Shown here in pieces: positions 1 to 64,000 of a stretch of DNA of 64,000 nucleotides. The translations under genes and the position numbers were made by a program. Location: NCBI RefSeq assembly GCF_001447785.1, contig NW_015171606.1, positions 1 to 64,000 of the forward strand, read 5' to 3'. The DNA comes from Gekko japonicus. Its lineage: Eukaryota. The notes under the pieces were generated by a model. The model was given only the letters and a program-made list of their open reading frames with translations. It did not search any database and was not told the origin of the DNA. Numbering within the stretch: position 1 is the first letter of the stretch; each line of letters begins with the position of its first letter.

Positions 1-381
1 TTTCTGTGTAAAAATCCTTATTTCTAAAGGGAAAGGTACACGGGGAATCTACAAAACAACAAACACTTAAGACTACATGCTTACAGTTACAAGTACAACA
101 GACAGACCAGTTGGTAATGGATATTCTTCTTTCTTCTTGACCCCTAGAAGGAAATCACCTGAACACATTAACCAATGATTGTGAGTAAATAGACTCCAAT
201 TTCCCGGGCTTTCTCTCCATTGGCTTTCTGCCAGGTTCCCTTCCAGGTCAGTCTAAACAGTAGCACACAANNNNNNNNNNNNNNNNNNNNNNNNNNNNNN
301 NNNNNNNNNNNNNNNNNNNNNNNNNNNNNNNNNNNNNNNNNNNNNNNNNNNNNNNNNNNNNNNNNNNNNNNNNNNNNNNNN

Positions 382-845
382 TCTTGCAGTATAGATTATT
401 TCACCGTGCCCTACAACAATAAAATCTCATCATACACATATTTGACCTCTCATGTACTAACTATCCTTAATTGACATCAAACAGATGTATCCATAAGGCA
501 CCTGACTTACAATTTCAACTATATAATTTTAATAGGCATACTATTTTCCTAACTGTTGTTGAAAGCTTAAATTTAACTTCTTTCAAATTTTCCCAATCAA
601 GCTTGTCAACGTCTAGCTTATCTAATATCGGGTACCATTTGTCTAATGGGTTTAAAAGTTCGCTATCATCAACCTCCCTGTTAGTAATCATTGAAATTTT
701 TTCTAATACATAGAAATCCCAAGTTTTATGTAACCACTGCTGTAGTATGGAGGGAGTCTGGGCTTTCCAGGATTGTGCAATCACTACTTTAGCTGCTGCT
801 ATTAGCAAATGGATCAGCTGCCTTCTTTTAACAAGTGGACTGTCT
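382..845 (-). mobile_element. L1-like LINE ORF2 C-terminal remnant
   Basis: Minus ORF LIAAAKVVIAQSWK...QQWLHKTWD resembles the C-terminal tail of non-mammalian L1 ORF2. Confidence 0.6.
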
Positions 846-1677
846 TCAGGCCATAGATGCAGTAGGATCAGGACTGGATCTAAGGGTAGGGTATACCCTG
901 TTAGGAGTTCTACTTGATGTAAAACCTGTTTCCATAATTGCTGTATAGCTGGACACTCCCACCAACTGTGATAGAACGTCGCTTTGTTTCCGCACTACTT
1001 CCAGCAAAGTGCGGAGGGTTGAGGGTAGATCTTTGATAGTCTGACAGGAGTGAGGTGCCACCTGTATAAGACTTTAAACGCAGATTCCTGGATTAATGAC
1101 TGGATTTAGACCTTGCAACGCACACATTTCCAACAATAGGGACTGCCATACAAAACAAAAAAAGTCTTCATCCAGAGGGAAGCAAACAAATCTCCCTGGG
1201 GAGGGAGCGCCAAAGTTTGGGTGCCATGACTGAGAAGGCCCTTCTTTCAGGTTGCCCACCCATCTACCCACAAACAGCAGGGGCCCCTGAAGCAGGGCCT
1301 CTGAAGGTGACCGGGATGGTTGGGGTAGGTTCCTATGGGGATAGGCAGTCCTTCAAGTATACTGGCCCCAAGTGGCATAGCCCCTTGACTTGGGCTTGGA
1401 AGCAAATTGGGAGCCAATGTAGACGGAACAAGACTGTAGGGATATGTTGCTGACTCTAACCACTGCCCAGGTCAGTTTACAGTAGTGCCTGCTAAGAGAG
1501 GAGCATCTGATATGGGCCTCTCTTTTCTTGGCAAGGGCCCTTTACGACTTCAGGAGGATTCAGCACTGCTAGGCCATGGTCTCCCCTTCCTGCCTTTGTG
1601 TTGTGCCCTTCCTTCAAGGAGTTCAGGGTGGTGAACAGGGCTCTTCCTTGCCCATTTCATCCTCTCAGCAATCCTGT

Positions 1678-1870
1678 TAGAGTTGCCAACCTCCAGGTGG
1701 TGACTGGACATCTCCTGGAATTACAGCTAATTTCCAGGTTCACCTGGAGAAAATGGCCTCTTTGGAAGGTGGACTCTATAGCACTATACCCCATTAAAGT
1801 CCCTCCCCTCCCCAAATCCCATCCTCCCCAAAATCTCCAGGTATTTCCCAACTCAGAGTGGGCAACCTTA
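1678..1870 (+). mobile_element. hAT-like MITE (TAGGGTTGCCA terminal family), degenerate
   Basis: tagagttgcca...ggcaacctta termini; similar copies at 16133-16343 (opposite orientation) and 17370-18321. Confidence 0.6.
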
Positions 1871-2374
1871 TGTGAGAGTGACTAGACCAAGGTGACCCGT
1901 CCTTCGCCCAACACTCCTAGCCTTCACACCACTCTGGTTCCCCATACAAGGTGAACATCCGGCCTCTGGAGTAGAGTTGAGTGTCAGGTTGGTGTACCTA
2001 ACCTGTATTTTTAGATGAAGCTGTATTTTGCTATGAATTACTCATGATCGCTATGATGTGTTCCAGCCTGTTGTCCAGAGTTAGTCCCTGTCAGCCATGA
2101 TTCTGTACTGTATTTTTTTATTAAGTTATACATTGAATGTTAATGTTTTTGTACATTTTATGGCATCATGCCTTGTACATCGCCCAGAGCCTGGCGCAAG
2201 CTGGTATAGGGCGATTAATCATTGTTGTTGTTGTTGTTGTTGAAGTGGCTGAGGGCAATGAGCTGAATAAGGTCAGTCTGGTGGCTAAGAGTGCATTTTA
2301 TTATCTGAAGGGAAATTGACCCCCTGCTTGAATTTGTCTGAACTGGCTGTACTGCAGCCGATGGGCAATAGATT

Positions 2375-2668
2375 CAGGACAAGACAAAAGGAAATACCGC
2401 TTTACACAGAGGAACAAAAATGTGGAATCTGCTGCCAGAGGGTGTGGTGATGGCCATAGGAGTAGAAAGCTTTAAAAGGGGATTAGACAGATTCATGGAG
2501 GATAGATCTGTCAGTGGCTGCTTGCCATGGTGATTGAGGGGAACCTCCACATTTAGAGGCAGTCAACCCCTGAATCCCAGTGCCAGGAGGCAACATCAGG
2601 GCCACTGTGTGAGACAGAATGCTGAACTAGATGGACTACTGGTCTGATTCACCAGGGCTCTTCTTATG
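2375..2668 (+). mobile_element. CR1 LINE 3' fragment
   Basis: ORF2-end motif (DKRK..FTQR..MWN.LP) plus 3' UTR ending ctcttcttatgtt. Confidence 0.8.
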
Positions 2669-2869
2669 TTTACTAATCTATGCTACAGTAATCTCTGGCC
2701 TGGATCTGTAACATGCTCAACACAGGGTTACCTTTGAAGACAACCTGGAGACATCATCTGAGGCAAATTGCTGCAGCCCACTTGTCAGTGGGCGTCTGTA
2801 GGAACATGCCCATTATGCCAAACACTGTGTTGGCTGCCTCCTTTATATTTGGGTTTAGTATAAGATGTT

Positions 2870-2998
2870 CAGAGGACATCATAAGACTTCAGAGTATAAG
2901 ACTTCAGAGGACAGCGGAAGACAGGAGGGCCTGGCGGGAGCTGGTCCATGGGGTCGCGAAGAGTTGGACTCGACTGTGCGACTGAACAACAACAAAAA
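2870..2998 (+). mobile_element. BovB (RTE) LINE 3' end with 10-bp TSD ataagatgtt
   Basis: [22 protein letters not shown] plus (caa)n tail; TSD at 2860-2869 and 2999-3008. Confidence 0.85.
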
Positions 2999-4079
2999 AT
3001 AAGATGTTGGTTATTACCTATCAAGACCTATTACCTATCAAGTTGGTTATTACCTATCAGGGCCTGAGAAGGTCAAAGAAACCTCAATGTGACTTCTTCA
3101 GTGTATCTGTCCTGTTTATGCGCCTGTTGGCTAAATTAGGAAAGGCCAGCATCTGTATCCTCCAGGGCCACTGTGGATGATGATCCAAGAGCCAGAAATA
3201 TGTGTTGGCTGCACAATTCAGACCCTTAAGAGCTGTCGCATTAGTTCAACTTTTGGATCCAGCTTTGTTTTTCTTACCAGTGATACTTTGGCCATCTCTT
3301 TTTAAGCACATCTTGGTTAATTGAACAAACAATTTCTACCCCATCTTGTAAAACAGATAGCAGTTTGTTTTATAGTTGGATCACTGGGCGGAGGTGGGGG
3401 GGGAGAGAGAGGTCTATCAAGTAAAAGCCAGCATGGCAGGGGTCATTTCCTGCAGGAGCGCACAGGAGCGGAGCTCCGGCAGTAAAGAGCCCAGGGGGCG
3501 GGCACGTGCAACAAGCCCCACCCCCTGCTCCCAGCAGCCCCTCAGTCAGAGCAAGAAGCAGCCAGGTAGGTTGCAGAGCTCCTCCCAGCCCCCCAGTCCA
3601 AAACAGTCCAGTGGCACCTTTAAGACCAGGTTTTATTCAGGTACAAGCTCTCCCTCCTCTGTGAGGGCAGATCTGCATGTCTCCCNNNNNNNNNNNNNNN
3701 NNNNNNNNNNNNNNNNNNNNNNNNNNNNNNATATTTGACTAGTTTCAGATCCCCAGTCGATGTTCAGTAGGTTGGCCAGGCATGCTCTCTCAGTTTAATT
3801 AACCTCACAGACTTTTTATGAAGATAAAACATGAAGGTCAACCTCCGTATGCTGTCTTGAGCTTCATTGAGGAAAGGTGGGGGGGTGGGCTTGAAAGGCT
3901 GATGTAGTAGTAAGAAAGGAGCTGAATTTGAGCATAACCCTATGTTCTTTCTGGTCCACCTGTGTATCCCAGTGATACTCTGCAAATCATGGAGAGTCAC
4001 ATTCACAGTTCTCATCAACCAAAAGATCCGTGTGACTGCTGTATGCCCTGCGTGCTACCCCAAACACACACAAACAGTA

Positions 4080-4434
4080 AAGGTAAAGGTAGAGGTTCCC
4101 TTGCTCGAAAGCCAGTCGAATCCGACTCTAGGGTTGCGGTGCTCATCTCCGTTTCAAAGCCGAAGAGCCAGCGCTGTCCAAAGACGTTTCCGTGGTCATG
4201 TGGCCGGCATGACTAAACACCAAGGCGCACGGAACGCTGTCACCTTCCCACCGAAGCGGTGCCTATTTATCTCCTTGCAATTTCTTGCTTTCGAACTGCT
4301 AGGTTGGCAGGAGCTGGAACTAGAGACGGGAGCTCACCCTGTCTTGCGGCACCCGGGTCTTGAACCGCTGAACTACTGACCTTCCACAGCCTGCAGTTCA
4401 GCGTCTTAACCACTTGAGCCACCGCAGCTTGTTT
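4080..4434 (-). mobile_element. Sauria SINE, full length
   Basis: (accttt)n tail, tRNA-like head; TSD cacaaacagta at 4069-4079 and 4435-4445. Confidence 0.9.
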
Positions 4435-5613
4435 CACAAACAGTACTATGGAATATAACCCTTTTAATTACCAGAGTACCTCCAAGCATCTAGTGTTGTT
4501 TTTCCCGACGACTGGGTTTTCTTTTATGGGCAAGTGTTCCATAGTGGTATGCCTCATTCAGCTGCACATGTTGTCCCAGTTCCAAACATAGACTCCCTGC
4601 ATCTGCACAACTATGATATAATTGCCCATTTCGATTTCTAAAGTAATTGCCCATTTTCCTGGTACATAGAGTGGGTGCCTTGGGTAACAGTACCAGTACT
4701 CAGAAGAGCTACAGGTTGCATGTCAAAGAGCCACATGTGGGGCTGAACCACTGAGCATCACTACTTTATCATGGGTTTAATAATGTATTAAGAGCATATA
4801 TTCATATGTCTACTCTAAGTCAGTTAACTACTTCAAAACAATCAAACTTGCTTCATTGTATCTGCAGTAGATTGGTTAATCTGCTTGATTTTTAATCATT
4901 TCCTGGCTCATATTCAATGCCTGCTTATAAGGAGACAGCATCATGTATTTTTGAGAATTATGGGATTTGTTTTGGTAGTGTGTTTTTTCAGGTTTCTCCA
5001 TGTGTTTTCACCATGTTAATTTCCCAAAAGCAAATTGCATTTGACTTTTAAATTGTTTAAAGGCAATCTGAAGAGTGACTTGCTAACTAGTATTTTCAAA
5101 ATGTTTGGTTATTTTTTCACCCTAACCACTATTTCCCCCCCCCATCATGTCATAATGTTAAAAGTTCATTTTCAGCTACATTTCACCCTCCTATCCTCTG
5201 AAGAAAACAAAATACGTATTTGAGTCAGCCAATGGATCCACCAACTTAGCCTCAGCATTTTTGTCTATATTAGGAATTTCAATTCCGCTTTGGTGCTTCT
5301 GATGGGGACGTCACTGTGTACTCTGTTGTTATGATGTTGACCCTACTCAGAATATGGAACTTTGGTAGCACAGAAAGATCTAACCATTCTTTCTTCACTA
5401 TCAGCATTTAGAGGGTTTAGAAAGAATGGTAATTTAAAAAAAAAAAATTCTCCTCCACATACACCTGAAAAACAACTCAGTGCGAAAGAGGAATAGAATT
5501 ACTTTTGACTTCTGTGACTGGACATTCATATTTCTAATATTTTCTGCTCTGGGAAATGTGACTGTGGGATAAATACAATATTGAGTTGTGAGAACAAGGA
5601 ATACTTGAGCATT

Positions 5614-5822
5614 GGGGAGGGGCTATGGCTCAGTGGTAGGGCATCTGCTTGGCATTCAGAAGGTCCCAGGTTCAATCCCTGGCGTCTGCAGTTTAATGCG
5701 TGCAGTAGTACATGAGGTGAAAGACCTCTACCTAAGACCTCTGAGAGCCACTATCAGTCTGAGTAGCCAATACTGACTTTGGTGGAGCCAGTGGTCAGAT
5801 TCAATATAAGGCTGCTTAATGT
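5614..5822 (+). mobile_element. tRNA-Ala-like SINE with CR1-type 3' tail
   Basis: GGGGCTATGGCTCAGTGGTAG box A and GGTTCAATCCC box B; same family at 23730, 36135, 53066 and 57035. Confidence 0.8.
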
Positions 5823-5929
5823 CTCCATTTCTTTATTTATAGATTTGTATCTTTCTATTTAGTTAACGTTCTCAGTAGTACAATTGCACTATGAGATCTT
5901 TTTTGGGGGGGGGTTGTATATTTTTAACA

Positions 5930-6161
5930 TGTGTGTGTATGAGTGTGCGTATGTGCACCTGGGAGTCATGGCGACCTCTGGTGACTGACCCTTACTGGAA
6001 GCCCTGAGGATATTCAGAGAGGTGGCTGAATAAAGCCCGCCCCCGCCTCGCAACTGCTGGTCTTCCAAGGAGGCCTCCCATCCAAGTACTTGGCAGCGTC
6101 GACCCTGCTTAGCTTCCGAGGTCTGACGAGATCGGGTTTGCCTGGGCTATCCAGGTCAGGG
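5930..6161 (-). mobile_element. 5S rRNA-derived SINE (SINE3/5S-Sauria-like)
   Basis: Reverse strand reads CCCGATCTCGTCAGACCTCGGAAGCTAAGCAGGGTCG..GTACTTGGATGGGAG (5S internal promoter region), followed by a non-5S body. Confidence 0.8.
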
Positions 6162-6202
6162 TGCACTATGAGATTTTAATGTCAAAGTAGGCAGTTGAAT
6201 AT

Positions 6203-6485
6203 GTTTGGTGTAGTGGTTTGGCGTAGTAATCTGGGAGAACCGGATTTGATTCCCCAACTCCTCCACTTGCGGCTGCTGGATGACCTTGGGCAAGCCATAG
6301 TTCTGAGAAGAGTTGTCCTTGAACGGGCAGTTCTTGAAAGAGCTCTCTCAGCCCCACCTACCTCACAGGGTGTCTGTTGTGGGGAGGGGAAGGGAAAGGA
6401 GTTTGTAAGCCGCTCTGAGACTCCGAGTGAAGGGTGGGGTATAAATCCAATTTCTCTTCCTCTTCTCCTTCTCCTCCTCCTCCTG
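6203..6485 (+). mobile_element. Squam3/MIR-like (CORE) SINE
   Basis: tRNA head TTTGGTGTAGTGG, CORE-like CCTCACAGGGTGTCTGTTGTGGGGAG, (ctt/ctc)n tail. Confidence 0.85.
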
Positions 6486-6934
6486 CTGACACCAGTAAGA
6501 GACCTCATTTTATCTCTGTCTTAACTGGATATCACTGTGTTAAAAATAATTTGGAGATTGTTGAAGAGTATTTGAGACTCCTTAAGGTAGAGAAAAGTGT
6601 GGTATAAAAAACTACTCCTCTTCTACTTTGTAAGCATGCTGAAGCATTTTATTAAAATAATGTGGAAGGTTGGTGCGGCAGCCAGAGAAGTGGGGCTTTG
6701 GGGCATGATTCCCCCAGTTGGTTTATGCTCAGCAGCATTTTTTCAGTTGAGTGAAGAAGGATTCTTTGTTGTCTTGTGGGATGGGAGTTTATCTGCAACA
6801 TTCGGTTTCCAGATGTTTTCATGACATGAAATCATCTGCTGCACCAGTGGGGGGAAAAACCTCACACAAACACATTGCTTCAGTGCCGAAGGGTAGTGTC
6901 AGGACAACAGGCTTACCTCAAAATGTGGAGTACT

Positions 6935-7330
6935 CAGGGCTCTTTTTGTAGAAAAAGCCCAGCAGGAACTCATTAGCATAATAGGCCACACCCAACAGCA
7001 GGAACTCATTAGCATATTGGGCCACACCCCTGACATCACAGCTCATTAGCACATTAGGCCACACCCCCATGTTACCAGAAGTGTGGTTATCCAGCCACAC
7101 CCACCTTTTGCTTGTTATGCTGTTTACCTTGTTTGTTGTCAAAACCCAGGGCCTTTTTTGTAGCAGGAACTCCTTTGCATGTTAGGCCACACACCCCTAA
7201 TGTAGCCAATCCTAATGAATTTCTGCTGTTGGGTGTGGCCTATTATGTTAATAGGTTCCTGCTGGGTGTGGCCAACTTGGGAGCCAGCCGGAACTCCGTT
7301 CCTGTGCGTTCCTGCCCAAAAATAGCCCTG
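6935..7330 (+). mobile_element. hAT MITE (CAGGGCT...AGCCCTG termini)
   Basis: Short TIRs; near-identical copy at 58068-58462. Confidence 0.8.
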
Positions 7331-8520
7331 GTCCGAGTACCTGAATAGTTGTGCGGGAGACGTATAAAAAACACCAGATGGTGCTGTCCTTCTAAGTTTC
7401 GTATAGCATTCCTATATCTTTTTGTTTTGCTGAAGTTCCTTCCACATCCAGTTAGCATGGCCAAAAACCCTGCCAGGATAAGTTGAACTAAAGTAGCACT
7501 TTGAAGAAGTAGTTCCATGCATTCGTTCTGTTACCATGTTCTTTGGGGAACTGCATACATTTTCTTTCTTGGTTAGGAGCTGCCAAGAAAGTGTTCCAGT
7601 TAAGCCCCTATTTGTTAACGTTGCTGTCTCAGTTCCCCCCCCCCCCTTTGGTTTTGGCAGTTAAAAAAATGCTGAAATGCTGCTTTAACTGAGTGGGGAA
7701 CAAGACAGTCTTTTCACGGTGCGCCCATCATATTGGATCTAACCTGAGATCCCTCGATCCCTCAGACCGTATATGTGTTAATGGGTGTGACACAGCCCAG
7801 AGAATATTAGGCATGTGTTGAGTAGCAGGGCCCCATTGCCTCTAAAATACTTGGTAAACCAGTTAGTCCAATAAGACCAAATGTTTGGTTATCGTGAAAG
7901 AAGGGATTAAATAACTGTTGGGGTGAGTGGAATTCTAAACCATTGCGCTGATTCCCACAGACATTTTCTATTAACTTCGGCCTTTCTATCCAACACGGGG
8001 AGCCTGCCCACCAACACGGGTACAAGAGCCGTCTTGCGTTGGGGGAAGAATCCTTGCACCGGAACAATGTTCTGCCCATTAGTGGAGCAGACGCAAAAGA
8101 CCATAAAGAAGTTATGCAAAGTGGTCCAAATATGACAGTGTTAATTTTTAATCCTGGCACCAAAAACCCAAAGCCTTCCAACACGTAAAAGAAATGGAAT
8201 TAAACAAAACACACACATCAACTGTAATAGACAACAGTCTGTGTTTCTGTGCGGTTATAATGTTGGGCAGACGGGGGTGCATGTTCCTAAATAGGGAAGG
8301 GGCACATACAGACCTGCAGGATAAAAGAACTTCTCCTTTGTTCTCAGATAAATACCATGAAGTGGATTTTAAAAATGGAGGCCACCATATGTATAAGGGC
8401 TGCTTCACAGCCAAGGTCAGCTAGCTGACTGGCAAGTCAACCCTAGCCCTCTGTTGAAGCCTCTGGGAGCTAAGCATTTCTTTCCTGTAGGTTGCATTGG
8501 ACCTTAGCTTGTCCACTGAG

Positions 8521-8919
8521 TAGGGTTGCCAACCCCCCCGGTTTGCCAGGGGTCCCCCGTTTTGGGCCCCACCCCCAGGACCCACAGCCACCCATCTCTC
8601 TCCCTTTAAGTGTGTGGAACCCATGTTTCCTCCCAAGCCCGATCGCCGCAAGCTTGCGGGGAAATGCCAGCTTCGTGCTCTTAAAAGGGAAACGTGGCTG
8701 CTCTTAAAGGGGAAATGCCGGCTCCTGCATTTAAAAGGGGAACACTGGCTCCTTTAAGTGCAGGGAACTGCTGTTTCTGGAGATCCGGCGCATGGGCAGG
8801 TGGGGGGAGGGCGGCCAGACGTCTCCAATGTGATGTCATCACATCAGGGATGCCCCGCCCCCTCCAGGAACGCCCCCAAAGTCCCCCGCTGGGGGTGGAA
8901 GATGGACTTGGCAACCCTA
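8521..8919. mobile_element. hAT-like MITE, TAGGGTTGCCAA TIRs, 8-bp TSD ccactgag
   Basis: Perfect 12-bp TIRs; TSD at 8513-8520 and 8920-8927. Confidence 0.9.
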
Positions 8920-9099
8920 CCACTGAGTGATGATAGCTGTCATTGGACTGCAGGCAGACTTCTAAGTACCCGTTTGCCTGATTGTGTGTTATAAGGACGG
9001 CCTCCAGACAAGGATGGTTTTAAGCTTTTTTCCCCTCCTCTTTAGTTCGTGGCAGATTGCTAACACTGTGTGGGCTAGTGAGTTTTACTTCTAGAAAAG

Positions 9100-10740
9100 A
9101 GTTCTCCAACTTCAGCTACTTTGAGTGTATTATTATAGGAGTACCTCTCTGGATTGATACAATGAACATTTCAGTCGAAGGTGTCCACTCTACCTTTCTG
9201 CGAAAGATCATGGGGGTACCTATGTGTGTTCCATATGCCACATTATGTTTGGAGTGCAGTCGGAATTTGTTGGCTACTAGGGCATGGATCCACACTATTA
9301 AATTTTGGTTACAACTCCATTCCAGCTCTGAGCCCCCCTTAGTTATATGTACCAACTACTTTCTGAATCTGTTAATTCCAGNNNNNNNNNNNNNNNNNNN
9401 NNNNNNNNNNNNNNNNNNNNNNNNNNNNNNNNNNNNNNNNNNNNNNNNNNNNNNNNNNNNNNNNNNNNNNNNNNNNNNNNNNNNNNNNNNNNNNNNNNNN
9501 NNNNNNNNNNNNNNNNNNNNNNNNNNNNNNNNNNNNNNNNNNNNNNNNNNNNNNNNNNNNNNNNNNNNNNNNNNNNNNNNNNNNNNNNNNNNNNNNNNNN
9601 NNNNNNNNNNNNNNNNNNNNNNNNNNNNNNNNNNNNNNNNNNNNNNNNNNNNNNNNNNNNNNNNNNNNNNNNNNNNNNNNNNNNNNNNNNNNNNNNNNNN
9701 NNNNNNNNNNNNNNNNNNNNNNNNNNNNNNNNNNNNNNNNNNNNNNNNNNNNNNNNNNNNNNNNNNNNNNNNNNNNNNNNNNNNNNNNNNNNNNNNNNNN
9801 NNNNNNNNNNNNNNNNNNNNNNNNNNNNNNNNNNNNNNNNNNNNNNNNNNNNNNNNNNNNNNNNNNNNNNNNNNNNNNNNNNNNNNNNNNNNNNNNNNNN
9901 NNNNNNNNNNNNNNNNNNNNNNNNNNNNNNNNNNNNNNNNNNNNNNNNNNNNNNNNNNNNNNNNNNNNNNNNNNNNNNNNNNNNNNNNNNNNNNNNNNNN
10001 NNNNNNNNNNNNNNNNNNNNNNNNNNNNNNNNNNNNNNNNNNNNNNNNNNNNNNNNNNNNNNNNNNNNNNNNNNNNNNNNNNNNNNNNNNNNNNNNNNNN
10101 NNNNNNNATCCCATATTAGCCCAACTTTTAGAGACCTCTGATGATTTTAAGGTCCTTTTTTTTTTTGCTTGATAACCCAGATACAAAAATAGGTAAAGGT
10201 AAAGGTTCCCTTGCTCGAAAGCCAGTCGAATCCGACTCTAGGGTTGCAGTGCTCATCTCCGTTTCAAAGCCGAAGAGCCAGTGCTGTCCGAAGACGTTTC
10301 CGTGGTCATGTGGCCGGCACGACTAAACACCAAGGCGCACGGAACGCTGTTACCTTCCCACCAAAGTGGTACCTATTTATCTACTTGCAATTTCTTGCTT
10401 TTGAACTGCTAGGTTGGCAGGAGCTGGAACTAGAGACGGGAGCTCACTCAGTCATGCGGCACACTTGGGTCTCGAACTGCTGAACTACCGACCTTCCACA
10501 GCCTGCAGTTCAGCGTCTTAACCACTTGAGCCACTGCAGCTCCAGATACAAAAATAACTGAGTAGCAAAGTTTCTTTGCAGTGCCATGGTCACAATTCTT
10601 GATAAGTGATGCTATGAATTAGGTTTTATTATGCTGTTACTCTGTTTGTTTATTCTTCAACTCTAATTTTACCCTGCACAGATTTTGTATTTAGATTATT
10701 GTATCTGCATGTATATGGCAATAAAGGCTTGTCTAAAAGG
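9100..10740 (+). mobile_element. RTE-X-like LINE 3' remnant, spanning a gap and interrupted by a Sauria SINE
   Basis: VEGVHSTFLRKIMGVPMCVPYATLCLE resembles the post-RT region; aataaa near 10720. Confidence 0.5.
10192..10541 (-). mobile_element. Sauria SINE, full length
   Basis: 15-bp TSD ccagatacaaaaata at 10177-10191 and 10542-10556. Confidence 0.9.
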
Positions 10741-11116
10741 AAATAAAACTGTTCTGTTCTTGGTAGAGTCCGGTTTTGCATTCCCCAGGTGTTAATATGT
10801 AACCTGGAAATTATGCTTCATTAAAGCAGAGTCCCCTAACTGATACATTTCCTAATTAAATTGAGTTTTGTGACCTTTGGGAAGTGTATGTGTATGGTAG
10901 TAGACAAATTCCTTATCATGAAGCTACTGCCTCTTTTAGATGGTGCTCTAATGGAGCATGTAATATACTTTCAGCCTTCACAGTCTGTGTAAAATGATAG
11001 ATGGCTGAAATGTCTCCAAAACTGTGTGGGTTTGAATCTTCTGTTAGGAAATACGGGTAACTTGCTAAGCTGTTTGTATAGCTGACTTAAAGTAATCTTT
11101 CTGTTTTCTTTTCAAG

Positions 11117-11196
11117 ATCCCCACATTAAAGTCTCTGGGAAAAAAGAAAATGTTAAAGAAGCAAAGGAGAAGATCATGTCTGTCTTGGACACAAAA
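11117..11196 (+). CDS. BICC1: BICC1 exon 4 equivalent (80 bp): (D)[26 protein letters not shown]
   Basis: ttttcaag acceptor, gtaag donor at 11197; translation matches the KH1 C-terminus. Confidence 0.95.
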
Positions 11197-14100
11197 GTAA
11201 GATGAAAATCCGATACCCGGTTCAGGACCAGAATCCCAAGTCTCGGGTTTTTTGATTTTTGAGACACAGTCGTGTTGAATGTGTCAGCACACTGAAGTTC
11301 TTGAACCATCTCAAGTTGCATTCGAAAGCAAACATTTTCACTGAATATTAACATTGATAATGCGCCAGTGGTTATTTCCATGTTAGATTCGATACATTTT
11401 CAAGTAGTTCACCTTTACATGCCGTAAAATAAATCAATGACAGTACCCGACAGGAACTCTGGAAGTACTGTGGAGAAATTGGGGGTTCTGTAATATGAGA
11501 ATATCACCACGTTTTTATCATGGGCATCCTGATCCTATTAAGTCTCTTTTAGCTACTTTGGCGCAAACCTCAGTCTGCCATGCAACAGCTAAAGCGGGAT
11601 TCTACATCCTGCTTACATTTGCATGGAAGAAGAAAACAAACAGCAATTGAGGCTTGTAAAAACAGAAGCACACAAATGTGCTAACGCAGTTGCTCTAGTC
11701 TGTAGTGTAAATGAAGGCGGGGCAGACAAGTGCATCCTGGGTAAGAGCAAAGCAGTTGTCCTGTAATGTTTTGGCAGGTATTCAAATGCTAACTTATGCA
11801 GTGTTATTAATCTGGAGTAATCTGACCTGGCTTGGGGGTGGGCAGTGGAAAAGCCAGATGAAGGACCCTCGCTAAGTGTGAGAGAAGCAGGCTGCAGTGT
11901 GGTGACCCTGCAGGTTCTTATTGGCTGTATGCATGGAAGTTGACAGCATTCTAGGGCTGCCAAGTGGGGGCGGGTGGCGGGCAATGTTCCCTCTAAGCTG
12001 TGGAGCCTTGTGAACAAAAATTCTACTTTGTGAGCCACTGGCATTAAAGTGACGAGCAAGAAATTTGGCTACTGCATAAATTACTTTGCTCTGGAGCCAT
12101 CCTTTCTGAGCTAAGACAAAAATGTGTGAGCCAGAGGCTAGAAAACTGTGAGCTAGCTCACACCAACTCAGCTTAGAGGGAACACTGGTGGCGGGTAACC
12201 CCCCACTTTGGAGGCCCGATTTCCGCTGCCACGGAATCGGGCCCCAGGGGGAACTCCGCCCCCTGAAGCGCAGCGTGGCTGCGTCACCAGAGGTGACGCA
12301 ATCACGTCAATCACTCTATGGTTTTCTCTCCGACAATCGGGGCCACGCCTTCAACGTGATCGACGTCACGCGTCACTTCCAGTGATGTGCTGGCGGCGCA
12401 CGTGCGCACGCACATCGAAGGACGGCTCCCGGAGCCCGGCGGAGCTCCCCCCCCGGTAAGAAAAACTGACTTGGCAACCCTACAACATTCAGATGTCGGA
12501 TTTTGCTAGTGGGAGATGAAGGCATGGAATTCTGGGAAGTTGCCTCTGGCCTTTTTGCTGAACTGCTTCTTGACAAACTCATGGTAGAAAAGAGAAGCAG
12601 TTATCCATGAGAATCTGAAATAAAACATTTCAGAAGGATTGTCAACTCACTCCTAATTTGGGCAAACGTTTCCCGCAGGAGTCAATCCAGGACTAACTTA
12701 TTGTTTTGTACTTCGGTTTTCTACCAACTATATACAACCTGACAGAATAATACTTCTTTTTTTTTTTTTAAGATTGTCCAGCTCTGGTTCCCAAGATCAG
12801 GGGTGGGTTTTGGTTTATACAAGCTGGGAGCCTGGTCCAAGCAAGACCCCTTACAGGATACCTCACTGGATGCTGCTCTCTGGATCTGTGTCTCCTACCA
12901 CCACCAAGATCCTTTACAAGCCCCATCAAGGGCAGGCAGGCCTTCACAGAGGTCAAGAGAGGCCCGGGCCACTTCCATTTTTGAGCCCCCCATCAGTAAA
13001 TTAAAAATTGTAGAAGTGTGAAAACAATGATACAAAATTAGTAGTATTATATTTTAAACGTTTACATTTAATACAATAACAAAAAGGATATTGTAAGACT
13101 TCGTAATAAATGTTCCCATTTTTATTTAACACGTGATTTAACGTCAAAAATGTAAACCTGAGGGGGGCCGAGAATGTGAGGCCCAGGCCAAATGGCCCTG
13201 CTCCCCCCCACACACACACACTCAGAGGCCCTGAGGGCAGGTGATGATCAGTGGGACACCTGAGCTTCTGGCCTAGTGCTGAGGCTTAGATGGGGTCTTG
13301 GAGTGACAACATATTTGTCCTCTGTCATTCAAACCCACTGTACTCAGCACTGACAGGATATAACTCCTAACCCAAGTGTTCTTTGAGAAGAACAAATTTG
13401 AGGGGCAGGGAGAAGCAAATAAGCTAATTGTTGTTGAGTATTATTATTATTTTTTTAACTGCCAAACCCTAAGACATATTCAAGTGGGTAGCCGTGTTGG
13501 TTTGAAGCAACAGAACAAAGTTTGAGTCCAGTGGCACCTTAAAGACATTCTTCAGATACCTTAAAACAGACTTCCTCAAGCATTACATACAGGTAGAGAG
13601 AGGGATCTTACCAACTGTGTTAATCCAATCTTAGCTATCTGTATGCGTCTTGACTCTAATTAGCCCTTCCTAGCAACTAACCCCCCCACCTACATGTAAA
13701 GCTTTAGGAAGTCTGTTTCAATGAATCTGAAGAAGTGTGCATGCATACAAAAGCTTATACCCCTAAGACATAACATGGTGTTCTCAATTTAAAACAACTC
13801 CCCAAGATCTCTTGTGAGGGAGGGTTGCCATCGTTAAAGCAGGAAATGTACCTTTAAATCTTCTAAAATCTTTCGGTGCAGAGTCATTAAAGTAGGTTAC
13901 TACTGGTCTGTGTTGTGTGTTTTTTTAAGTGTCCAGCAAATTTATACTGTGTCTTTTGGCCCAGCAAGGCCCCGTGAAGCAGCTTGCAATTAGAAAGAAT
14001 AAGTTAAATCACATGAAATTAAAAGTGTAAAAACCAGACACTTTATAACTAATGCCAGATCCTGGGCAGGAGAGGTAGAACTCTAAATTCAGTTGCTATC

Positions 14101-17100
14101 ATGGGGTGTGAACAATAGTATAGGTACATCAAATGGCAGCTAAATATTATATACATAGAAAAAGGGAAGTGTGAAATCAGAAAGATGTAGAACATAGAGA
14201 GGTATGGTAGATATCATTTTAACCAAAAAAATGACTCTATACATAGCGAGTATCTGAGCTTGACTGAACATAGCAAAGAGTCTGTAATATCAGGAACTAG
14301 GAATAAGGCCTGTTGTGGAGATACATACAACGAGCTCTAGAAAGAGGCTCTGGGTGGATGCACTGGTCTTTGGCACTCAGCGTCAATTTGCTGTGGTGAC
14401 CTCAGCAGGGTATTATGACACAGAGCTTACTGTTTTCTTCAGGGGAACTGATCTCTGCCATCTGAAGAGCAGTTGTAATTCTGAGTGATCTCCAGCCCTC
14501 CCCTGGAGATTGGCAACACTGNNNNNNNNNNNNNNNNNNNNNNNNNNNNNNNNNNNNNNNNNNNNNNNNNNNNNNNNNNNNNNNNNNNNNNNNNNNNNNN
14601 NNNNNNNNNNNNNNNNNNNNNNNNNNNNNNNNNNNNNNNNNNNNNNNNNNNNNNNNNNNNNNNNNNNNNNNNNNNNNNNNNNNNNNNNNNNNNNNNNNNN
14701 NNNNNNNNNNNNNNNNNNNNNNNNNNNNNNNNNNNNNNNNNNNNNNNNNNNNNNNNNNNNNNNNNNNNNNNNNNNNNNNNNNNNNNNNNNNNNNNNNNNN
14801 NNNNNNNNNNNNNNNNNNNNNNNNNNNNNNNNNNNNNNNNNNNNNNNNNNNNNNNNNNNNNNNNNNNNNNNNNNNNNNNNNNNNNNNNNNNNNNNNNNNN
14901 NNNNNNNNNNNNNNNNNNNNNNNNNNNNNNNNNNNNNNNNNNNNNNNNNNNNNNNNNCTGAACAGGAGCAAGCAGCCAGGGCTAGTGAAGTAATGCCAGT
15001 CAGGAGGCATGAAGTCACCCTGAGAGTGCTGGCAGGCCTAGGGTTGCCAACAAAGACAGATTGATGCAAAGGAGGATGGGAAAGTCTCCATATGCAAACG
15101 GGGGGAGTACGCAAACGGGGGGGAGTTTGAGGGGCGGAATGCAGTGAAGTCCAATCAGCTTCCATATGCAGATGACCTTGAAACGCTGGCCCAATCAGAG
15201 AAGAGTGGCCTAGGCTGCAGTGAGTGGGAGAGAACTCAGGCAACGCAGCCAGTGGATAGAGACACCCTGTGATTGACATATCACAGAGCCAACTAATTTT
15301 GGCGGGCATAGAATGTTGCCCTGCGAAAATTCTTTTATATATAAGGACAGGATTGTCATTATTGTGTCTTGACCTTAAAATACCACAGGTGTGCTTTAGT
15401 CTCTTGGTCGTGCCAATCATTGGTGGCTTTTCAAGAGAGGTGTGGTCTTGTTGGAGTGACTTGAACTTTTAAAATTGGATTTCTTCTAATTTACATCCTT
15501 ATAATTTGACCTACAAGATCCAGAAATCCAAGAATTGTCGCCTGGATTTTGGACAGCAGGTTGCCATGGCTATATAGGCTCCTTAGTGTGGAGCCGAAAT
15601 GTAATGTGAGCGAGGATTTGCATTGGTCAAGAGGCGCAATCCCAGATTAATCAATTTAATAGCCTGATCCACATAGCAACAACAAACTGTGGGTTGTTGT
15701 GAGGGACTTGTACTAGAGCTACTTGGTCTTCCTCCTGCGCTTGATTTGGAATTTGGAAGCCAATCATCTACTTGCACGGCAAACTGTAGTTTGTTACTTC
15801 TGGAGGCAACAGATCAAACTAATAATTTGTGAGTTAAGTGTAACGGCAGGCAATAGTTTGCCATGAAGAGATAAATTTCTGAGCCATGGGAGGAAGGGGA
15901 GAGGCACAGACTTACAGGTTTCCACAGTCTAAATCTCTGGCTGCTGATAAACAGAGGTAGGCACGAGCTTTGTGGGAAATGTATGATTGTGGCTTTTTTG
16001 TGACGCTGCTTCTGTGTCTTGAACAGCAGGTCAGAGCATCTAAATCTAGCATGTAAAGTGGGTTTTTTTTCTTTCTCTGTCTCTGGATGCTATTAAAGGC
16101 ACTGGTGCAGGGAGGAAAAAAAGCTTGGACATGAGGGTTGCCAGCTCTGGGTTGGGAAATACTTGGAGATTTTGGGGGTGGAGACTGAGGAAGGCAGGGT
16201 TTGGGGAGGGGATTTTAGTTGGACATAATGCCATAGAATCCACTTTACAAAGCAGCCATTTTCTCCAGGTGAGCTGATCTCTGTCGCCTGGAGATCAGTA
16301 ATCCCAGGAGATGTCCAGCCAACATCTGGAGGTTGGCAGCCTTGTTAGACACCCAAGTGAAGTGGGTGCGAATATGAGAACAGCCATTCAGTTCCATCCT
16401 TTGTTTCGAGCAGGGGTGCTCCAGGTGCCCCTGATGAGCCACTTCCTTTTTATCCTAAGCACCTGAGAGCCAGAGGTATACTGTCACTGTAAATGGAGGT
16501 TTAATTTAGCTGTCATGTTTTACTGCAAATTTAAAGTCCAATGGCACCTTTAAGACCAACAAAGGTTTATTCTAGGTATGAGCTTTCGTGTGCACGCACA
16601 CTTTATCAAATTTGTTGTCCTGCTTCAGACGAACATGGCTAACCAACTGAATTTTACTGCAGTTAATGATTTTGTCCTTCTCCTTGAATTTCTCAAAAAG
16701 TTTTTTTTAATTATGGAATTGATGGCATCATACCAATAGGAAAACCTGTAAGGAGTAATGTAGTAACTTCTCAGTTTGCCTTTAGATATTCATGACTGAG
16801 AGGATCCCCCCCCCAACTAACTCCAAATTCGTTTTATGGTAAAATGACTACCAGAAATCTAAGATTGGTTCTCATGGGCTGTCCTCTATCAAATTCTTTC
16901 TTTGGGGTTTTGATCAAGTAATGTCAAGGTTCACTTGTAATGCTGCTCACGGGGTGGGGGGGAGGCGTCAACCATTTTTCAAGAGCTCAGAGTTTGTTTG
17001 TTTCTTAAAAGCTGATTTATTCTTCCATGTTTGCATACTAGTACTTAGCTAAGGAACGCCGAAAATGCATTGGTTTTCTGAATGAGACTCTTGAGTTCAC

Positions 17101-20100
17101 ATTTCAGATGTCAGTCAGTTACCATTCGTACTTCCCAACTTAGTGGTCTCAAACCCAGGGAATCTTCCTTTACCATTTTTATTTTTCTGGTGCCACAGGA
17201 CTGCCCTTTCTTTCTTACTGAAATCTTCAGTTAACTGCATAAAACTTCGTTGTCTTATTTTTCGCACTGTTCAAAAAAGGGGAAATGAGAAACTGGGGGT
17301 TGGGAGGATGGTATTCAAAAGTGAAAACGAAAATTTTGTATATAACCCAACTGTTTTATGAGGTATGAGTAGGAATGCCAGCCTCCAGGTGGTAGTCAAA
17401 AATGAGAGCTCACGGGAGGAAGTGGAATTCCAAAAACAACTTCCATGACAAAAATAACGAAGAGTCAATAAAGATAAGTTGCAAAACGTATACTGTAGTA
17501 ATTTCTGTAGAAAAATTTCTTCTATTATCGCTCACACGCTATCGAATACTGCGCAATGAACAATTCGTTTCACAATATTTCACAATATTTGTTTTATCTG
17601 AAGAAGAAGAAGAGATTGGATTTATACCCCGCCCTTCACTACCCAAAGGTGTCTCAGAGTGGCTTACAAACTCCTTTCCCTTCCCCTCCCCACAACAGAC
17701 ACCCTGTGAGGTGGGTGGGGCTGAGAGAACTCTGACACAAACTGCTCTTTTTCAAGGACAGCTGTGCCAGAGCTTGTGACTGACCCAAGGTCACATCAGC
17801 AGGTGCAAGTGGAGGAGTGGGGAATCAAACCCGGTTCTCCCAGATTAGAGTCCGCGCACTTAACCACTACACAAAACTGCATCTGAGCATGTAGCAATCC
17901 CGATTCTTTTCAATTACTACTTATCAACTCTTGAAGGAAACATTCCATGTTGACTCCCTAATAACGGAACCCAAGGTCTTCACAGATAAAGCAAATATTG
18001 TCAAACGAATTGTTCATTGCACAGTATTAATTAGCGTGTGAGCAATAATAGAAGAAAATTTTCTACAGAAATGACTACAGTAAACGTTCTTGCAACTTAC
18101 CTTTATTGACTCTGTTATTTTTGTCACGGATGTTGTTTTTGAAATTCCTGGGTTACAACCCATCTCCAGGTGACAGATCACATGGAGAAAATGACCATTT
18201 TGGAAGGTGAACTCTATGCCATTATACCCCATTGAAGTCCTTCTCCAAACCCCACTCTCTGGCTCTCCCCACCCCCCAAAAAAATATCCAGATATTCTCT
18301 AACCCGGAGCTGGCAACCCTAAGTGAGAGGGAGAGGCAACTTTAGTATTTATTTTATATCATGAGGGAAATGCACTAACAGATATTTCGACCCTTTTGCA
18401 GAGTAATCGAGTCACCTTGAAGATGGATGTGTCTCACACAGAGCACTCTCATGTGATTGGCAAAGGAGGCAATAATATTAAAAAGGTGATGGAGGAGACG
18501 GGTTGCCACATCCATTTCCCAGACTCGAATAGAAATAACCAAGCGGAGAAGAGTAATCAAGTGAGTCTTCTCCAAGTCTCTTCATCTATTCTAGCCATAG
18601 ATATTGGTCAGGGCGTTGTTTTATTTCGTATTCAGAAGCGTTCCTCAAATAGAACTGCTCTACATTTTGAGGGAAAGATGGTGTTTAAGAGGATTGTCAA
18701 TGTTTGAACACTTCCCCATAAATAGCAGGTCAAGTGGTTTAGAACTTTTTGTTCTCTGATGTGCCAGTTTTCCACAGGCATTTTTTTAAAAATCTAGAGG
18801 ATTATTTTCTTGCAAACGTATCAATCTGCATTTCTAACTGTTTATTTTAGTTTCTTTATTTGTGTTATCTGTAAACAAGAACATAACAAAATGTTACAGA
18901 ATATTTTAAAAATGTGGTCAATGTTTTTGGAAGCTGAAGATTTGTATCCCACCCTTCACTCGGAGTCTCAGAGCGCTTACAAACTCCTTTCCCTTCCCCT
19001 CCCCACAACAGACACCCTGTAAGGTAGGTGGGGCTGAGAGAGCTGCCCTTTCAAGGACAGCTCTGACAGAACTAAGGCTTGCCCAAGGTCATCCAGCCAG
19101 GTGCAAGTGGAAGAGTGGGGAATCAAACCTGGTTCTCCCAGATTAGAGTCTATTCACTTAACTACCACACCAAACTGGCTCTCCAAATGTGGCGTTACAG
19201 AATATAACATATTTTATCTAGTTGTTGAATTCATGTTGTCCTCCACAGCTTCCCTCTCCCAAATTTGGCTACATATGCACATGCTCTCTCTTTTCTGTAT
19301 TGGCTGCTTGCCAGAGTTTTGGTTATCCAGTTTCTCCCTCTTCTGGGATTGTGTTCAATTTCCACTGTCTGGCAAAAATCACTTCAGCAGTTTACCACAC
19401 ATTAGGTGTGCTCACCTGAATTTTTGGAGTGCTGTCATCTCTAGAGGGCCATCCCTGGTACCCTTTCCAAATGCGTAGATTGGCCATCAGAGGCGGTACA
19501 AACTATATAAAACAAAACTGTTCCGGAGGGACATTTTTATAGAGGAAATAGGGCTGCATTATAAGAGAATGATTCAGGAAAATGTTTCAGTAGAGGAATG
19601 GGATTGCTGTATATTTTTATTGAGCTCCCACAGCATTATATTTCTACTTACATGATATCATTTCTGGCATTGTTTCACATTAAATGTTTAATATTTATGC
19701 CTTGTTTGAGATTTCTGCAGTCCTATTACATTGTTTGTCTCCTCATTCTATTGATTGCACTGACTTTCACTGTGCAATCTACGGAGAGCCAGTCTGGTGT
19801 AGTGGTTAGGAGCGCAAATTCTAATCTGGGAGAACCAGGTTTGATTCCCCACTCCTCCACTTGCAGCTGCTGGTGTGACCTTGGGTCAGTCACAAGTTCT
19901 CTCAGAGCTATTCTCTCAGGAGCAGTCTTCGAGGGAGCTCTCTCAGCCCCATCTCCCTAACAGGGAGTCTGTTGAAGACGCCAGTTAGGTGGGGGGCAGG
20001 ATCTCCGATCCCTTGTTGCTGCTCTGAGTAGTGGAGGGGGGTACTTAAAAACTGCAGCCTTGGGTTCTTCCCAGAAATTCTTCCCAGATGTGAAAAGGGG

Positions 20101-23100
20101 TAGTTATAGGAATTGCCAGATTCCTAGAGCTATCCTTTATCCTTTCTGGGTTTTAGCCAATATAGTGCTGCATGCAACAGCACAGCACCCCACTGGCCCA
20201 CCCAGAACCCTCTCGCTGGTTGCCAGGCCCTGCCTGTCAACCCTGGTAATCCACCTTGACTCACACTTAGTATGGCAGACTATAGATAACATACCAACAG
20301 AGTCCATTTTTAAGGGACACCCAAAGCTTTCTTTTTGCAGTTTGTACAATCACAACTCTTCTATAGGCGTTGTGCCTACAGTTATGCAAACAAACAAACA
20401 GAATAATCTGTCACACTGTACAAATTACACTAGAGACTTCTGTCTTCTTATACAGTTCTAATTACAAATATAAACAGTCTGCACAGTAATGGTTTTGCCA
20501 CTGTGCAGAAATATAACGTCTACACCAGTTGAATAGCTCCTGTCAACCTAGTAGTTCGAAAGCAAGAAATTGCAAGTAGATAAATAGGTACCACTTCGGT
20601 GGGAAGGTAACAGCGTTCCGTGCGCCTTGGTGTTTAGTCATGGCGGCCACATGACCACAGAGAAGTCTTCGGACAGCGCTGGCTCTTTGGCATGGAAACC
20701 AAGATGAGCACCGCCCCCTAGAGTTGGATTCGACTAGCTTTCGAGCACAGGAAACCTTTACCTAAGTCCTTGAAAGTACAAGTCTTTCTTTAGAATGATG
20801 CAGTCACCGGCTCACGATGCAGAGAGGTGTTTCAAATAGAAAACACAAAACAGACAGCGCAGGCTCAGGAATAGCCGCAACGTGAACCAAGGGAGTGGCA
20901 ACGGCATGCCTAGGTTGCTTCGCCATTCCTTAAGGCTTCATTAGGCTGCTTTCCTTAGTGATGGGGCTGCAAACATTAGACTTGCGGTAAATGACAGTCC
21001 ATTCTGTTGTGGTTGTGTGCCTGCAGTGGCAACCTTGAGCCAGTAACGGCAGCACCCCGTGATTTTACATAGCCAGATAAAATACTTGCCCAGCTGATTA
21101 TATGGTTTCAGATATGTTTCAAAGACCCGTGGCAATCTGTGATATGGAGCACACGTCTCTCATAAATCTCTCTAAACTCTTCCAAAGCTGCCTATCATCC
21201 AGTCTGATTTTGCACATAAAACAGTTTAAATACTTCTATCTCAGAATGATCTTCCAGCGCATCGCTTCCCAATTTCATGTCCTAAATTGTATGTTTTAGT
21301 ATTTAATCCTTAAATTTTATGAGAAGTGTTATAATTAGAAAATTGTTCTACAATATACTGGAGCTTCTGGAGGTACAGTTGCCTTTTAATTGTGTTTTTA
21401 AATATTAAGGCTGCCAGTAGAATTACAGCTTTGAATCAGAACCATACGATCATGGTTAGAATTGAATTTTTCCGATTTCCACAGGTGTCTATAGCAGGAC
21501 AGCCAGCCGGAGTTGAGTCTGCCAGAGCTAGAATACGGGTAAATATGGGACTGAAACTTGATATAATCTTCTGTAAGACACTTGAAATGAATCAGAATTT
21601 TATGCTAATTCTAATTACTTGTAGGCTTGCAGCTGAAGGAAATGTGTTCAGTCCCACAGTATGTGTTGCTTGCATGTACCAAAAGAACATTAAGGGTCAC
21701 ACAGGCTACAATCTGGAGACTTAAAATAGCCATTATAGCTGATCACATTCACTGTTGGCCCCTGCATGAGATCAGAGAATCCAGGGCAGTATCCCTATAA
21801 GCAGAAGGGGTGAACAGAGGGTATACGAAAAGGCCCAGCCTTCTGTAGTGCTGCTGCACATGGGGTGCATCAAAACTACACATTCTACGGATCACAGATC
21901 TTTGACTGACTTAGTTCCCCCCACCCATGTAATGGCATTCCCTAGTCAAAGGTTGCTAAAGCAGATAATAGTACTACAGCTGTGCATGGAAGCATTTTGA
22001 TTTGAGGGGCATGAGTACAATTCAGAGCTGTGTTCCAAATGTGTTTTTACAATATACCTCTCCCCTTCCCATATTTTATTTCCAAATCTGAGGAAAGATG
22101 ATGATGGAAGATCCTCGTGGTTCTTCTTTAAATGAAAGGGTACACATGTTCACCATTATTAAGGTCCTGAGCCTTCTGACCTACAACTTGGGTTTTATAT
22201 AACAGCTTATCCGTGGAAGTCCACCAAAGCCTTAAGCATAGAGGATCGAATAAAAACTTTGTGCTGCTTTCTAGTTCGCTTTCAGTGCTCTTTCATGTGT
22301 GTCCGTAGTATTTTATTATCATCTTATGTATGAACCACTGATTGAAGCTGATCTGTATTATGCCTTAAAATTTCATTTGATTGTATTGGGATCATTAGAA
22401 CTATGTGCTTTACTGTTCCTAAGAGTTGAGTTTTTATTCAGATGGTTAAACGTTTAGCAGGGTAACAATCCTGCTCCATTCTGGCCATGATTGCACAACG
22501 TAATTCCAGAAAGCAAGTTTGTATGCCACAGGAAAGGGCTCTTCAGGACACCTAATGCTCCACAATGTGCAACTTTGTGATAGGCTAAATAGGTTCTTAA
22601 TTAGTGCTGAGTATTTTCTGTGTTTGATTTGATCGTGTTCTAGGAGCTGCTTCCACTGGTCCTAATGTTTGAATTACCTATAGCTGGAATCCTTCAACCA
22701 ATCCCAGATCCAAATTCTCCCACCATTCAGCATATATCTCAGACATACAACATTTCAGTGTCTTTTAAGCAACGTTCCCGGACATATGGTGCTACAGTCA
22801 TCATCAGAGGATCTCAGAATAATGCTAGTGCTGTGAAGGTAATATCTGAAATCACTGTCATTGTTGTAAAGGTCAGAGTTCCAGTTTCCGTTTGACCAGC
22901 ATCTGCTTATCCCTGCTTGGCTTTTGTCTGGTTCGTAGTCACTCCCAGTGAGTATTGAAGCTATCCTAGATCTTGGCATCACATCCAATGGATTCATTCT
23001 TACAGATTCTTCAAGGTGGCTTTTAAACAAGAGGGAAGGGTGACTTCTATAACAAGACTTTTTCAAAAATATGCGGCATGCATGATAGACATAACCAAGT

Positions 23101-26100
23101 TTGAGTTTTCTGCAATTTGTAACTCTGTAGTATGCTTGTACACAGGGCTATTTTTGGGCAGGAACGCACAGGAACGGAGTTCCGGCTGGCTTCAGAGTTG
23201 GTCACGCCCACTACAGGCAAAACCCCCGCATGCATGGCTACAGAGGGAAGGCTTGGAGAGCGACCCCCCCTGGCCACTCCAAGGTGGGCGGGCCAGGGGC
23301 CCCCTGGAAGGATCGGGGAGTCATTTAAATGCCTCCCTATGCCTTCCCTGGCCTGTCCAAGGACGGGCTTGCTCGGGCAAGGCAAGGGAAGGCAGTTTAA
23401 ACTGCCTTCCCTTCCCTCCGAGGGCTGGCTTGCCTGGGCTCCCCGCAACTGTGGGGTGCCCAGGCAAGCCAAAGGAAGGTATGGGGGTGTGGCCTAATAG
23501 GCTAATGAGTTTCTGCTGTTGGGTGTGGCCTATTATGCTAATGAGTTCCTGCTGGGCTTTTTCTACAAAAAAAGCTCTGCTTGTACATATTTTCAGTTAT
23601 ATATCATCCATATATTGGGTTGGACTGAACCACCTTTTTGGCTGGTGAAAGAGGAAAGAGAGGATCTCCCTCGACAACAAGAAAGCCTGGTAGGGGTCAT
23701 GGGACCTACACAGACAAAAGACATGATGAGGGGCAATGGCTCAGTGGCAGAGCATCGGCTTGGCATGCAGAAGGTCCCAGGTGTTTGGGAAGACGTCTGC
23801 CTGGGACCCTGGAGAACTGCTGCCAGTCCGTATAGACAATATTGACTCTGATGGACCAATGGTCTGGTTCAATATAAGGCAGCTTCATATAACGTGTAGG
23901 ACGGGATGCAATAAGTAGGAGAACTGGACAAGATTATATTAAAGAGTTGGCTGGATCCGACTCATTCAGATAAAACCTAAACAAAGCCTAGGGATGCCAG
24001 TCTCCAGGTGGGGGCAGGGGATCCCCTGATTTTGTGGGTTCCTGCTGGCCAGCTGGCTGGCAAGGGAAACCCCACCTGTAACAGCAGCCACCCCCCTCTC
24101 TCCTCCTGCAAGATTTAAAGGACCCTCCAGCTGATCGGTGGGAACACATGGCCTGCTGATCAGCTGGAAGGCTCTTTAAATCTTGCAGAGAAGGGGGAGA
24201 AGAAGAAGAGGAGGAGGAGATTGGATTTATACCCCGCCCTTCACTAACCAAAGGAGTCTCAAAGCAGCTTACAGTCTCCTTTCCCTTCCCCTCCCTACAA
24301 GACCCACTCTGTGAGGTAGGTGGGGCTGAGAGAGCTCTCTCGAGAACTGCCCTCGAGAGAACAGCTCTGAAGGAACTTATGACTGACCCACAGTCGCACC
24401 AGCAGCTGCAAGTGGAGGAGTGGGGACTCAAACCCGGTTCTCCCAGATTAGAGTCCACACTTCTAACCACGACACCAAAGTAGCCACACACCTGGCCGCT
24501 TGGAGTTCAGGCGTGTGGAGCGCTGGCGTGCCCGCTTGCCAAAACCATTTAAAGGGAAGGTTCCCTTTAAATGGTTCTTGCAAACTGGCACCAATAGGGG
24601 GTGCATCCCTAGCATGACGATGTCACTTCTGTGTGATGTCATCGTGTTGAGGACATCCCCTCCAAGGAATGCCCCCCCAAAGTCCCCCGCCAGCAACGAG
24701 GCAGGACCTGTTAACCCTGACAAAGCCTGACAACTGTTAAGTGTGGAAGAAAAAAGTATTTTAGGTCCATGGGTATCTCCGATAGCGCTGATACCTTATA
24801 GTCAGATATCTTCTACACTTGATTTATTTGGAGAATTAACTGGCTGGTCTCAACACAAATTAATACAGGTTAATAACCTGTTAGGACCTGCGGTGGCTCA
24901 AGTGGTTAAGATGCTGAACTGCAGGCTGTGGAAGGTCAGTAGTTCAGCAGTTCAAGACCCGGGTGCCGCATGACGGAGTGAGCTCCCGTCTCTAGTTCCA
25001 GCTCCTGCCAACCTAGCAGTTCGAAAGCAAGAAATTGCAAGTAGATAAATAGGGACCACTTCAGTGGGAAGGTAACAGCGTTCCGTGCGGCTTGGTGTTT
25101 AGTCATGCCGGCCACATGACCACGGAAACGTCTTCGGACAGCGCTGGCTCTTCGGCTTGGAAACGGAGATGAGCACCGCAACCCTAGAGTCAGATTCGAT
25201 GGGCTTTCGAGCAAGGGAACCTTTACCTTTACTTTAATAACCTGTTGGACGGAAGATGGAATTTTATCCTGTGCGGAAGTATCAGAGAGAATGAACAGTG
25301 CCATCCGCCTCTTCCTTCAGTGCTTTCAGTTGAGAGCTACAGCACAAACAATGTGGAGGAAGGGATTGTTCAGTCAAAAACAATCTGAATTGTTATTGGA
25401 TCAGTATTAAAAGAACAAGTTGGAAGAACGTGCCAACTCTGGTATAAACTCCAGATTGAGGGATAATGCTACAAAAGACAAATGATGAAAAAATACCGGG
25501 TGTCCCATTTTACAGCAGGAGTGGGACTGAAGTTGGGAGAACAGCGATGCTTTTATAAATGAAATGGGATGCTTTTATAAACTTTAGTGAAGGTGGTTGA
25601 GGTTGGAATATATTTTTGACAATGATAGTAGAGGTTGTTGGCAACAATGAACTTGAAGAGGAGAATGTGCTATCGAGTTGCAACCGACTTGTGCCGAACC
25701 CCATCCATGAGGCATTCCAAGCAAGAGATGAGTGGAGGTCGTTCCCCATTGCCTTGCTCCTCATAGCAACCGGAGTCTTCCTTGGTGGTCTCCCATCCAA
25801 GTACTGACCCGGGCCAACCCTGCTTTAAACACTCAAGGTCTGATGAGCCTGAGCTAAGCTGGGCTATTTGGGCTAGAATGCAAACACAGATATAATGCAA
25901 GTGTTCTGGGAATGCCCATTAATACTGTTTTTGCAGTAACATCGTTTAGGTATCGTGTTGTTTTTAATTCAGATTAATTGAATACCTCTTGCCTTGCAGA
26001 ATGAGTAACCTGACTGCAAAAGCTTATCTCATTTTTTTTTCCCTTCAAAAAAAACAAACAGGAAGGAACTGCTATGCTTTTGGAGCACCTGGCTGGTAGC

Positions 26101-29100
26101 CTGGCTTCCGCGATCCCTGTGAGCACGCAACTCGATATAGCAGCTCAGCATCATCTCTTTATGATGGGTCGAAATGGCAGCAACATTAAGCATATCATGC
26201 AGAGGACTGGTGCTCAGATCCATTTCCCCGATCCCAGTAACCCACAGAAGAAATCCACAGTCTACCTCCAGGGCACTATCGAGTCCGTCTGTCTTGCCAG
26301 ACAGTACCTCATGGTAAATAATTTACATGAAAGCTTTGGGGAAACATCAGATCGTATTAAGGGAGGAGGGTTGTTCATGGGATCAAATGGATGCTAGGTA
26401 GGGCCCCGGGTTGACCCTCTAGTGCAGCGGTTCTCAACCTGTGGGTCGCGACCCTTTCACAGGGGTCGCCTAAGACCATCGGAAAACACAAATTTTCGAT
26501 GGTCTTATGATAGCAATGAAAGTAATTTTATGGTTGGGGGGGTCACCACAACATGAGGAACTGTATTCTAGTGTATGCTTGGCAGTGCCACTGCTCCCCT
26601 TGCTTAGCTGTCCGTGGGCATCAACCCAAATCTGGGCTATACGACTTCAGATTACAGGTAGGTCCTCCCATTACAGAATACTCTTCTGGGCAACTCTGCT
26701 CATAAAGAAGTATGTTGAGGAGGAAATCACCCCAACATCTCGGATTGTCGCTATTGGGTTTTTTTGTGTATGACATACTAGTGGGTCATTTGACACCCCC
26801 CCCCAGCACAGGTTTATAACCTCATCTCATTAAGAGTATCTGGCGGTATATGTTTCCAAACACGAGCGTCTCATTCACGCACTTCTTCTTAAGTGTACAT
26901 ATACAGCATCTAAAGTAGATACATTTGTCTAGACTCTAGGTGATATGGTGTGATCCAATGAATGTTAAGTACTTCTAAGTACCATTGATTTCAATGGGAG
27001 AATTGAATCTTTCCTATTCAAATCAACGGGACTGAAAAGTGCTAAACCTCAGGTGGAATGTGCCCATGAGGTAGAGCCTGCTAGCTTATGAACGATTTTA
27101 ACTGTATACATCTGGAGTGAATACTTTTTTTTAAAAAAAAAGAGGGGTTTCAAGTCCCAGCAATTCTTTTTGCAAAAATCTGCTTACCAGCTCCTAATGT
27201 TGGAGTGAGCTAGCAAAATCTTTAAAATATCTTCTTGAGGGTTTTTTAAAGCAGAATATTGGAATTTGAGGCTTATGAATCCAGGGAATCATTGAGTTTT
27301 CCTCTCTTATAACCCCGGAGACAACTGTGAATTTTGACTTGTGTCACAGTAATTTGTAATGTGTACTCCCTTTCGATAGTAATTAACGTGGCCATTCTTT
27401 CTTTCAATGCTGCAGGGAAGTGCACTTATAATTGGATGGTAAGACATGGTTCCATTTTATCTATATAATCTGTGATTACTAAGAATCCACCTAGCAGCAT
27501 TCAGTGTGCAGGAAGAAATTGATCTAGAACCATGGTCTTTAATACTGTTAGATGAAAAAAGGGATGCAGTCGTTTTCTATTTAGAGATGTCAAAAAAAAA
27601 TTAATTTGCTTGTGATAGCGAAGATTTTGTGCTCCTTAAATATTCTAAACAATAGCGAGCAGATTAAGTGCTAGCATAATTTCACAGGTGATACTAAGCC
27701 TTCCTTAAGTATTCAGTATGTCTAATGACTGTTAAAGTATAATAGAGAACTGTGTTAGAATCTGAGATGCATCATAATCCATAGATTTTCTTTTCATTCA
27801 CATTTCAAGCATTGGAAATAATGGAAGTATTGTTTCACTTGTAGTGTAACAAACGTGTGCTAAAATGTTTTGGATCCCAACAAAAATAACCACTGGTCAA
27901 AGTATTTCTGTCAGCAGAATGTGACTTTCTCTCCTCCTCCTTCCCGCTGTAGCCCAAAATTCCTCACAAATTGCTGTTCCCTGGGGACGGGAGACCCCCT
28001 TCCCCCCAGAAACAGCAGAAAGAGGAAGTTGGAGATCAGCAATGGGATGTGGGAATCGATAAAAATTATCTCCCTTTCTGCCTGAGGAAGTTGTTAGGTT
28101 GGACCCATCCCAGTGAAATTCTTGGTATTACTAAATAGTCCGTTGTTCTTCCAGTGTTCAGGTGCCTTTTGCCATTTTTGTTTAATTTACTACACTACAC
28201 CGATTGTTTAATTTAACATCTGCATTTGAGTGAAGTTCATAGTTTCATAGTGAACGTCACGGTTTGCGTGTTTCTCGACATCAAGATAAAGCTTTTCATT
28301 AGCATCTGAAGATTTACTGTTGGCCATTTTCGATCAATGGGCATGTTCACGAATCATTTATGCAGGCTGAGTTCAAACGTGGTATTAAACTGTGGCTTAA
28401 TGGTTAAATTCGAATGCTGGCCATTCCACTGTCGATGGCATCGGGGACCCAGGCAGCAGATTGTCATGGTGATGAGCTAACCTGATGTGTGTGTTATGAC
28501 TATGTTTAAATTACCATACTACTGAAGTCTACGGAGGTCAGATTCTAGTGTTTTAATATCATTAGTTTTTACGTCTTGAGGTTTGTACTCTTAAACATTG
28601 TATTTTGCTGCATCTTGGGTTTTTTCCCCCTCTAGAGTCGGATTCGACTGGCTTTCAAGCAAGGGAACCTTTACCTTTACCTTTATCCAACAGAGCATTG
28701 ACTAGAGGCACAAAGGATTTCTTGCCCATCTGTTTCCTCTCCTGCCATCCCTTCCAAGCATTGGCGTTGCCCCAGTTCCCAAGAATTATTTTCAGTGTTA
28801 CAGGACCCATGTGAAGAAATAGCCATGCAGATTGGACTGCTCCAGTGTGGAGGAAGAAGGCAGAAAAATTGCTCCATTCCCCTGTTCAAGGGCTTCCCCT
28901 CAGTCTTTTCAGTAATGTCAGAATAGCTCTTTATTCCTCACTTAGCACCTCACTACCATCAGTTCACTTTCCCTCCCGTTTGCCTTTAAAGCAAATACCA
29001 AAATGATTTTTGGGGTGAAGGCCACCTAACAGGCACACAGAGTTCCATCCATTCTCTGTTTGACACCCCTGTGTTAGGTGGCATCTGAATGCAGCCTCCA

Positions 29101-32100
29101 TGTATTCAGCTATCTCTTAACCATCAAAGTTACTGGTATTCATTACAGAGCTGGTGCAAAGCATAGGATGGGCAAACTGGTTCCCACCTGTAGTGTATCA
29201 GGCCCTGACAGGGCCATGCATGCCTGGACTTGTCCACGCACAAATACCTCTAGCTTCAGACCGAAAGACAATGGGCAAGTAGGATCCTAGCCAGGCCCAA
29301 TGAAAGGGCTAGGTCCCTTCTCTGTTTGACACCCCTATGTTAGGTGGCGTCTGAATGCAGCCTCCGTGTATTCAGCTATCTCTTAACCATCAAAGTTACT
29401 GGTATTCATTACAGGGCTGGTGCAAGGCATAGGATGGGCAAACTGATTCCCACCCTAGTCTTATTTGCAATATTTCTGTTCCGTTTTAATCTTGTCATGT
29501 GAGAAATCAAAAGTAAGAGGGGGGCATGTCCATTTTAGTCTGGAAGCACGGAGCTATTAAGATTTTCCAAAGCTGTCATCGTTGGCAGTCCAGGTGCTGC
29601 ACAAGTTGTCTGTTTCTCACTTGAGTACAAAATGTGGAAGAGGAAATCAATAAAAATGTTTCCTGTATTGATGGCAAACTGAAGTCTACACACTGCTGTG
29701 CAGGAGGCATTAAGTGTCCTCTGAGTCTGTGATGACTCTTTGCGGGCTAGCTATTTTCATCGGATTTTGTAATTGATCTTTTCAGGGTTGCCTTCCTCTT
29801 GTGCTGATGTTCGATATGAAGGAAGAAATCGATGTAGAACCACACTTTATAACTCAACTAATGGAACAGCTGGATGTCTTCATTAGTATTAAGCCAAAGC
29901 CAAAGCAACCAAGCAAGGTGGGTCACAGATCTGTCCTTTGCATGGGAGAGTCATTTTTGTTCTTATGCTGACTCTAGTATACATAATTAGAAAGTTTTGC
30001 TCATTATTAACAATACTTTTGTGATACCTGCTTCAGCAGAGTAACTGTGATACCAATCTGTATTTTTAAGGGATGAATCTAGTTTTGGATTTCTGAGAAA
30101 TGCACTTTTCAGTAATTCAGAAGCTCTGTGCCAGTCCACCCTGTGCTTCTAATACAATCAGGAATCTAAGTCATACCAAGGTAAAAGAGGGTGATAGTCC
30201 TGTGATCCACTCTTGATCCCTAACTATGGGTGATTGTTGCATCTTCAATCAATAACAGTGATGCTGCTGCCAATCTGTTTCCTTAAAAAAAAAAATCCAT
30301 GGGCTCCAGAAATGCAGTTCAACATTATCACGCAAGTTCACTGTGTAATAAGAGCTTTCAAGAGCAGAAGAAGAGGAGAGTCGTTTTTTATTCCCCCCCC
30401 CTCCCAATACCTTAAGGAGTCTCAAAGCGACTTACAATCGCTTTCCCTTCCTTTCCCCATGACAGGCACCTTATGAAATAGGTGGGGTTGAGAGAGCTCT
30501 GAGAGAACTGGGACTGACTCAACAGGCTTCATGTGGAGGAGGAGTGAGGGGGAATCAAGCCCGATTCTCCAGATTAGAGGCTTAACCACTGTACCACATC
30601 CTGAGGGACTTTCCTCTCTTTTCAAAATAATTTCTAAGGCCAAAATTAGCGTTCCTCTCTCCACAACAAAGAAGCTGCTGATTTGGCTTACTTTCCCTTC
30701 GTCTGAATGTACTCAGGTGCCCTTGCATGGAATTGACGGCAGGAAGTGTGGGTGACCTGCACTGTGTGTTGGATCTCATCCACAGAAGCAGGTGATGCGC
30801 ATGCGTCTCTCATGGGGACAGAACACACTGTTTTCCTTTGGTGTGTTGGGTTTAACAAACTCCCTGCTTGAATTCTGAAAAACACAAGTCACTGGAGTTG
30901 CCTCGCGGTGCAGCCGCCGTTTGCCCCGACATCATTTGTCAATTTCACACCCGAGGCTGCGGGGCTGCATTTGACCCGCGGCTTCGCCCGATTTCCTTCG
31001 CAGTTTCGTAATCCTCAAAAAACAGGATCACGAAACTGCGGAGGAAATCGGGCGAAGCTGCGAGTCAAAATGCAGCCCCGCAGCTTCGGGTGTGAAATTG
31101 ACATGTTTGTGTCGGGGCAAACGGTCGCCCAGTGACTGCCTCTTGCTATTCCAGGGCTTGTGCAAAAGGCATACGTGACCGTCCATATTTCAAGGGAAGT
31201 GGCTCATTTGCCAGGATTCTGAACGTTTGATTGACGCTGGCTTCCACAATTCTGCCGCTCTTGTGCCAATCTCTGTCTTAAGGGATGAAGACAAAATTAA
31301 CATCTTGCAACATTTGGGAGACATTAATAGGAACAAGAGTTAAATATGGCAAGATCCTCTACAGTTACAATTGGATAATATCTCCTATTATCCTGCTTTT
31401 AACTTTACAATATTGCCTAATTTGTATCTGGCTGCGTTTGAACTGGCGTACCGTACTGTGGTTTCAGTTTCACTACCTGCCCCCCCCAAAAGTCAATATT
31501 TATTTTCTTGATATCGCAGTAAAACTTTTAATAATAAAGGCTTCCAAGGAAAGTGAGAGCAGAGCCCATAATTCTTTTTTTTTAATGTGGTTTTGAGAGC
31601 TGAAAGAAAGACAAGCAAGAAGGGGGGGGGCAAGCCAGATGTTCTAACATTTCCTTAAATGATATCTGGCATCTTTACTAAACTTCGGGCTGATTTGCTC
31701 ACAGCCTCCAAACGCTGCCGCTCCTGTGGTTCATAGGTTTGTGCGGCAGAAACGTTATTTGAGTCCTCGCCCATGAACCTGGTTTTCCCTTTACAACACT
31801 GATCTTCCAAAAGCGTTGCAGTGCTAAGGTGAAGCAGGACCCTGTGACGTAGCACTTGAGCATCTTCTTGGTGCTGTGTACTTTCAGTTCAAGCTAGCGT
31901 GGCTTTGAACACACATTTGGAAATGGCTCTTGTGAAGAGAAGAAGAAGTAGAAGAGAGTGGATTTATACCCCGCCCTTCACTTGGAGTCTCAGAGCGGCT
32001 TACAAACTCCTTTCCCTTCCCCTCCCCACAACAGACACCCTGTGAGGTGGGTGGGGCTGAGAGAGCTCTTGACAGAAACTGCTCTTTTTCAAGAACAGCT

Positions 32101-35100
32101 GTGCCAGAACTTGTGACTGACCCAAGGTCATCCAGCAGGTGCAAGTGGAGGAGTGGGGAATCAAACCCGGTTCTCCCAGATAAGAGTCCGCGCACTTAAC
32201 CACTACACCAAACTGGCTCTGATATTTATTCTCTGAAGGAGTATGAACACTGTAGTACCAGTCTCCAAGAATGAAATCTGCGCGCATATTTAAGTTTATG
32301 GAATATCCGCAGTCCTCCTGAAGACCGGGACCTGTGATTTTTGTCCCAGTCCTTGCCACCTAGAGGCACACCAAGGCTATATGGACTTAAACTCCCTCTC
32401 TCTGCAAAACAAGGACCTGCCTAGTAAATGAGCTTCCTTTCTTCCTGTTGGAGCAGTCCCCTTCTCATCTTTTCCATTCTTGATGTTAACTTTGGTTCTT
32501 CACTACACAAACGCAGTTTCTTATTACCATAAAATCTATATTTGAACATAAGAACGTAAGAGAAGCCAATGTTGGATCAGGTCAGTGGCCCATCCAGTCC
32601 AACACTCTGTCACACAGTGGCCAAAAATACCAGGTGCCATCAGGAGATCCATCAGTGGGGCCAGGACACTAGAAGCCCTCCCACTGTTGACCCCCCCCCC
32701 AAGCACTCTTTAAACAAAACATGTGTCTCGGACAAAGCAATTTACAAATGGCTATTTCCCACTGTTTACATGGGTTTGTGTTGGTGTACATGCTTTTTTT
32801 TTTGCCCCCCCCCCCGAAGGGGAATTTTTTATTTTTTTGCATTTTCTACACACTACAATTATGGGATAGGGGAAGGGATACTAATACCCTAACACTAATA
32901 CTATGGGTGATGGGTAAAAGAGCTCTTATACATATATATCTACTTGATAGGGAAAGGAAAACTATCATTCTAATCTATTTCATCTACTGGATTTGGAGAA
33001 AGGAAGTCTAATACATGTCACGATCTGGATAGTTGAAAAAATAATGCTTTTTAACCTAATATAACAGGTGATACAAAGATTTGATTCAATTATGATAGTA
33101 CACATTTAATAGCTTAACATAATTACTGCCTTTAGTACTATTGTCTTAGTTCTAGAGTCTTGTCTTCTTGCGTTTCTTCGTTTTCAGGAGTTTGGGGGCA
33201 GCCTCTCCTTTCTCCGATTCAGATGATTCTGATGATGTGGAATTTTGGCTTATTGAATCCTGTGAGTAGGATTCTTCTTCTTCCTCCCTATCTGGTTTGA
33301 AATTCTTTTCCTTCTGCTTCTTTTTTATATTAAACATTTGATCCATAAATGTTTCCACTTTTGGCACAGAGTCAATTTTATATTTTTTGTTCTGATAATT
33401 GAAGCTCAGCCCTTCCAGGAATAACCATCTGTATGGTATTTCCTTTTTTTGCAGAGTGAGAGTAAGCATCCTGTAGCCTTTCCTCCATTTTCTAACTTCA
33501 AAAGGGATGCTTTTAAAATTTTTATGTCTTCATTCTTGATTCATTGTTGACTAACACCAGTTCTCTGGTAGCTCGTTTCATGAATTTTAGTTAGGTTTCC
33601 CCTCGGAGTTTGTTTTTCTTTATAAATTCCGGATAGGTTCTGTAAGCCACATCCATTTCTTTTATTAAATCTTCTTGTTTATAATCCATTAATGGGACCA
33701 AGGCAACCCCCAAAAGTTCTTTTAAATCCTTGTTCTTCTCTTCAAGGATCCCATGGAAACATAGAACGTACATGGATCTTTCCAGCTGGAGCTGTATTAG
33801 TTGCATTTTATCAGAGGATCTCTCCTTCTCTGCTTCATCCACTCTTTTGTTAATGCTCTCAGTCTGTTTTTCCATCTTTTTCAACATTTTCTCAGTTGCT
33901 GAGGTTCTTCTATCCATTTGATTCAATTGTTTTTGGCCATTGTCCAGCTTAGTGTTGAGGTTAGTCATCTGATCCATTAGGGGGCGCAGTGCATTTGCTA
34001 GCAATGAAGAAAAGTCTGTAGTTACTTCCTGGTTCTGGGAGGGAGTCGTTGGTATGTTATTTCCGGTCCCCAGTTTTTTCCCCGGCCCCCTCCGTCCTCT
34101 CCCAGCCATAATATCAACAAGCAGTAAGTTTTCCAAAACAAGACAAAAGTTATGCGATTTAGTCCCGCTTTGTATACTTTAGCAGTTTTTGCATTCGCTT
34201 AACTTCTTATGCGTTTATTNNNNNNNNNNNNNNNNNNNNNNNNNNNNNNNNNNNNNNNNNNNNNNNNNNNNNNNNNNNNNNNNNNNNNNNNNNNNNNNNN
34301 NNNNNNNNNNNNNNNNNNNNNNNNNNNNNNNNNNNNNNNNNNNNNNNNNNNNNNNNNNNNNNNNNNNNNNNNNNNNNNNNNNNNNNNNNNNNNNNNNNNN
34401 NNNNNNNNNNNNNNNNNNNNNNNNNNNNNNNNNNNNNNNNNNNNNNNNNNNNNNNNNNNNNNNNNNNNNNNNNNNNNNNNNNNNNNNNNNNNNNNNNNNN
34501 NNNNNNNNNNNNNNNNNNNNAGTGCCTTGGAAGAGACTCTCCTCAGCTCCCCAGGCTGGGGGTCTCCTACAGAGACCCCAGGGAGGTCCGGGATGAACTC
34601 GGACCCCTCCTGTCAGCTGGGTCTCAGCGCGTCTCCACCAGAGCGAGACGGGACGCGTCCAAGCAGTGAAACGCTTAGACCGGAAGTCCATGTTGGTGTA
34701 CATGCTGAGCATGAAACCATGGTTAACTTAAAGGAAGAAGGGAGTGGTTAATAAATGTTCATGAATCTGCTTCATTTGCAAACTGTAGCTTTTTGGGAGC
34801 CAACATTGCATGTATGTTCTGTTTGGAGTGTTACACAGTTGGGGCAGGGGTATCAGTTGGTATGGGATACATAATTCAGAAGTCCCTCAACTTGGAAATG
34901 GAATCATTAGTGGCATGCAGTGATGCCACTGTCTTTCCAAGATGCGGGGGGGGGGATGTTAGTCTAGGTGCTGTAGAACATCTTGTTGGCTAATCTTGCT
35001 TTAAAAATGAGGAAAAGATAGAAAAAAGGAAAATTAACAGTCTTGGGTAATGGAGCTGTAGAGGCCATGATAGGAGGAGGGAGTTTGTTTGGCTATACAC

Positions 35101-38100
35101 ATCAAAAATTGGCCAGTTATCAAATGACTGAGTATAATTCTAAGTAATATTTACATAAGAAATGGATTTTTGTTTAAATGTCAATTTACCCCCTCTTTTG
35201 AAGTCTTACAAAATATAAACTTTGATTCAATAACTGTGTATTTTATCCTGTAACTGTTAGAAGAAGCTAGCTGCATTTTAGTGTTTCCGTATTGTAAAAG
35301 TCTTTAAAAAATTAGAAAACTCAAATATGTTTGAGGGCATGTGCGCTTTTTATTATGCATGCCGGAGGATGAATTTAATTTAAGTGTAGGTTTGTAAGCA
35401 ATTCCTCTTGCACTTGTTGCCAACTGTATCAAATTGTTTGAAATATTTATTGTACTCTCATTATTGTGTATTTCTTCCCCCCTCCCCCTTCTTTACAGTC
35501 TGTAATCGTGAAAAGCGTTGAGCGAAATGCCTTAAACATGTACGAGGCACGGAAATGTCTCCTGGGCCTTGAAAGCAGTGGAGTTGCCATAGCAACGAGC
35601 CCATCCACAGTCTCCTGTCCCATTGGCCTCTCGTGTCCTGGCTTGGATATCCTATCCTCAGCTGGGCTAGGACTCACTGGACTCGGTACAAACCGTTATG
35701 CTTGTGTTCATAATATTTTTTAAAACTTAGCCTAACGATGTGCAAAAAAATGAGCTATGTGCCTGAGATCCAACAGGGGAAATGGAAGTAATTGTGTTTG
35801 TCTTAGACATGGGAAATAAAGGGATTTAGGCCTCTGTTGGTTGGTCAGCAGTGAAGACTGGAACTGTTGAAATAGAATGTGCAACAGGGAAGAATTGGAT
35901 AAAACGTTTGGACTTTTTAAAAAACTGATGTGCCAAGTTCCCAAAGTTGGCTCTTGATCCCACTATTTATTTATTTATCTATCAAACTTTTACCCCGCCC
36001 TCCCGCCAAGGTGGCTCAGGGCGGCTTACAAATAATTAATACCAGTATACAATTAAAACCAGATTAACATTTGAGGGGTAGGGAGGGACGTTGCAGCTCT
36101 CAATTTAAATCCATTGTACATACATACATATGATGTGTGCATGAAGCTGCCTTCTGCTGTATCCGACCATCACTCCCTCGGGGCCAGTATTGTCTACAGG
36201 GTGGGATAAAAATACCTAAATCAAAAAATAAAAATCACTCCCTCGGGGCCAGTATTGTCTACTCAGACTGGCAGCAGCTCTCCAGGGCCTCAGGTTGAGA
36301 TCTTTCACATCACCTACTACCTGATCCTTTTAACTGGAGGTGATGGGGATTGAACCTGGGACCTTCTGCATGCTAACCAGTTACTCCACCGCTTAACCAT
36401 GCCCCCCTCCCGAGTTCGATTACTTGGTGAGAGGAGCTACCATTCTGGGGGCTGTGGTTTTTAGTGTGCTACTCTTCAAGAATGTCAAGGAAGCAAAGAA
36501 TATCATGTATCCTTCCATTTGGTATCAGATAGGAATAATTTGAATGAATGACTTTCCCCCAAAACATTGTTTAACCATTTCTGTACAGGCATTTGTAACT
36601 GGTCTCTTATTTTTGGTGCAGGTCTCTTGGGTCCCACTGCCTTGTCCGTCAACACATCCACTACTCCAAATTCTCTCCTAAATGCCCTTAATAGTTCTGT
36701 CAGTCCTTTGCAAAGTCCTAGTTCAGGCACACCTAGCCCAACGTTATGGGCCTCTTCCATTGCCAATACAAGTGCCACAGGCAAGTATATTATCTTCACG
36801 TGCTGTTAAAAAGTAAGGTTTTTGAAGCAAGACACTTTTTTGTTTCAGATATCAAAGGAAGAATTGTATTAATCTGGAAAGGACTTCTGTTCTCTTGCTT
36901 GCAGGATTCTCTGCTATTCCCCACCTGATGATACCATCTACGGCCCAGGCCGCTTTAACTAGTATACTTTTGTCCGGAGTGCCAAACTATAGTCAGAACA
37001 CACCCTCTCCCCCTCCCGGCTTAACCCCAGTTGATATCCATGTCAATGGCATACAAACAGAAAACAAGAAAAGCCAAACTTCTCTGAACGGCCATGTAAA
37101 GGTAAACAAGGTGACTTTAATCTATAAGCTATCAAAATCAAGACTTGCAATGCTTAGATCAGGAGTCCCAACCTTTTTGGACCTGTGGGCACCTTTTGAA
37201 TTCTGACACAGGGTGGTGGAGGGAGCCACAAAATGGCCACTATGGGAGGCAAAGCCGACCACGCATGCATGGGAGGCCCAAGTGCAAGAGAGGAGAGCAG
37301 TCAATTTTAAATAATGCATCGGGGAAGAGGAGTCAGATAAAGAATAAAGCCAACGGTATTGGCAGTTGTTGCTGAAATGTTATTTTAATCTGAGCAGCTG
37401 TCAGGGCCCCGGTCAAATCACTCTTCGCACACACTTTCTTGGTTGAAAGTTTTATTAGAAGATATGAGATGTTTAGGGAATGACTTCTTTTGTCAGAACT
37501 GAGGTGCAAAGGCAGGAAAGGTGAATGTAGTTACAATCACACATTCCATTCATACACGTCAGCAATCTACTCGGACCATAGGAATAGGGGCCCTCCTGTA
37601 GCTAATCAAAGATGTTTCTCCAAGGACATCTCCCCGTGTGAAACGATGTCTTGTTGGGGCTCCATAGAAGAGCTACAGCTGCAAGCGTCTACTCCTACAC
37701 ATGTGTTCTCACTCACACTCTCACTCCCCTCGCCTAGCAATGCGATGGCAGGCGAGGGTAAAGATAAACCCACTAGAATACACTTTGTGGGGGTGGGTAA
37801 GCCAGGTTAGAGCAGGGGGAGATACATCAGGGAGTTTTGAATGGCAATAAAACACCTACATATGATCAATCAACCCGAGCCTGACAACAGCCACTCAGAT
37901 TGCCCATGGGCAATTAGAAGCCCTACTGGGCGGGAGCCTACCTGGCCCCGCCCACTTTCTAAAAGCACTTGACGGGCACCAGGAGTGGTGTTGGCAGGCC
38001 CCAAGGCACACACCCCGGGCGCCACCTCGGGGGACCCTGCTTTAGATTGATTCGTTTTTAAAAAGCATCGATTTGAAAAGTTCCACAAGTAGGACAGAAC

Positions 38101-41100
38101 ACTACTACTATTATTATTTTAACATTTTGAGATCTCAGCCTAACAATTACAAAATGTGACAATAGTGTCTAGGTAAGTGGAAGGCTGGGGTCTGCTTCTA
38201 GTCATTATCTAAGGGGAAGGTCAGGGGTCGCAAGAGGTAGCCATGTTAGTCTGCGGCACCTTGAAGACTACAAAACTCATTCCAGTGTAAGTCTTATTGT
38301 GTGTCATGGGTAGGCTTGCCAAGTCCCCTCGGGGGGCGGGGAAAACCCTGCCCCAGAGGCCCGTTCCCCACCGGCGGCGGATTGGGCCCCAGTGGGAACC
38401 CCACCCCGACATCCACGTCACCCGGAAGTGATGCGACCACGCTGGGGGCGGGGCCACGGTCATCTGAGGGAAAACACTATGGTTTTCCCTTGGATGGTCG
38501 TGGCCCCGTGCCCGGCGTGGTCGCGTCACTTCTGAGTGACATGGATGCGGCGCGCGCGCACTCCAGCCGCCAACCGGGAGTCCCCCGCTGCGGTGAAAAT
38601 CAGACTTGGCAACCCTAGTCATGGGCCAGTCCACCAGATGCATGGAGTGAGTGTCCATAACAGTTAATTTTGGGGTTGCATGCAGCAGGCAGCTTTGGGG
38701 AGATGTTACAAAGAGAGAAGAGGCCACTTTGAAACTGTAACCAATTACTGCAATAGAGGGATCAGTCCACGCAGAGGTGGTTAAAGGAGCCCACTCCTGA
38801 CTGCAGAAGAGGGCAGAGTAGTATAAACATAAGATCTAATCAAGGAAGATATACTGTGAAGCCAGAGAAGCAGAATTAAAAGCTGCAAAGGGTGTGGGGT
38901 CTTGCTGAGCTTTTGATGCCTGCAGTGAGTGAGGGAACTAACTGGGGATGAAATAGTATTGAGTCTACTTGAGTCGGCATATCTTCCTTGGTGCACAAGG
39001 GGATGTGGGTTAAAAAGACTGGGTAGCTCTTACTGCAATCCGGATCCCCAAAAAAATTAGCTAGGCAGAAGCCTCTTTGAAATACCGGACTCACAGTAGC
39101 GATGTCTTCTATTTCAACAGAGCAACTACAACTAATCTTTTTTTGTTTGCCGTTGCACAACAAGTAAACGTTGTTTTAAAACCATGATCGATAAAATGTG
39201 TGTGCTTGCTCTGGTCGGCACCGCAGTGAAGTGAACCCGGAAACAAAACCGACTGCGGAACCAGGGCCGGCTCGCCCGCTAGCCAAACTAGGCCTTCGCC
39301 TAGAGCATGAGCCAGCCGTTAGGGCACGGGAGGAGAGGCAGGGGTGGCCGCCGACGCTCCTGGCCAGCAGCTGGGAGGAGCGCCAGGGCTGGAGGAGCTC
39401 TGCCGGCTGCAGTGTGGGCAGGGCGCGGCGCTGTAGCTGGCCGGCGGAGGAGCAAGCGAGGGGGTGGAGGCAGGGGCGGCCGCCAGCACGCCTGGCCAGC
39501 ATGGGCAGGGCACGGTGCTTTCCTTCCCCCCCCCCTGTGCCTCTCCTTGATACAGGAAAGTGGGGGGGGAGGATAAGGGAGACCTTCTCCTCCTCCCCCC
39601 CCCCGTCGAGAGGGCGTGCCTTGGGAGGTGGGGGGGGGCCCCACCGTGTCCCCCCACCCCCCAATTTGCAGTTATTATTCCCCCTCACACAGAGAGAGAG
39701 AGAGAGATGCCGACGGGGCCACGCTGCCACCTCGCCTTCCCTTCCCTCCCCCTCAAGGAGGCGCGGACTCACCAGGGCTGGGGGGGAGAGCCCGCGTCTT
39801 CCCTCCCCCAGGGGGTGGCGGCAGCACTTTCTCCTCCCCTACGTGAGGCGAGGCGGAGAGACTACAAAAGCCACCGGGCTTGGCTGCCCGGCTCGGCTCT
39901 CTTCCCCGCCCTGGCGGAGCTCTGAGGCTCCCGCTGCTCCCGCTGCTCCCGCTGCTCCTGCTGCCTGCCTCTTTCCTTCCTTCCCGCTCATCCCCCATCC
40001 ACTTCCAGGCCGCTCCCCCTTCGCCTTCCTCAGGCAGGCGGGCTGACTGACTGAGCCGCTTGCTCGCTCCCTCACTTGCCTCCTTTCCTCCCTCCCGGGG
40101 CGCACCCTGGGAGACGCCACTCCGCTCCCCTCTTCCCTCAGCTGCAAGGGAAGCCGGCCCTGGCTGGTGGGGCCAGCCCACAGTCTCCCTTTCCCTCCCT
40201 CCCTTCCCGCCTCAGGCCGCTTTCCTACTCGAGCCTGGCGGGGGGGGTGAGGCGGCAGTGCCTGCGGTGGGGGCAGAGGGAGAGTGCCACCGCCCCACCG
40301 CGTTCGCCGTTCTGGGGGCGGGCAAGCGGCGGGTCTCTCCCCCTCCCTGGCGGGCCTCTCCAGGGTGCCCCCACACGCTCCACACACACCCCGCGCGCTG
40401 TCTCCAGGCCCCGCCGGGAGCTTGGCATCTGCTCTCACGTAGAGCGCAGGACAACCTCGGGCCGGCCCTGTGTGGAACTACATCGCTGAGATTAGGCTTG
40501 ATTCTCTAGGGCTTCCATTTGATTCTGAGCAACAAAGTAGGCAAGGGTGCAGTTAGCCGTGACTCATTGGGAGAGTCAAAACCTGCATCTCCAGTAGCAG
40601 AGAGCAGATCACGGCTCCTTATAAGTGAATCGCCGCAATCCACTTCTGATGGGGAGAAAAAATAAAACACAGTGCTGTTGTGTTTGGGAACCAAATCTGC
40701 TCCTCGGCACTGTTGCTGCGTGGGTTTGCTTTCCCCCCCAACAGGCATCCCCGAAAGGTTGGATGCAGCTGTCAAGAGACTAGATCCTATGAACTTCCAG
40801 CCATGTCCTTTATTGCGTGTTGTTACAGGAGTCTTGCAAGCTGAAAATAAAAAGGGGTCGAAGCGATACACTGGGGGGGGGGGGGGTATGGTACTTAATC
40901 AGTTGCTTCAATAAAATTATTTTGAAGTCCAAGATGATGATTTAAATGTTCTTGTACCAATTCTAGACTTCAGCCATGAAGTACACAGCTCTGTCTGCTG
41001 CATCACTCGGTGAGAATGTATTGAGTTCAAACCACAGCGATCCATCCCGGCAGATGAGTAGCCATAATGCCTCCGAACAAGTGACGGCCAAGGCAAACGC

Positions 41101-44100
41101 TGGAGAAGGTGGAATAAAAAATTAGCATGATGCATTCTTTATGTCGCTTTGTTTTTTTTTATTTTGGAGAGTCAGCATTTCCCTCTCAGGACATTCAGGA
41201 TAAATGTAATAATTGCACGGGGTTGACAAGGGAGTCTGAACATCATCTGAGCACAAAGTTAAGAGTGGGCTTAGTCAAGACTCTCTGGTCTTGCAAAATT
41301 CAGTTAGGGACCCAAGATAAAATTGCTTGGTGTGAAGCAATGTCCATTTGCTGTTCTTTTCTATAATATTCACAGTGAGTCTTTACAAGGTTTCATTCTG
41401 AGCCTCGCAACTGAAGTTCTGTTAATTTCACAATGTATGAATGGTGGTAAAGTGGCCATTAACAGGAAGGCCGTAATCCTCATGGTCTCTCTTGTTAATG
41501 TTGTCGAAGGCTTTTACGGCCAGAGTTCATTAGCTGTTGTAGATTTTCTGGGTTGTATGGCCCGGGTTGTATCTTTCTGCGTTATACCTCTGAGAACGCC
41601 AGTCACAGTTACTGGTGAAACGTCAGGTCCTACAGGGTCAAGACCACGGCCATACAACCCGGAAAATCTACAGCAGCTAATCTCTCTTGTTACTTCAAAT
41701 AAATGCATGTTGCTGATTCCATAGGTATAGATGCGTGTCTCTAGATTCTTTTATCTTAAAAAGAAAATCTAGCTAACATGGCCCCAAATCTGACTTGAAG
41801 GAACGTTGAATTCTTGAGACTCTGTTTAAATAATACAAACTGAATATGATTGTGTATAATTCTACTACTTCTGGCAAGATGCATAACTGAGATGAAGACT
41901 AGGTGCATCCCCAGTGGCTGTTCAGAGCCTTAAATGCTGCCAACTTCCTTTCTCTAATGAAAGTTCTGCTCTGGGATTTCACTCTTCCACAGCATGATTA
42001 CAGAATGCACAATCTCCCTGACCGCAGGTAGAACATTAATTCATTTGTTAACAGATCCAGTTGGTCAGCTGTGTTGGTCCGAAGCAGTACAACAAATTTA
42101 GAGTCCAGGGGAACCTTTAAGACCAACAAAGGTTTATTCAAGGTGTGAGCTTCTGTGTGCACACACTCTTTATCGAATACCTTAGAATGGCATGCTAGGT
42201 TCAAACTCATAGCCAGAGAATGAACAACAAATTAACATGTAACATGATGATCATCAAGATATGCAAAGTGACACTAAATAATAAATCAAGGTTATAGGGT
42301 CAACAGTTGTAAAGCAATAAATATGTCAAACTAGCAGAAAAAATGTCTAAAGGTTTCTTTTCTAATTGTGGGAAGTGTCTGGGAATCTTCATTCTCCCCT
42401 GTCAGGCATGGAGGGCACTTAACACTACCTCCCCCTCCAAAAAAATGCTGTTATGTCAGCACACATGTATGCAAGGGATATTAGGATGTATTTGATACTT
42501 CCCTTTATTATAGGTCACTGTGGCTCAGAGGTTAAAGACACTGAGCTGCAGATCGGAAGGTCTGTAGTTCAGCAGTTCGAGACCCTAGTGCCATGTAATG
42601 GAGTCAGCGCCCGCCTCTGGCCCCAGCTCCTGCCAACCTAGCAGTTCAAAAGCAAGAAATTGCAAGTAGATAAATAGGTACCACTTAGGTGGGAAGGTAA
42701 CAGCATTCTGTGTGCCTCCACATTTAGTCATGACCACGGAAATGTCTTCGGACAGCGCTGGCTCTTTGGCTTGGAAACGGAGACGAGCACTGCCCCCTAG
42801 AGTCGGATTCGACTGGCTTTCGAGCAAGGGAAACCTTTACCTTTTATTATAGGAATGGAACGGAACGTGGCCAGGGATAGACCTGCTTCACTTAGGAGGC
42901 AAGAAAACTTTATCAAATAAATCGACAAGTAATAATGAATAGCAATTGGAAAAATTAATTTGGGGTTAAGAGGCGTAAGAAAAACAAAAGTTGTATGAAT
43001 TGTATAATGATATATTTTCGGAATGTAGAATTAAGTTTGTGGGAACATTCCCAACTGGATTATAAATATAGGACAATAGATATATTAGAAATCAATCCAA
43101 TTTGGGCATATTGTAGGTTATCTTTGATAAATTAGTTTAAATGTTATTCCTTCCTTTGTTATGATGTTTTGTATAAACTTGCATTATGGGAATTAAACGC
43201 AAAATAAAATATTAAAAAATGCAAGAAAACTTTATCAAAAACGTATTTGATAAAGTATGCGTGCACACAAAAGCTCATACCTTGAATAAGCTCATACCTT
43301 GAATAAACCTTTGTTGGTCTTAAACGTGCCATTGAACTCTAAAATCATTTGTCAACAGTTTACCTAAGCTTCGTGGGTTCAGTATTGTAAAAAAGATCCG
43401 GTCGCCTCTGTTCGTGGCAGGGTTTTCCCTTAGTCTTCAATCATCCCCATGGGATTCCCACTTACATATGTCTGTGCATTGTTTTTCATTTGTTCCTTGC
43501 AGGGTGCAACGATGCTTTTGTGGAAGTGGGCATGCCGAGAAGCCCTTCGCATTCTGCAAATGCCAGCGACCTGAAGCAAATGATGAGTTCCTCCAAGCCG
43601 CCCTGTGCGAAGAGGCAGACCGTAGAGTTGTTGCAAGGCACCAAAAACTCGCACTTGCAGTATGTTGCATTCATAAGTATGAGACCATAGAAAGTGCAGT
43701 GGGGACAATCGGTTGCCCTCTTGAGTGGAATGAGCTGCTCGGTCATTTGTGATCCCCCAGTTTTTGTCCTCATGGTCCATGCACAGATTCAAGCCTGGTT
43801 CCGGGTTTTGGGGTGCCCTGGGCAAAGTGCACCTGACCACTGCCAGGCCCTCCCTTCTCACACCCCTTCCTGCTAAGCCCGCATGGGGTGAAATGGCTAC
43901 ACCTGTGACAATCCCTCAACAACACACACCTAGCCGAGGGGCTTTTTGTTCCTTCTTGAGAGTCGTATCTGTGTCGTAACACTTACGTAACACTCTGTTT
44001 TCAAAGTGGTTTAAGGACGTCGTGGTGGTGGTGGCTTATAGTCCAGGCTTATAGTTATAGAGAAAGAGGTACTTTTCTCCTTTTCTCACAATACAAGAAC

Positions 44101-47100
44101 TCGTGGGCACTCCATGAAATTGCTGAGCGGTCGGGTTAGAACGGATAAAAGGAAGTACCTCTTCACCCAAAGAGTGATTAACACATGGAATTCACTGCCA
44201 CAGGAAGTGGTGGCGGCTACAAGCATGGACGGCTTCAAAAGGGAATTAGATAGGCATATGGAGCAGAGGTCCATCAGTGGCTATTAGCCATAAGGTATAG
44301 ATAGGGGCTCTGGGGCAAGTGATGCTCTGTCTTCTCGGTGCTTGGGGGGGCCAACAGTGGGAGGGCTTCTAATGTCCTGGCCCCACTGGTGGACCTCCTG
44401 ATGGCACCTTGTATTTTTGGCCACTGTGTGACAGAGTGTTGGACTAGATGGGCCTTTGGCCTGATCCAACATTGGTGTCTCTTATGTTCTTATGTTCTTA
44501 CCTTTCTAGCTAAAACTCAAGATGGATTACATAGTGTAAATCAAGTGCATTCAATAGGATGGGGCATCCAGTGAGCAATAAAATAGTGCTTGGGTTATAG
44601 AAATCAGAAAAGAAACAATAATCGCGAAAGTTGTCTAAAGAGCCTAACAACCCCGTAAGGTGTAAGCAGATATTAGCCTGATATTGCAGGGGAGGATGGC
44701 TAAAGAAAGACACCTGCTGTGAATTCATGGTTAGAATCTGGGAATTCCTGATTCAGTGTGTGACCCACGACACTAGCTCCCTAGAGGAAATGTGTTTTCA
44801 AATGAGTTCTTAGTCAAAGCAACTAACTATAACTACCTCTGCATGGACTAGCTTTTGTGTTACTTGAGTCCTGAGGTTGCTGCTTCTGCATGGCCGTGGC
44901 TTATGCCGCTCTAGCAAAGTGTGAGCTTGGAAAACCATGTGGGAGGGGGTGTATAATGTTTTCTTGTTTCCACAACAATGTCTCTGGCACAAGGAAAAAG
45001 GTAAAAGCAGCATCCTGGGACACAGCTATGTCATGTGACCCTCTGAGGTGATCTTTTTATTCCATTCTAAACTCAGAATGGTATTAGAAAGAAGCCATAT
45101 TGAAGTGGCAGCCATCTTGATGAATGGTATTAGAAAGAAGCCATATTGAAGTGGCAGCCATCTTGCTGAGGTAACATGAGAATTCCCTTAGGAAAACTAA
45201 GATGGTTCAGTTAACAGTGTTCACTTACCCTCTGTTTAGGGGCATTTAGATCAGAAAGGTCCCATATTATTTGAAGAAGAAGAGAAGAAGAGATTGGATT
45301 TATACCCCGCCCTTCACTACCCAAAGGTGTCTCAGAGTGGCGTACAAACTCTTTTCCCTTCCCCTCCCCACAACAGACACCCTGTGAGGTAGTTGGGGCT
45401 GAGAGAGCTCTTGACAGAAACTGCTCTTTTCCAAGAACAGCTCTGAGAGAACTATGGCTTGCCCAAGGTCATCCAGCCAGGTGCAAGTGGAGGAGTGGGG
45501 AATCAAACACGGTTCTCCCAGATTAGAGTCCGTGCACTTAACCACTACACCAAACTGGCTCACTGAAGGGTTAGGAGGGAGCTTGTGGGTGAATATTGGG
45601 AGACAGAGAGTGGGCTTTGGTGTAGTTTCGTGTAGAGGTTAAGTGTGTGGACTCTAGTATGGGAGAACCGGGTTTGATTCCCTATTCCTGCACTTGCAGC
45701 TGCTGGATGACCTTGGGCAAGCCATAGTTCTCTCAGAGCTGTTCTCTCAAGGACAGTTCTGGAAAGAGCTCTCTCAGCCCCACCTACCTCACAGGGTGTC
45801 TGTTGTGGGGAGGGGAAGGGGTTTGTAAGCCGCTCTGAGACTCTGAGTGAAGGGAGGGGTATAAATACAATCTCTTCTCTTCTTTATTAACTTAGTTATC
45901 TCTCCTCTGAGCTCCACCAGTAACACTGAGTCAACACAAAGGGAGAGGCACACAGCTTCCTGTGTACCACACAGGTTAGAATTGGGTGGGTTTTGCTTTC
46001 CATTTTCTGTGACCCTGCTCTGCTCTGAGAACTGGGAGGGAAAGAACCTTGCAGCTAAATTTGAACCACGACTCCAGTGTATATCCATTCCATACTTCTG
46101 GTGTTCTATGCCACAACTAGCTAGTTTTCCCGTTCCAGAAAAATATGCCTTCAAATATGCTCCATAGTACATGGAATTTCAGTATTAAAAAATTAAATGA
46201 CAATTTAATACCAAAAAGTGAAAACCAAGGATTGTAAATTAGGTTTTCTGTTGCTAATCTTCTGTCTGTCTACTATGTATAGGGCTGCCAAATGTGGGCG
46301 GGGGGCGGGGAATCCCCCGCTTTGAAGGGCCGATTTCCGATGCGGCGGAATCGGGCCCCGGGGGAACCCCGCCCCCAGCGTGCCTACGTCACTTCCGAGT
46401 GACTTGCGCGCGCACACACCCACGACGCCGGCCGGGACCCCCCCGCTCCGGGCGAAGACGGATTTGGCAACCCTAACTATGTAACACCTACTTACACATC
46501 TGGGAGAGGTCATCTGACATATCCTGATTACTTGATTTCTCTTTTTCAACTAATACTGGGTAGGTGGAACTTGTGAATAGAGTGAGTGGTGGGCCGAATA
46601 AGAGCTATTCAATAGAAATTGGATCCAGACAAGGCCGAAGGTGCTCTTGGTGGTCAGTTTCTGTGTTCAAGGAAGTGGCACTAAACCTGTTTTAGACCTG
46701 CTAAGAACTGTATGGAACAGCACAGTTTCAAAGGCTGAAGTATTTCTTAAGAAAGGGGGTACTGACATCTTCCAATTTTCCCCTCCCTCCACATCCCACT
46801 TGAGCCCCCTAACATTTTGTTCCTGGGAAGCTGGCAAACCCTCAAGAACACCGTAGTGAAGTCTGCTGTGAAAGCAGAAAGTAGGGGGAAGCAGGTGTTA
46901 AGGACACAAGTCCCAAAGTGCATGATTGGATGCAGGCCACCATCTTGTTATCTTGCCCTTCCTCCAGAGAGCTCAGTGTGGCATATATAATTCTTCCTCC
47001 TCTGTTTTTTCTTCACACAACAATCCTGTTGGGATGGATTGGCCCAAGCTCACCCAGTCATCTGACACAACACTCTGCCGACTGAAACTGGGCTGCACTC

Positions 47101-50100
47101 TCCCCTAAGGACCACGTTTGCCTCTGGGGGATGCTATTTATTGGTCCCAGCGCTTTCTTTGAAGGCTCATGTCCTCCATGGTATGAAGGAACCTTCTGGC
47201 TTCAGGTGGTGACCCCTCCTAGGGTATAGTCTTGCCACAGCTATTCACGCGTGTCTTATCATCCATGCAAGGCTGTTGCAACACATTGTACATGAGCCCA
47301 CTTCGAAGAATCTTCAGTATCTTTCCTATGAGGAAAGGTTAAAGCGCTTAGGGCTCTTTAGCTTGGAGAAACGACGACTGAGGGGTGACATGATCGAGGT
47401 TTATAAGATTATGCATGGGAAAGAGCTGGTAGAGAAAGAGGTACTTTTCTCCTTTTCTCACAATACAAGAACTCGTGGGCACTCCATGAAACTGCTGAGC
47501 GGTCGGGTTATAACAGATCAAAGGAAGTACTTCTTCACCCAAAGAGTGATTAACACATGGAATTCACTGCCACAGGAAGTGGTGGCGGCTTCAAGCATGG
47601 ACGGCTTCAAAAGGGAATTAGATAAGCATATGGAGCAGAGGTCCATCAGTGGCTATTAGCCACAAGGTATAGATAGGGGCTCTGGGGCAAGTGATGCTCT
47701 GTCTTCTTGGTGCTTGGGGGGGGGTCAACAGTGGGAGGGCTTCTAATGTCCTGGCCCCACTGCTGGACCTCCTGATGGCACCTGGTATTTCTGGCCACCG
47801 TGTGACACAGAGTGTTGGACTGGATGGGCCTTTGGCCTGATCCAACATTGGTGTCTCTTATGTTCTTATGTTATCTTCCTTGGCTCTGGGGTAGAGCAGC
47901 CAAAATAGCTTAGGATTCTGGTACCTAAATGACTGCTGGTTCCCCTGTAAACCTGCCTGTGCTTTGAGGTCCCGGCTGCAATTGCAGCTCCTCTTGCCTT
48001 CTGAGGTTAGGCTGGTGGAACCTGGAGGTATTGGTCTTCCCCATGGCAGTATCCTATTTGTGGGATTTCCACCTCCCCAAGGGAATGCAAGTGTTATCAG
48101 ATTTACTGAGTCTTAGTCTGAAATGTTTTGTCCTAAGCCACAGGTCAGGAAGCTGAACTTTTAAAAAGTTCCACTGGCTGCTCCTTGCTGGTAACGCACA
48201 TTTGTTTTATTTTTATGTTGTGTTTCTCTTTGTAATTTATTGCAGCCATTCTGAGCACTTGGGGAAAAAATGCAAAGAAGTCTCTGTTTGCAAAAGGAAG
48301 CTAAGCTCCTCTTTGCTTCTTGCAATTGTACTTTAATCGTTTCTCCATGATATTTAGATTTTTCTAGTGTGTATTTATTTATCCGGGGAAGGAAATTCTG
48401 ATTATGGACAATGAGCCCCCAAACTCTCTCCATGCTTTGATCTGAGTTTGCTGGAAGCGAACGCGTGCAATTGTGGCCATGGACACCAAAAGCAAAACAT
48501 TAGCCGATCGCCTGCTATGTCATCTGTTTAAAAAAAGAGCTTTAACATTCTGGAGGAATACGTGCCGCGTGATTGATAGCCCACTTCCTAAAGAATAGGT
48601 GCTTAAATCCATCTTGCCTTTAAATTCTGTTTTCCTTTATATTTATTTAACGGGGGGAAACCTTCTTTATTTTTACAGCACCGCAGAGAGGTTACTGTCG
48701 GATTCTGAGCTGAGCGCTTCAGAGGGCCCCGTGGCAGATAAAAAAGCCCCCGGAAGTGAGCGAGCGGCTGAGAGGGCCGCAGCTGCCCAGCAGAATTCGG
48801 AAAGGGCCCGCCTTGCTCCGCGGTCATCGTATGCGAACATGCAGGTATTGGGCGTGGATTCAGTCAGCCGTGCATTCCCGTGGTGGCCTGTAAACCAGGG
48901 GTGGTCCCACAGGCAGCTCGCAGAGCAATTTAATCTGGTCCCAGCAATCTTAGCAATTTTTTTTCCAATTTGGGCTACAGTTTCTCATGCTGAAGGAAAG
49001 GAAGCTCTTTTCCCCAAAGGAGGTGGTGGGGAATCCATACTTGAAACCTAACTGTCCCTTTGGGTTGCGTTTATAATATCCCACCTCTGCTTCTTCTGAA
49101 ACTGCTGGATAATTTCGTTTTCGGTTCCCGTGCTTGACCGACCGTGTGTGTGCCTGTGGAATGTGTGTGAGACAGTTTTGTGTGACAAAAACAACTCTTC
49201 TGGCTCCCAGACCAGCCCCCCATCTGGGGTCTAAAGAGGTTTCCAGGAATGCAGATATAAACTTACGGACGGCAATAAGTGCCTCTCTAGAAACATCTGG
49301 TAACAGTGACTGACTTGATGTTCTGTGACTTTGAGCCCGCTTCTTCCCTGTAGGAACTATTCACTTCTCTGGCATCTGCAAGTGTAACTAATGAAAAGCA
49401 AAGGATGATTTTCTGGCTGGAGGCGGTCTCCTGAGCAGTGTTCCCTCTAAGCTGAGTGAGTGTGAGCTAGCCCACAGTTTTTTAGCCTCCAGCTCACACA
49501 TTTTTGTCTTCGCTCAGGAAGGAGGGTTCCAGAGCAAACTGATTTATGCCGTAGCCAAATCACTTAGCTCGCTGTGAGCTAAGACAAAGAATTTAATGCC
49601 AGTAGCTCACAAAGTAGAATTTTTGCTCACAGGACTCCAAAGCTTAGAGGGAGCATTGGTTACAAGGGCAAGACGACAGGCACTGTGAAGATCTGTGGCG
49701 TGTGAAGGCCAGTGGTAAAAGTTAGTGTGTTGCGCCGCTGCCCCCCCCATCACTCCCACCTAATTGCAGGGGCTATTCCTGAGTGCCTTTGGCTGACAAA
49801 TGGCACTTTATTCCCATTTTGGTGATCAAGAGGCCAAAATCCGACAATGGGAAGAAAAGAAGCTGAAAAAGCAAGCCACAACGAGCTTTGCTTACTAGTA
49901 TATATTTATAAAGAAGATCAAAGTTTGGGGCATAGTTGTTCTAGAGGAAACTGTCACCTGAAATCTGAATACTTTGGGGGGAAAGATTGTGCTTGAAAAT
50001 TCTGCATTGCGGTTATTGCTAAACCTTTACTCAAAGGGTGTTTACTGCCCTAATTAGCTTGGTTTAAATGAAAGTTTAAAGTATATCAGAAGTTCATTGG

Positions 50101-53100
50101 CCTGCTGGCACATTGTTGTCCAGTGCTTAGCACTCCTCCTAGACAAACTCATGGACCACGTTCAAAATCTTTGTGGCTTGGAAAGCAGAGTTACTGGCAT
50201 GACATTTAGCTGGAGCTGTGATTAAGCTGCCTTCTGTGCGTTTTCATTTTTAGGCATTTGACTATGAACAGAAGAAGCTGTTAGCAACCAAAGGTATGTG
50301 GGACAACTCTGACTTTGCAGCCTATATCTGTTTGTTAACAGTGCAGTGAAAAGGAGTTTCTGCCTCCCAGCATCAGCACTCTCCCCCCCCCCCCCCCCAT
50401 TTTGGGGGGGGGGCTGTGGAGAAACTGTATCTTGGGACAAGTTTTGCAATCCAAACTTGTATGTGTGTAAAAACCCTGGGACGGCTGCTATGTTTTACGT
50501 AACAAGAAAACACTGTAAACCTCGGCCTCTATGCCCTGTTGTTGGCCCTCCATAGGAACTGGTTGGCCACTGTGTGAGACAGGATGCTGGACTGGATGGA
50601 CCACTGGTCTGATCCAGCAGGGCTCTTCTTATGTTCTTATGAAACATCTTAGCTTTTTGGCCTGTGATGCTCTTTCTTGGGACTGGCATTTAGAATAAAC
50701 GATCCTCTGGTTTCTGTCCAATTCTACTGTTTTGTTTTTGCCACTTGTTTTTTTTCTGTTGTTACACTTCCACATAGGCTTCCCTCAAGGATAATTGTGT
50801 TAAAAACATATACCCTGTTTTTATGGCCGCTTAGGTAGCCAGTTCAGAGTCCTTTGCCAGGCACCTTGAGTGCATGGAGGTGGTGCCATAAGTTCTTACA
50901 TCCCACACCTCAGGGCCTAAGAGCTGAAGAGGGTGACAACATGTATATAGCCATGCATGTGGGACAACCTTCCCTAGCACATCGAGGAAAGCCCCCAGAA
51001 ATTAGATAAACTGGTATCTTATAGTGTAGGTCCAAGATTCTCATATCGTACATACAGTATTCCCAGCTGAACTGGCTCTTGGAAAAATGCAGGTCTGTTG
51101 GACCCTTTTTTGGGGGGGGGGGGTTTTGAATGAAGAAGGCGAACATTGAGAGAAAACTGTAGATTTATATGAGCTACTAATATGCTGCATGTAGAATACT
51201 GGCTAGGCATTAGGGGTGAGTGTGGCGTCCTCTTATTTGGGAGGACTGGTTTTCTCTTTATATGTGTTCTTTGCTTTTGTAAACTGGGTATTTTCTGCTG
51301 CCACCAGGAATTTAAGGACTTCCAAACATTCTCTCCTTTGCTGTTGGTAATGTGACCCAGAGTCTGGGCTTTTCCGGGATCTATGTGGTCCTGAGGAAAG
51401 ACAGAACTGAATTCTGGGATAATTTTGAACAAAAGATGATTTATTAAAATAAGAACAAAGTATGAAGTTGGTTATTCTGTAACTGTTTGGGAATAAGGGA
51501 CTTGTAAATATGTCTGGCAAATTTATCACACAAACAGTCCTTATTTTTGACACTCAGAGCTAACACTAACAGGAATCACTCTTTCCTATAGGTAGCCACA
51601 CAGGCTAAACTCTTGATAATTTTAACTTCCTTCCAGATCTTTAGAGTCTCACTTTTTAAGACATAGTACTGCAGTCTTTTAGATCCCACACAGAACTATC
51701 AGAACTCTCACTGGCTGAACTCTCTAACTGAACAATTCCCACAACCTTTTCTAACTGACTTTCATAACTGACTAACTGGCACCCACACAGATCCACACAG
51801 AACAACTCCTCCCACCTTCTGTCATCGTCCAATCACACCCCACTTGTCTCTCTCAATCACTCCACTCTGCATTCACCGCATTGCAGCCAAACATTTAAAG
51901 AGACACACACTCTCTAAAACAAGGAATCATTACAGTGAGATTCATTTTATCCAAGCTAAGGCTAAGTTTACAGGACATAGGCTTCCAAATAATTTTTTTT
52001 TTTTGCCTTTTCTCAAGCAATGTTAAAGAAGCCAGTTGTCACAGAAGTGAGGACGCCAACCAACACCTGGAGTGGACTTGGCTTCTCCAAATCCATGCCA
52101 GCTGAAACAATCAAGGAACTAAGGCGAGCTAACCATGTATCATACAAGCCGTCTATGACGATAACATACGAGGTATGTTGAGCAATTGGTAGTGGTCTCT
52201 TTAGAATGTAAATTGTGCATGCAGAGTGTTGGATCTTGAACACGTACAGACTTGGGAGGGGAAGAGGTTGCAAAGTTCAAGGGCTTTGGGTCCTACCAGA
52301 CCAGAAGGGGATCCCTCTTAAACAAAATGTATTGAACATAGGGAATTGTAGCGAGAAGCGGGAACTGGGTCGCCCGATCTCATCAGATCTCAGAAGCTAA
52401 GCAGGGTCGGCCCTGGCTGGTATTTGGATGGGCGACCTCCAAGGAATAGCAAAGGCATGACCCAGAGGCAGGCAACGGCAAACCACCTCTGACATGTCTC
52501 TTGCCTTAAAAACAAGTCTAGCTCACCACCTAGTGGTGCATAACGTTAAAAGAGCTAGAACTTCTGGCTGCCAGACAATCTTAGGATCCCCTGGCTATAC
52601 TACACACACTGCTGTACTATAATTATTATTTGGGTAAATTCACCTCTTCTTTCCTCTTCCCGTGGCTGTTTCCTTACTCCTCACTTAGCCTCTTGTATCG
52701 CCTGGTTTTCAGCAAATTATTTTTCAGGGGAAGATCCATTTCACATACTTCTTCTGCTTGCCCTTCCATAGGATAAAACACAAGGTCTTTAGGGACATTA
52801 AGATACAGGGAAGCTTAGTCAATGAACTCTGCAAGTTTACCTTACCCATCATTTACTGATGATACTTATGATGATACTTATGATGATACTTATTAAAAAC
52901 TTGTTTGATGGACATTTTGCAGAATCCAGGCATTGTGCAAGAAATAGAAACAGCGTGCAGGAAATACAAAGGCCTAGTGTGGCTATGGTGGATCACTCCC
53001 AAAGTGCTTCTAGACAATTCCTGTGGCCTGTCAGATCTTCCAGTGAAGGTGGTGGTGACCAATTTGGGGAGGGGCTGTGGCTCAGTGGGTAGAGTATTTG

Positions 53101-56100
53101 CTTGGCATGCAGAAGGTCCCAGGTTCAATCCATGGCATCTCCAGTTGAAAGGACCAGGTAGTAGGTGATGGGAAAGACCTCTGCCTGAGACCCCAGAGAG
53201 CCACTGCCATTTCATGTAGAGAGTACTAATTTTGATGGACCATGGGCCTGATTCAGTATAAGGGAGCTTCATGTCTGTTCATTTGTATGCCACGGATAGT
53301 GGGGCACGGTCATGATTCCACAAGAACAAGAAGAAGAGATTGGATTTATACCCCGCCCTTCACTACCCAAAGGAGTCTCAGAGCGGCATACAAACTCCTT
53401 TCCCTTCCCCTCCCCACAACAGACACCCTGTGAGGTAGGTGGGGCTGAGAGATCTCTTGACAGAAACTGCTCTTTTTCAAGAACAGCTGTGCCAGAACTA
53501 TGGCTTGCCCAAAGTCATCCAGCAGGTGCAAGTGGAGGAGTGGGGAATCAAACCCGGCTCTCCCAGATTAGAGTCCGCGCGCTTAACCACTACACCAAAC
53601 TGGCCATGGTTTGGTGCCATAGGAATGATTTTGGGGGTAACTAGCAAGGGGTACCCACAGTATAAATCTTACTCCCTTCTTCATAAATGTGTATGGGGAA
53701 GTATTTGGGGGGTCGTGTCATAATATAATGTATAGCGTGTCACTAAGAGTCCCATTTACTACATTCTTATCCTGCTTTCAGTGGTAGTCTTCAAAACAGC
53801 TTGCCTCACTTGAAGAAATCATTAACAATCTCCCCCCCACCCCACATTTCATATCCTTGATTTAGTCATCCCTCTCACTGAGTGAATATTTTGAACCTCC
53901 CTCCTAGGATGAGAAGTCCTTGATATTCTGAGAACCAAGCAAAGCTTTTCTGCCTCTGATGTTAAGATGGCAGTTGCTTGGGTTGGGGTTGGGGTGTCTC
54001 CATCCCTCCCCCCCAGGCTGAAAGGTCTTTACTGTCCTGAGAGTTAAGCTAACAATCTTCTCTCTCCACCCTTCCACAATTTGCACTGTGAAGGAATGTC
54101 ATTCCACGTTTCTTGTCCTGTCTCACTTTCACACAGGATGCCGCAATCATGTTTGGATTTCCCAATTTCCTCCTCCTCCTCCTGCTGTGATTTGCTGTGG
54201 CTCATCGGCAGTGAGATTGTGGTGTTTTTGGCGTGTGGTGCTGAGGGGAACTAGGAATATTCTTTCAGGGCTCTGCTTGGCTTTTTTGGTCTCAGAATAA
54301 TGTACATTGTGCTCTGCTGGTAGGCCTTTCTCCCTTTAGCTCTGAAGGAACAATCCCTGCCACATACCAGGTATCCCATATATATACTTGGCCCAAGACA
54401 AGTCTGGTTTTGCTGCCTTTTTACTGGAAAAACAAAGTGGCTAGGTGAGGCCACAGGACTGAGGCAAAGTAAAAGACCAGTGGTGAGACCACACCTTACT
54501 CTTTGCTGAGTTCGAACCACGGCAGAAGCCATGTGCTCTCATTAATTCCTTCCCTCACACCAAGTCAAAATTATTGCATTAAATGGGATGCAAATCATCT
54601 GCATATCGCTGAATGGGTTTCAAGTGATGAAAACAAAGTGGGTTTTTCCTTAGGAACAAGTTTCGATATGGAGTACCATGTGTTTTCCATTATCTTCCTG
54701 AGCCATTTTACTTTTGCTTCCTTGGGGGAGTTGCAGTTTATTAGGAGACTAAAAATGTTTTTCTGTGTCTGAGTCATTTGGCTGCGGCCCAGCAACAAAC
54801 CACAGCCCTGGGCTTCTTTGCTCTGTAAACAGTTTCTTCAGAGACTCCAGCGCTTATTGTTTGTGCTGTGCTTTAGAACATGTGGGGAAAATAATTCTTT
54901 ACCCAAAACACCAGAGGTCCCTTTGTTTTCCTACATGTTTTGGGTGGGTTTTCAGCGCTCCCATTGGCCTTAGAAAGCACTCCTGTCATGGCGCTTGACA
55001 TCATTTTCCAGAATGATAAGCCAGGGGCTTGTGGGTTGGGTCACCAACCTGCCGATTGGGGGTGGAGGATGGCAAAAGAAACTGTTATTGGAGAACTGAT
55101 TTCACTTCCAAGTCAGTGTTAAGACCGGCCAGACAAAAAGTGCTGTGATGTTGGTAGGGCCCCTCTCTCTTTTTTAAAGTATTGACAAAAGCAAAACACT
55201 GTCGTACAAGTTTAGTTTTGTAGCAGCCAGACAAGTGCCTTTTATTCAGAACTGTTGTTTGTTTGTTTTTTTTCCCTGTGAGGCAGTCTCTTACTTATGG
55301 AAATTAATTTTTACACAGTGCTCACTGGAGACATTCTTTGGCGCTGTCTGTTCGCTCCACATTTTGTTTTCCAGTGTTATGAGTACAAACCTCATTGCCT
55401 GCGAAATGCCATTTATAGAAGCCTTCAACCATATGCTCCAAACCATTGTTAAGCAGCAGAAGAAAAAGAAGAACTCAAATCCAGCTGATGTTTTGTGCCT
55501 TGTGTCTCTGCTCTATATGTTTTATGCAGGGCTTTATTTTTGCCTTCCTCAGGGAAACCGGCACTGGGATGCAGAGTTCTAGTCTTCAGTGGGCTGCCTT
55601 TTAAAATTAAGCATTAATTAGCACAAATTATCCTTCAGAGGACCTGTTCGTAAAGCAGGTCTGTTGAGTATATCTATTAAGGACGTGTGTGTATTGGGAC
55701 GATTCAATTACAGCGAGGGCTTCATTCTGAACTCTTGTATGTGTCTGTGTGTGTGGTTTTCCCCACTTTCAATTGTTTCTGAGTACATCTTCATTGTCTG
55801 ATACTGTTCTGCCGCCTCTTGTTCCCTGGGCGGCTGCGGCTGCTCCTTGGCGCTATTTGCCTTCCTCTTTCTCTGCCCTTACTACCACTTTACTGAGCCA
55901 GCTGGGCCAACCAGTGCAGTTTTGTTGATGGCCATCCATGATGTCCTCAGCAAAACCATGAGGGTCACAGGCTAAGTGGCAGCGAGGTACAGGACGCTGG
56001 GGCTGTTGAAGACAAGGAACGCCTCTGAGAGGTGCCAGTCGAGGGGACGAGAGGGCCAAACAGTGGCTAAACGATATAATGATGACTCTTCCAGTAACTG

Positions 56101-59100
56101 GTGCAGATGCACTGGATATGCTGAGCCGAACCAAATATCAAAGCCTAGTGCGTATTCGTTGCGGGGCTGGTTTACTGTGCTCTGCAGAAATAAATGAAAG
56201 TTCAGTAGGTTCAGGATGGACAAAAGGAAATATTACTTTACACAGAGAGTGATTAAAATGTTGAACTTGCTTCCAGAGGATATAGTGATGGCCACACGAA
56301 TAAACAGCTTTAAAAGGGAATTAGATAGATCCATGGAGGACTGTTCCCTGGAAGGCCAGAAAATGAAACTGAAGCTCAAATACTTTGGCCACCAAATGAG
56401 AAGGGAGCACTCACTGGAGAAGACCCTGATGCTGGGAAAGACTGAAGGTCAAAGAAGACGGGGACGGCAAAGGATGAGATGGTTAGACAGTGTCATAGAT
56501 GCAACGAACATGAAATTGAGCAAACTTCAGAGGACGGCGGAAGACAGGAAGGCCTGGCGTGATCTGGTCCATGGGGTCGCGAAGAGTTGGACTCGACTGT
56601 GCGACTGATCAACAACAAAAATGGAGGATAGGTCTATCAGTGGTTACTAGCCATGGTGACTGAGGGGAACCTCCACATTCAGAGGCACTAACCCTCTGAA
56701 TCCCAAAGCCAGGAGGTAACATCAGGACCCGACCTTGGTCTCTATGCCCTGTCCAGACGGGATGCTGGACTAGATAGACTGTTGGTCTGATCCAGCAGGG
56801 CTCTTCAGATGTTCTTAAATGTAGTAGTAACTGACCACTGTATGTGTAAAAGTGTATCAGATTCCAATGTCTATTGACATCAAGTTTTAATTTTGCCTTC
56901 AGCTGCCTGTGGAGGTAGTGTCAGGGAGAAGGAGAAGTGGGGTTGTCACAGAGGAGGTTCTCCATTTTGCTCTTTCTGTGCATGTTTGCCTTTGTGGGGC
57001 CTCTGCTGGCCCCCATGGAAGCGTGCTTTGAAACACATGCATGAAGCTGCCTTATACTGAATCAGAACCTTACATAAGAACATAAGAGACGCCAATGTTG
57101 GATCAGGCCAAAGGCCCATCCAGTCCAACACTCTGTCACACAGTGGCCAAAAATACCAGGTGCCATCAGGAGGTCCAGCAGTGGGGCCAGGACATTAGAA
57201 GCCCTCCATATGCTTATCTAATTCCCTTTTGAAGCTGTCCATGCTTGTAGCCGCCACCACTTCCTGTGGCAGTGAATTCCATGTGTTAATCACTCTTTGG
57301 GTGAAGAAGTACTTCCTTTTATCCGTTCTAACCCGACCGCTCTGCAGTTTCATGGAGTGCCCACGAGTTCTTGTATTGTGAGAAAGGGAGAAAAGTACCT
57401 CTTTCTTTACCTGCTCTTTCCCATGCATAATCTTATAAACCTCGATCATGTCACCCCTCAGTCGTCTTTTCTCCAAGCTAAAGAGCCCTAAGTGCTTTAA
57501 CCTTTCCTCATAGGGAAAGTGTTCCAACCCTTTTATCATTTGAGTTGCCCTTTTCTGCACTTTTTCCAAAGCTATAATATCCTTTTTAAGGTGTGGTGAC
57601 CAGAATTGCACACAGTATTCCAAATGAGGTCTCACCATTGATTTATATAGGGGCATTATTATATTGGCTGATCTGTTTTCAATACCCTTCCTAATAATCC
57701 CCAGCATAGCATTGGCCTTCTTTATTGCAGTCACACACTGTCTCGACATTTTCAGTGAGTTATCCACTACAACTCCAAGATCTCTCTCTTGATCAGTCTC
57801 TGCCAGTTCAGACCCCATCAATGTGTATTTATATTTAGGTCCATTAAGGTCAGTGTTGTCTACTCAGACTGGCAGCGGCTCTCCATGGTCTCAGGCAGAG
57901 GTCTTCCACACCACCTCCTACCTGATCCTTTTACCTGGAGATGCCAGGGATTGAACTGGGTACCTTTTGCATACCATGCAGATGCTCTGCCACTGAACCA
58001 CAGCCCCTTCTGCAATGAGGGTCACCACCGGTTGGTTCGCATAACTTCATCAAACAATGGTTATAAGCAGGGCTCTTTTTGTAGAAAAAGCCCAGCAGGA
58101 ACTAATTAGCATAATAGGCCACACCCAACAGCAGGAAATCATTAGCATATTGGGCCACACCCCTGACAGCACAGCTCATTAGCACATTAGGCAGCACCCC
58201 CATGTTACCAGAAGTGTGGTTATCCAGCCACACCCACCTTTTGCTTGTTATTCTGTTTACCTTGTTTGTTGTCAAAACCCAGGGCTTTTTTGTAGCAGGG
58301 ACTCCTTTGCATGTTAGGCCACACACCCCTAATGTAGCCAATCCTAATGAGTTCCTGCTGTTGGATGTGGCCTATTATGCTAATGAGTTCCTGCTGGGCG
58401 TGGCCAACTCGGGAGCCAGCCGGAACTCCGTTCCTGTGCGTTCCTGCCCAAAAATAGCCCTGGTTATAAGCGACTTTTCCGCTCCGTTTTCATGTCAACC
58501 CCCCCCCCCCATTTTATTTTTTTCTTCTGGATTTTCTTACAGGGTTCATCAATGTCTCTCTCGCGGTCCAACAGCCGGGAGCACCTGGGCGGCAGTAGTG
58601 ACTCTGATAACTGGAGAGATCATAACGGCATCGGTCCGGCAGCTCCCAGCAATTTTGTCTCGTCCATTGGCAGCCCTAAACGGAAACAAAACAAATCCAG
58701 TAATGACGTTAAAACTTATTTTTAAAAAATAAAAATAAAAATTGGGGCATGACTGAACTAATGCAATACTGTTGGATGAGATCAAATTTTGTTCCAAGCC
58801 TAGAAAATACAAAATATATTTCATGAATGATGCTGGGTTGGGAATACTAGGGCAGAGCTAAATGTTAGAAATGCAACCGTGCTGCTGGAAATGTCAGCAG
58901 CGTTTCGATTTCCCTCTCTGTCACAACGTGTAGCTTAGTTTATGAAGGACAGGTCTGTCGATAGCCATCAGCCACAATGTCTGAATTGGATCTCCATGTT
59001 TGGAAACAACATACCACTGGGGATAATAGCAGTGGGGAGGTTTTAAGTCCCTCCTTGTGGTACCTGGTTGGCAACTCCAGAAAACAGGATGCTGGACCAG

Positions 59101-62100
59101 ATGAACAATTGTTCTCATCCAGCAGAGTTCTTATGGTCTTAATGCCTGGTTGAGTGTTTCCATACCACATCTTGGGTTGCTGTGGTTTGGGTGGAGAAGT
59201 ATTTGGTATGAAGTTGGAGTCTACATTATAGAGGCAGGGTGGGTTTTTCTAGGATGTAGTTCTTCCAGTTCTGATACTTCAGTAGTGCTTTCAGCGTGTT
59301 GTAAATGTTGACAGTGCAGACATAACACAACATTACAGTTTGTTTGTTTGTTTTTTAAAAAATATGGCTAGCTTTATGAAACTAAGATTTGGCTCTCAAA
59401 CTGTAGTTCAAGAAACGATCACGTAGCAGATGCTGCTTTTGTGGTCATCCCTCCTGGCTAGGCATCTCAGTAGCCCAGAGGAGTGCAGTGGTTGGGTTAT
59501 GGGAACCCTGGCAGGGAATAAGTCAGGAAGAATACCTCATTCATAAGGGTAGCCAAGGCATACTTCAAACCGTGGTTTCAAATACTGGATTGACAGACTG
59601 TAAACTAAACAGAGTAAGTAGAGCAATCCCACTAAGTGGGTGATCCCAATAACCACAGTTATTATGATTAAACTGTGGTTTTTGCATTATACCATCAGTG
59701 AGAGCAAACCGCTTTGCGCAGAGAGTAAACAAAAGCTGCTCATCAGAGTGGCTTATGCACCGCTAAAGTAGTTTCAGTGGGTTGAAGTGCAAATTGCTTG
59801 GCGACTCAAACGTCCTTCCTTTCTCCCGACTGTCCAGCTGAACATTATCTCAGCAGCAGCAACTACATGGACTGCATCTCTTCGCTGACCGGAAGCAACG
59901 GCTGTAACTTGAACAGTCTATTTAAAGGGTCGGACCTGCCCGAGCTGTTCAGCAAACTGGGCTTGGGCAAATACACAGACATATTCCAGCAACAAGAGGT
60001 CAGTGTTTGGAGGGAAAACCCCAAGCCTGGAAAGTAAGTCTGGGCTTCTGAATGTTTCCATGCTTATGGCAATCAGTGGCTCGTAAAGTAAGCATGTGTG
60101 AACTCGCCCATCTCTTGGGTTGGATCCTATAAAGCAGGGGTCCCCAACCTTCTGTCACATGGGGGGACTCCACATTAGACCACCCAATGCCTAAGGAGGG
60201 CCACATCTTAAATCAAAATGTAACAAAATTATTAACCTACCTATTTAGATCAAAAGGAAACATTCAGAGGTCAATGAAGAAATGTTAACTTTTGAATACA
60301 ATCCATTTTAGAACAATATTTTACTCTGGGATCCTTTTATCTAGCTACACATGCTTACCTAGTCAGTGTGATTTTTTGTGCCTGTTCCCTGTTAGCCAAG
60401 GCATTAATGAAAGTTGATAAATATATCAGGTAGACCAGAATAGAAATCTAACAGTCTGTTTTCTTTATAAATGTCTCTGAGATGATCACTGGCTTGCAAA
60501 TCAATTAGTTCCATTTGAAAAAAAGTTACTTGCATCTTCTGGTGCTACTTCAAATGGATTCTGAAACATTCTTATTTCCTTTCCGTGCTTATGGAAATCA
60601 GTGAATCTGTTCTGAAATCCCACCTGCAATAGGTCCCATGCTTTGATGTGTCTTTCAGCACTGCATTTTAAATTGTGGTCCTTCTCAAATGTTAGTCCAT
60701 TGCAGCATGAGAAGTTTGAAAAGTTATCCTCACTAATTTGCTTAACAAAAACATTTAGTTTTTTCTTCAGAGGCTTTCAATTCAAAATACATGTCACACA
60801 CAAGCTTTCCTTCCCCCTGCAACCTTAGATTCAGTATGTTCAGATGCTCTGTGATATCAGTTAAGAAAGCCAAATCAAAAATCTATTCACGGTCAGAAAG
60901 TGCTTCATGATGAAGACTGGAAAAACGTTTCAGGACTTTGCCTCTGCTAAGCCGCCTGACTTCTGCATGGTGCATAGATGCATCGCAATATTCTGCATCT
61001 ATCTCTGAGAGAAAATTTTGAAACTGATGGTGACTAAGGCCATGATTCCTGATGTAATTAATGCTGGATACAACAATATGCATCACACTTTCCCACTGAT
61101 GAATCTTACTGCACTAAGCTTGCTGATGGATGATGCAGTGAAATTGCGTGGGAAGTGTACCGTCTCATTTCAGTATCTCTTCCTTGATTCTTGCAACGAC
61201 ACCAGTTTTACTTCCCATTATATTTCTTGCAACATCACTTGTGATGCTTTTCAATGTATCCCAACTCAGACCAAAATTTTCTACTGATTTACACACCTTC
61301 AAGAATATGTTTTCTACAGCCTTTCAAACTCTGCAGTGCACCCAATGCTTCTGTAATTCTGAAGTTGGAATCTATCCCCCTGATAAAAAATAGTAGTTGA
61401 ACAGTGTCTATAATGTCATTGCTGTCACCTGATGCGAAAGAAAAAAAGTTTAAACTTTTTGCCTTGACAATCAGTGACACATGCAGGTCTTCTCCTAGTT
61501 CTTCAACACGCCTGGTGATTGTAGATGTAGATAAACTGACAGAACTAACACAAGATCAGGGCACATTTCCTCCATTATTTTTACTATGCAGTTTTTAACA
61601 AATTCGCCATCAAATTTGTCTACCACTCTCAGCAATACATTTAGCAACATGATTGCTGGCCCTCACAGTAGACAGGTTCTCCTAACCATGACAACTATTT
61701 TGCTACAAAAATTAATTTTTAAAGAGACTTTATATTGTTCACTCACACCTCTCCTTGATGAGTAGCTCTTGTGACAGGATTCAAAGTGCCTTTTAACATT
61801 GTACTCCTTTAATACAGAGACAGATTCAAGACATAGCAGGCAAACTGCTTTATCCTTGTTTAAAACAAAGAAGTACTCAGTCTGTCATTAAAAACAACAG
61901 TGCTCATCTGCAATTTCTCATTTCTTTGAAACAGCACTTTCTTTTGCAGACATCTTCTTACAGAATTTTTAGTAGAGTGGCAGAGTTTCAATATAATTGA
62001 ATAAATAAAAATATTAGAAGTATAGTTTTAGGGGCCTAACCCTTCCCCTTTCCATCAAATCCACCCCACTCTACCTGCTGTTAGCTGGGGATTTTCATTC

Positions 62101-63407
62101 CAACCATGCAAAGAAGAGAAGAGACCCCTGCCTCCCTAACCACTATAGTTCTCAGGAGTATTGGGCCATATACACAGGCTCGGAAGAATTCTTTTTTAAA
62201 TGGATTCTGAGTCTGACCTATCAGACGGCAGAGTTGCAATCCTAAGTACATTGAATACTATAAGATTTATGTCTTAATAAACACAGTGCCTTAAGGTTTA
62301 GGTTTACACATGCCAATTCTTTTTTTTTAAGGGGAAAAAATTGGGAGCCCTCCAAAAAAGGGCAGGTACTAGAAAGAAAGAGTGAAGGAAAGGGCAGCCT
62401 CCCACCTGGAGAAGAGGATATGCCATTAAAGTTGGCTTCAGATTTTATGCAGGGTGCACATATACATCACTGCCTGCCAGCCAAGCCTTGATCATGGCAG
62501 CTGAAGGGAGGGAGCTTGGCTGGAGGAAGATGTGGGAAGGGAATCCTATAAGCTCCCCTGCTAAAAGAGTATTCCTTCCCTCTCGACCCAAGGGTGCCAA
62601 TCACCAGTTCTTGCAATCACAGATGCATGAGAAGACTCCTAGTTGGAGTGGGTGAGGAAGGAGAGGTGGAAGCAAGCAAGGCAAGAAGGGTGTGGTCACA
62701 CAGCAAGCTTACCGGGATTTGTTCCTGTTGTAGATTTGATCGGGGATATTTTTTAGCGGGTTCGGATGATCACACATCCCTTGCCCAACCGCTTGCCTCG
62801 CACGTCAAGGCTCCAGGCACCGTCCAAACAGCCACGCTGGCCAAGTGGCAGCGAGGCGGATTATTTTTTTTAAAAAAAAATCTTTGTGCATGTGCATATA
62901 TGCATGCGCAAATCACATCTCCCGCTTGGATGCAGCGTTTTCCCCTCAAACAGCAAACAACATGAACTACCGATGTGCAAACGAGCGCTGGTCTATGTGC
63001 GCTTGAGTATTCATGCATTTAATACATTCAGCACAGGATTGGTCATGCACACAATGGTGAAAGCCGGAGAGGGAAAAAACTACCGCAAGAAGGACGTACA
63101 GATGACCTAATCACATTCATAGTGAGAGATGGCTGTCCAGATAGGAGAAATTGTGGATTCACAGCGCACGTAGTAGGAAAATACTTGATTTTCCTGGTGT
63201 GTCAGAAAATGCACTAGAAAACCGGGAGGATTGCGGTGGTGAATCTGCTTCGATGGGGGGGACAGAATCAGCTGTCTGACCAGCCCTTTTCATTATTATT
63301 TTTCTAGATTGATCTTCAGACGTTCCTAACTCTCACAGATCAGGATCTAAAAGAGCTTGGGATTACTACTTTTGGTGCACGAAGGAAAATGCTGCTTGCA
63401 ATCTCAG
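11117..63407 (+). CDS. BICC1: BICC1 (Bicaudal-C homolog 1, KH/SAM RNA-binding protein), partial gene span: 17 coding exons equivalent to human exons 4-20
   Basis: Exon translations match vertebrate BICC1 in order ([11 protein letters not shown]..., [12 protein letters not shown] GxxG KH loop, ..., [36 protein letters not shown]). Splice phases are compatible throughout. Confidence 0.98.
11952..12482. mobile_element. hAT-like MITE (TAGGGYTGCCAA TIR), CpG-rich, carrying a nested MITE
   Basis: TSD cagcattc/caacattc at 11944-11951 and 12483-12490. Confidence 0.85.
11982..12187. mobile_element. hAT MITE (CARTGTTCCCTCTAAGCTG TIR), nested
   Basis: 19-bp TIRs; 8-bp TSD gtggcggg; second copy at 49436-49658. 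Confidence 0.9.
12937..13233. mobile_element. hAT MITE with 8-bp TSD agggcagg
   Basis: caggcc...ggccctg termini; TSD at 12929-12936 and 13234-13241. Confidence 0.75.
13479..13760. mobile_element. Penelope-like element remnant (inverted pLTR arrangement) with a degenerate hammerhead motif
   Basis: gggtagccgtgttgg...gagtccagtggcacc terminus; internal inverted repeat; CTGAAGA-A-stemII-AAAA-GCTT at 13727-13760; TSD ccctaagacata at 13467-13478 and 13761-13772. Confidence 0.8.
16133..16343 (-). mobile_element. hAT-like MITE (same family as 1678-1870)
   Basis: agggttgcca...tggcagcct termini; shared internal sequence. Confidence 0.65.
16528..16651. mobile_element. Penelope-like remnant with hammerhead motif on the minus strand
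   Basis: TSD ttttactgca at 16518-16527 and 16652-16661; ggcacctttaagaccaacaaag terminal motif. Confidence 0.8.
16575..16612 (-). ncRNA. Minimal type I hammerhead ribozyme-like motif with U3:A8 core
   Basis: Minus strand reads TTGATAA-A-GTGTGC-GT-GCACAC-GAAA-GC-TC-ATACC. Confidence 0.6.
17424..18148. repeat. Long inverted repeat (~170-bp arms), foldback-like element
   Basis: 17424-17600 is the reverse complement of ~17980-18148 with scattered mismatches. Confidence 0.85.
17601..17880 (-). mobile_element. Squam3/MIR-like SINE
   Basis: Family consensus, (gaa)n tail, short TSD atctga. Confidence 0.85.
18402..18560 (+). CDS. BICC1: BICC1 exon 5 equivalent (159 bp): [53 protein letters not shown]
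   Basis: cccttttgcag acceptor, gtgagt donor; KH domain GKGG loop. Confidence 0.97.
18935..19180 (-). mobile_element. Squam3/MIR-like SINE
   Basis: Similar to the other copies. Confidence 0.8.
19785..19972 (+). mobile_element. Squam3/MIR-like SINE (3' truncated)
   Basis: GAGCCAGTCTGGTGTAGTGGTTAGG head. Confidence 0.8.
20535..20762 (+). mobile_element. Sauria SINE (5' truncated)
   Basis: Body plus acctttac tail match the other copies. Confidence 0.85.
21485..21538 (+). CDS. BICC1: BICC1 exon 6 equivalent (54 bp): [18 protein letters not shown]
   Basis: tttccacag acceptor, gtaaat donor; translation match. Confidence 0.95.
22644..22838 (+). CDS. BICC1: BICC1 exon 7 equivalent (195 bp): [15 protein letters not shown]...[10 protein letters not shown]
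   Basis: ttctag acceptor, gtaata donor; KH-like domain. Confidence 0.97.
23143..23579 (-). mobile_element. hAT MITE (same termini as the 6935 family, different interior)
   Basis: 8-bp TSD cttgtaca at 23135-23142 and 23580-23587. Confidence 0.85.
23730..23890 (+). mobile_element. tRNA-Ala-like SINE with CR1-type tail (internally deleted)
   Basis: TGGCTCAGTGGCAGAGC box A; tail aatataaggcagcttcat. Confidence 0.75.
23989..24719. mobile_element. hAT-like MITE (TAGGGATGCCA), containing a nested Squam3 SINE
   Basis: 8-bp TSD acaaagcc at 23981-23988 and 24720-24727. Confidence 0.8.
24198..24485 (-). mobile_element. Squam3/MIR-like SINE
   Basis: Family consensus. Confidence 0.85.
24883..25233 (+). 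mobile_element. Sauria SINE, full length
   Basis: 13-bp TSD ttaataacctgtt at 24870-24882 and 25234-25246. Confidence 0.9.
25665..25875 (-). mobile_element. 5S rRNA-derived SINE
   Basis: ggtctcccatccaagtactgacc...ccctgctt is the reverse complement of the 5S A/C box region. Confidence 0.7.
26062..26313 (+). CDS. BICC1: BICC1 exon 8 equivalent (252 bp): [12 protein letters not shown]...VCLARQYLM
   Basis: aaacag acceptor, gtaaat donor; KH domain GRNG loop. Confidence 0.97.
26425..26567. mobile_element. SPIN (Space Invader) non-autonomous hAT MITE, URR1-like, one end deleted
   Basis: CAGCGGTTCTCAACCTGTGGGTCGCGACCC...TTTTATGGTTGGGGGGGTCACCACAACATGAGGAACTGTATT matches the recalled SPIN/URR1 termini; flanks ctctagtg/ttctagtg. 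Confidence 0.8.
28626..28684 (+). mobile_element. Sauria SINE 3' fragment
   Basis: ctagagtcggattcgactggctttc...(accttt)n. Confidence 0.75.
29052..29454. repeat. 137-bp direct repeat (29052-29188 and 29318-29454)
   Basis: Two near-identical copies separated by ~130 bp of unrelated sequence. Confidence 0.9.
29786..29917 (+). CDS. BICC1: BICC1 exon 9 equivalent (132 bp): [44 protein letters not shown]
   Basis: cttttcag acceptor, gtgggt donor; translation match. Confidence 0.96.
30365..30597 (-). mobile_element. Squam3/MIR-like SINE, divergent subfamily
   Basis: CORE-like region and ctccagattagag head. Confidence 0.65.
30917..31124. repeat. CpG-rich palindromic (hairpin) element, probably a MITE
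   Basis: ~100-bp arms around the 8-nt loop caaaaaac (31016-31023). Confidence 0.85.
31935..32218 (-). mobile_element. Squam3/MIR-like SINE
   Basis: Family consensus. Confidence 0.85.
32545..32705 (-). mobile_element. CR1 LINE 3' UTR fragment
   Basis: aacataagaacgtaagagaagcc tail repeat in reverse. Confidence 0.8.
32850..34219 (-). mobile_element. L1-like LINE 5' part with a frameshifted ORF1 (coiled coil plus C-terminal [13 protein letters not shown] motif)
   Basis: Minus ORFs 33591-34136 (heptad-rich) and 33152-33469 resemble reptile L1 ORF1p; runs into the gap. Confidence 0.65.
35499..35685 (+). CDS. BICC1: BICC1 exon 10 equivalent (187 bp): [23 protein letters not shown]...GLGLTGL
   Basis: Long pyrimidine tract ending in acag, gtacaa donor; translation match. 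Confidence 0.96.
36135..36409 (-). mobile_element. tRNA-Ala-like SINE with CR1-type tail, containing a small insertion
   Basis: catgaagctgcc tail and gattgaacctggg box B in reverse. Confidence 0.75.
36622..36780 (+). CDS. BICC1: BICC1 exon 11 equivalent (159 bp): (G)[23 protein letters not shown]...IANTSAT
   Basis: ggtgcag acceptor; non-canonical GC donor (CAG|GCAAGT) at 36781. Confidence 0.93.
36905..37101 (+). CDS. BICC1: BICC1 exon 12 equivalent (197 bp): (G)[14 protein letters not shown]...LNGHVK
   Basis: cttgcttgcag acceptor, gtaaac donor; translation match. Confidence 0.96.
37160..38039. mobile_element. hAT MITE (caggagtccc...gggaccctg) interrupted by a solo LTR
   Basis: Imperfect TIRs; flanks gcttagat/ctttagat. 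Confidence 0.65.
37399..37886 (-). mobile_element. Solo LTR (TG...CA)
   Basis: TGTCAGG...CCTGACA inverted ends; 5-bp TSD gcagc/acagc; AATAAA on the minus strand near 37455. Confidence 0.75.
38311..38617. mobile_element. hAT-like MITE (TAGGSTTGCCAA TIR), CpG-rich, inserted in a Penelope-like remnant
   Basis: 8-bp TSD gtcatggg at 38303-38310 and 38618-38625. Confidence 0.88.
39180..40500. promoter_or_regulatory. Intragenic CpG island with promoter-like features (BICC1 intron 12)
   Basis: Very GC- and CpG-rich non-repeat block; GC box ccccgccc near 39904; ACTACA motifs at 39861 and 40477; minus-strand donor CTG|GTGAGT at 39772. Confidence 0.7.
40967..41108 (+). CDS. BICC1: BICC1 exon 13 equivalent (142 bp): [47 protein letters not shown]
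   Basis: ttctag acceptor, gtggaa donor; resembles mammalian KYG..SLGEKVLS.NHGDPS; phase 0 to phase 1 fits neighbouring exons; not in the ORF track. Confidence 0.9.
41498..41680 (+). mobile_element. Penelope-like remnant (second family) with inverted pLTR fragments and a hammerhead motif
   Basis: TSD tctctcttgtta at 41486-41497 and 41681-41692; inverted repeat 41530-41562/41648-41680; CCT-CTGAGAA-C-stemII-GAAA-CG-TC-AGG at 41587-41627. Confidence 0.8.
42515..42842 (+). mobile_element. Sauria SINE
   Basis: TSD tttattatagg at 42504-42514 and 42843-42853. Confidence 0.88.
42918..43220 (+). mobile_element. AT-rich LINE (L1-like) 3' UTR insertion
   Basis: 19-bp TSD gcaagaaaactttatcaaa at 42899-42917 and 43221-43239; aataaa plus A-rich end. 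Confidence 0.65.
43503..43659 (+). CDS. BICC1: BICC1 exon 14 equivalent (157 bp): (G)[17 protein letters not shown]...[10 protein letters not shown](H)
   Basis: ttccttgcag acceptor, gtatgt donor; translation match. Confidence 0.96.
44060..44497 (+). mobile_element. CR1 LINE 3' fragment
   Basis: [10 protein letters not shown]...[15 protein letters not shown]; (ttcttatg)n tail. Confidence 0.9.
45076..45165. repeat. Tandem duplication, ~46-bp unit x2
   Basis: gaatggtattagaaagaagccatattgaagtggcagccatcttg occurs twice. Confidence 0.9.
45275..45560 (-). mobile_element. Squam3/MIR-like SINE
   Basis: Family consensus. Confidence 0.85.
45612..45880 (+). mobile_element. Squam3/MIR-like SINE (head-to-head with the previous copy)
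   Basis: Family consensus. Confidence 0.85.
46280..46475. mobile_element. hAT-like MITE (TAGGGYTGCCAAA TIR), CpG-rich
   Basis: 8-bp TSD actatgta at 46272-46279 and 46476-46483. Confidence 0.9.
47318..47872 (+). mobile_element. CR1 LINE 3' fragment (ORF2 end intact)
   Basis: [32 protein letters not shown]...; 3' tail repeat. Confidence 0.93.
48679..48844 (+). CDS. BICC1: BICC1 exon 15 equivalent (166 bp): [55 protein letters not shown]
   Basis: ttttacag acceptor, gtattg donor; translation match. Confidence 0.95.
49436..49658. mobile_element. hAT MITE (same family as 11982-12187)
   Basis: cagtgttccctctaagct...agcttagagggagcattg. Confidence 0.8.
50254..50293 (+). CDS. BICC1: BICC1 exon 16 equivalent (40 bp): [13 protein letters not shown]
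   Basis: ttttag acceptor, gtatgt donor; translation match. Confidence 0.95.
50520..50641 (+). mobile_element. CR1 3' UTR fragment
   Basis: ctggactggatggaccactggtctgatccagcagggctcttcttatgttcttatg. Confidence 0.8.
51346..51934 (-). mobile_element. Probable solo LTR
   Basis: ggtaatg...cattaca near-inverted ends; minus-strand AATAAA near 51445; no clear TSD. Confidence 0.45.
52018..52172 (+). CDS. BICC1: BICC1 exon 17 equivalent (155 bp): (A)[51 protein letters not shown]
   Basis: Poly-T tract ending in ctcaag, gtatgt donor; conserved Bic-C motif [18 protein letters not shown]. Confidence 0.97.
52370..52510 (+). mobile_element. 5S rRNA-derived SINE
   Basis: CGCCCGATCTCATCAGATCTCAGAAGCTAAGCAGGGTCGGCCCTGGCTGGTATTTGGATGGGCGACC. 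Confidence 0.8.
52857..52892. repeat. 12-bp tandem repeat (tgatgatactta)x3
   Basis: Seen directly. Confidence 0.9.
53066..53275 (+). mobile_element. tRNA-Ala-like SINE with CR1-type tail
   Basis: Box A/B head; cagtataagggagcttcatgt tail. Confidence 0.8.
53322..53604 (-). mobile_element. Squam3/MIR-like SINE
   Basis: Family consensus. Confidence 0.85.
56195..56817 (+). mobile_element. CR1 3' fragment interrupted by BovB
   Basis: [14 protein letters not shown] before the insertion; CR1 3' UTR resumes at 56621. Confidence 0.85.
56341..56620 (+). mobile_element. BovB (RTE) LINE 3' fragment
   Basis: [40 protein letters not shown]...[13 protein letters not shown]; TSD atggagga at 56333-56340 and 56621-56628. 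Confidence 0.92.
57035..58010 (-). mobile_element. tRNA-Ala-like SINE split by a CR1 insertion
   Basis: Tail half at 57035-57072, head half at 57837-58010. Confidence 0.8.
57073..57836 (-). mobile_element. CR1 LINE 3' part (208-aa open ORF2 end)
   Basis: ERDLGVVVD...[14 protein letters not shown]...[11 protein letters not shown]. Confidence 0.95.
58068..58462 (+). mobile_element. hAT MITE (near-identical to 6935-7330)
   Basis: 8-bp TSD gttataag at 58060-58067 and 58463-58470. Confidence 0.9.
58543..58699 (+). CDS. BICC1: BICC1 exon 18 equivalent (157 bp): [17 protein letters not shown]...[10 protein letters not shown]
   Basis: ttcttacag acceptor, gtaatg donor; translation match. Confidence 0.96.
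58940..59140 (+). mobile_element. Old CR1 3' UTR fragment
   Basis: Degenerate gatgctggaccagatg...catccagcagagttcttatg. Confidence 0.55.
59838..59998 (+). CDS. BICC1: BICC1 exon 19 equivalent (161 bp): (T)[21 protein letters not shown]...[18 protein letters not shown] (start of SAM)
   Basis: tgtccag acceptor, gtcagt donor; SAM motif LGLGKY. Confidence 0.97.
60135..61980 (-). pseudogene. Decayed hAT (Charlie/Buster/SPIN-like) transposon with transposase pseudogene
   Basis: Minus strand [36 protein letters not shown] (zinc finger) and [17 protein letters not shown]...[14 protein letters not shown]; terminus caggggtccccaacct at 60135; many stops and frameshifts. Confidence 0.85.
63308..63407 (+). 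CDS. BICC1: BICC1 exon 20 equivalent (100 bp): [33 protein letters not shown] (SAM domain)
   Basis: tttctag acceptor, gtaaac donor; SAM consensus. Confidence 0.97.
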
Positions 63408-64000
63408 GTAAACAAGACCACCAGTTCTTGTACATCTTATCCAAGAACCCCTTCATTTCTCGGTCTGTCAGGGTGCTACAAGAACGGTAGGAGTGTGCAT
63501 TCAGCTATATCCAAGCAAAAAAATAAAATTTAAAAAAAAAACCTTATCAGTATTTTCTGGCCATTCTTTCAGCCAAATATAGATGTAGGGGTTTTTTTGG
63601 CTATCCAAAATGGCCAAGCCCCCCAAATCCTGAAAATATTTGAGATTTTTTGGGACCAACAGATAGTCGGAGTTAAAAGGCTTTTAAAGGATTGCAGCCC
63701 CTTTAAATGCCTTCCGGGTGAACGCACCACTTGGAGAAGGTGTTGAAAGGGACTGCAAGCCCTTCAAATGCCTTCGGAGGTCATTCGCAGCTTAGAGAAG
63801 GCATTTAAAGGGACCACGGTCTTTTTGAACACCTTTTCCCTCTCCATTGAATCCAGTGGAGGATGGGAGCACCTTCTATGGGGGCCCATAGAGTTGGACC
63901 CCTGGTCCAATCTTTTTGAAACTTGGGGGGGTTGAGGAGCTATGCTGCAAATTTGGTGCCTCTACCTCAAAAAACAGCCTCCTCGAGGCACAAATACCCC

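What the first reader, a model, noticed from the sequence alone, without database searches (positions are those of the whole stretch)
16575..43280. Penelope-associated hammerhead family with a compensatory U3:A8 catalytic core
Seen in sequence: three Penelope-like remnants carry the same minimal type I hammerhead layout. 16575-16612 (-): TTGATAA-A-GTGTGC-GT-GCACAC-GAAA-GC-TC-ATACC. 42140-42183 (-): AAGGTAT-TCGATAA-A-...-GCACAC-AGAA-GC-TC-ACACCTT. 43243-43280 (+): GTAT-TTGATAA-A-GTATGC-GT-GCACAC-AAAA-GC-TC-ATAC. A fourth relative at 13727 has the canonical CTGAAGA. All three variants change both C3 to U and G8 to A. Established: C3 and G8 form a Watson-Crick pair needed for catalysis, U3:A8 is a tolerated swap, and Penelope pLTRs carry minimal hammerheads. 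Inference: a shared double change points to a retroelement subfamily that spread with a functional non-canonical core (ancestral UCGAUAA or UUGAUAA). CUGANGA-based motif searches would miss such a family.
Basis: partly seen in the sequence, partly recalled or inferred. Interest (0 to 1): 0.7.

Follow-up and report, generated by a model that had tools for sequence, protein, structure and literature searches.

The report
Penelope hammerhead lineage with swapped core
The three motifs are decayed ends of a Penelope-type jumping-gene lineage with hundreds of genomic copies that all inherited a U-A pair in place of the usual C-G pair in the core of a predicted self-cutting hammerhead RNA, a swap already described in flatworm elements, so this is a new example of a known thing and cutting remains untested.

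Summary
Observation confirmed. The motifs are ends (pseudo-LTR plus tail) of an RT + GIY-YIG Penelope-like element. The swap marks a lineage, not independent decay. With one upstream flank, 86 of the first 100 of 371 copies are U3:A8. With the sister flank, 87 of the first 100 of 530 are C3:G8. The U3:A8 clade is well supported and younger. UUGAAAA is commonest, UUGAUAA marks the crown, and UCGAUAA is a sporadic decay. All three window copies carry disabling changes. U3-A8 cores are in print for natural hammerheads (PMC3088659) and for Schistosoma Penelope elements with the same heptamers (PMC4209133). This scan noted them before on other DNA (85 notes, at least 21 genomes). What may be new: a vertebrate example with both states in sister lineages, and 15 of 371 U3:A8-flank copies carrying C3:G8 where 0.6 are expected, mostly already so at insertion. 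Cleavage is untested, and no read or copy ends pile up at the cut site. Interest 0.3.

The parts
16575..16609 (-). U3:A8 minimal hammerhead motif (U3 16609, A8 16604, C17 16580). Core, stem II and stem III are intact; the 5' strand of stem I is missing.
16526..16649 (-). Whole short insertion: inverted tail (about 16610-16649) joined to hammerhead plus ORF-start segment, between 10-base direct repeats (16652-16661 and 16518-16527), a likely target-site duplication
   Evidence: read from sequence
42053..42490 (-). Longest window copy: about 290 bases of post-ORF pLTR, decayed U3:A8 hammerhead (U3 42176, C17 42147; U4C, G12A, A13G) and full tail, with a short inversion at its 5' end. Crown lineage.
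   Evidence: (89.5% to L061 over 362 nt)
43230..43345 (+). Short copy: U3:A8 core (U3 43247, A8 43252, C17 43276), G12A, a 17-base tandem duplication across the cut site, and an upstream inverted stub (43230-43239) predicted to pair with the core
13700..13762 (+). C3:G8 hammerhead remnant (C3 13727; G12A, U17) of a different pLTR family, with a truncated opposite-strand partner arm at about 13490-13600
3604..3640 (-). Tail-only fragment of a related Penelope pLTR near an assembly gap

Best explanation
These are 5'-truncated, decayed end pieces of a protein-coding Penelope-like retrotransposon (reverse transcriptase followed by a GIY-YIG endonuclease) whose younger lineage carries an inherited U3:A8 pair instead of C3:G8 in a minimal type I hammerhead that likely cut the element's own RNA weakly, as a dimer or with protein help. 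Shown: element type, lineage-wide swap, younger age of the U3:A8 lineage, decay of the window copies. Inferred mechanism: the element is transcribed from tandem or host read-through RNA. The hammerhead sits at the start of the reading frame, and a cut after C17 would fall about 16 bases behind the likely start codon, so cleavage would trim multi-copy transcripts and limit translation rather than being a required step of insertion. Reverse transcription starts at two sites about 60-70 and 95-115 bases past the cut site and often stops at stem I, giving the stubs and inversions seen. The swap likely arose once in a source element and was kept through several successive source generations because a pair at 3-8 preserves the active fold. 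C3:G8 later re-entered the lineage several times, most likely by short recombination with the C3:G8 relatives.
For: [quoted passage not shown] With core positions free and no flank anchor, the first 100 of 329 hits are U3A8 62, C3G8 27, U3G8 3, C3A8 1, other 7 (hand tally). Flank B, first 100 of 371: U3A8 86, C3G8 5, C3A8 5, U3G8 3, other 1. Flank A, first 100 of 530: C3G8 87, U3G8 6, C3A8 4, U3A8 1, other 2; Fisher p 1e-43. In a tree with positions 3, 7 and 8 masked the split is supported 100/99, with 0 U3A8 among 28 flank-A rows and nested starred clades of U3A8 copies. Median end branch is 0.072 (A), 0.055 (other B), 0.041 (crown); A versus B p 0.0002. The frame from the loop-II NTG is open for 36 codons in 41 of 49 copies, the other frames closed in 49 and 46 of 49, as in Anolis PAc where the ORF starts in stem II (PMC11167929). 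3' ends are bimodal. U3-A8 hammerheads are stated to be active in vitro (PMC3088659 passage).
Against: No cleavage was measured. No pile-up of RNA read ends at C17 in three randomly fragmented RNA-seq runs of a possibly different species (table 6: none). No pile-up of copy ends at the cut site (0 of 30 end there; 2 of 259 tails start there, in a biased set). In PAc the hammerhead was dispensable for insertion in vitro (PMC11167929), so U3:A8 could be neutral. Conservation of stem II and everything downstream can also be explained by coding and RT-initiation constraints. One origin is one event: copy counts are not independent evidence of selection. The data reject a single clean C3G8/U3A8 split (AU p about 1e-86). 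No intact or full-length copy was seen among the loci fetched.
Confidence: 0.75

Rival explanations
1. Dead ribozyme carried along: the two changes were fixed in a source element by drift, the motif no longer cuts, and the lineage spread because cleavage is not needed for retrotransposition.
For: Hammerhead mutants do not affect PAc insertion in vitro, and no reads ended at its cut site (PMC11167929). Naiad and Chlamys PLEs thrive without canonical hammerheads (PMC8557442 passages). No cut-site ends here. Both changes are common transitions.
Against: The two fixed core changes are exactly the pairing partners. Unpaired states stay near background (C3A8 2 and U3G8 1 of 100, against U4C 3 and A6G 4 of 100) and are post-insertion changes (partner arm U3A8 in 7 of 7). 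The other core positions stay unchanged in the majority of rows through the nested clades.
Confidence: 0.2
2. The three window copies are independent decays of a CUGANGA family.
For: C-to-T and G-to-A are common changes, and each copy has other decay.
Against: In flank-A copies the double change is seen in 1 of 530, whereas it is the majority state in flank-B copies, and the 42140 copy sits in the U3:A8 crown clade.
Confidence: 0.01
3. For the C3:G8 copies inside the U3:A8 lineage: they come from bridging or revertant source elements (the flank changed before the core, or the core toggled under selection) rather than from recombination or gene conversion with C3:G8 relatives.
For: In 3 of 4 such insertions with an inverted partner arm, both arms have G8, against 0 of 7 concordant for single changes. 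Their tails are B type in 9 of 9 scored, and a non-paired control pair in the tail shows the A-type double state in 0 of 99 scored B rows. Several keep B-specific loop II. They are rarer in the crown (1 of 100) than overall (15 of 371).
Against: They are scattered as singletons in different nested clades, including two long crown copies (L087, L140) that are not sisters. Position 7 changes along with 3 and 8 in those crown copies, which fits a copied tract. One pair of arms is discordant (L144).
Confidence: 0.4

Closest known systems
U3-A8 minimal hammerheads of Schistosoma mansoni Cercyon Penelope-like elements (Cervera and De la Pena 2014, PMC4209133; abstract, results, discussion and part of methods read, supplement file 2 searched)
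   Same: Type I minimal layout, bulged base before stem II, G10.1-C11.1, palindromic two-pair stem III, mostly solo truncated copies, and the same core heptamers UUGAUAA and UUGAAAA.
   Different: Vertebrate host and a Poseidon-like element; the vertebrate rows visible in the supplement passages all have CUGA cores. Here the C3:G8 sister lineage is about 75-80% alike in the flank, so the swap can be placed on a tree.
PAc / Poseidon_Ac of Anolis carolinensis (Frangieh et al. 2024, PMC11167929; main text to methods read)
   Same: RT plus C-terminal GIY-YIG, hammerhead overlapping the ORF start, two RT start sites giving a 30-40 base tail.
   Different: PAc has C3 and G8 and is active and transcribed; this family is decayed (4-8% end branches) and mostly U3:A8.
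Natural U3-A8 hammerhead core variants (Perreault et al. 2011, PMC3088659; passages read)
   Same: C3-G8 to U3-A8 covariation, called compensatory and active in vitro.
   Different: Described there for several hammerhead examples, not traced within one retroelement family.

Membership tests
Minimal type I hammerhead of metazoan PLEs | Core 3-UGAN-8-A ... GAAA ... UH with Watson-Crick 3-8 pair | tested here: met
   Family majority U3:A8 with other core bases intact. The window copies 42140 and 43243 individually fail at G12.
Minimal type I hammerhead of metazoan PLEs | Stem I of 4-5 bp, long stem II with 5' bulged base, loopless palindromic stem III | tested here: met
   L074 folds stem I (4 bp plus extension) and stem II. 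Stem III AGCU is read from sequence; it was not formed in the predicted dimer, which pairs through stems I and II instead.
Minimal type I hammerhead of metazoan PLEs | Self-cleavage after H17 (as dimer or protein-assisted) | not testable with these tools
   No assay possible; read and copy ends gave no signal.
EN+ Penelope-like element (Penelope/Poseidon architecture) | Single ORF with RT followed by C-terminal GIY-YIG endonuclease | tested here: met
   Broken ORF pieces in L061: RVT_1 E 4e-4, below the curated cut-off; Atlas GIY-YIG clusters 0.95. Pfam did not hit the endonuclease piece.
EN+ Penelope-like element (Penelope/Poseidon architecture) | 5' truncation, inverted pLTR arrangement and optional 30-40 base tail | tested here: met
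   Inverted arm pairs, bimodal 3' ends, truncation series.
EN+ Penelope-like element (Penelope/Poseidon architecture) | Placement in the Poseidon clade by RT phylogeny | not tested
   No reference RT set was fetched.
Non-LTR retrozyme (non-coding tandem repeat) | Non-coding monomers in tandem arrays | tested here: not met
   Copies are dispersed and collinear with a coding ORF end; one short tandem of motifs was seen, in L106.

The most novel reading that the evidence does not exclude
A vertebrate Penelope lineage switched its ribozyme core to U3:A8, and the 25-fold excess of C3:G8 cores inside that lineage, one-directional and mostly present at insertion, is a genomic fossil of RNAs from the two lineages pairing through their palindromic hammerhead stems, with reverse transcriptase switching templates at the ribozyme. 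That would be sequence evidence that Penelope hammerheads dimerise in vivo and that only paired 3-8 states are propagated.
Probability: 0.15. Interest if true: 0.6.

Novelty: new member of a known kind. Interest (0 to 1): 0.3.

Why it matters
The role of hammerheads in Penelope elements is open: they cut weakly, and in the one reconstituted element cleavage was not needed in vitro. A compensatory swap caught between two close sister lineages in one genome gives a natural matched pair for assays and hints that the fold was maintained in source elements. It also shows that CUGANGA-only searches miss a large share of this family (62 of 100 sampled intact motifs). The swap itself is known, and the window copies are relics, so the gain is modest.

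Tried and rejected
Rfam scan: no hammerhead hit at E up to 10. Pfam missed the endonuclease piece. UCGAUAA as ancestor: rejected. Fossil cut marks, a lead from note e1-8643110: not seen here, though the set is biased towards core-bearing copies. No listed holder is on record as RNA. Raw RNA reads of organism A carry the U3 and A8 letters (run X21: C at position 3 in 160 of 444 reads, G at position 8 in 194 of 592), with both orientations equal and a reference-biased lay, so this shows presence in RNA only. Laying DNA contigs on L140 to confirm its mixed core in other samples gave no spanning piece; it did show crown-type flank in runs of three organism labels. Loop-II variants as a sign of assembly error or conversion: dropped, because they occur in about half of 20 unselected U3A8 copies and follow subclades. 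The tail as template for the reversion (it is complementary to the C3:G8 core at 10 of 11 bases): does not explain G7 or C7 copies, and no tail-type core appeared in the 100 rows. A single crossover with flank-A elements: rejected by B-type tails. Lunse et al. 2017 and Przybilski and Hammann 2007 are not held; they may already show vertebrate U3-A8 variants or give rates. Supplement file 1 of PMC4209133 was not searchable. Paper searches found no vertebrate U3-A8 Penelope report and no report of template switching at the hammerhead.
Full report
Observation. Rfam has no model that hits them. Each window copy is damaged, as read from the sequence: 16575 lacks the 5' strand of stem I, 43243 has G12A, a stem II mismatch and an upstream stub that folds onto the core, and 42140 has U4C, G12A and A13G. 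The 13727 copy has a different upstream flank and also G12A.

What the element is. Thirty loci around exact hits share an upstream sequence of variable length. Two long ones are 85.6% identical over 1.5 kb. In L061 the upstream DNA holds broken frames with RT motifs (Pfam RVT_1 E 4e-4, under the cut-off) followed by a 107-residue domain whose nearest Atlas clusters are GIY-YIG (0.95), ending about 430 bases before the hammerhead. The domain recurs in other long copies. Copies are 5'-truncated and often have an inverted partner arm. Their 3' ends fall in two groups about 60-70 and 95-115 bases past the predicted cut, and a frame starting at the NTG in loop II is open for 36 codons in 41 of 49 copies without indels (of 76 that reach the tail). 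This matches the Anolis Poseidon element PAc, in which the ORF starts in stem II and two RT start sites make the tail (PMC11167929).

Is the swap a lineage trait? With positions 3, 4, 7 and 8 free, 329 copies match, and the first 100 listed are U3A8 62, C3G8 27, U3G8 3, C3A8 1, other 7 (hand tally). Classing copies by an upstream flank independent of the core gives flank B, 371 hits, first 100: U3A8 86, C3G8 5, C3A8 5, U3G8 3, other 1; and flank A, 530 hits, first 100: C3G8 87, U3G8 6, C3A8 4, U3A8 1, other 2. Trees with positions 3, 7 and 8 masked split the two with 100/99 support (61 of 136 rows; 93 of 232 rows; rows with short flanks were left out and rare states were oversampled on purpose). 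Flank-B copies have shorter end branches (median 0.055, crown 0.041, against 0.072), and the other related pLTR remnants seen here and the reptile rows in PMC4209133 have C3G8, so U3:A8 is likely the derived state; the trees are unrooted. UUGAAAA dominates the older subclades and UUGAUAA the crown, where the 42140 copy sits. The other two window copies are too short to place. Crown-type flank is also held in DNA runs of three coded organisms, and U3 and A8 letters are in RNA reads of one.

An unexpected excess. Among all 371 flank-B copies, 32 have C3 and 26 have G8: 15 C3G8 (14 insertions), 17 C3A8, 11 U3G8. The singles predict 0.57 doubles. The reverse is rare: 1 U3A8 among 530 flank-A copies (p 1e-5). 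In 100 rows with the core wholly free, singles at 3 and 8 (2 and 1) are no higher than U4C (3) or A6G (4), while doubles number 3 (hand tally). Where an inverted partner arm exists, singles are discordant in 7 of 7, while doubles share G8 in 3 of 4. The doubles keep B-type tails (9 of 9 scored), and a non-paired control pair in the tail never shows the A-type double state (0 of 99 scored B rows). They are scattered through nested clades, and one clean split is rejected. In the crown they are rarer, 1 of the first 100 of 111. I read this as short recombination with C3:G8 relatives at or before insertion, with bridging or revertant source elements as a close rival; the data do not separate these. 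Separately, 7 of 30 copies chosen without an upstream anchor lose homology within 11 bases 5' of U3, and the next break is at 32. Stem I's 5' strand therefore looks like a place where RT leaves the template, perhaps by cDNA fold-back (inference).

Mechanism. By established knowledge C3-G8 is a Watson-Crick pair of the active core (PMC3884650 passage), U3-A8 variants are natural and active in vitro (PMC3088659 passage), and minimal PLE hammerheads cut poorly, as dimers (PMC4209133) or with the element's protein (PMC11167929). The most likely function is weak, dimer- or protein-dependent cleavage just behind the ORF start, trimming multi-copy transcripts and damping expression, and not a required step of insertion. 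This is inferred; nothing here measures cleavage, and I found no ends at the cut site in reads or copies.

Comparison and novelty. Cervera and De la Pena reported U3-A8 minimal hammerheads in S. mansoni Penelope elements, about 1,300 hits, with the same two heptamers. The scan's own notes hold 85 findings with these words in at least 21 genomes and 7 hammerhead notes in this genome; none matched this stretch by sequence. My paper searches found no vertebrate U3-A8 Penelope family, but Lunse et al. 2017 could not be read. Verdict: a real feature and a new member of a known kind, interest 0.3. The re-entry of C3:G8 is the one part that could become more interesting (probability 0.15 that it records in vivo dimerisation).

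Noticed in passing
L001-L030; window 16610 and 43243: 5' truncation hot spot at the 5' strand of stem I: 7 of 30 unanchored copies end within 11 bases of U3 and none between 12 and 31; both short window copies end there too.
   Followed up: partly
L034, L121, L138, L146, L149, L175, L178, L191, about 40 bases past the cut site: A recurrent 2-base insertion at the same tail position in unrelated copies of both lineages; possibly a repair or nicking hot spot.
   Followed up: no
tail, about 60-70 bases past the cut site (e.g. window 42080-42092, -): The tail is complementary to the C3:G8 core region at 10 of 11 bases, a possible switch-off pairing; it was not compensated in the U3:A8 lineage.
   Followed up: partly
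loop II, e.g. window 16595 (-): The first codon of the open frame varies among ATG 27, GTG 12, TTG 8, CTG 2 of 49 copies; some subclades would need a non-AUG start.
   Followed up: partly
L106:900-1130: Four hammerhead motifs in tandem 47 bases apart plus one on the opposite strand; a natural multimer context.
   Followed up: no
window 42899-43239: An A+T-rich insert of about 320 bases between 19-base direct repeats directly upstream of the 43243 copy, likely the 3' end of another retroelement.
   Followed up: no
window 5619-5690, 23730-23810, 53071-53143, 57936-58007; 6045-6163, 25758-25880, 52357-52456: tRNA-like and 5S-rRNA-like Rfam hits, likely heads of SINEs.
   Followed up: no
window 24096-24200 and 24532-24587: Two long fold-back hairpins hit by miRNA models far below threshold; possibly MITE-like inverted repeats.
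   Followed up: no
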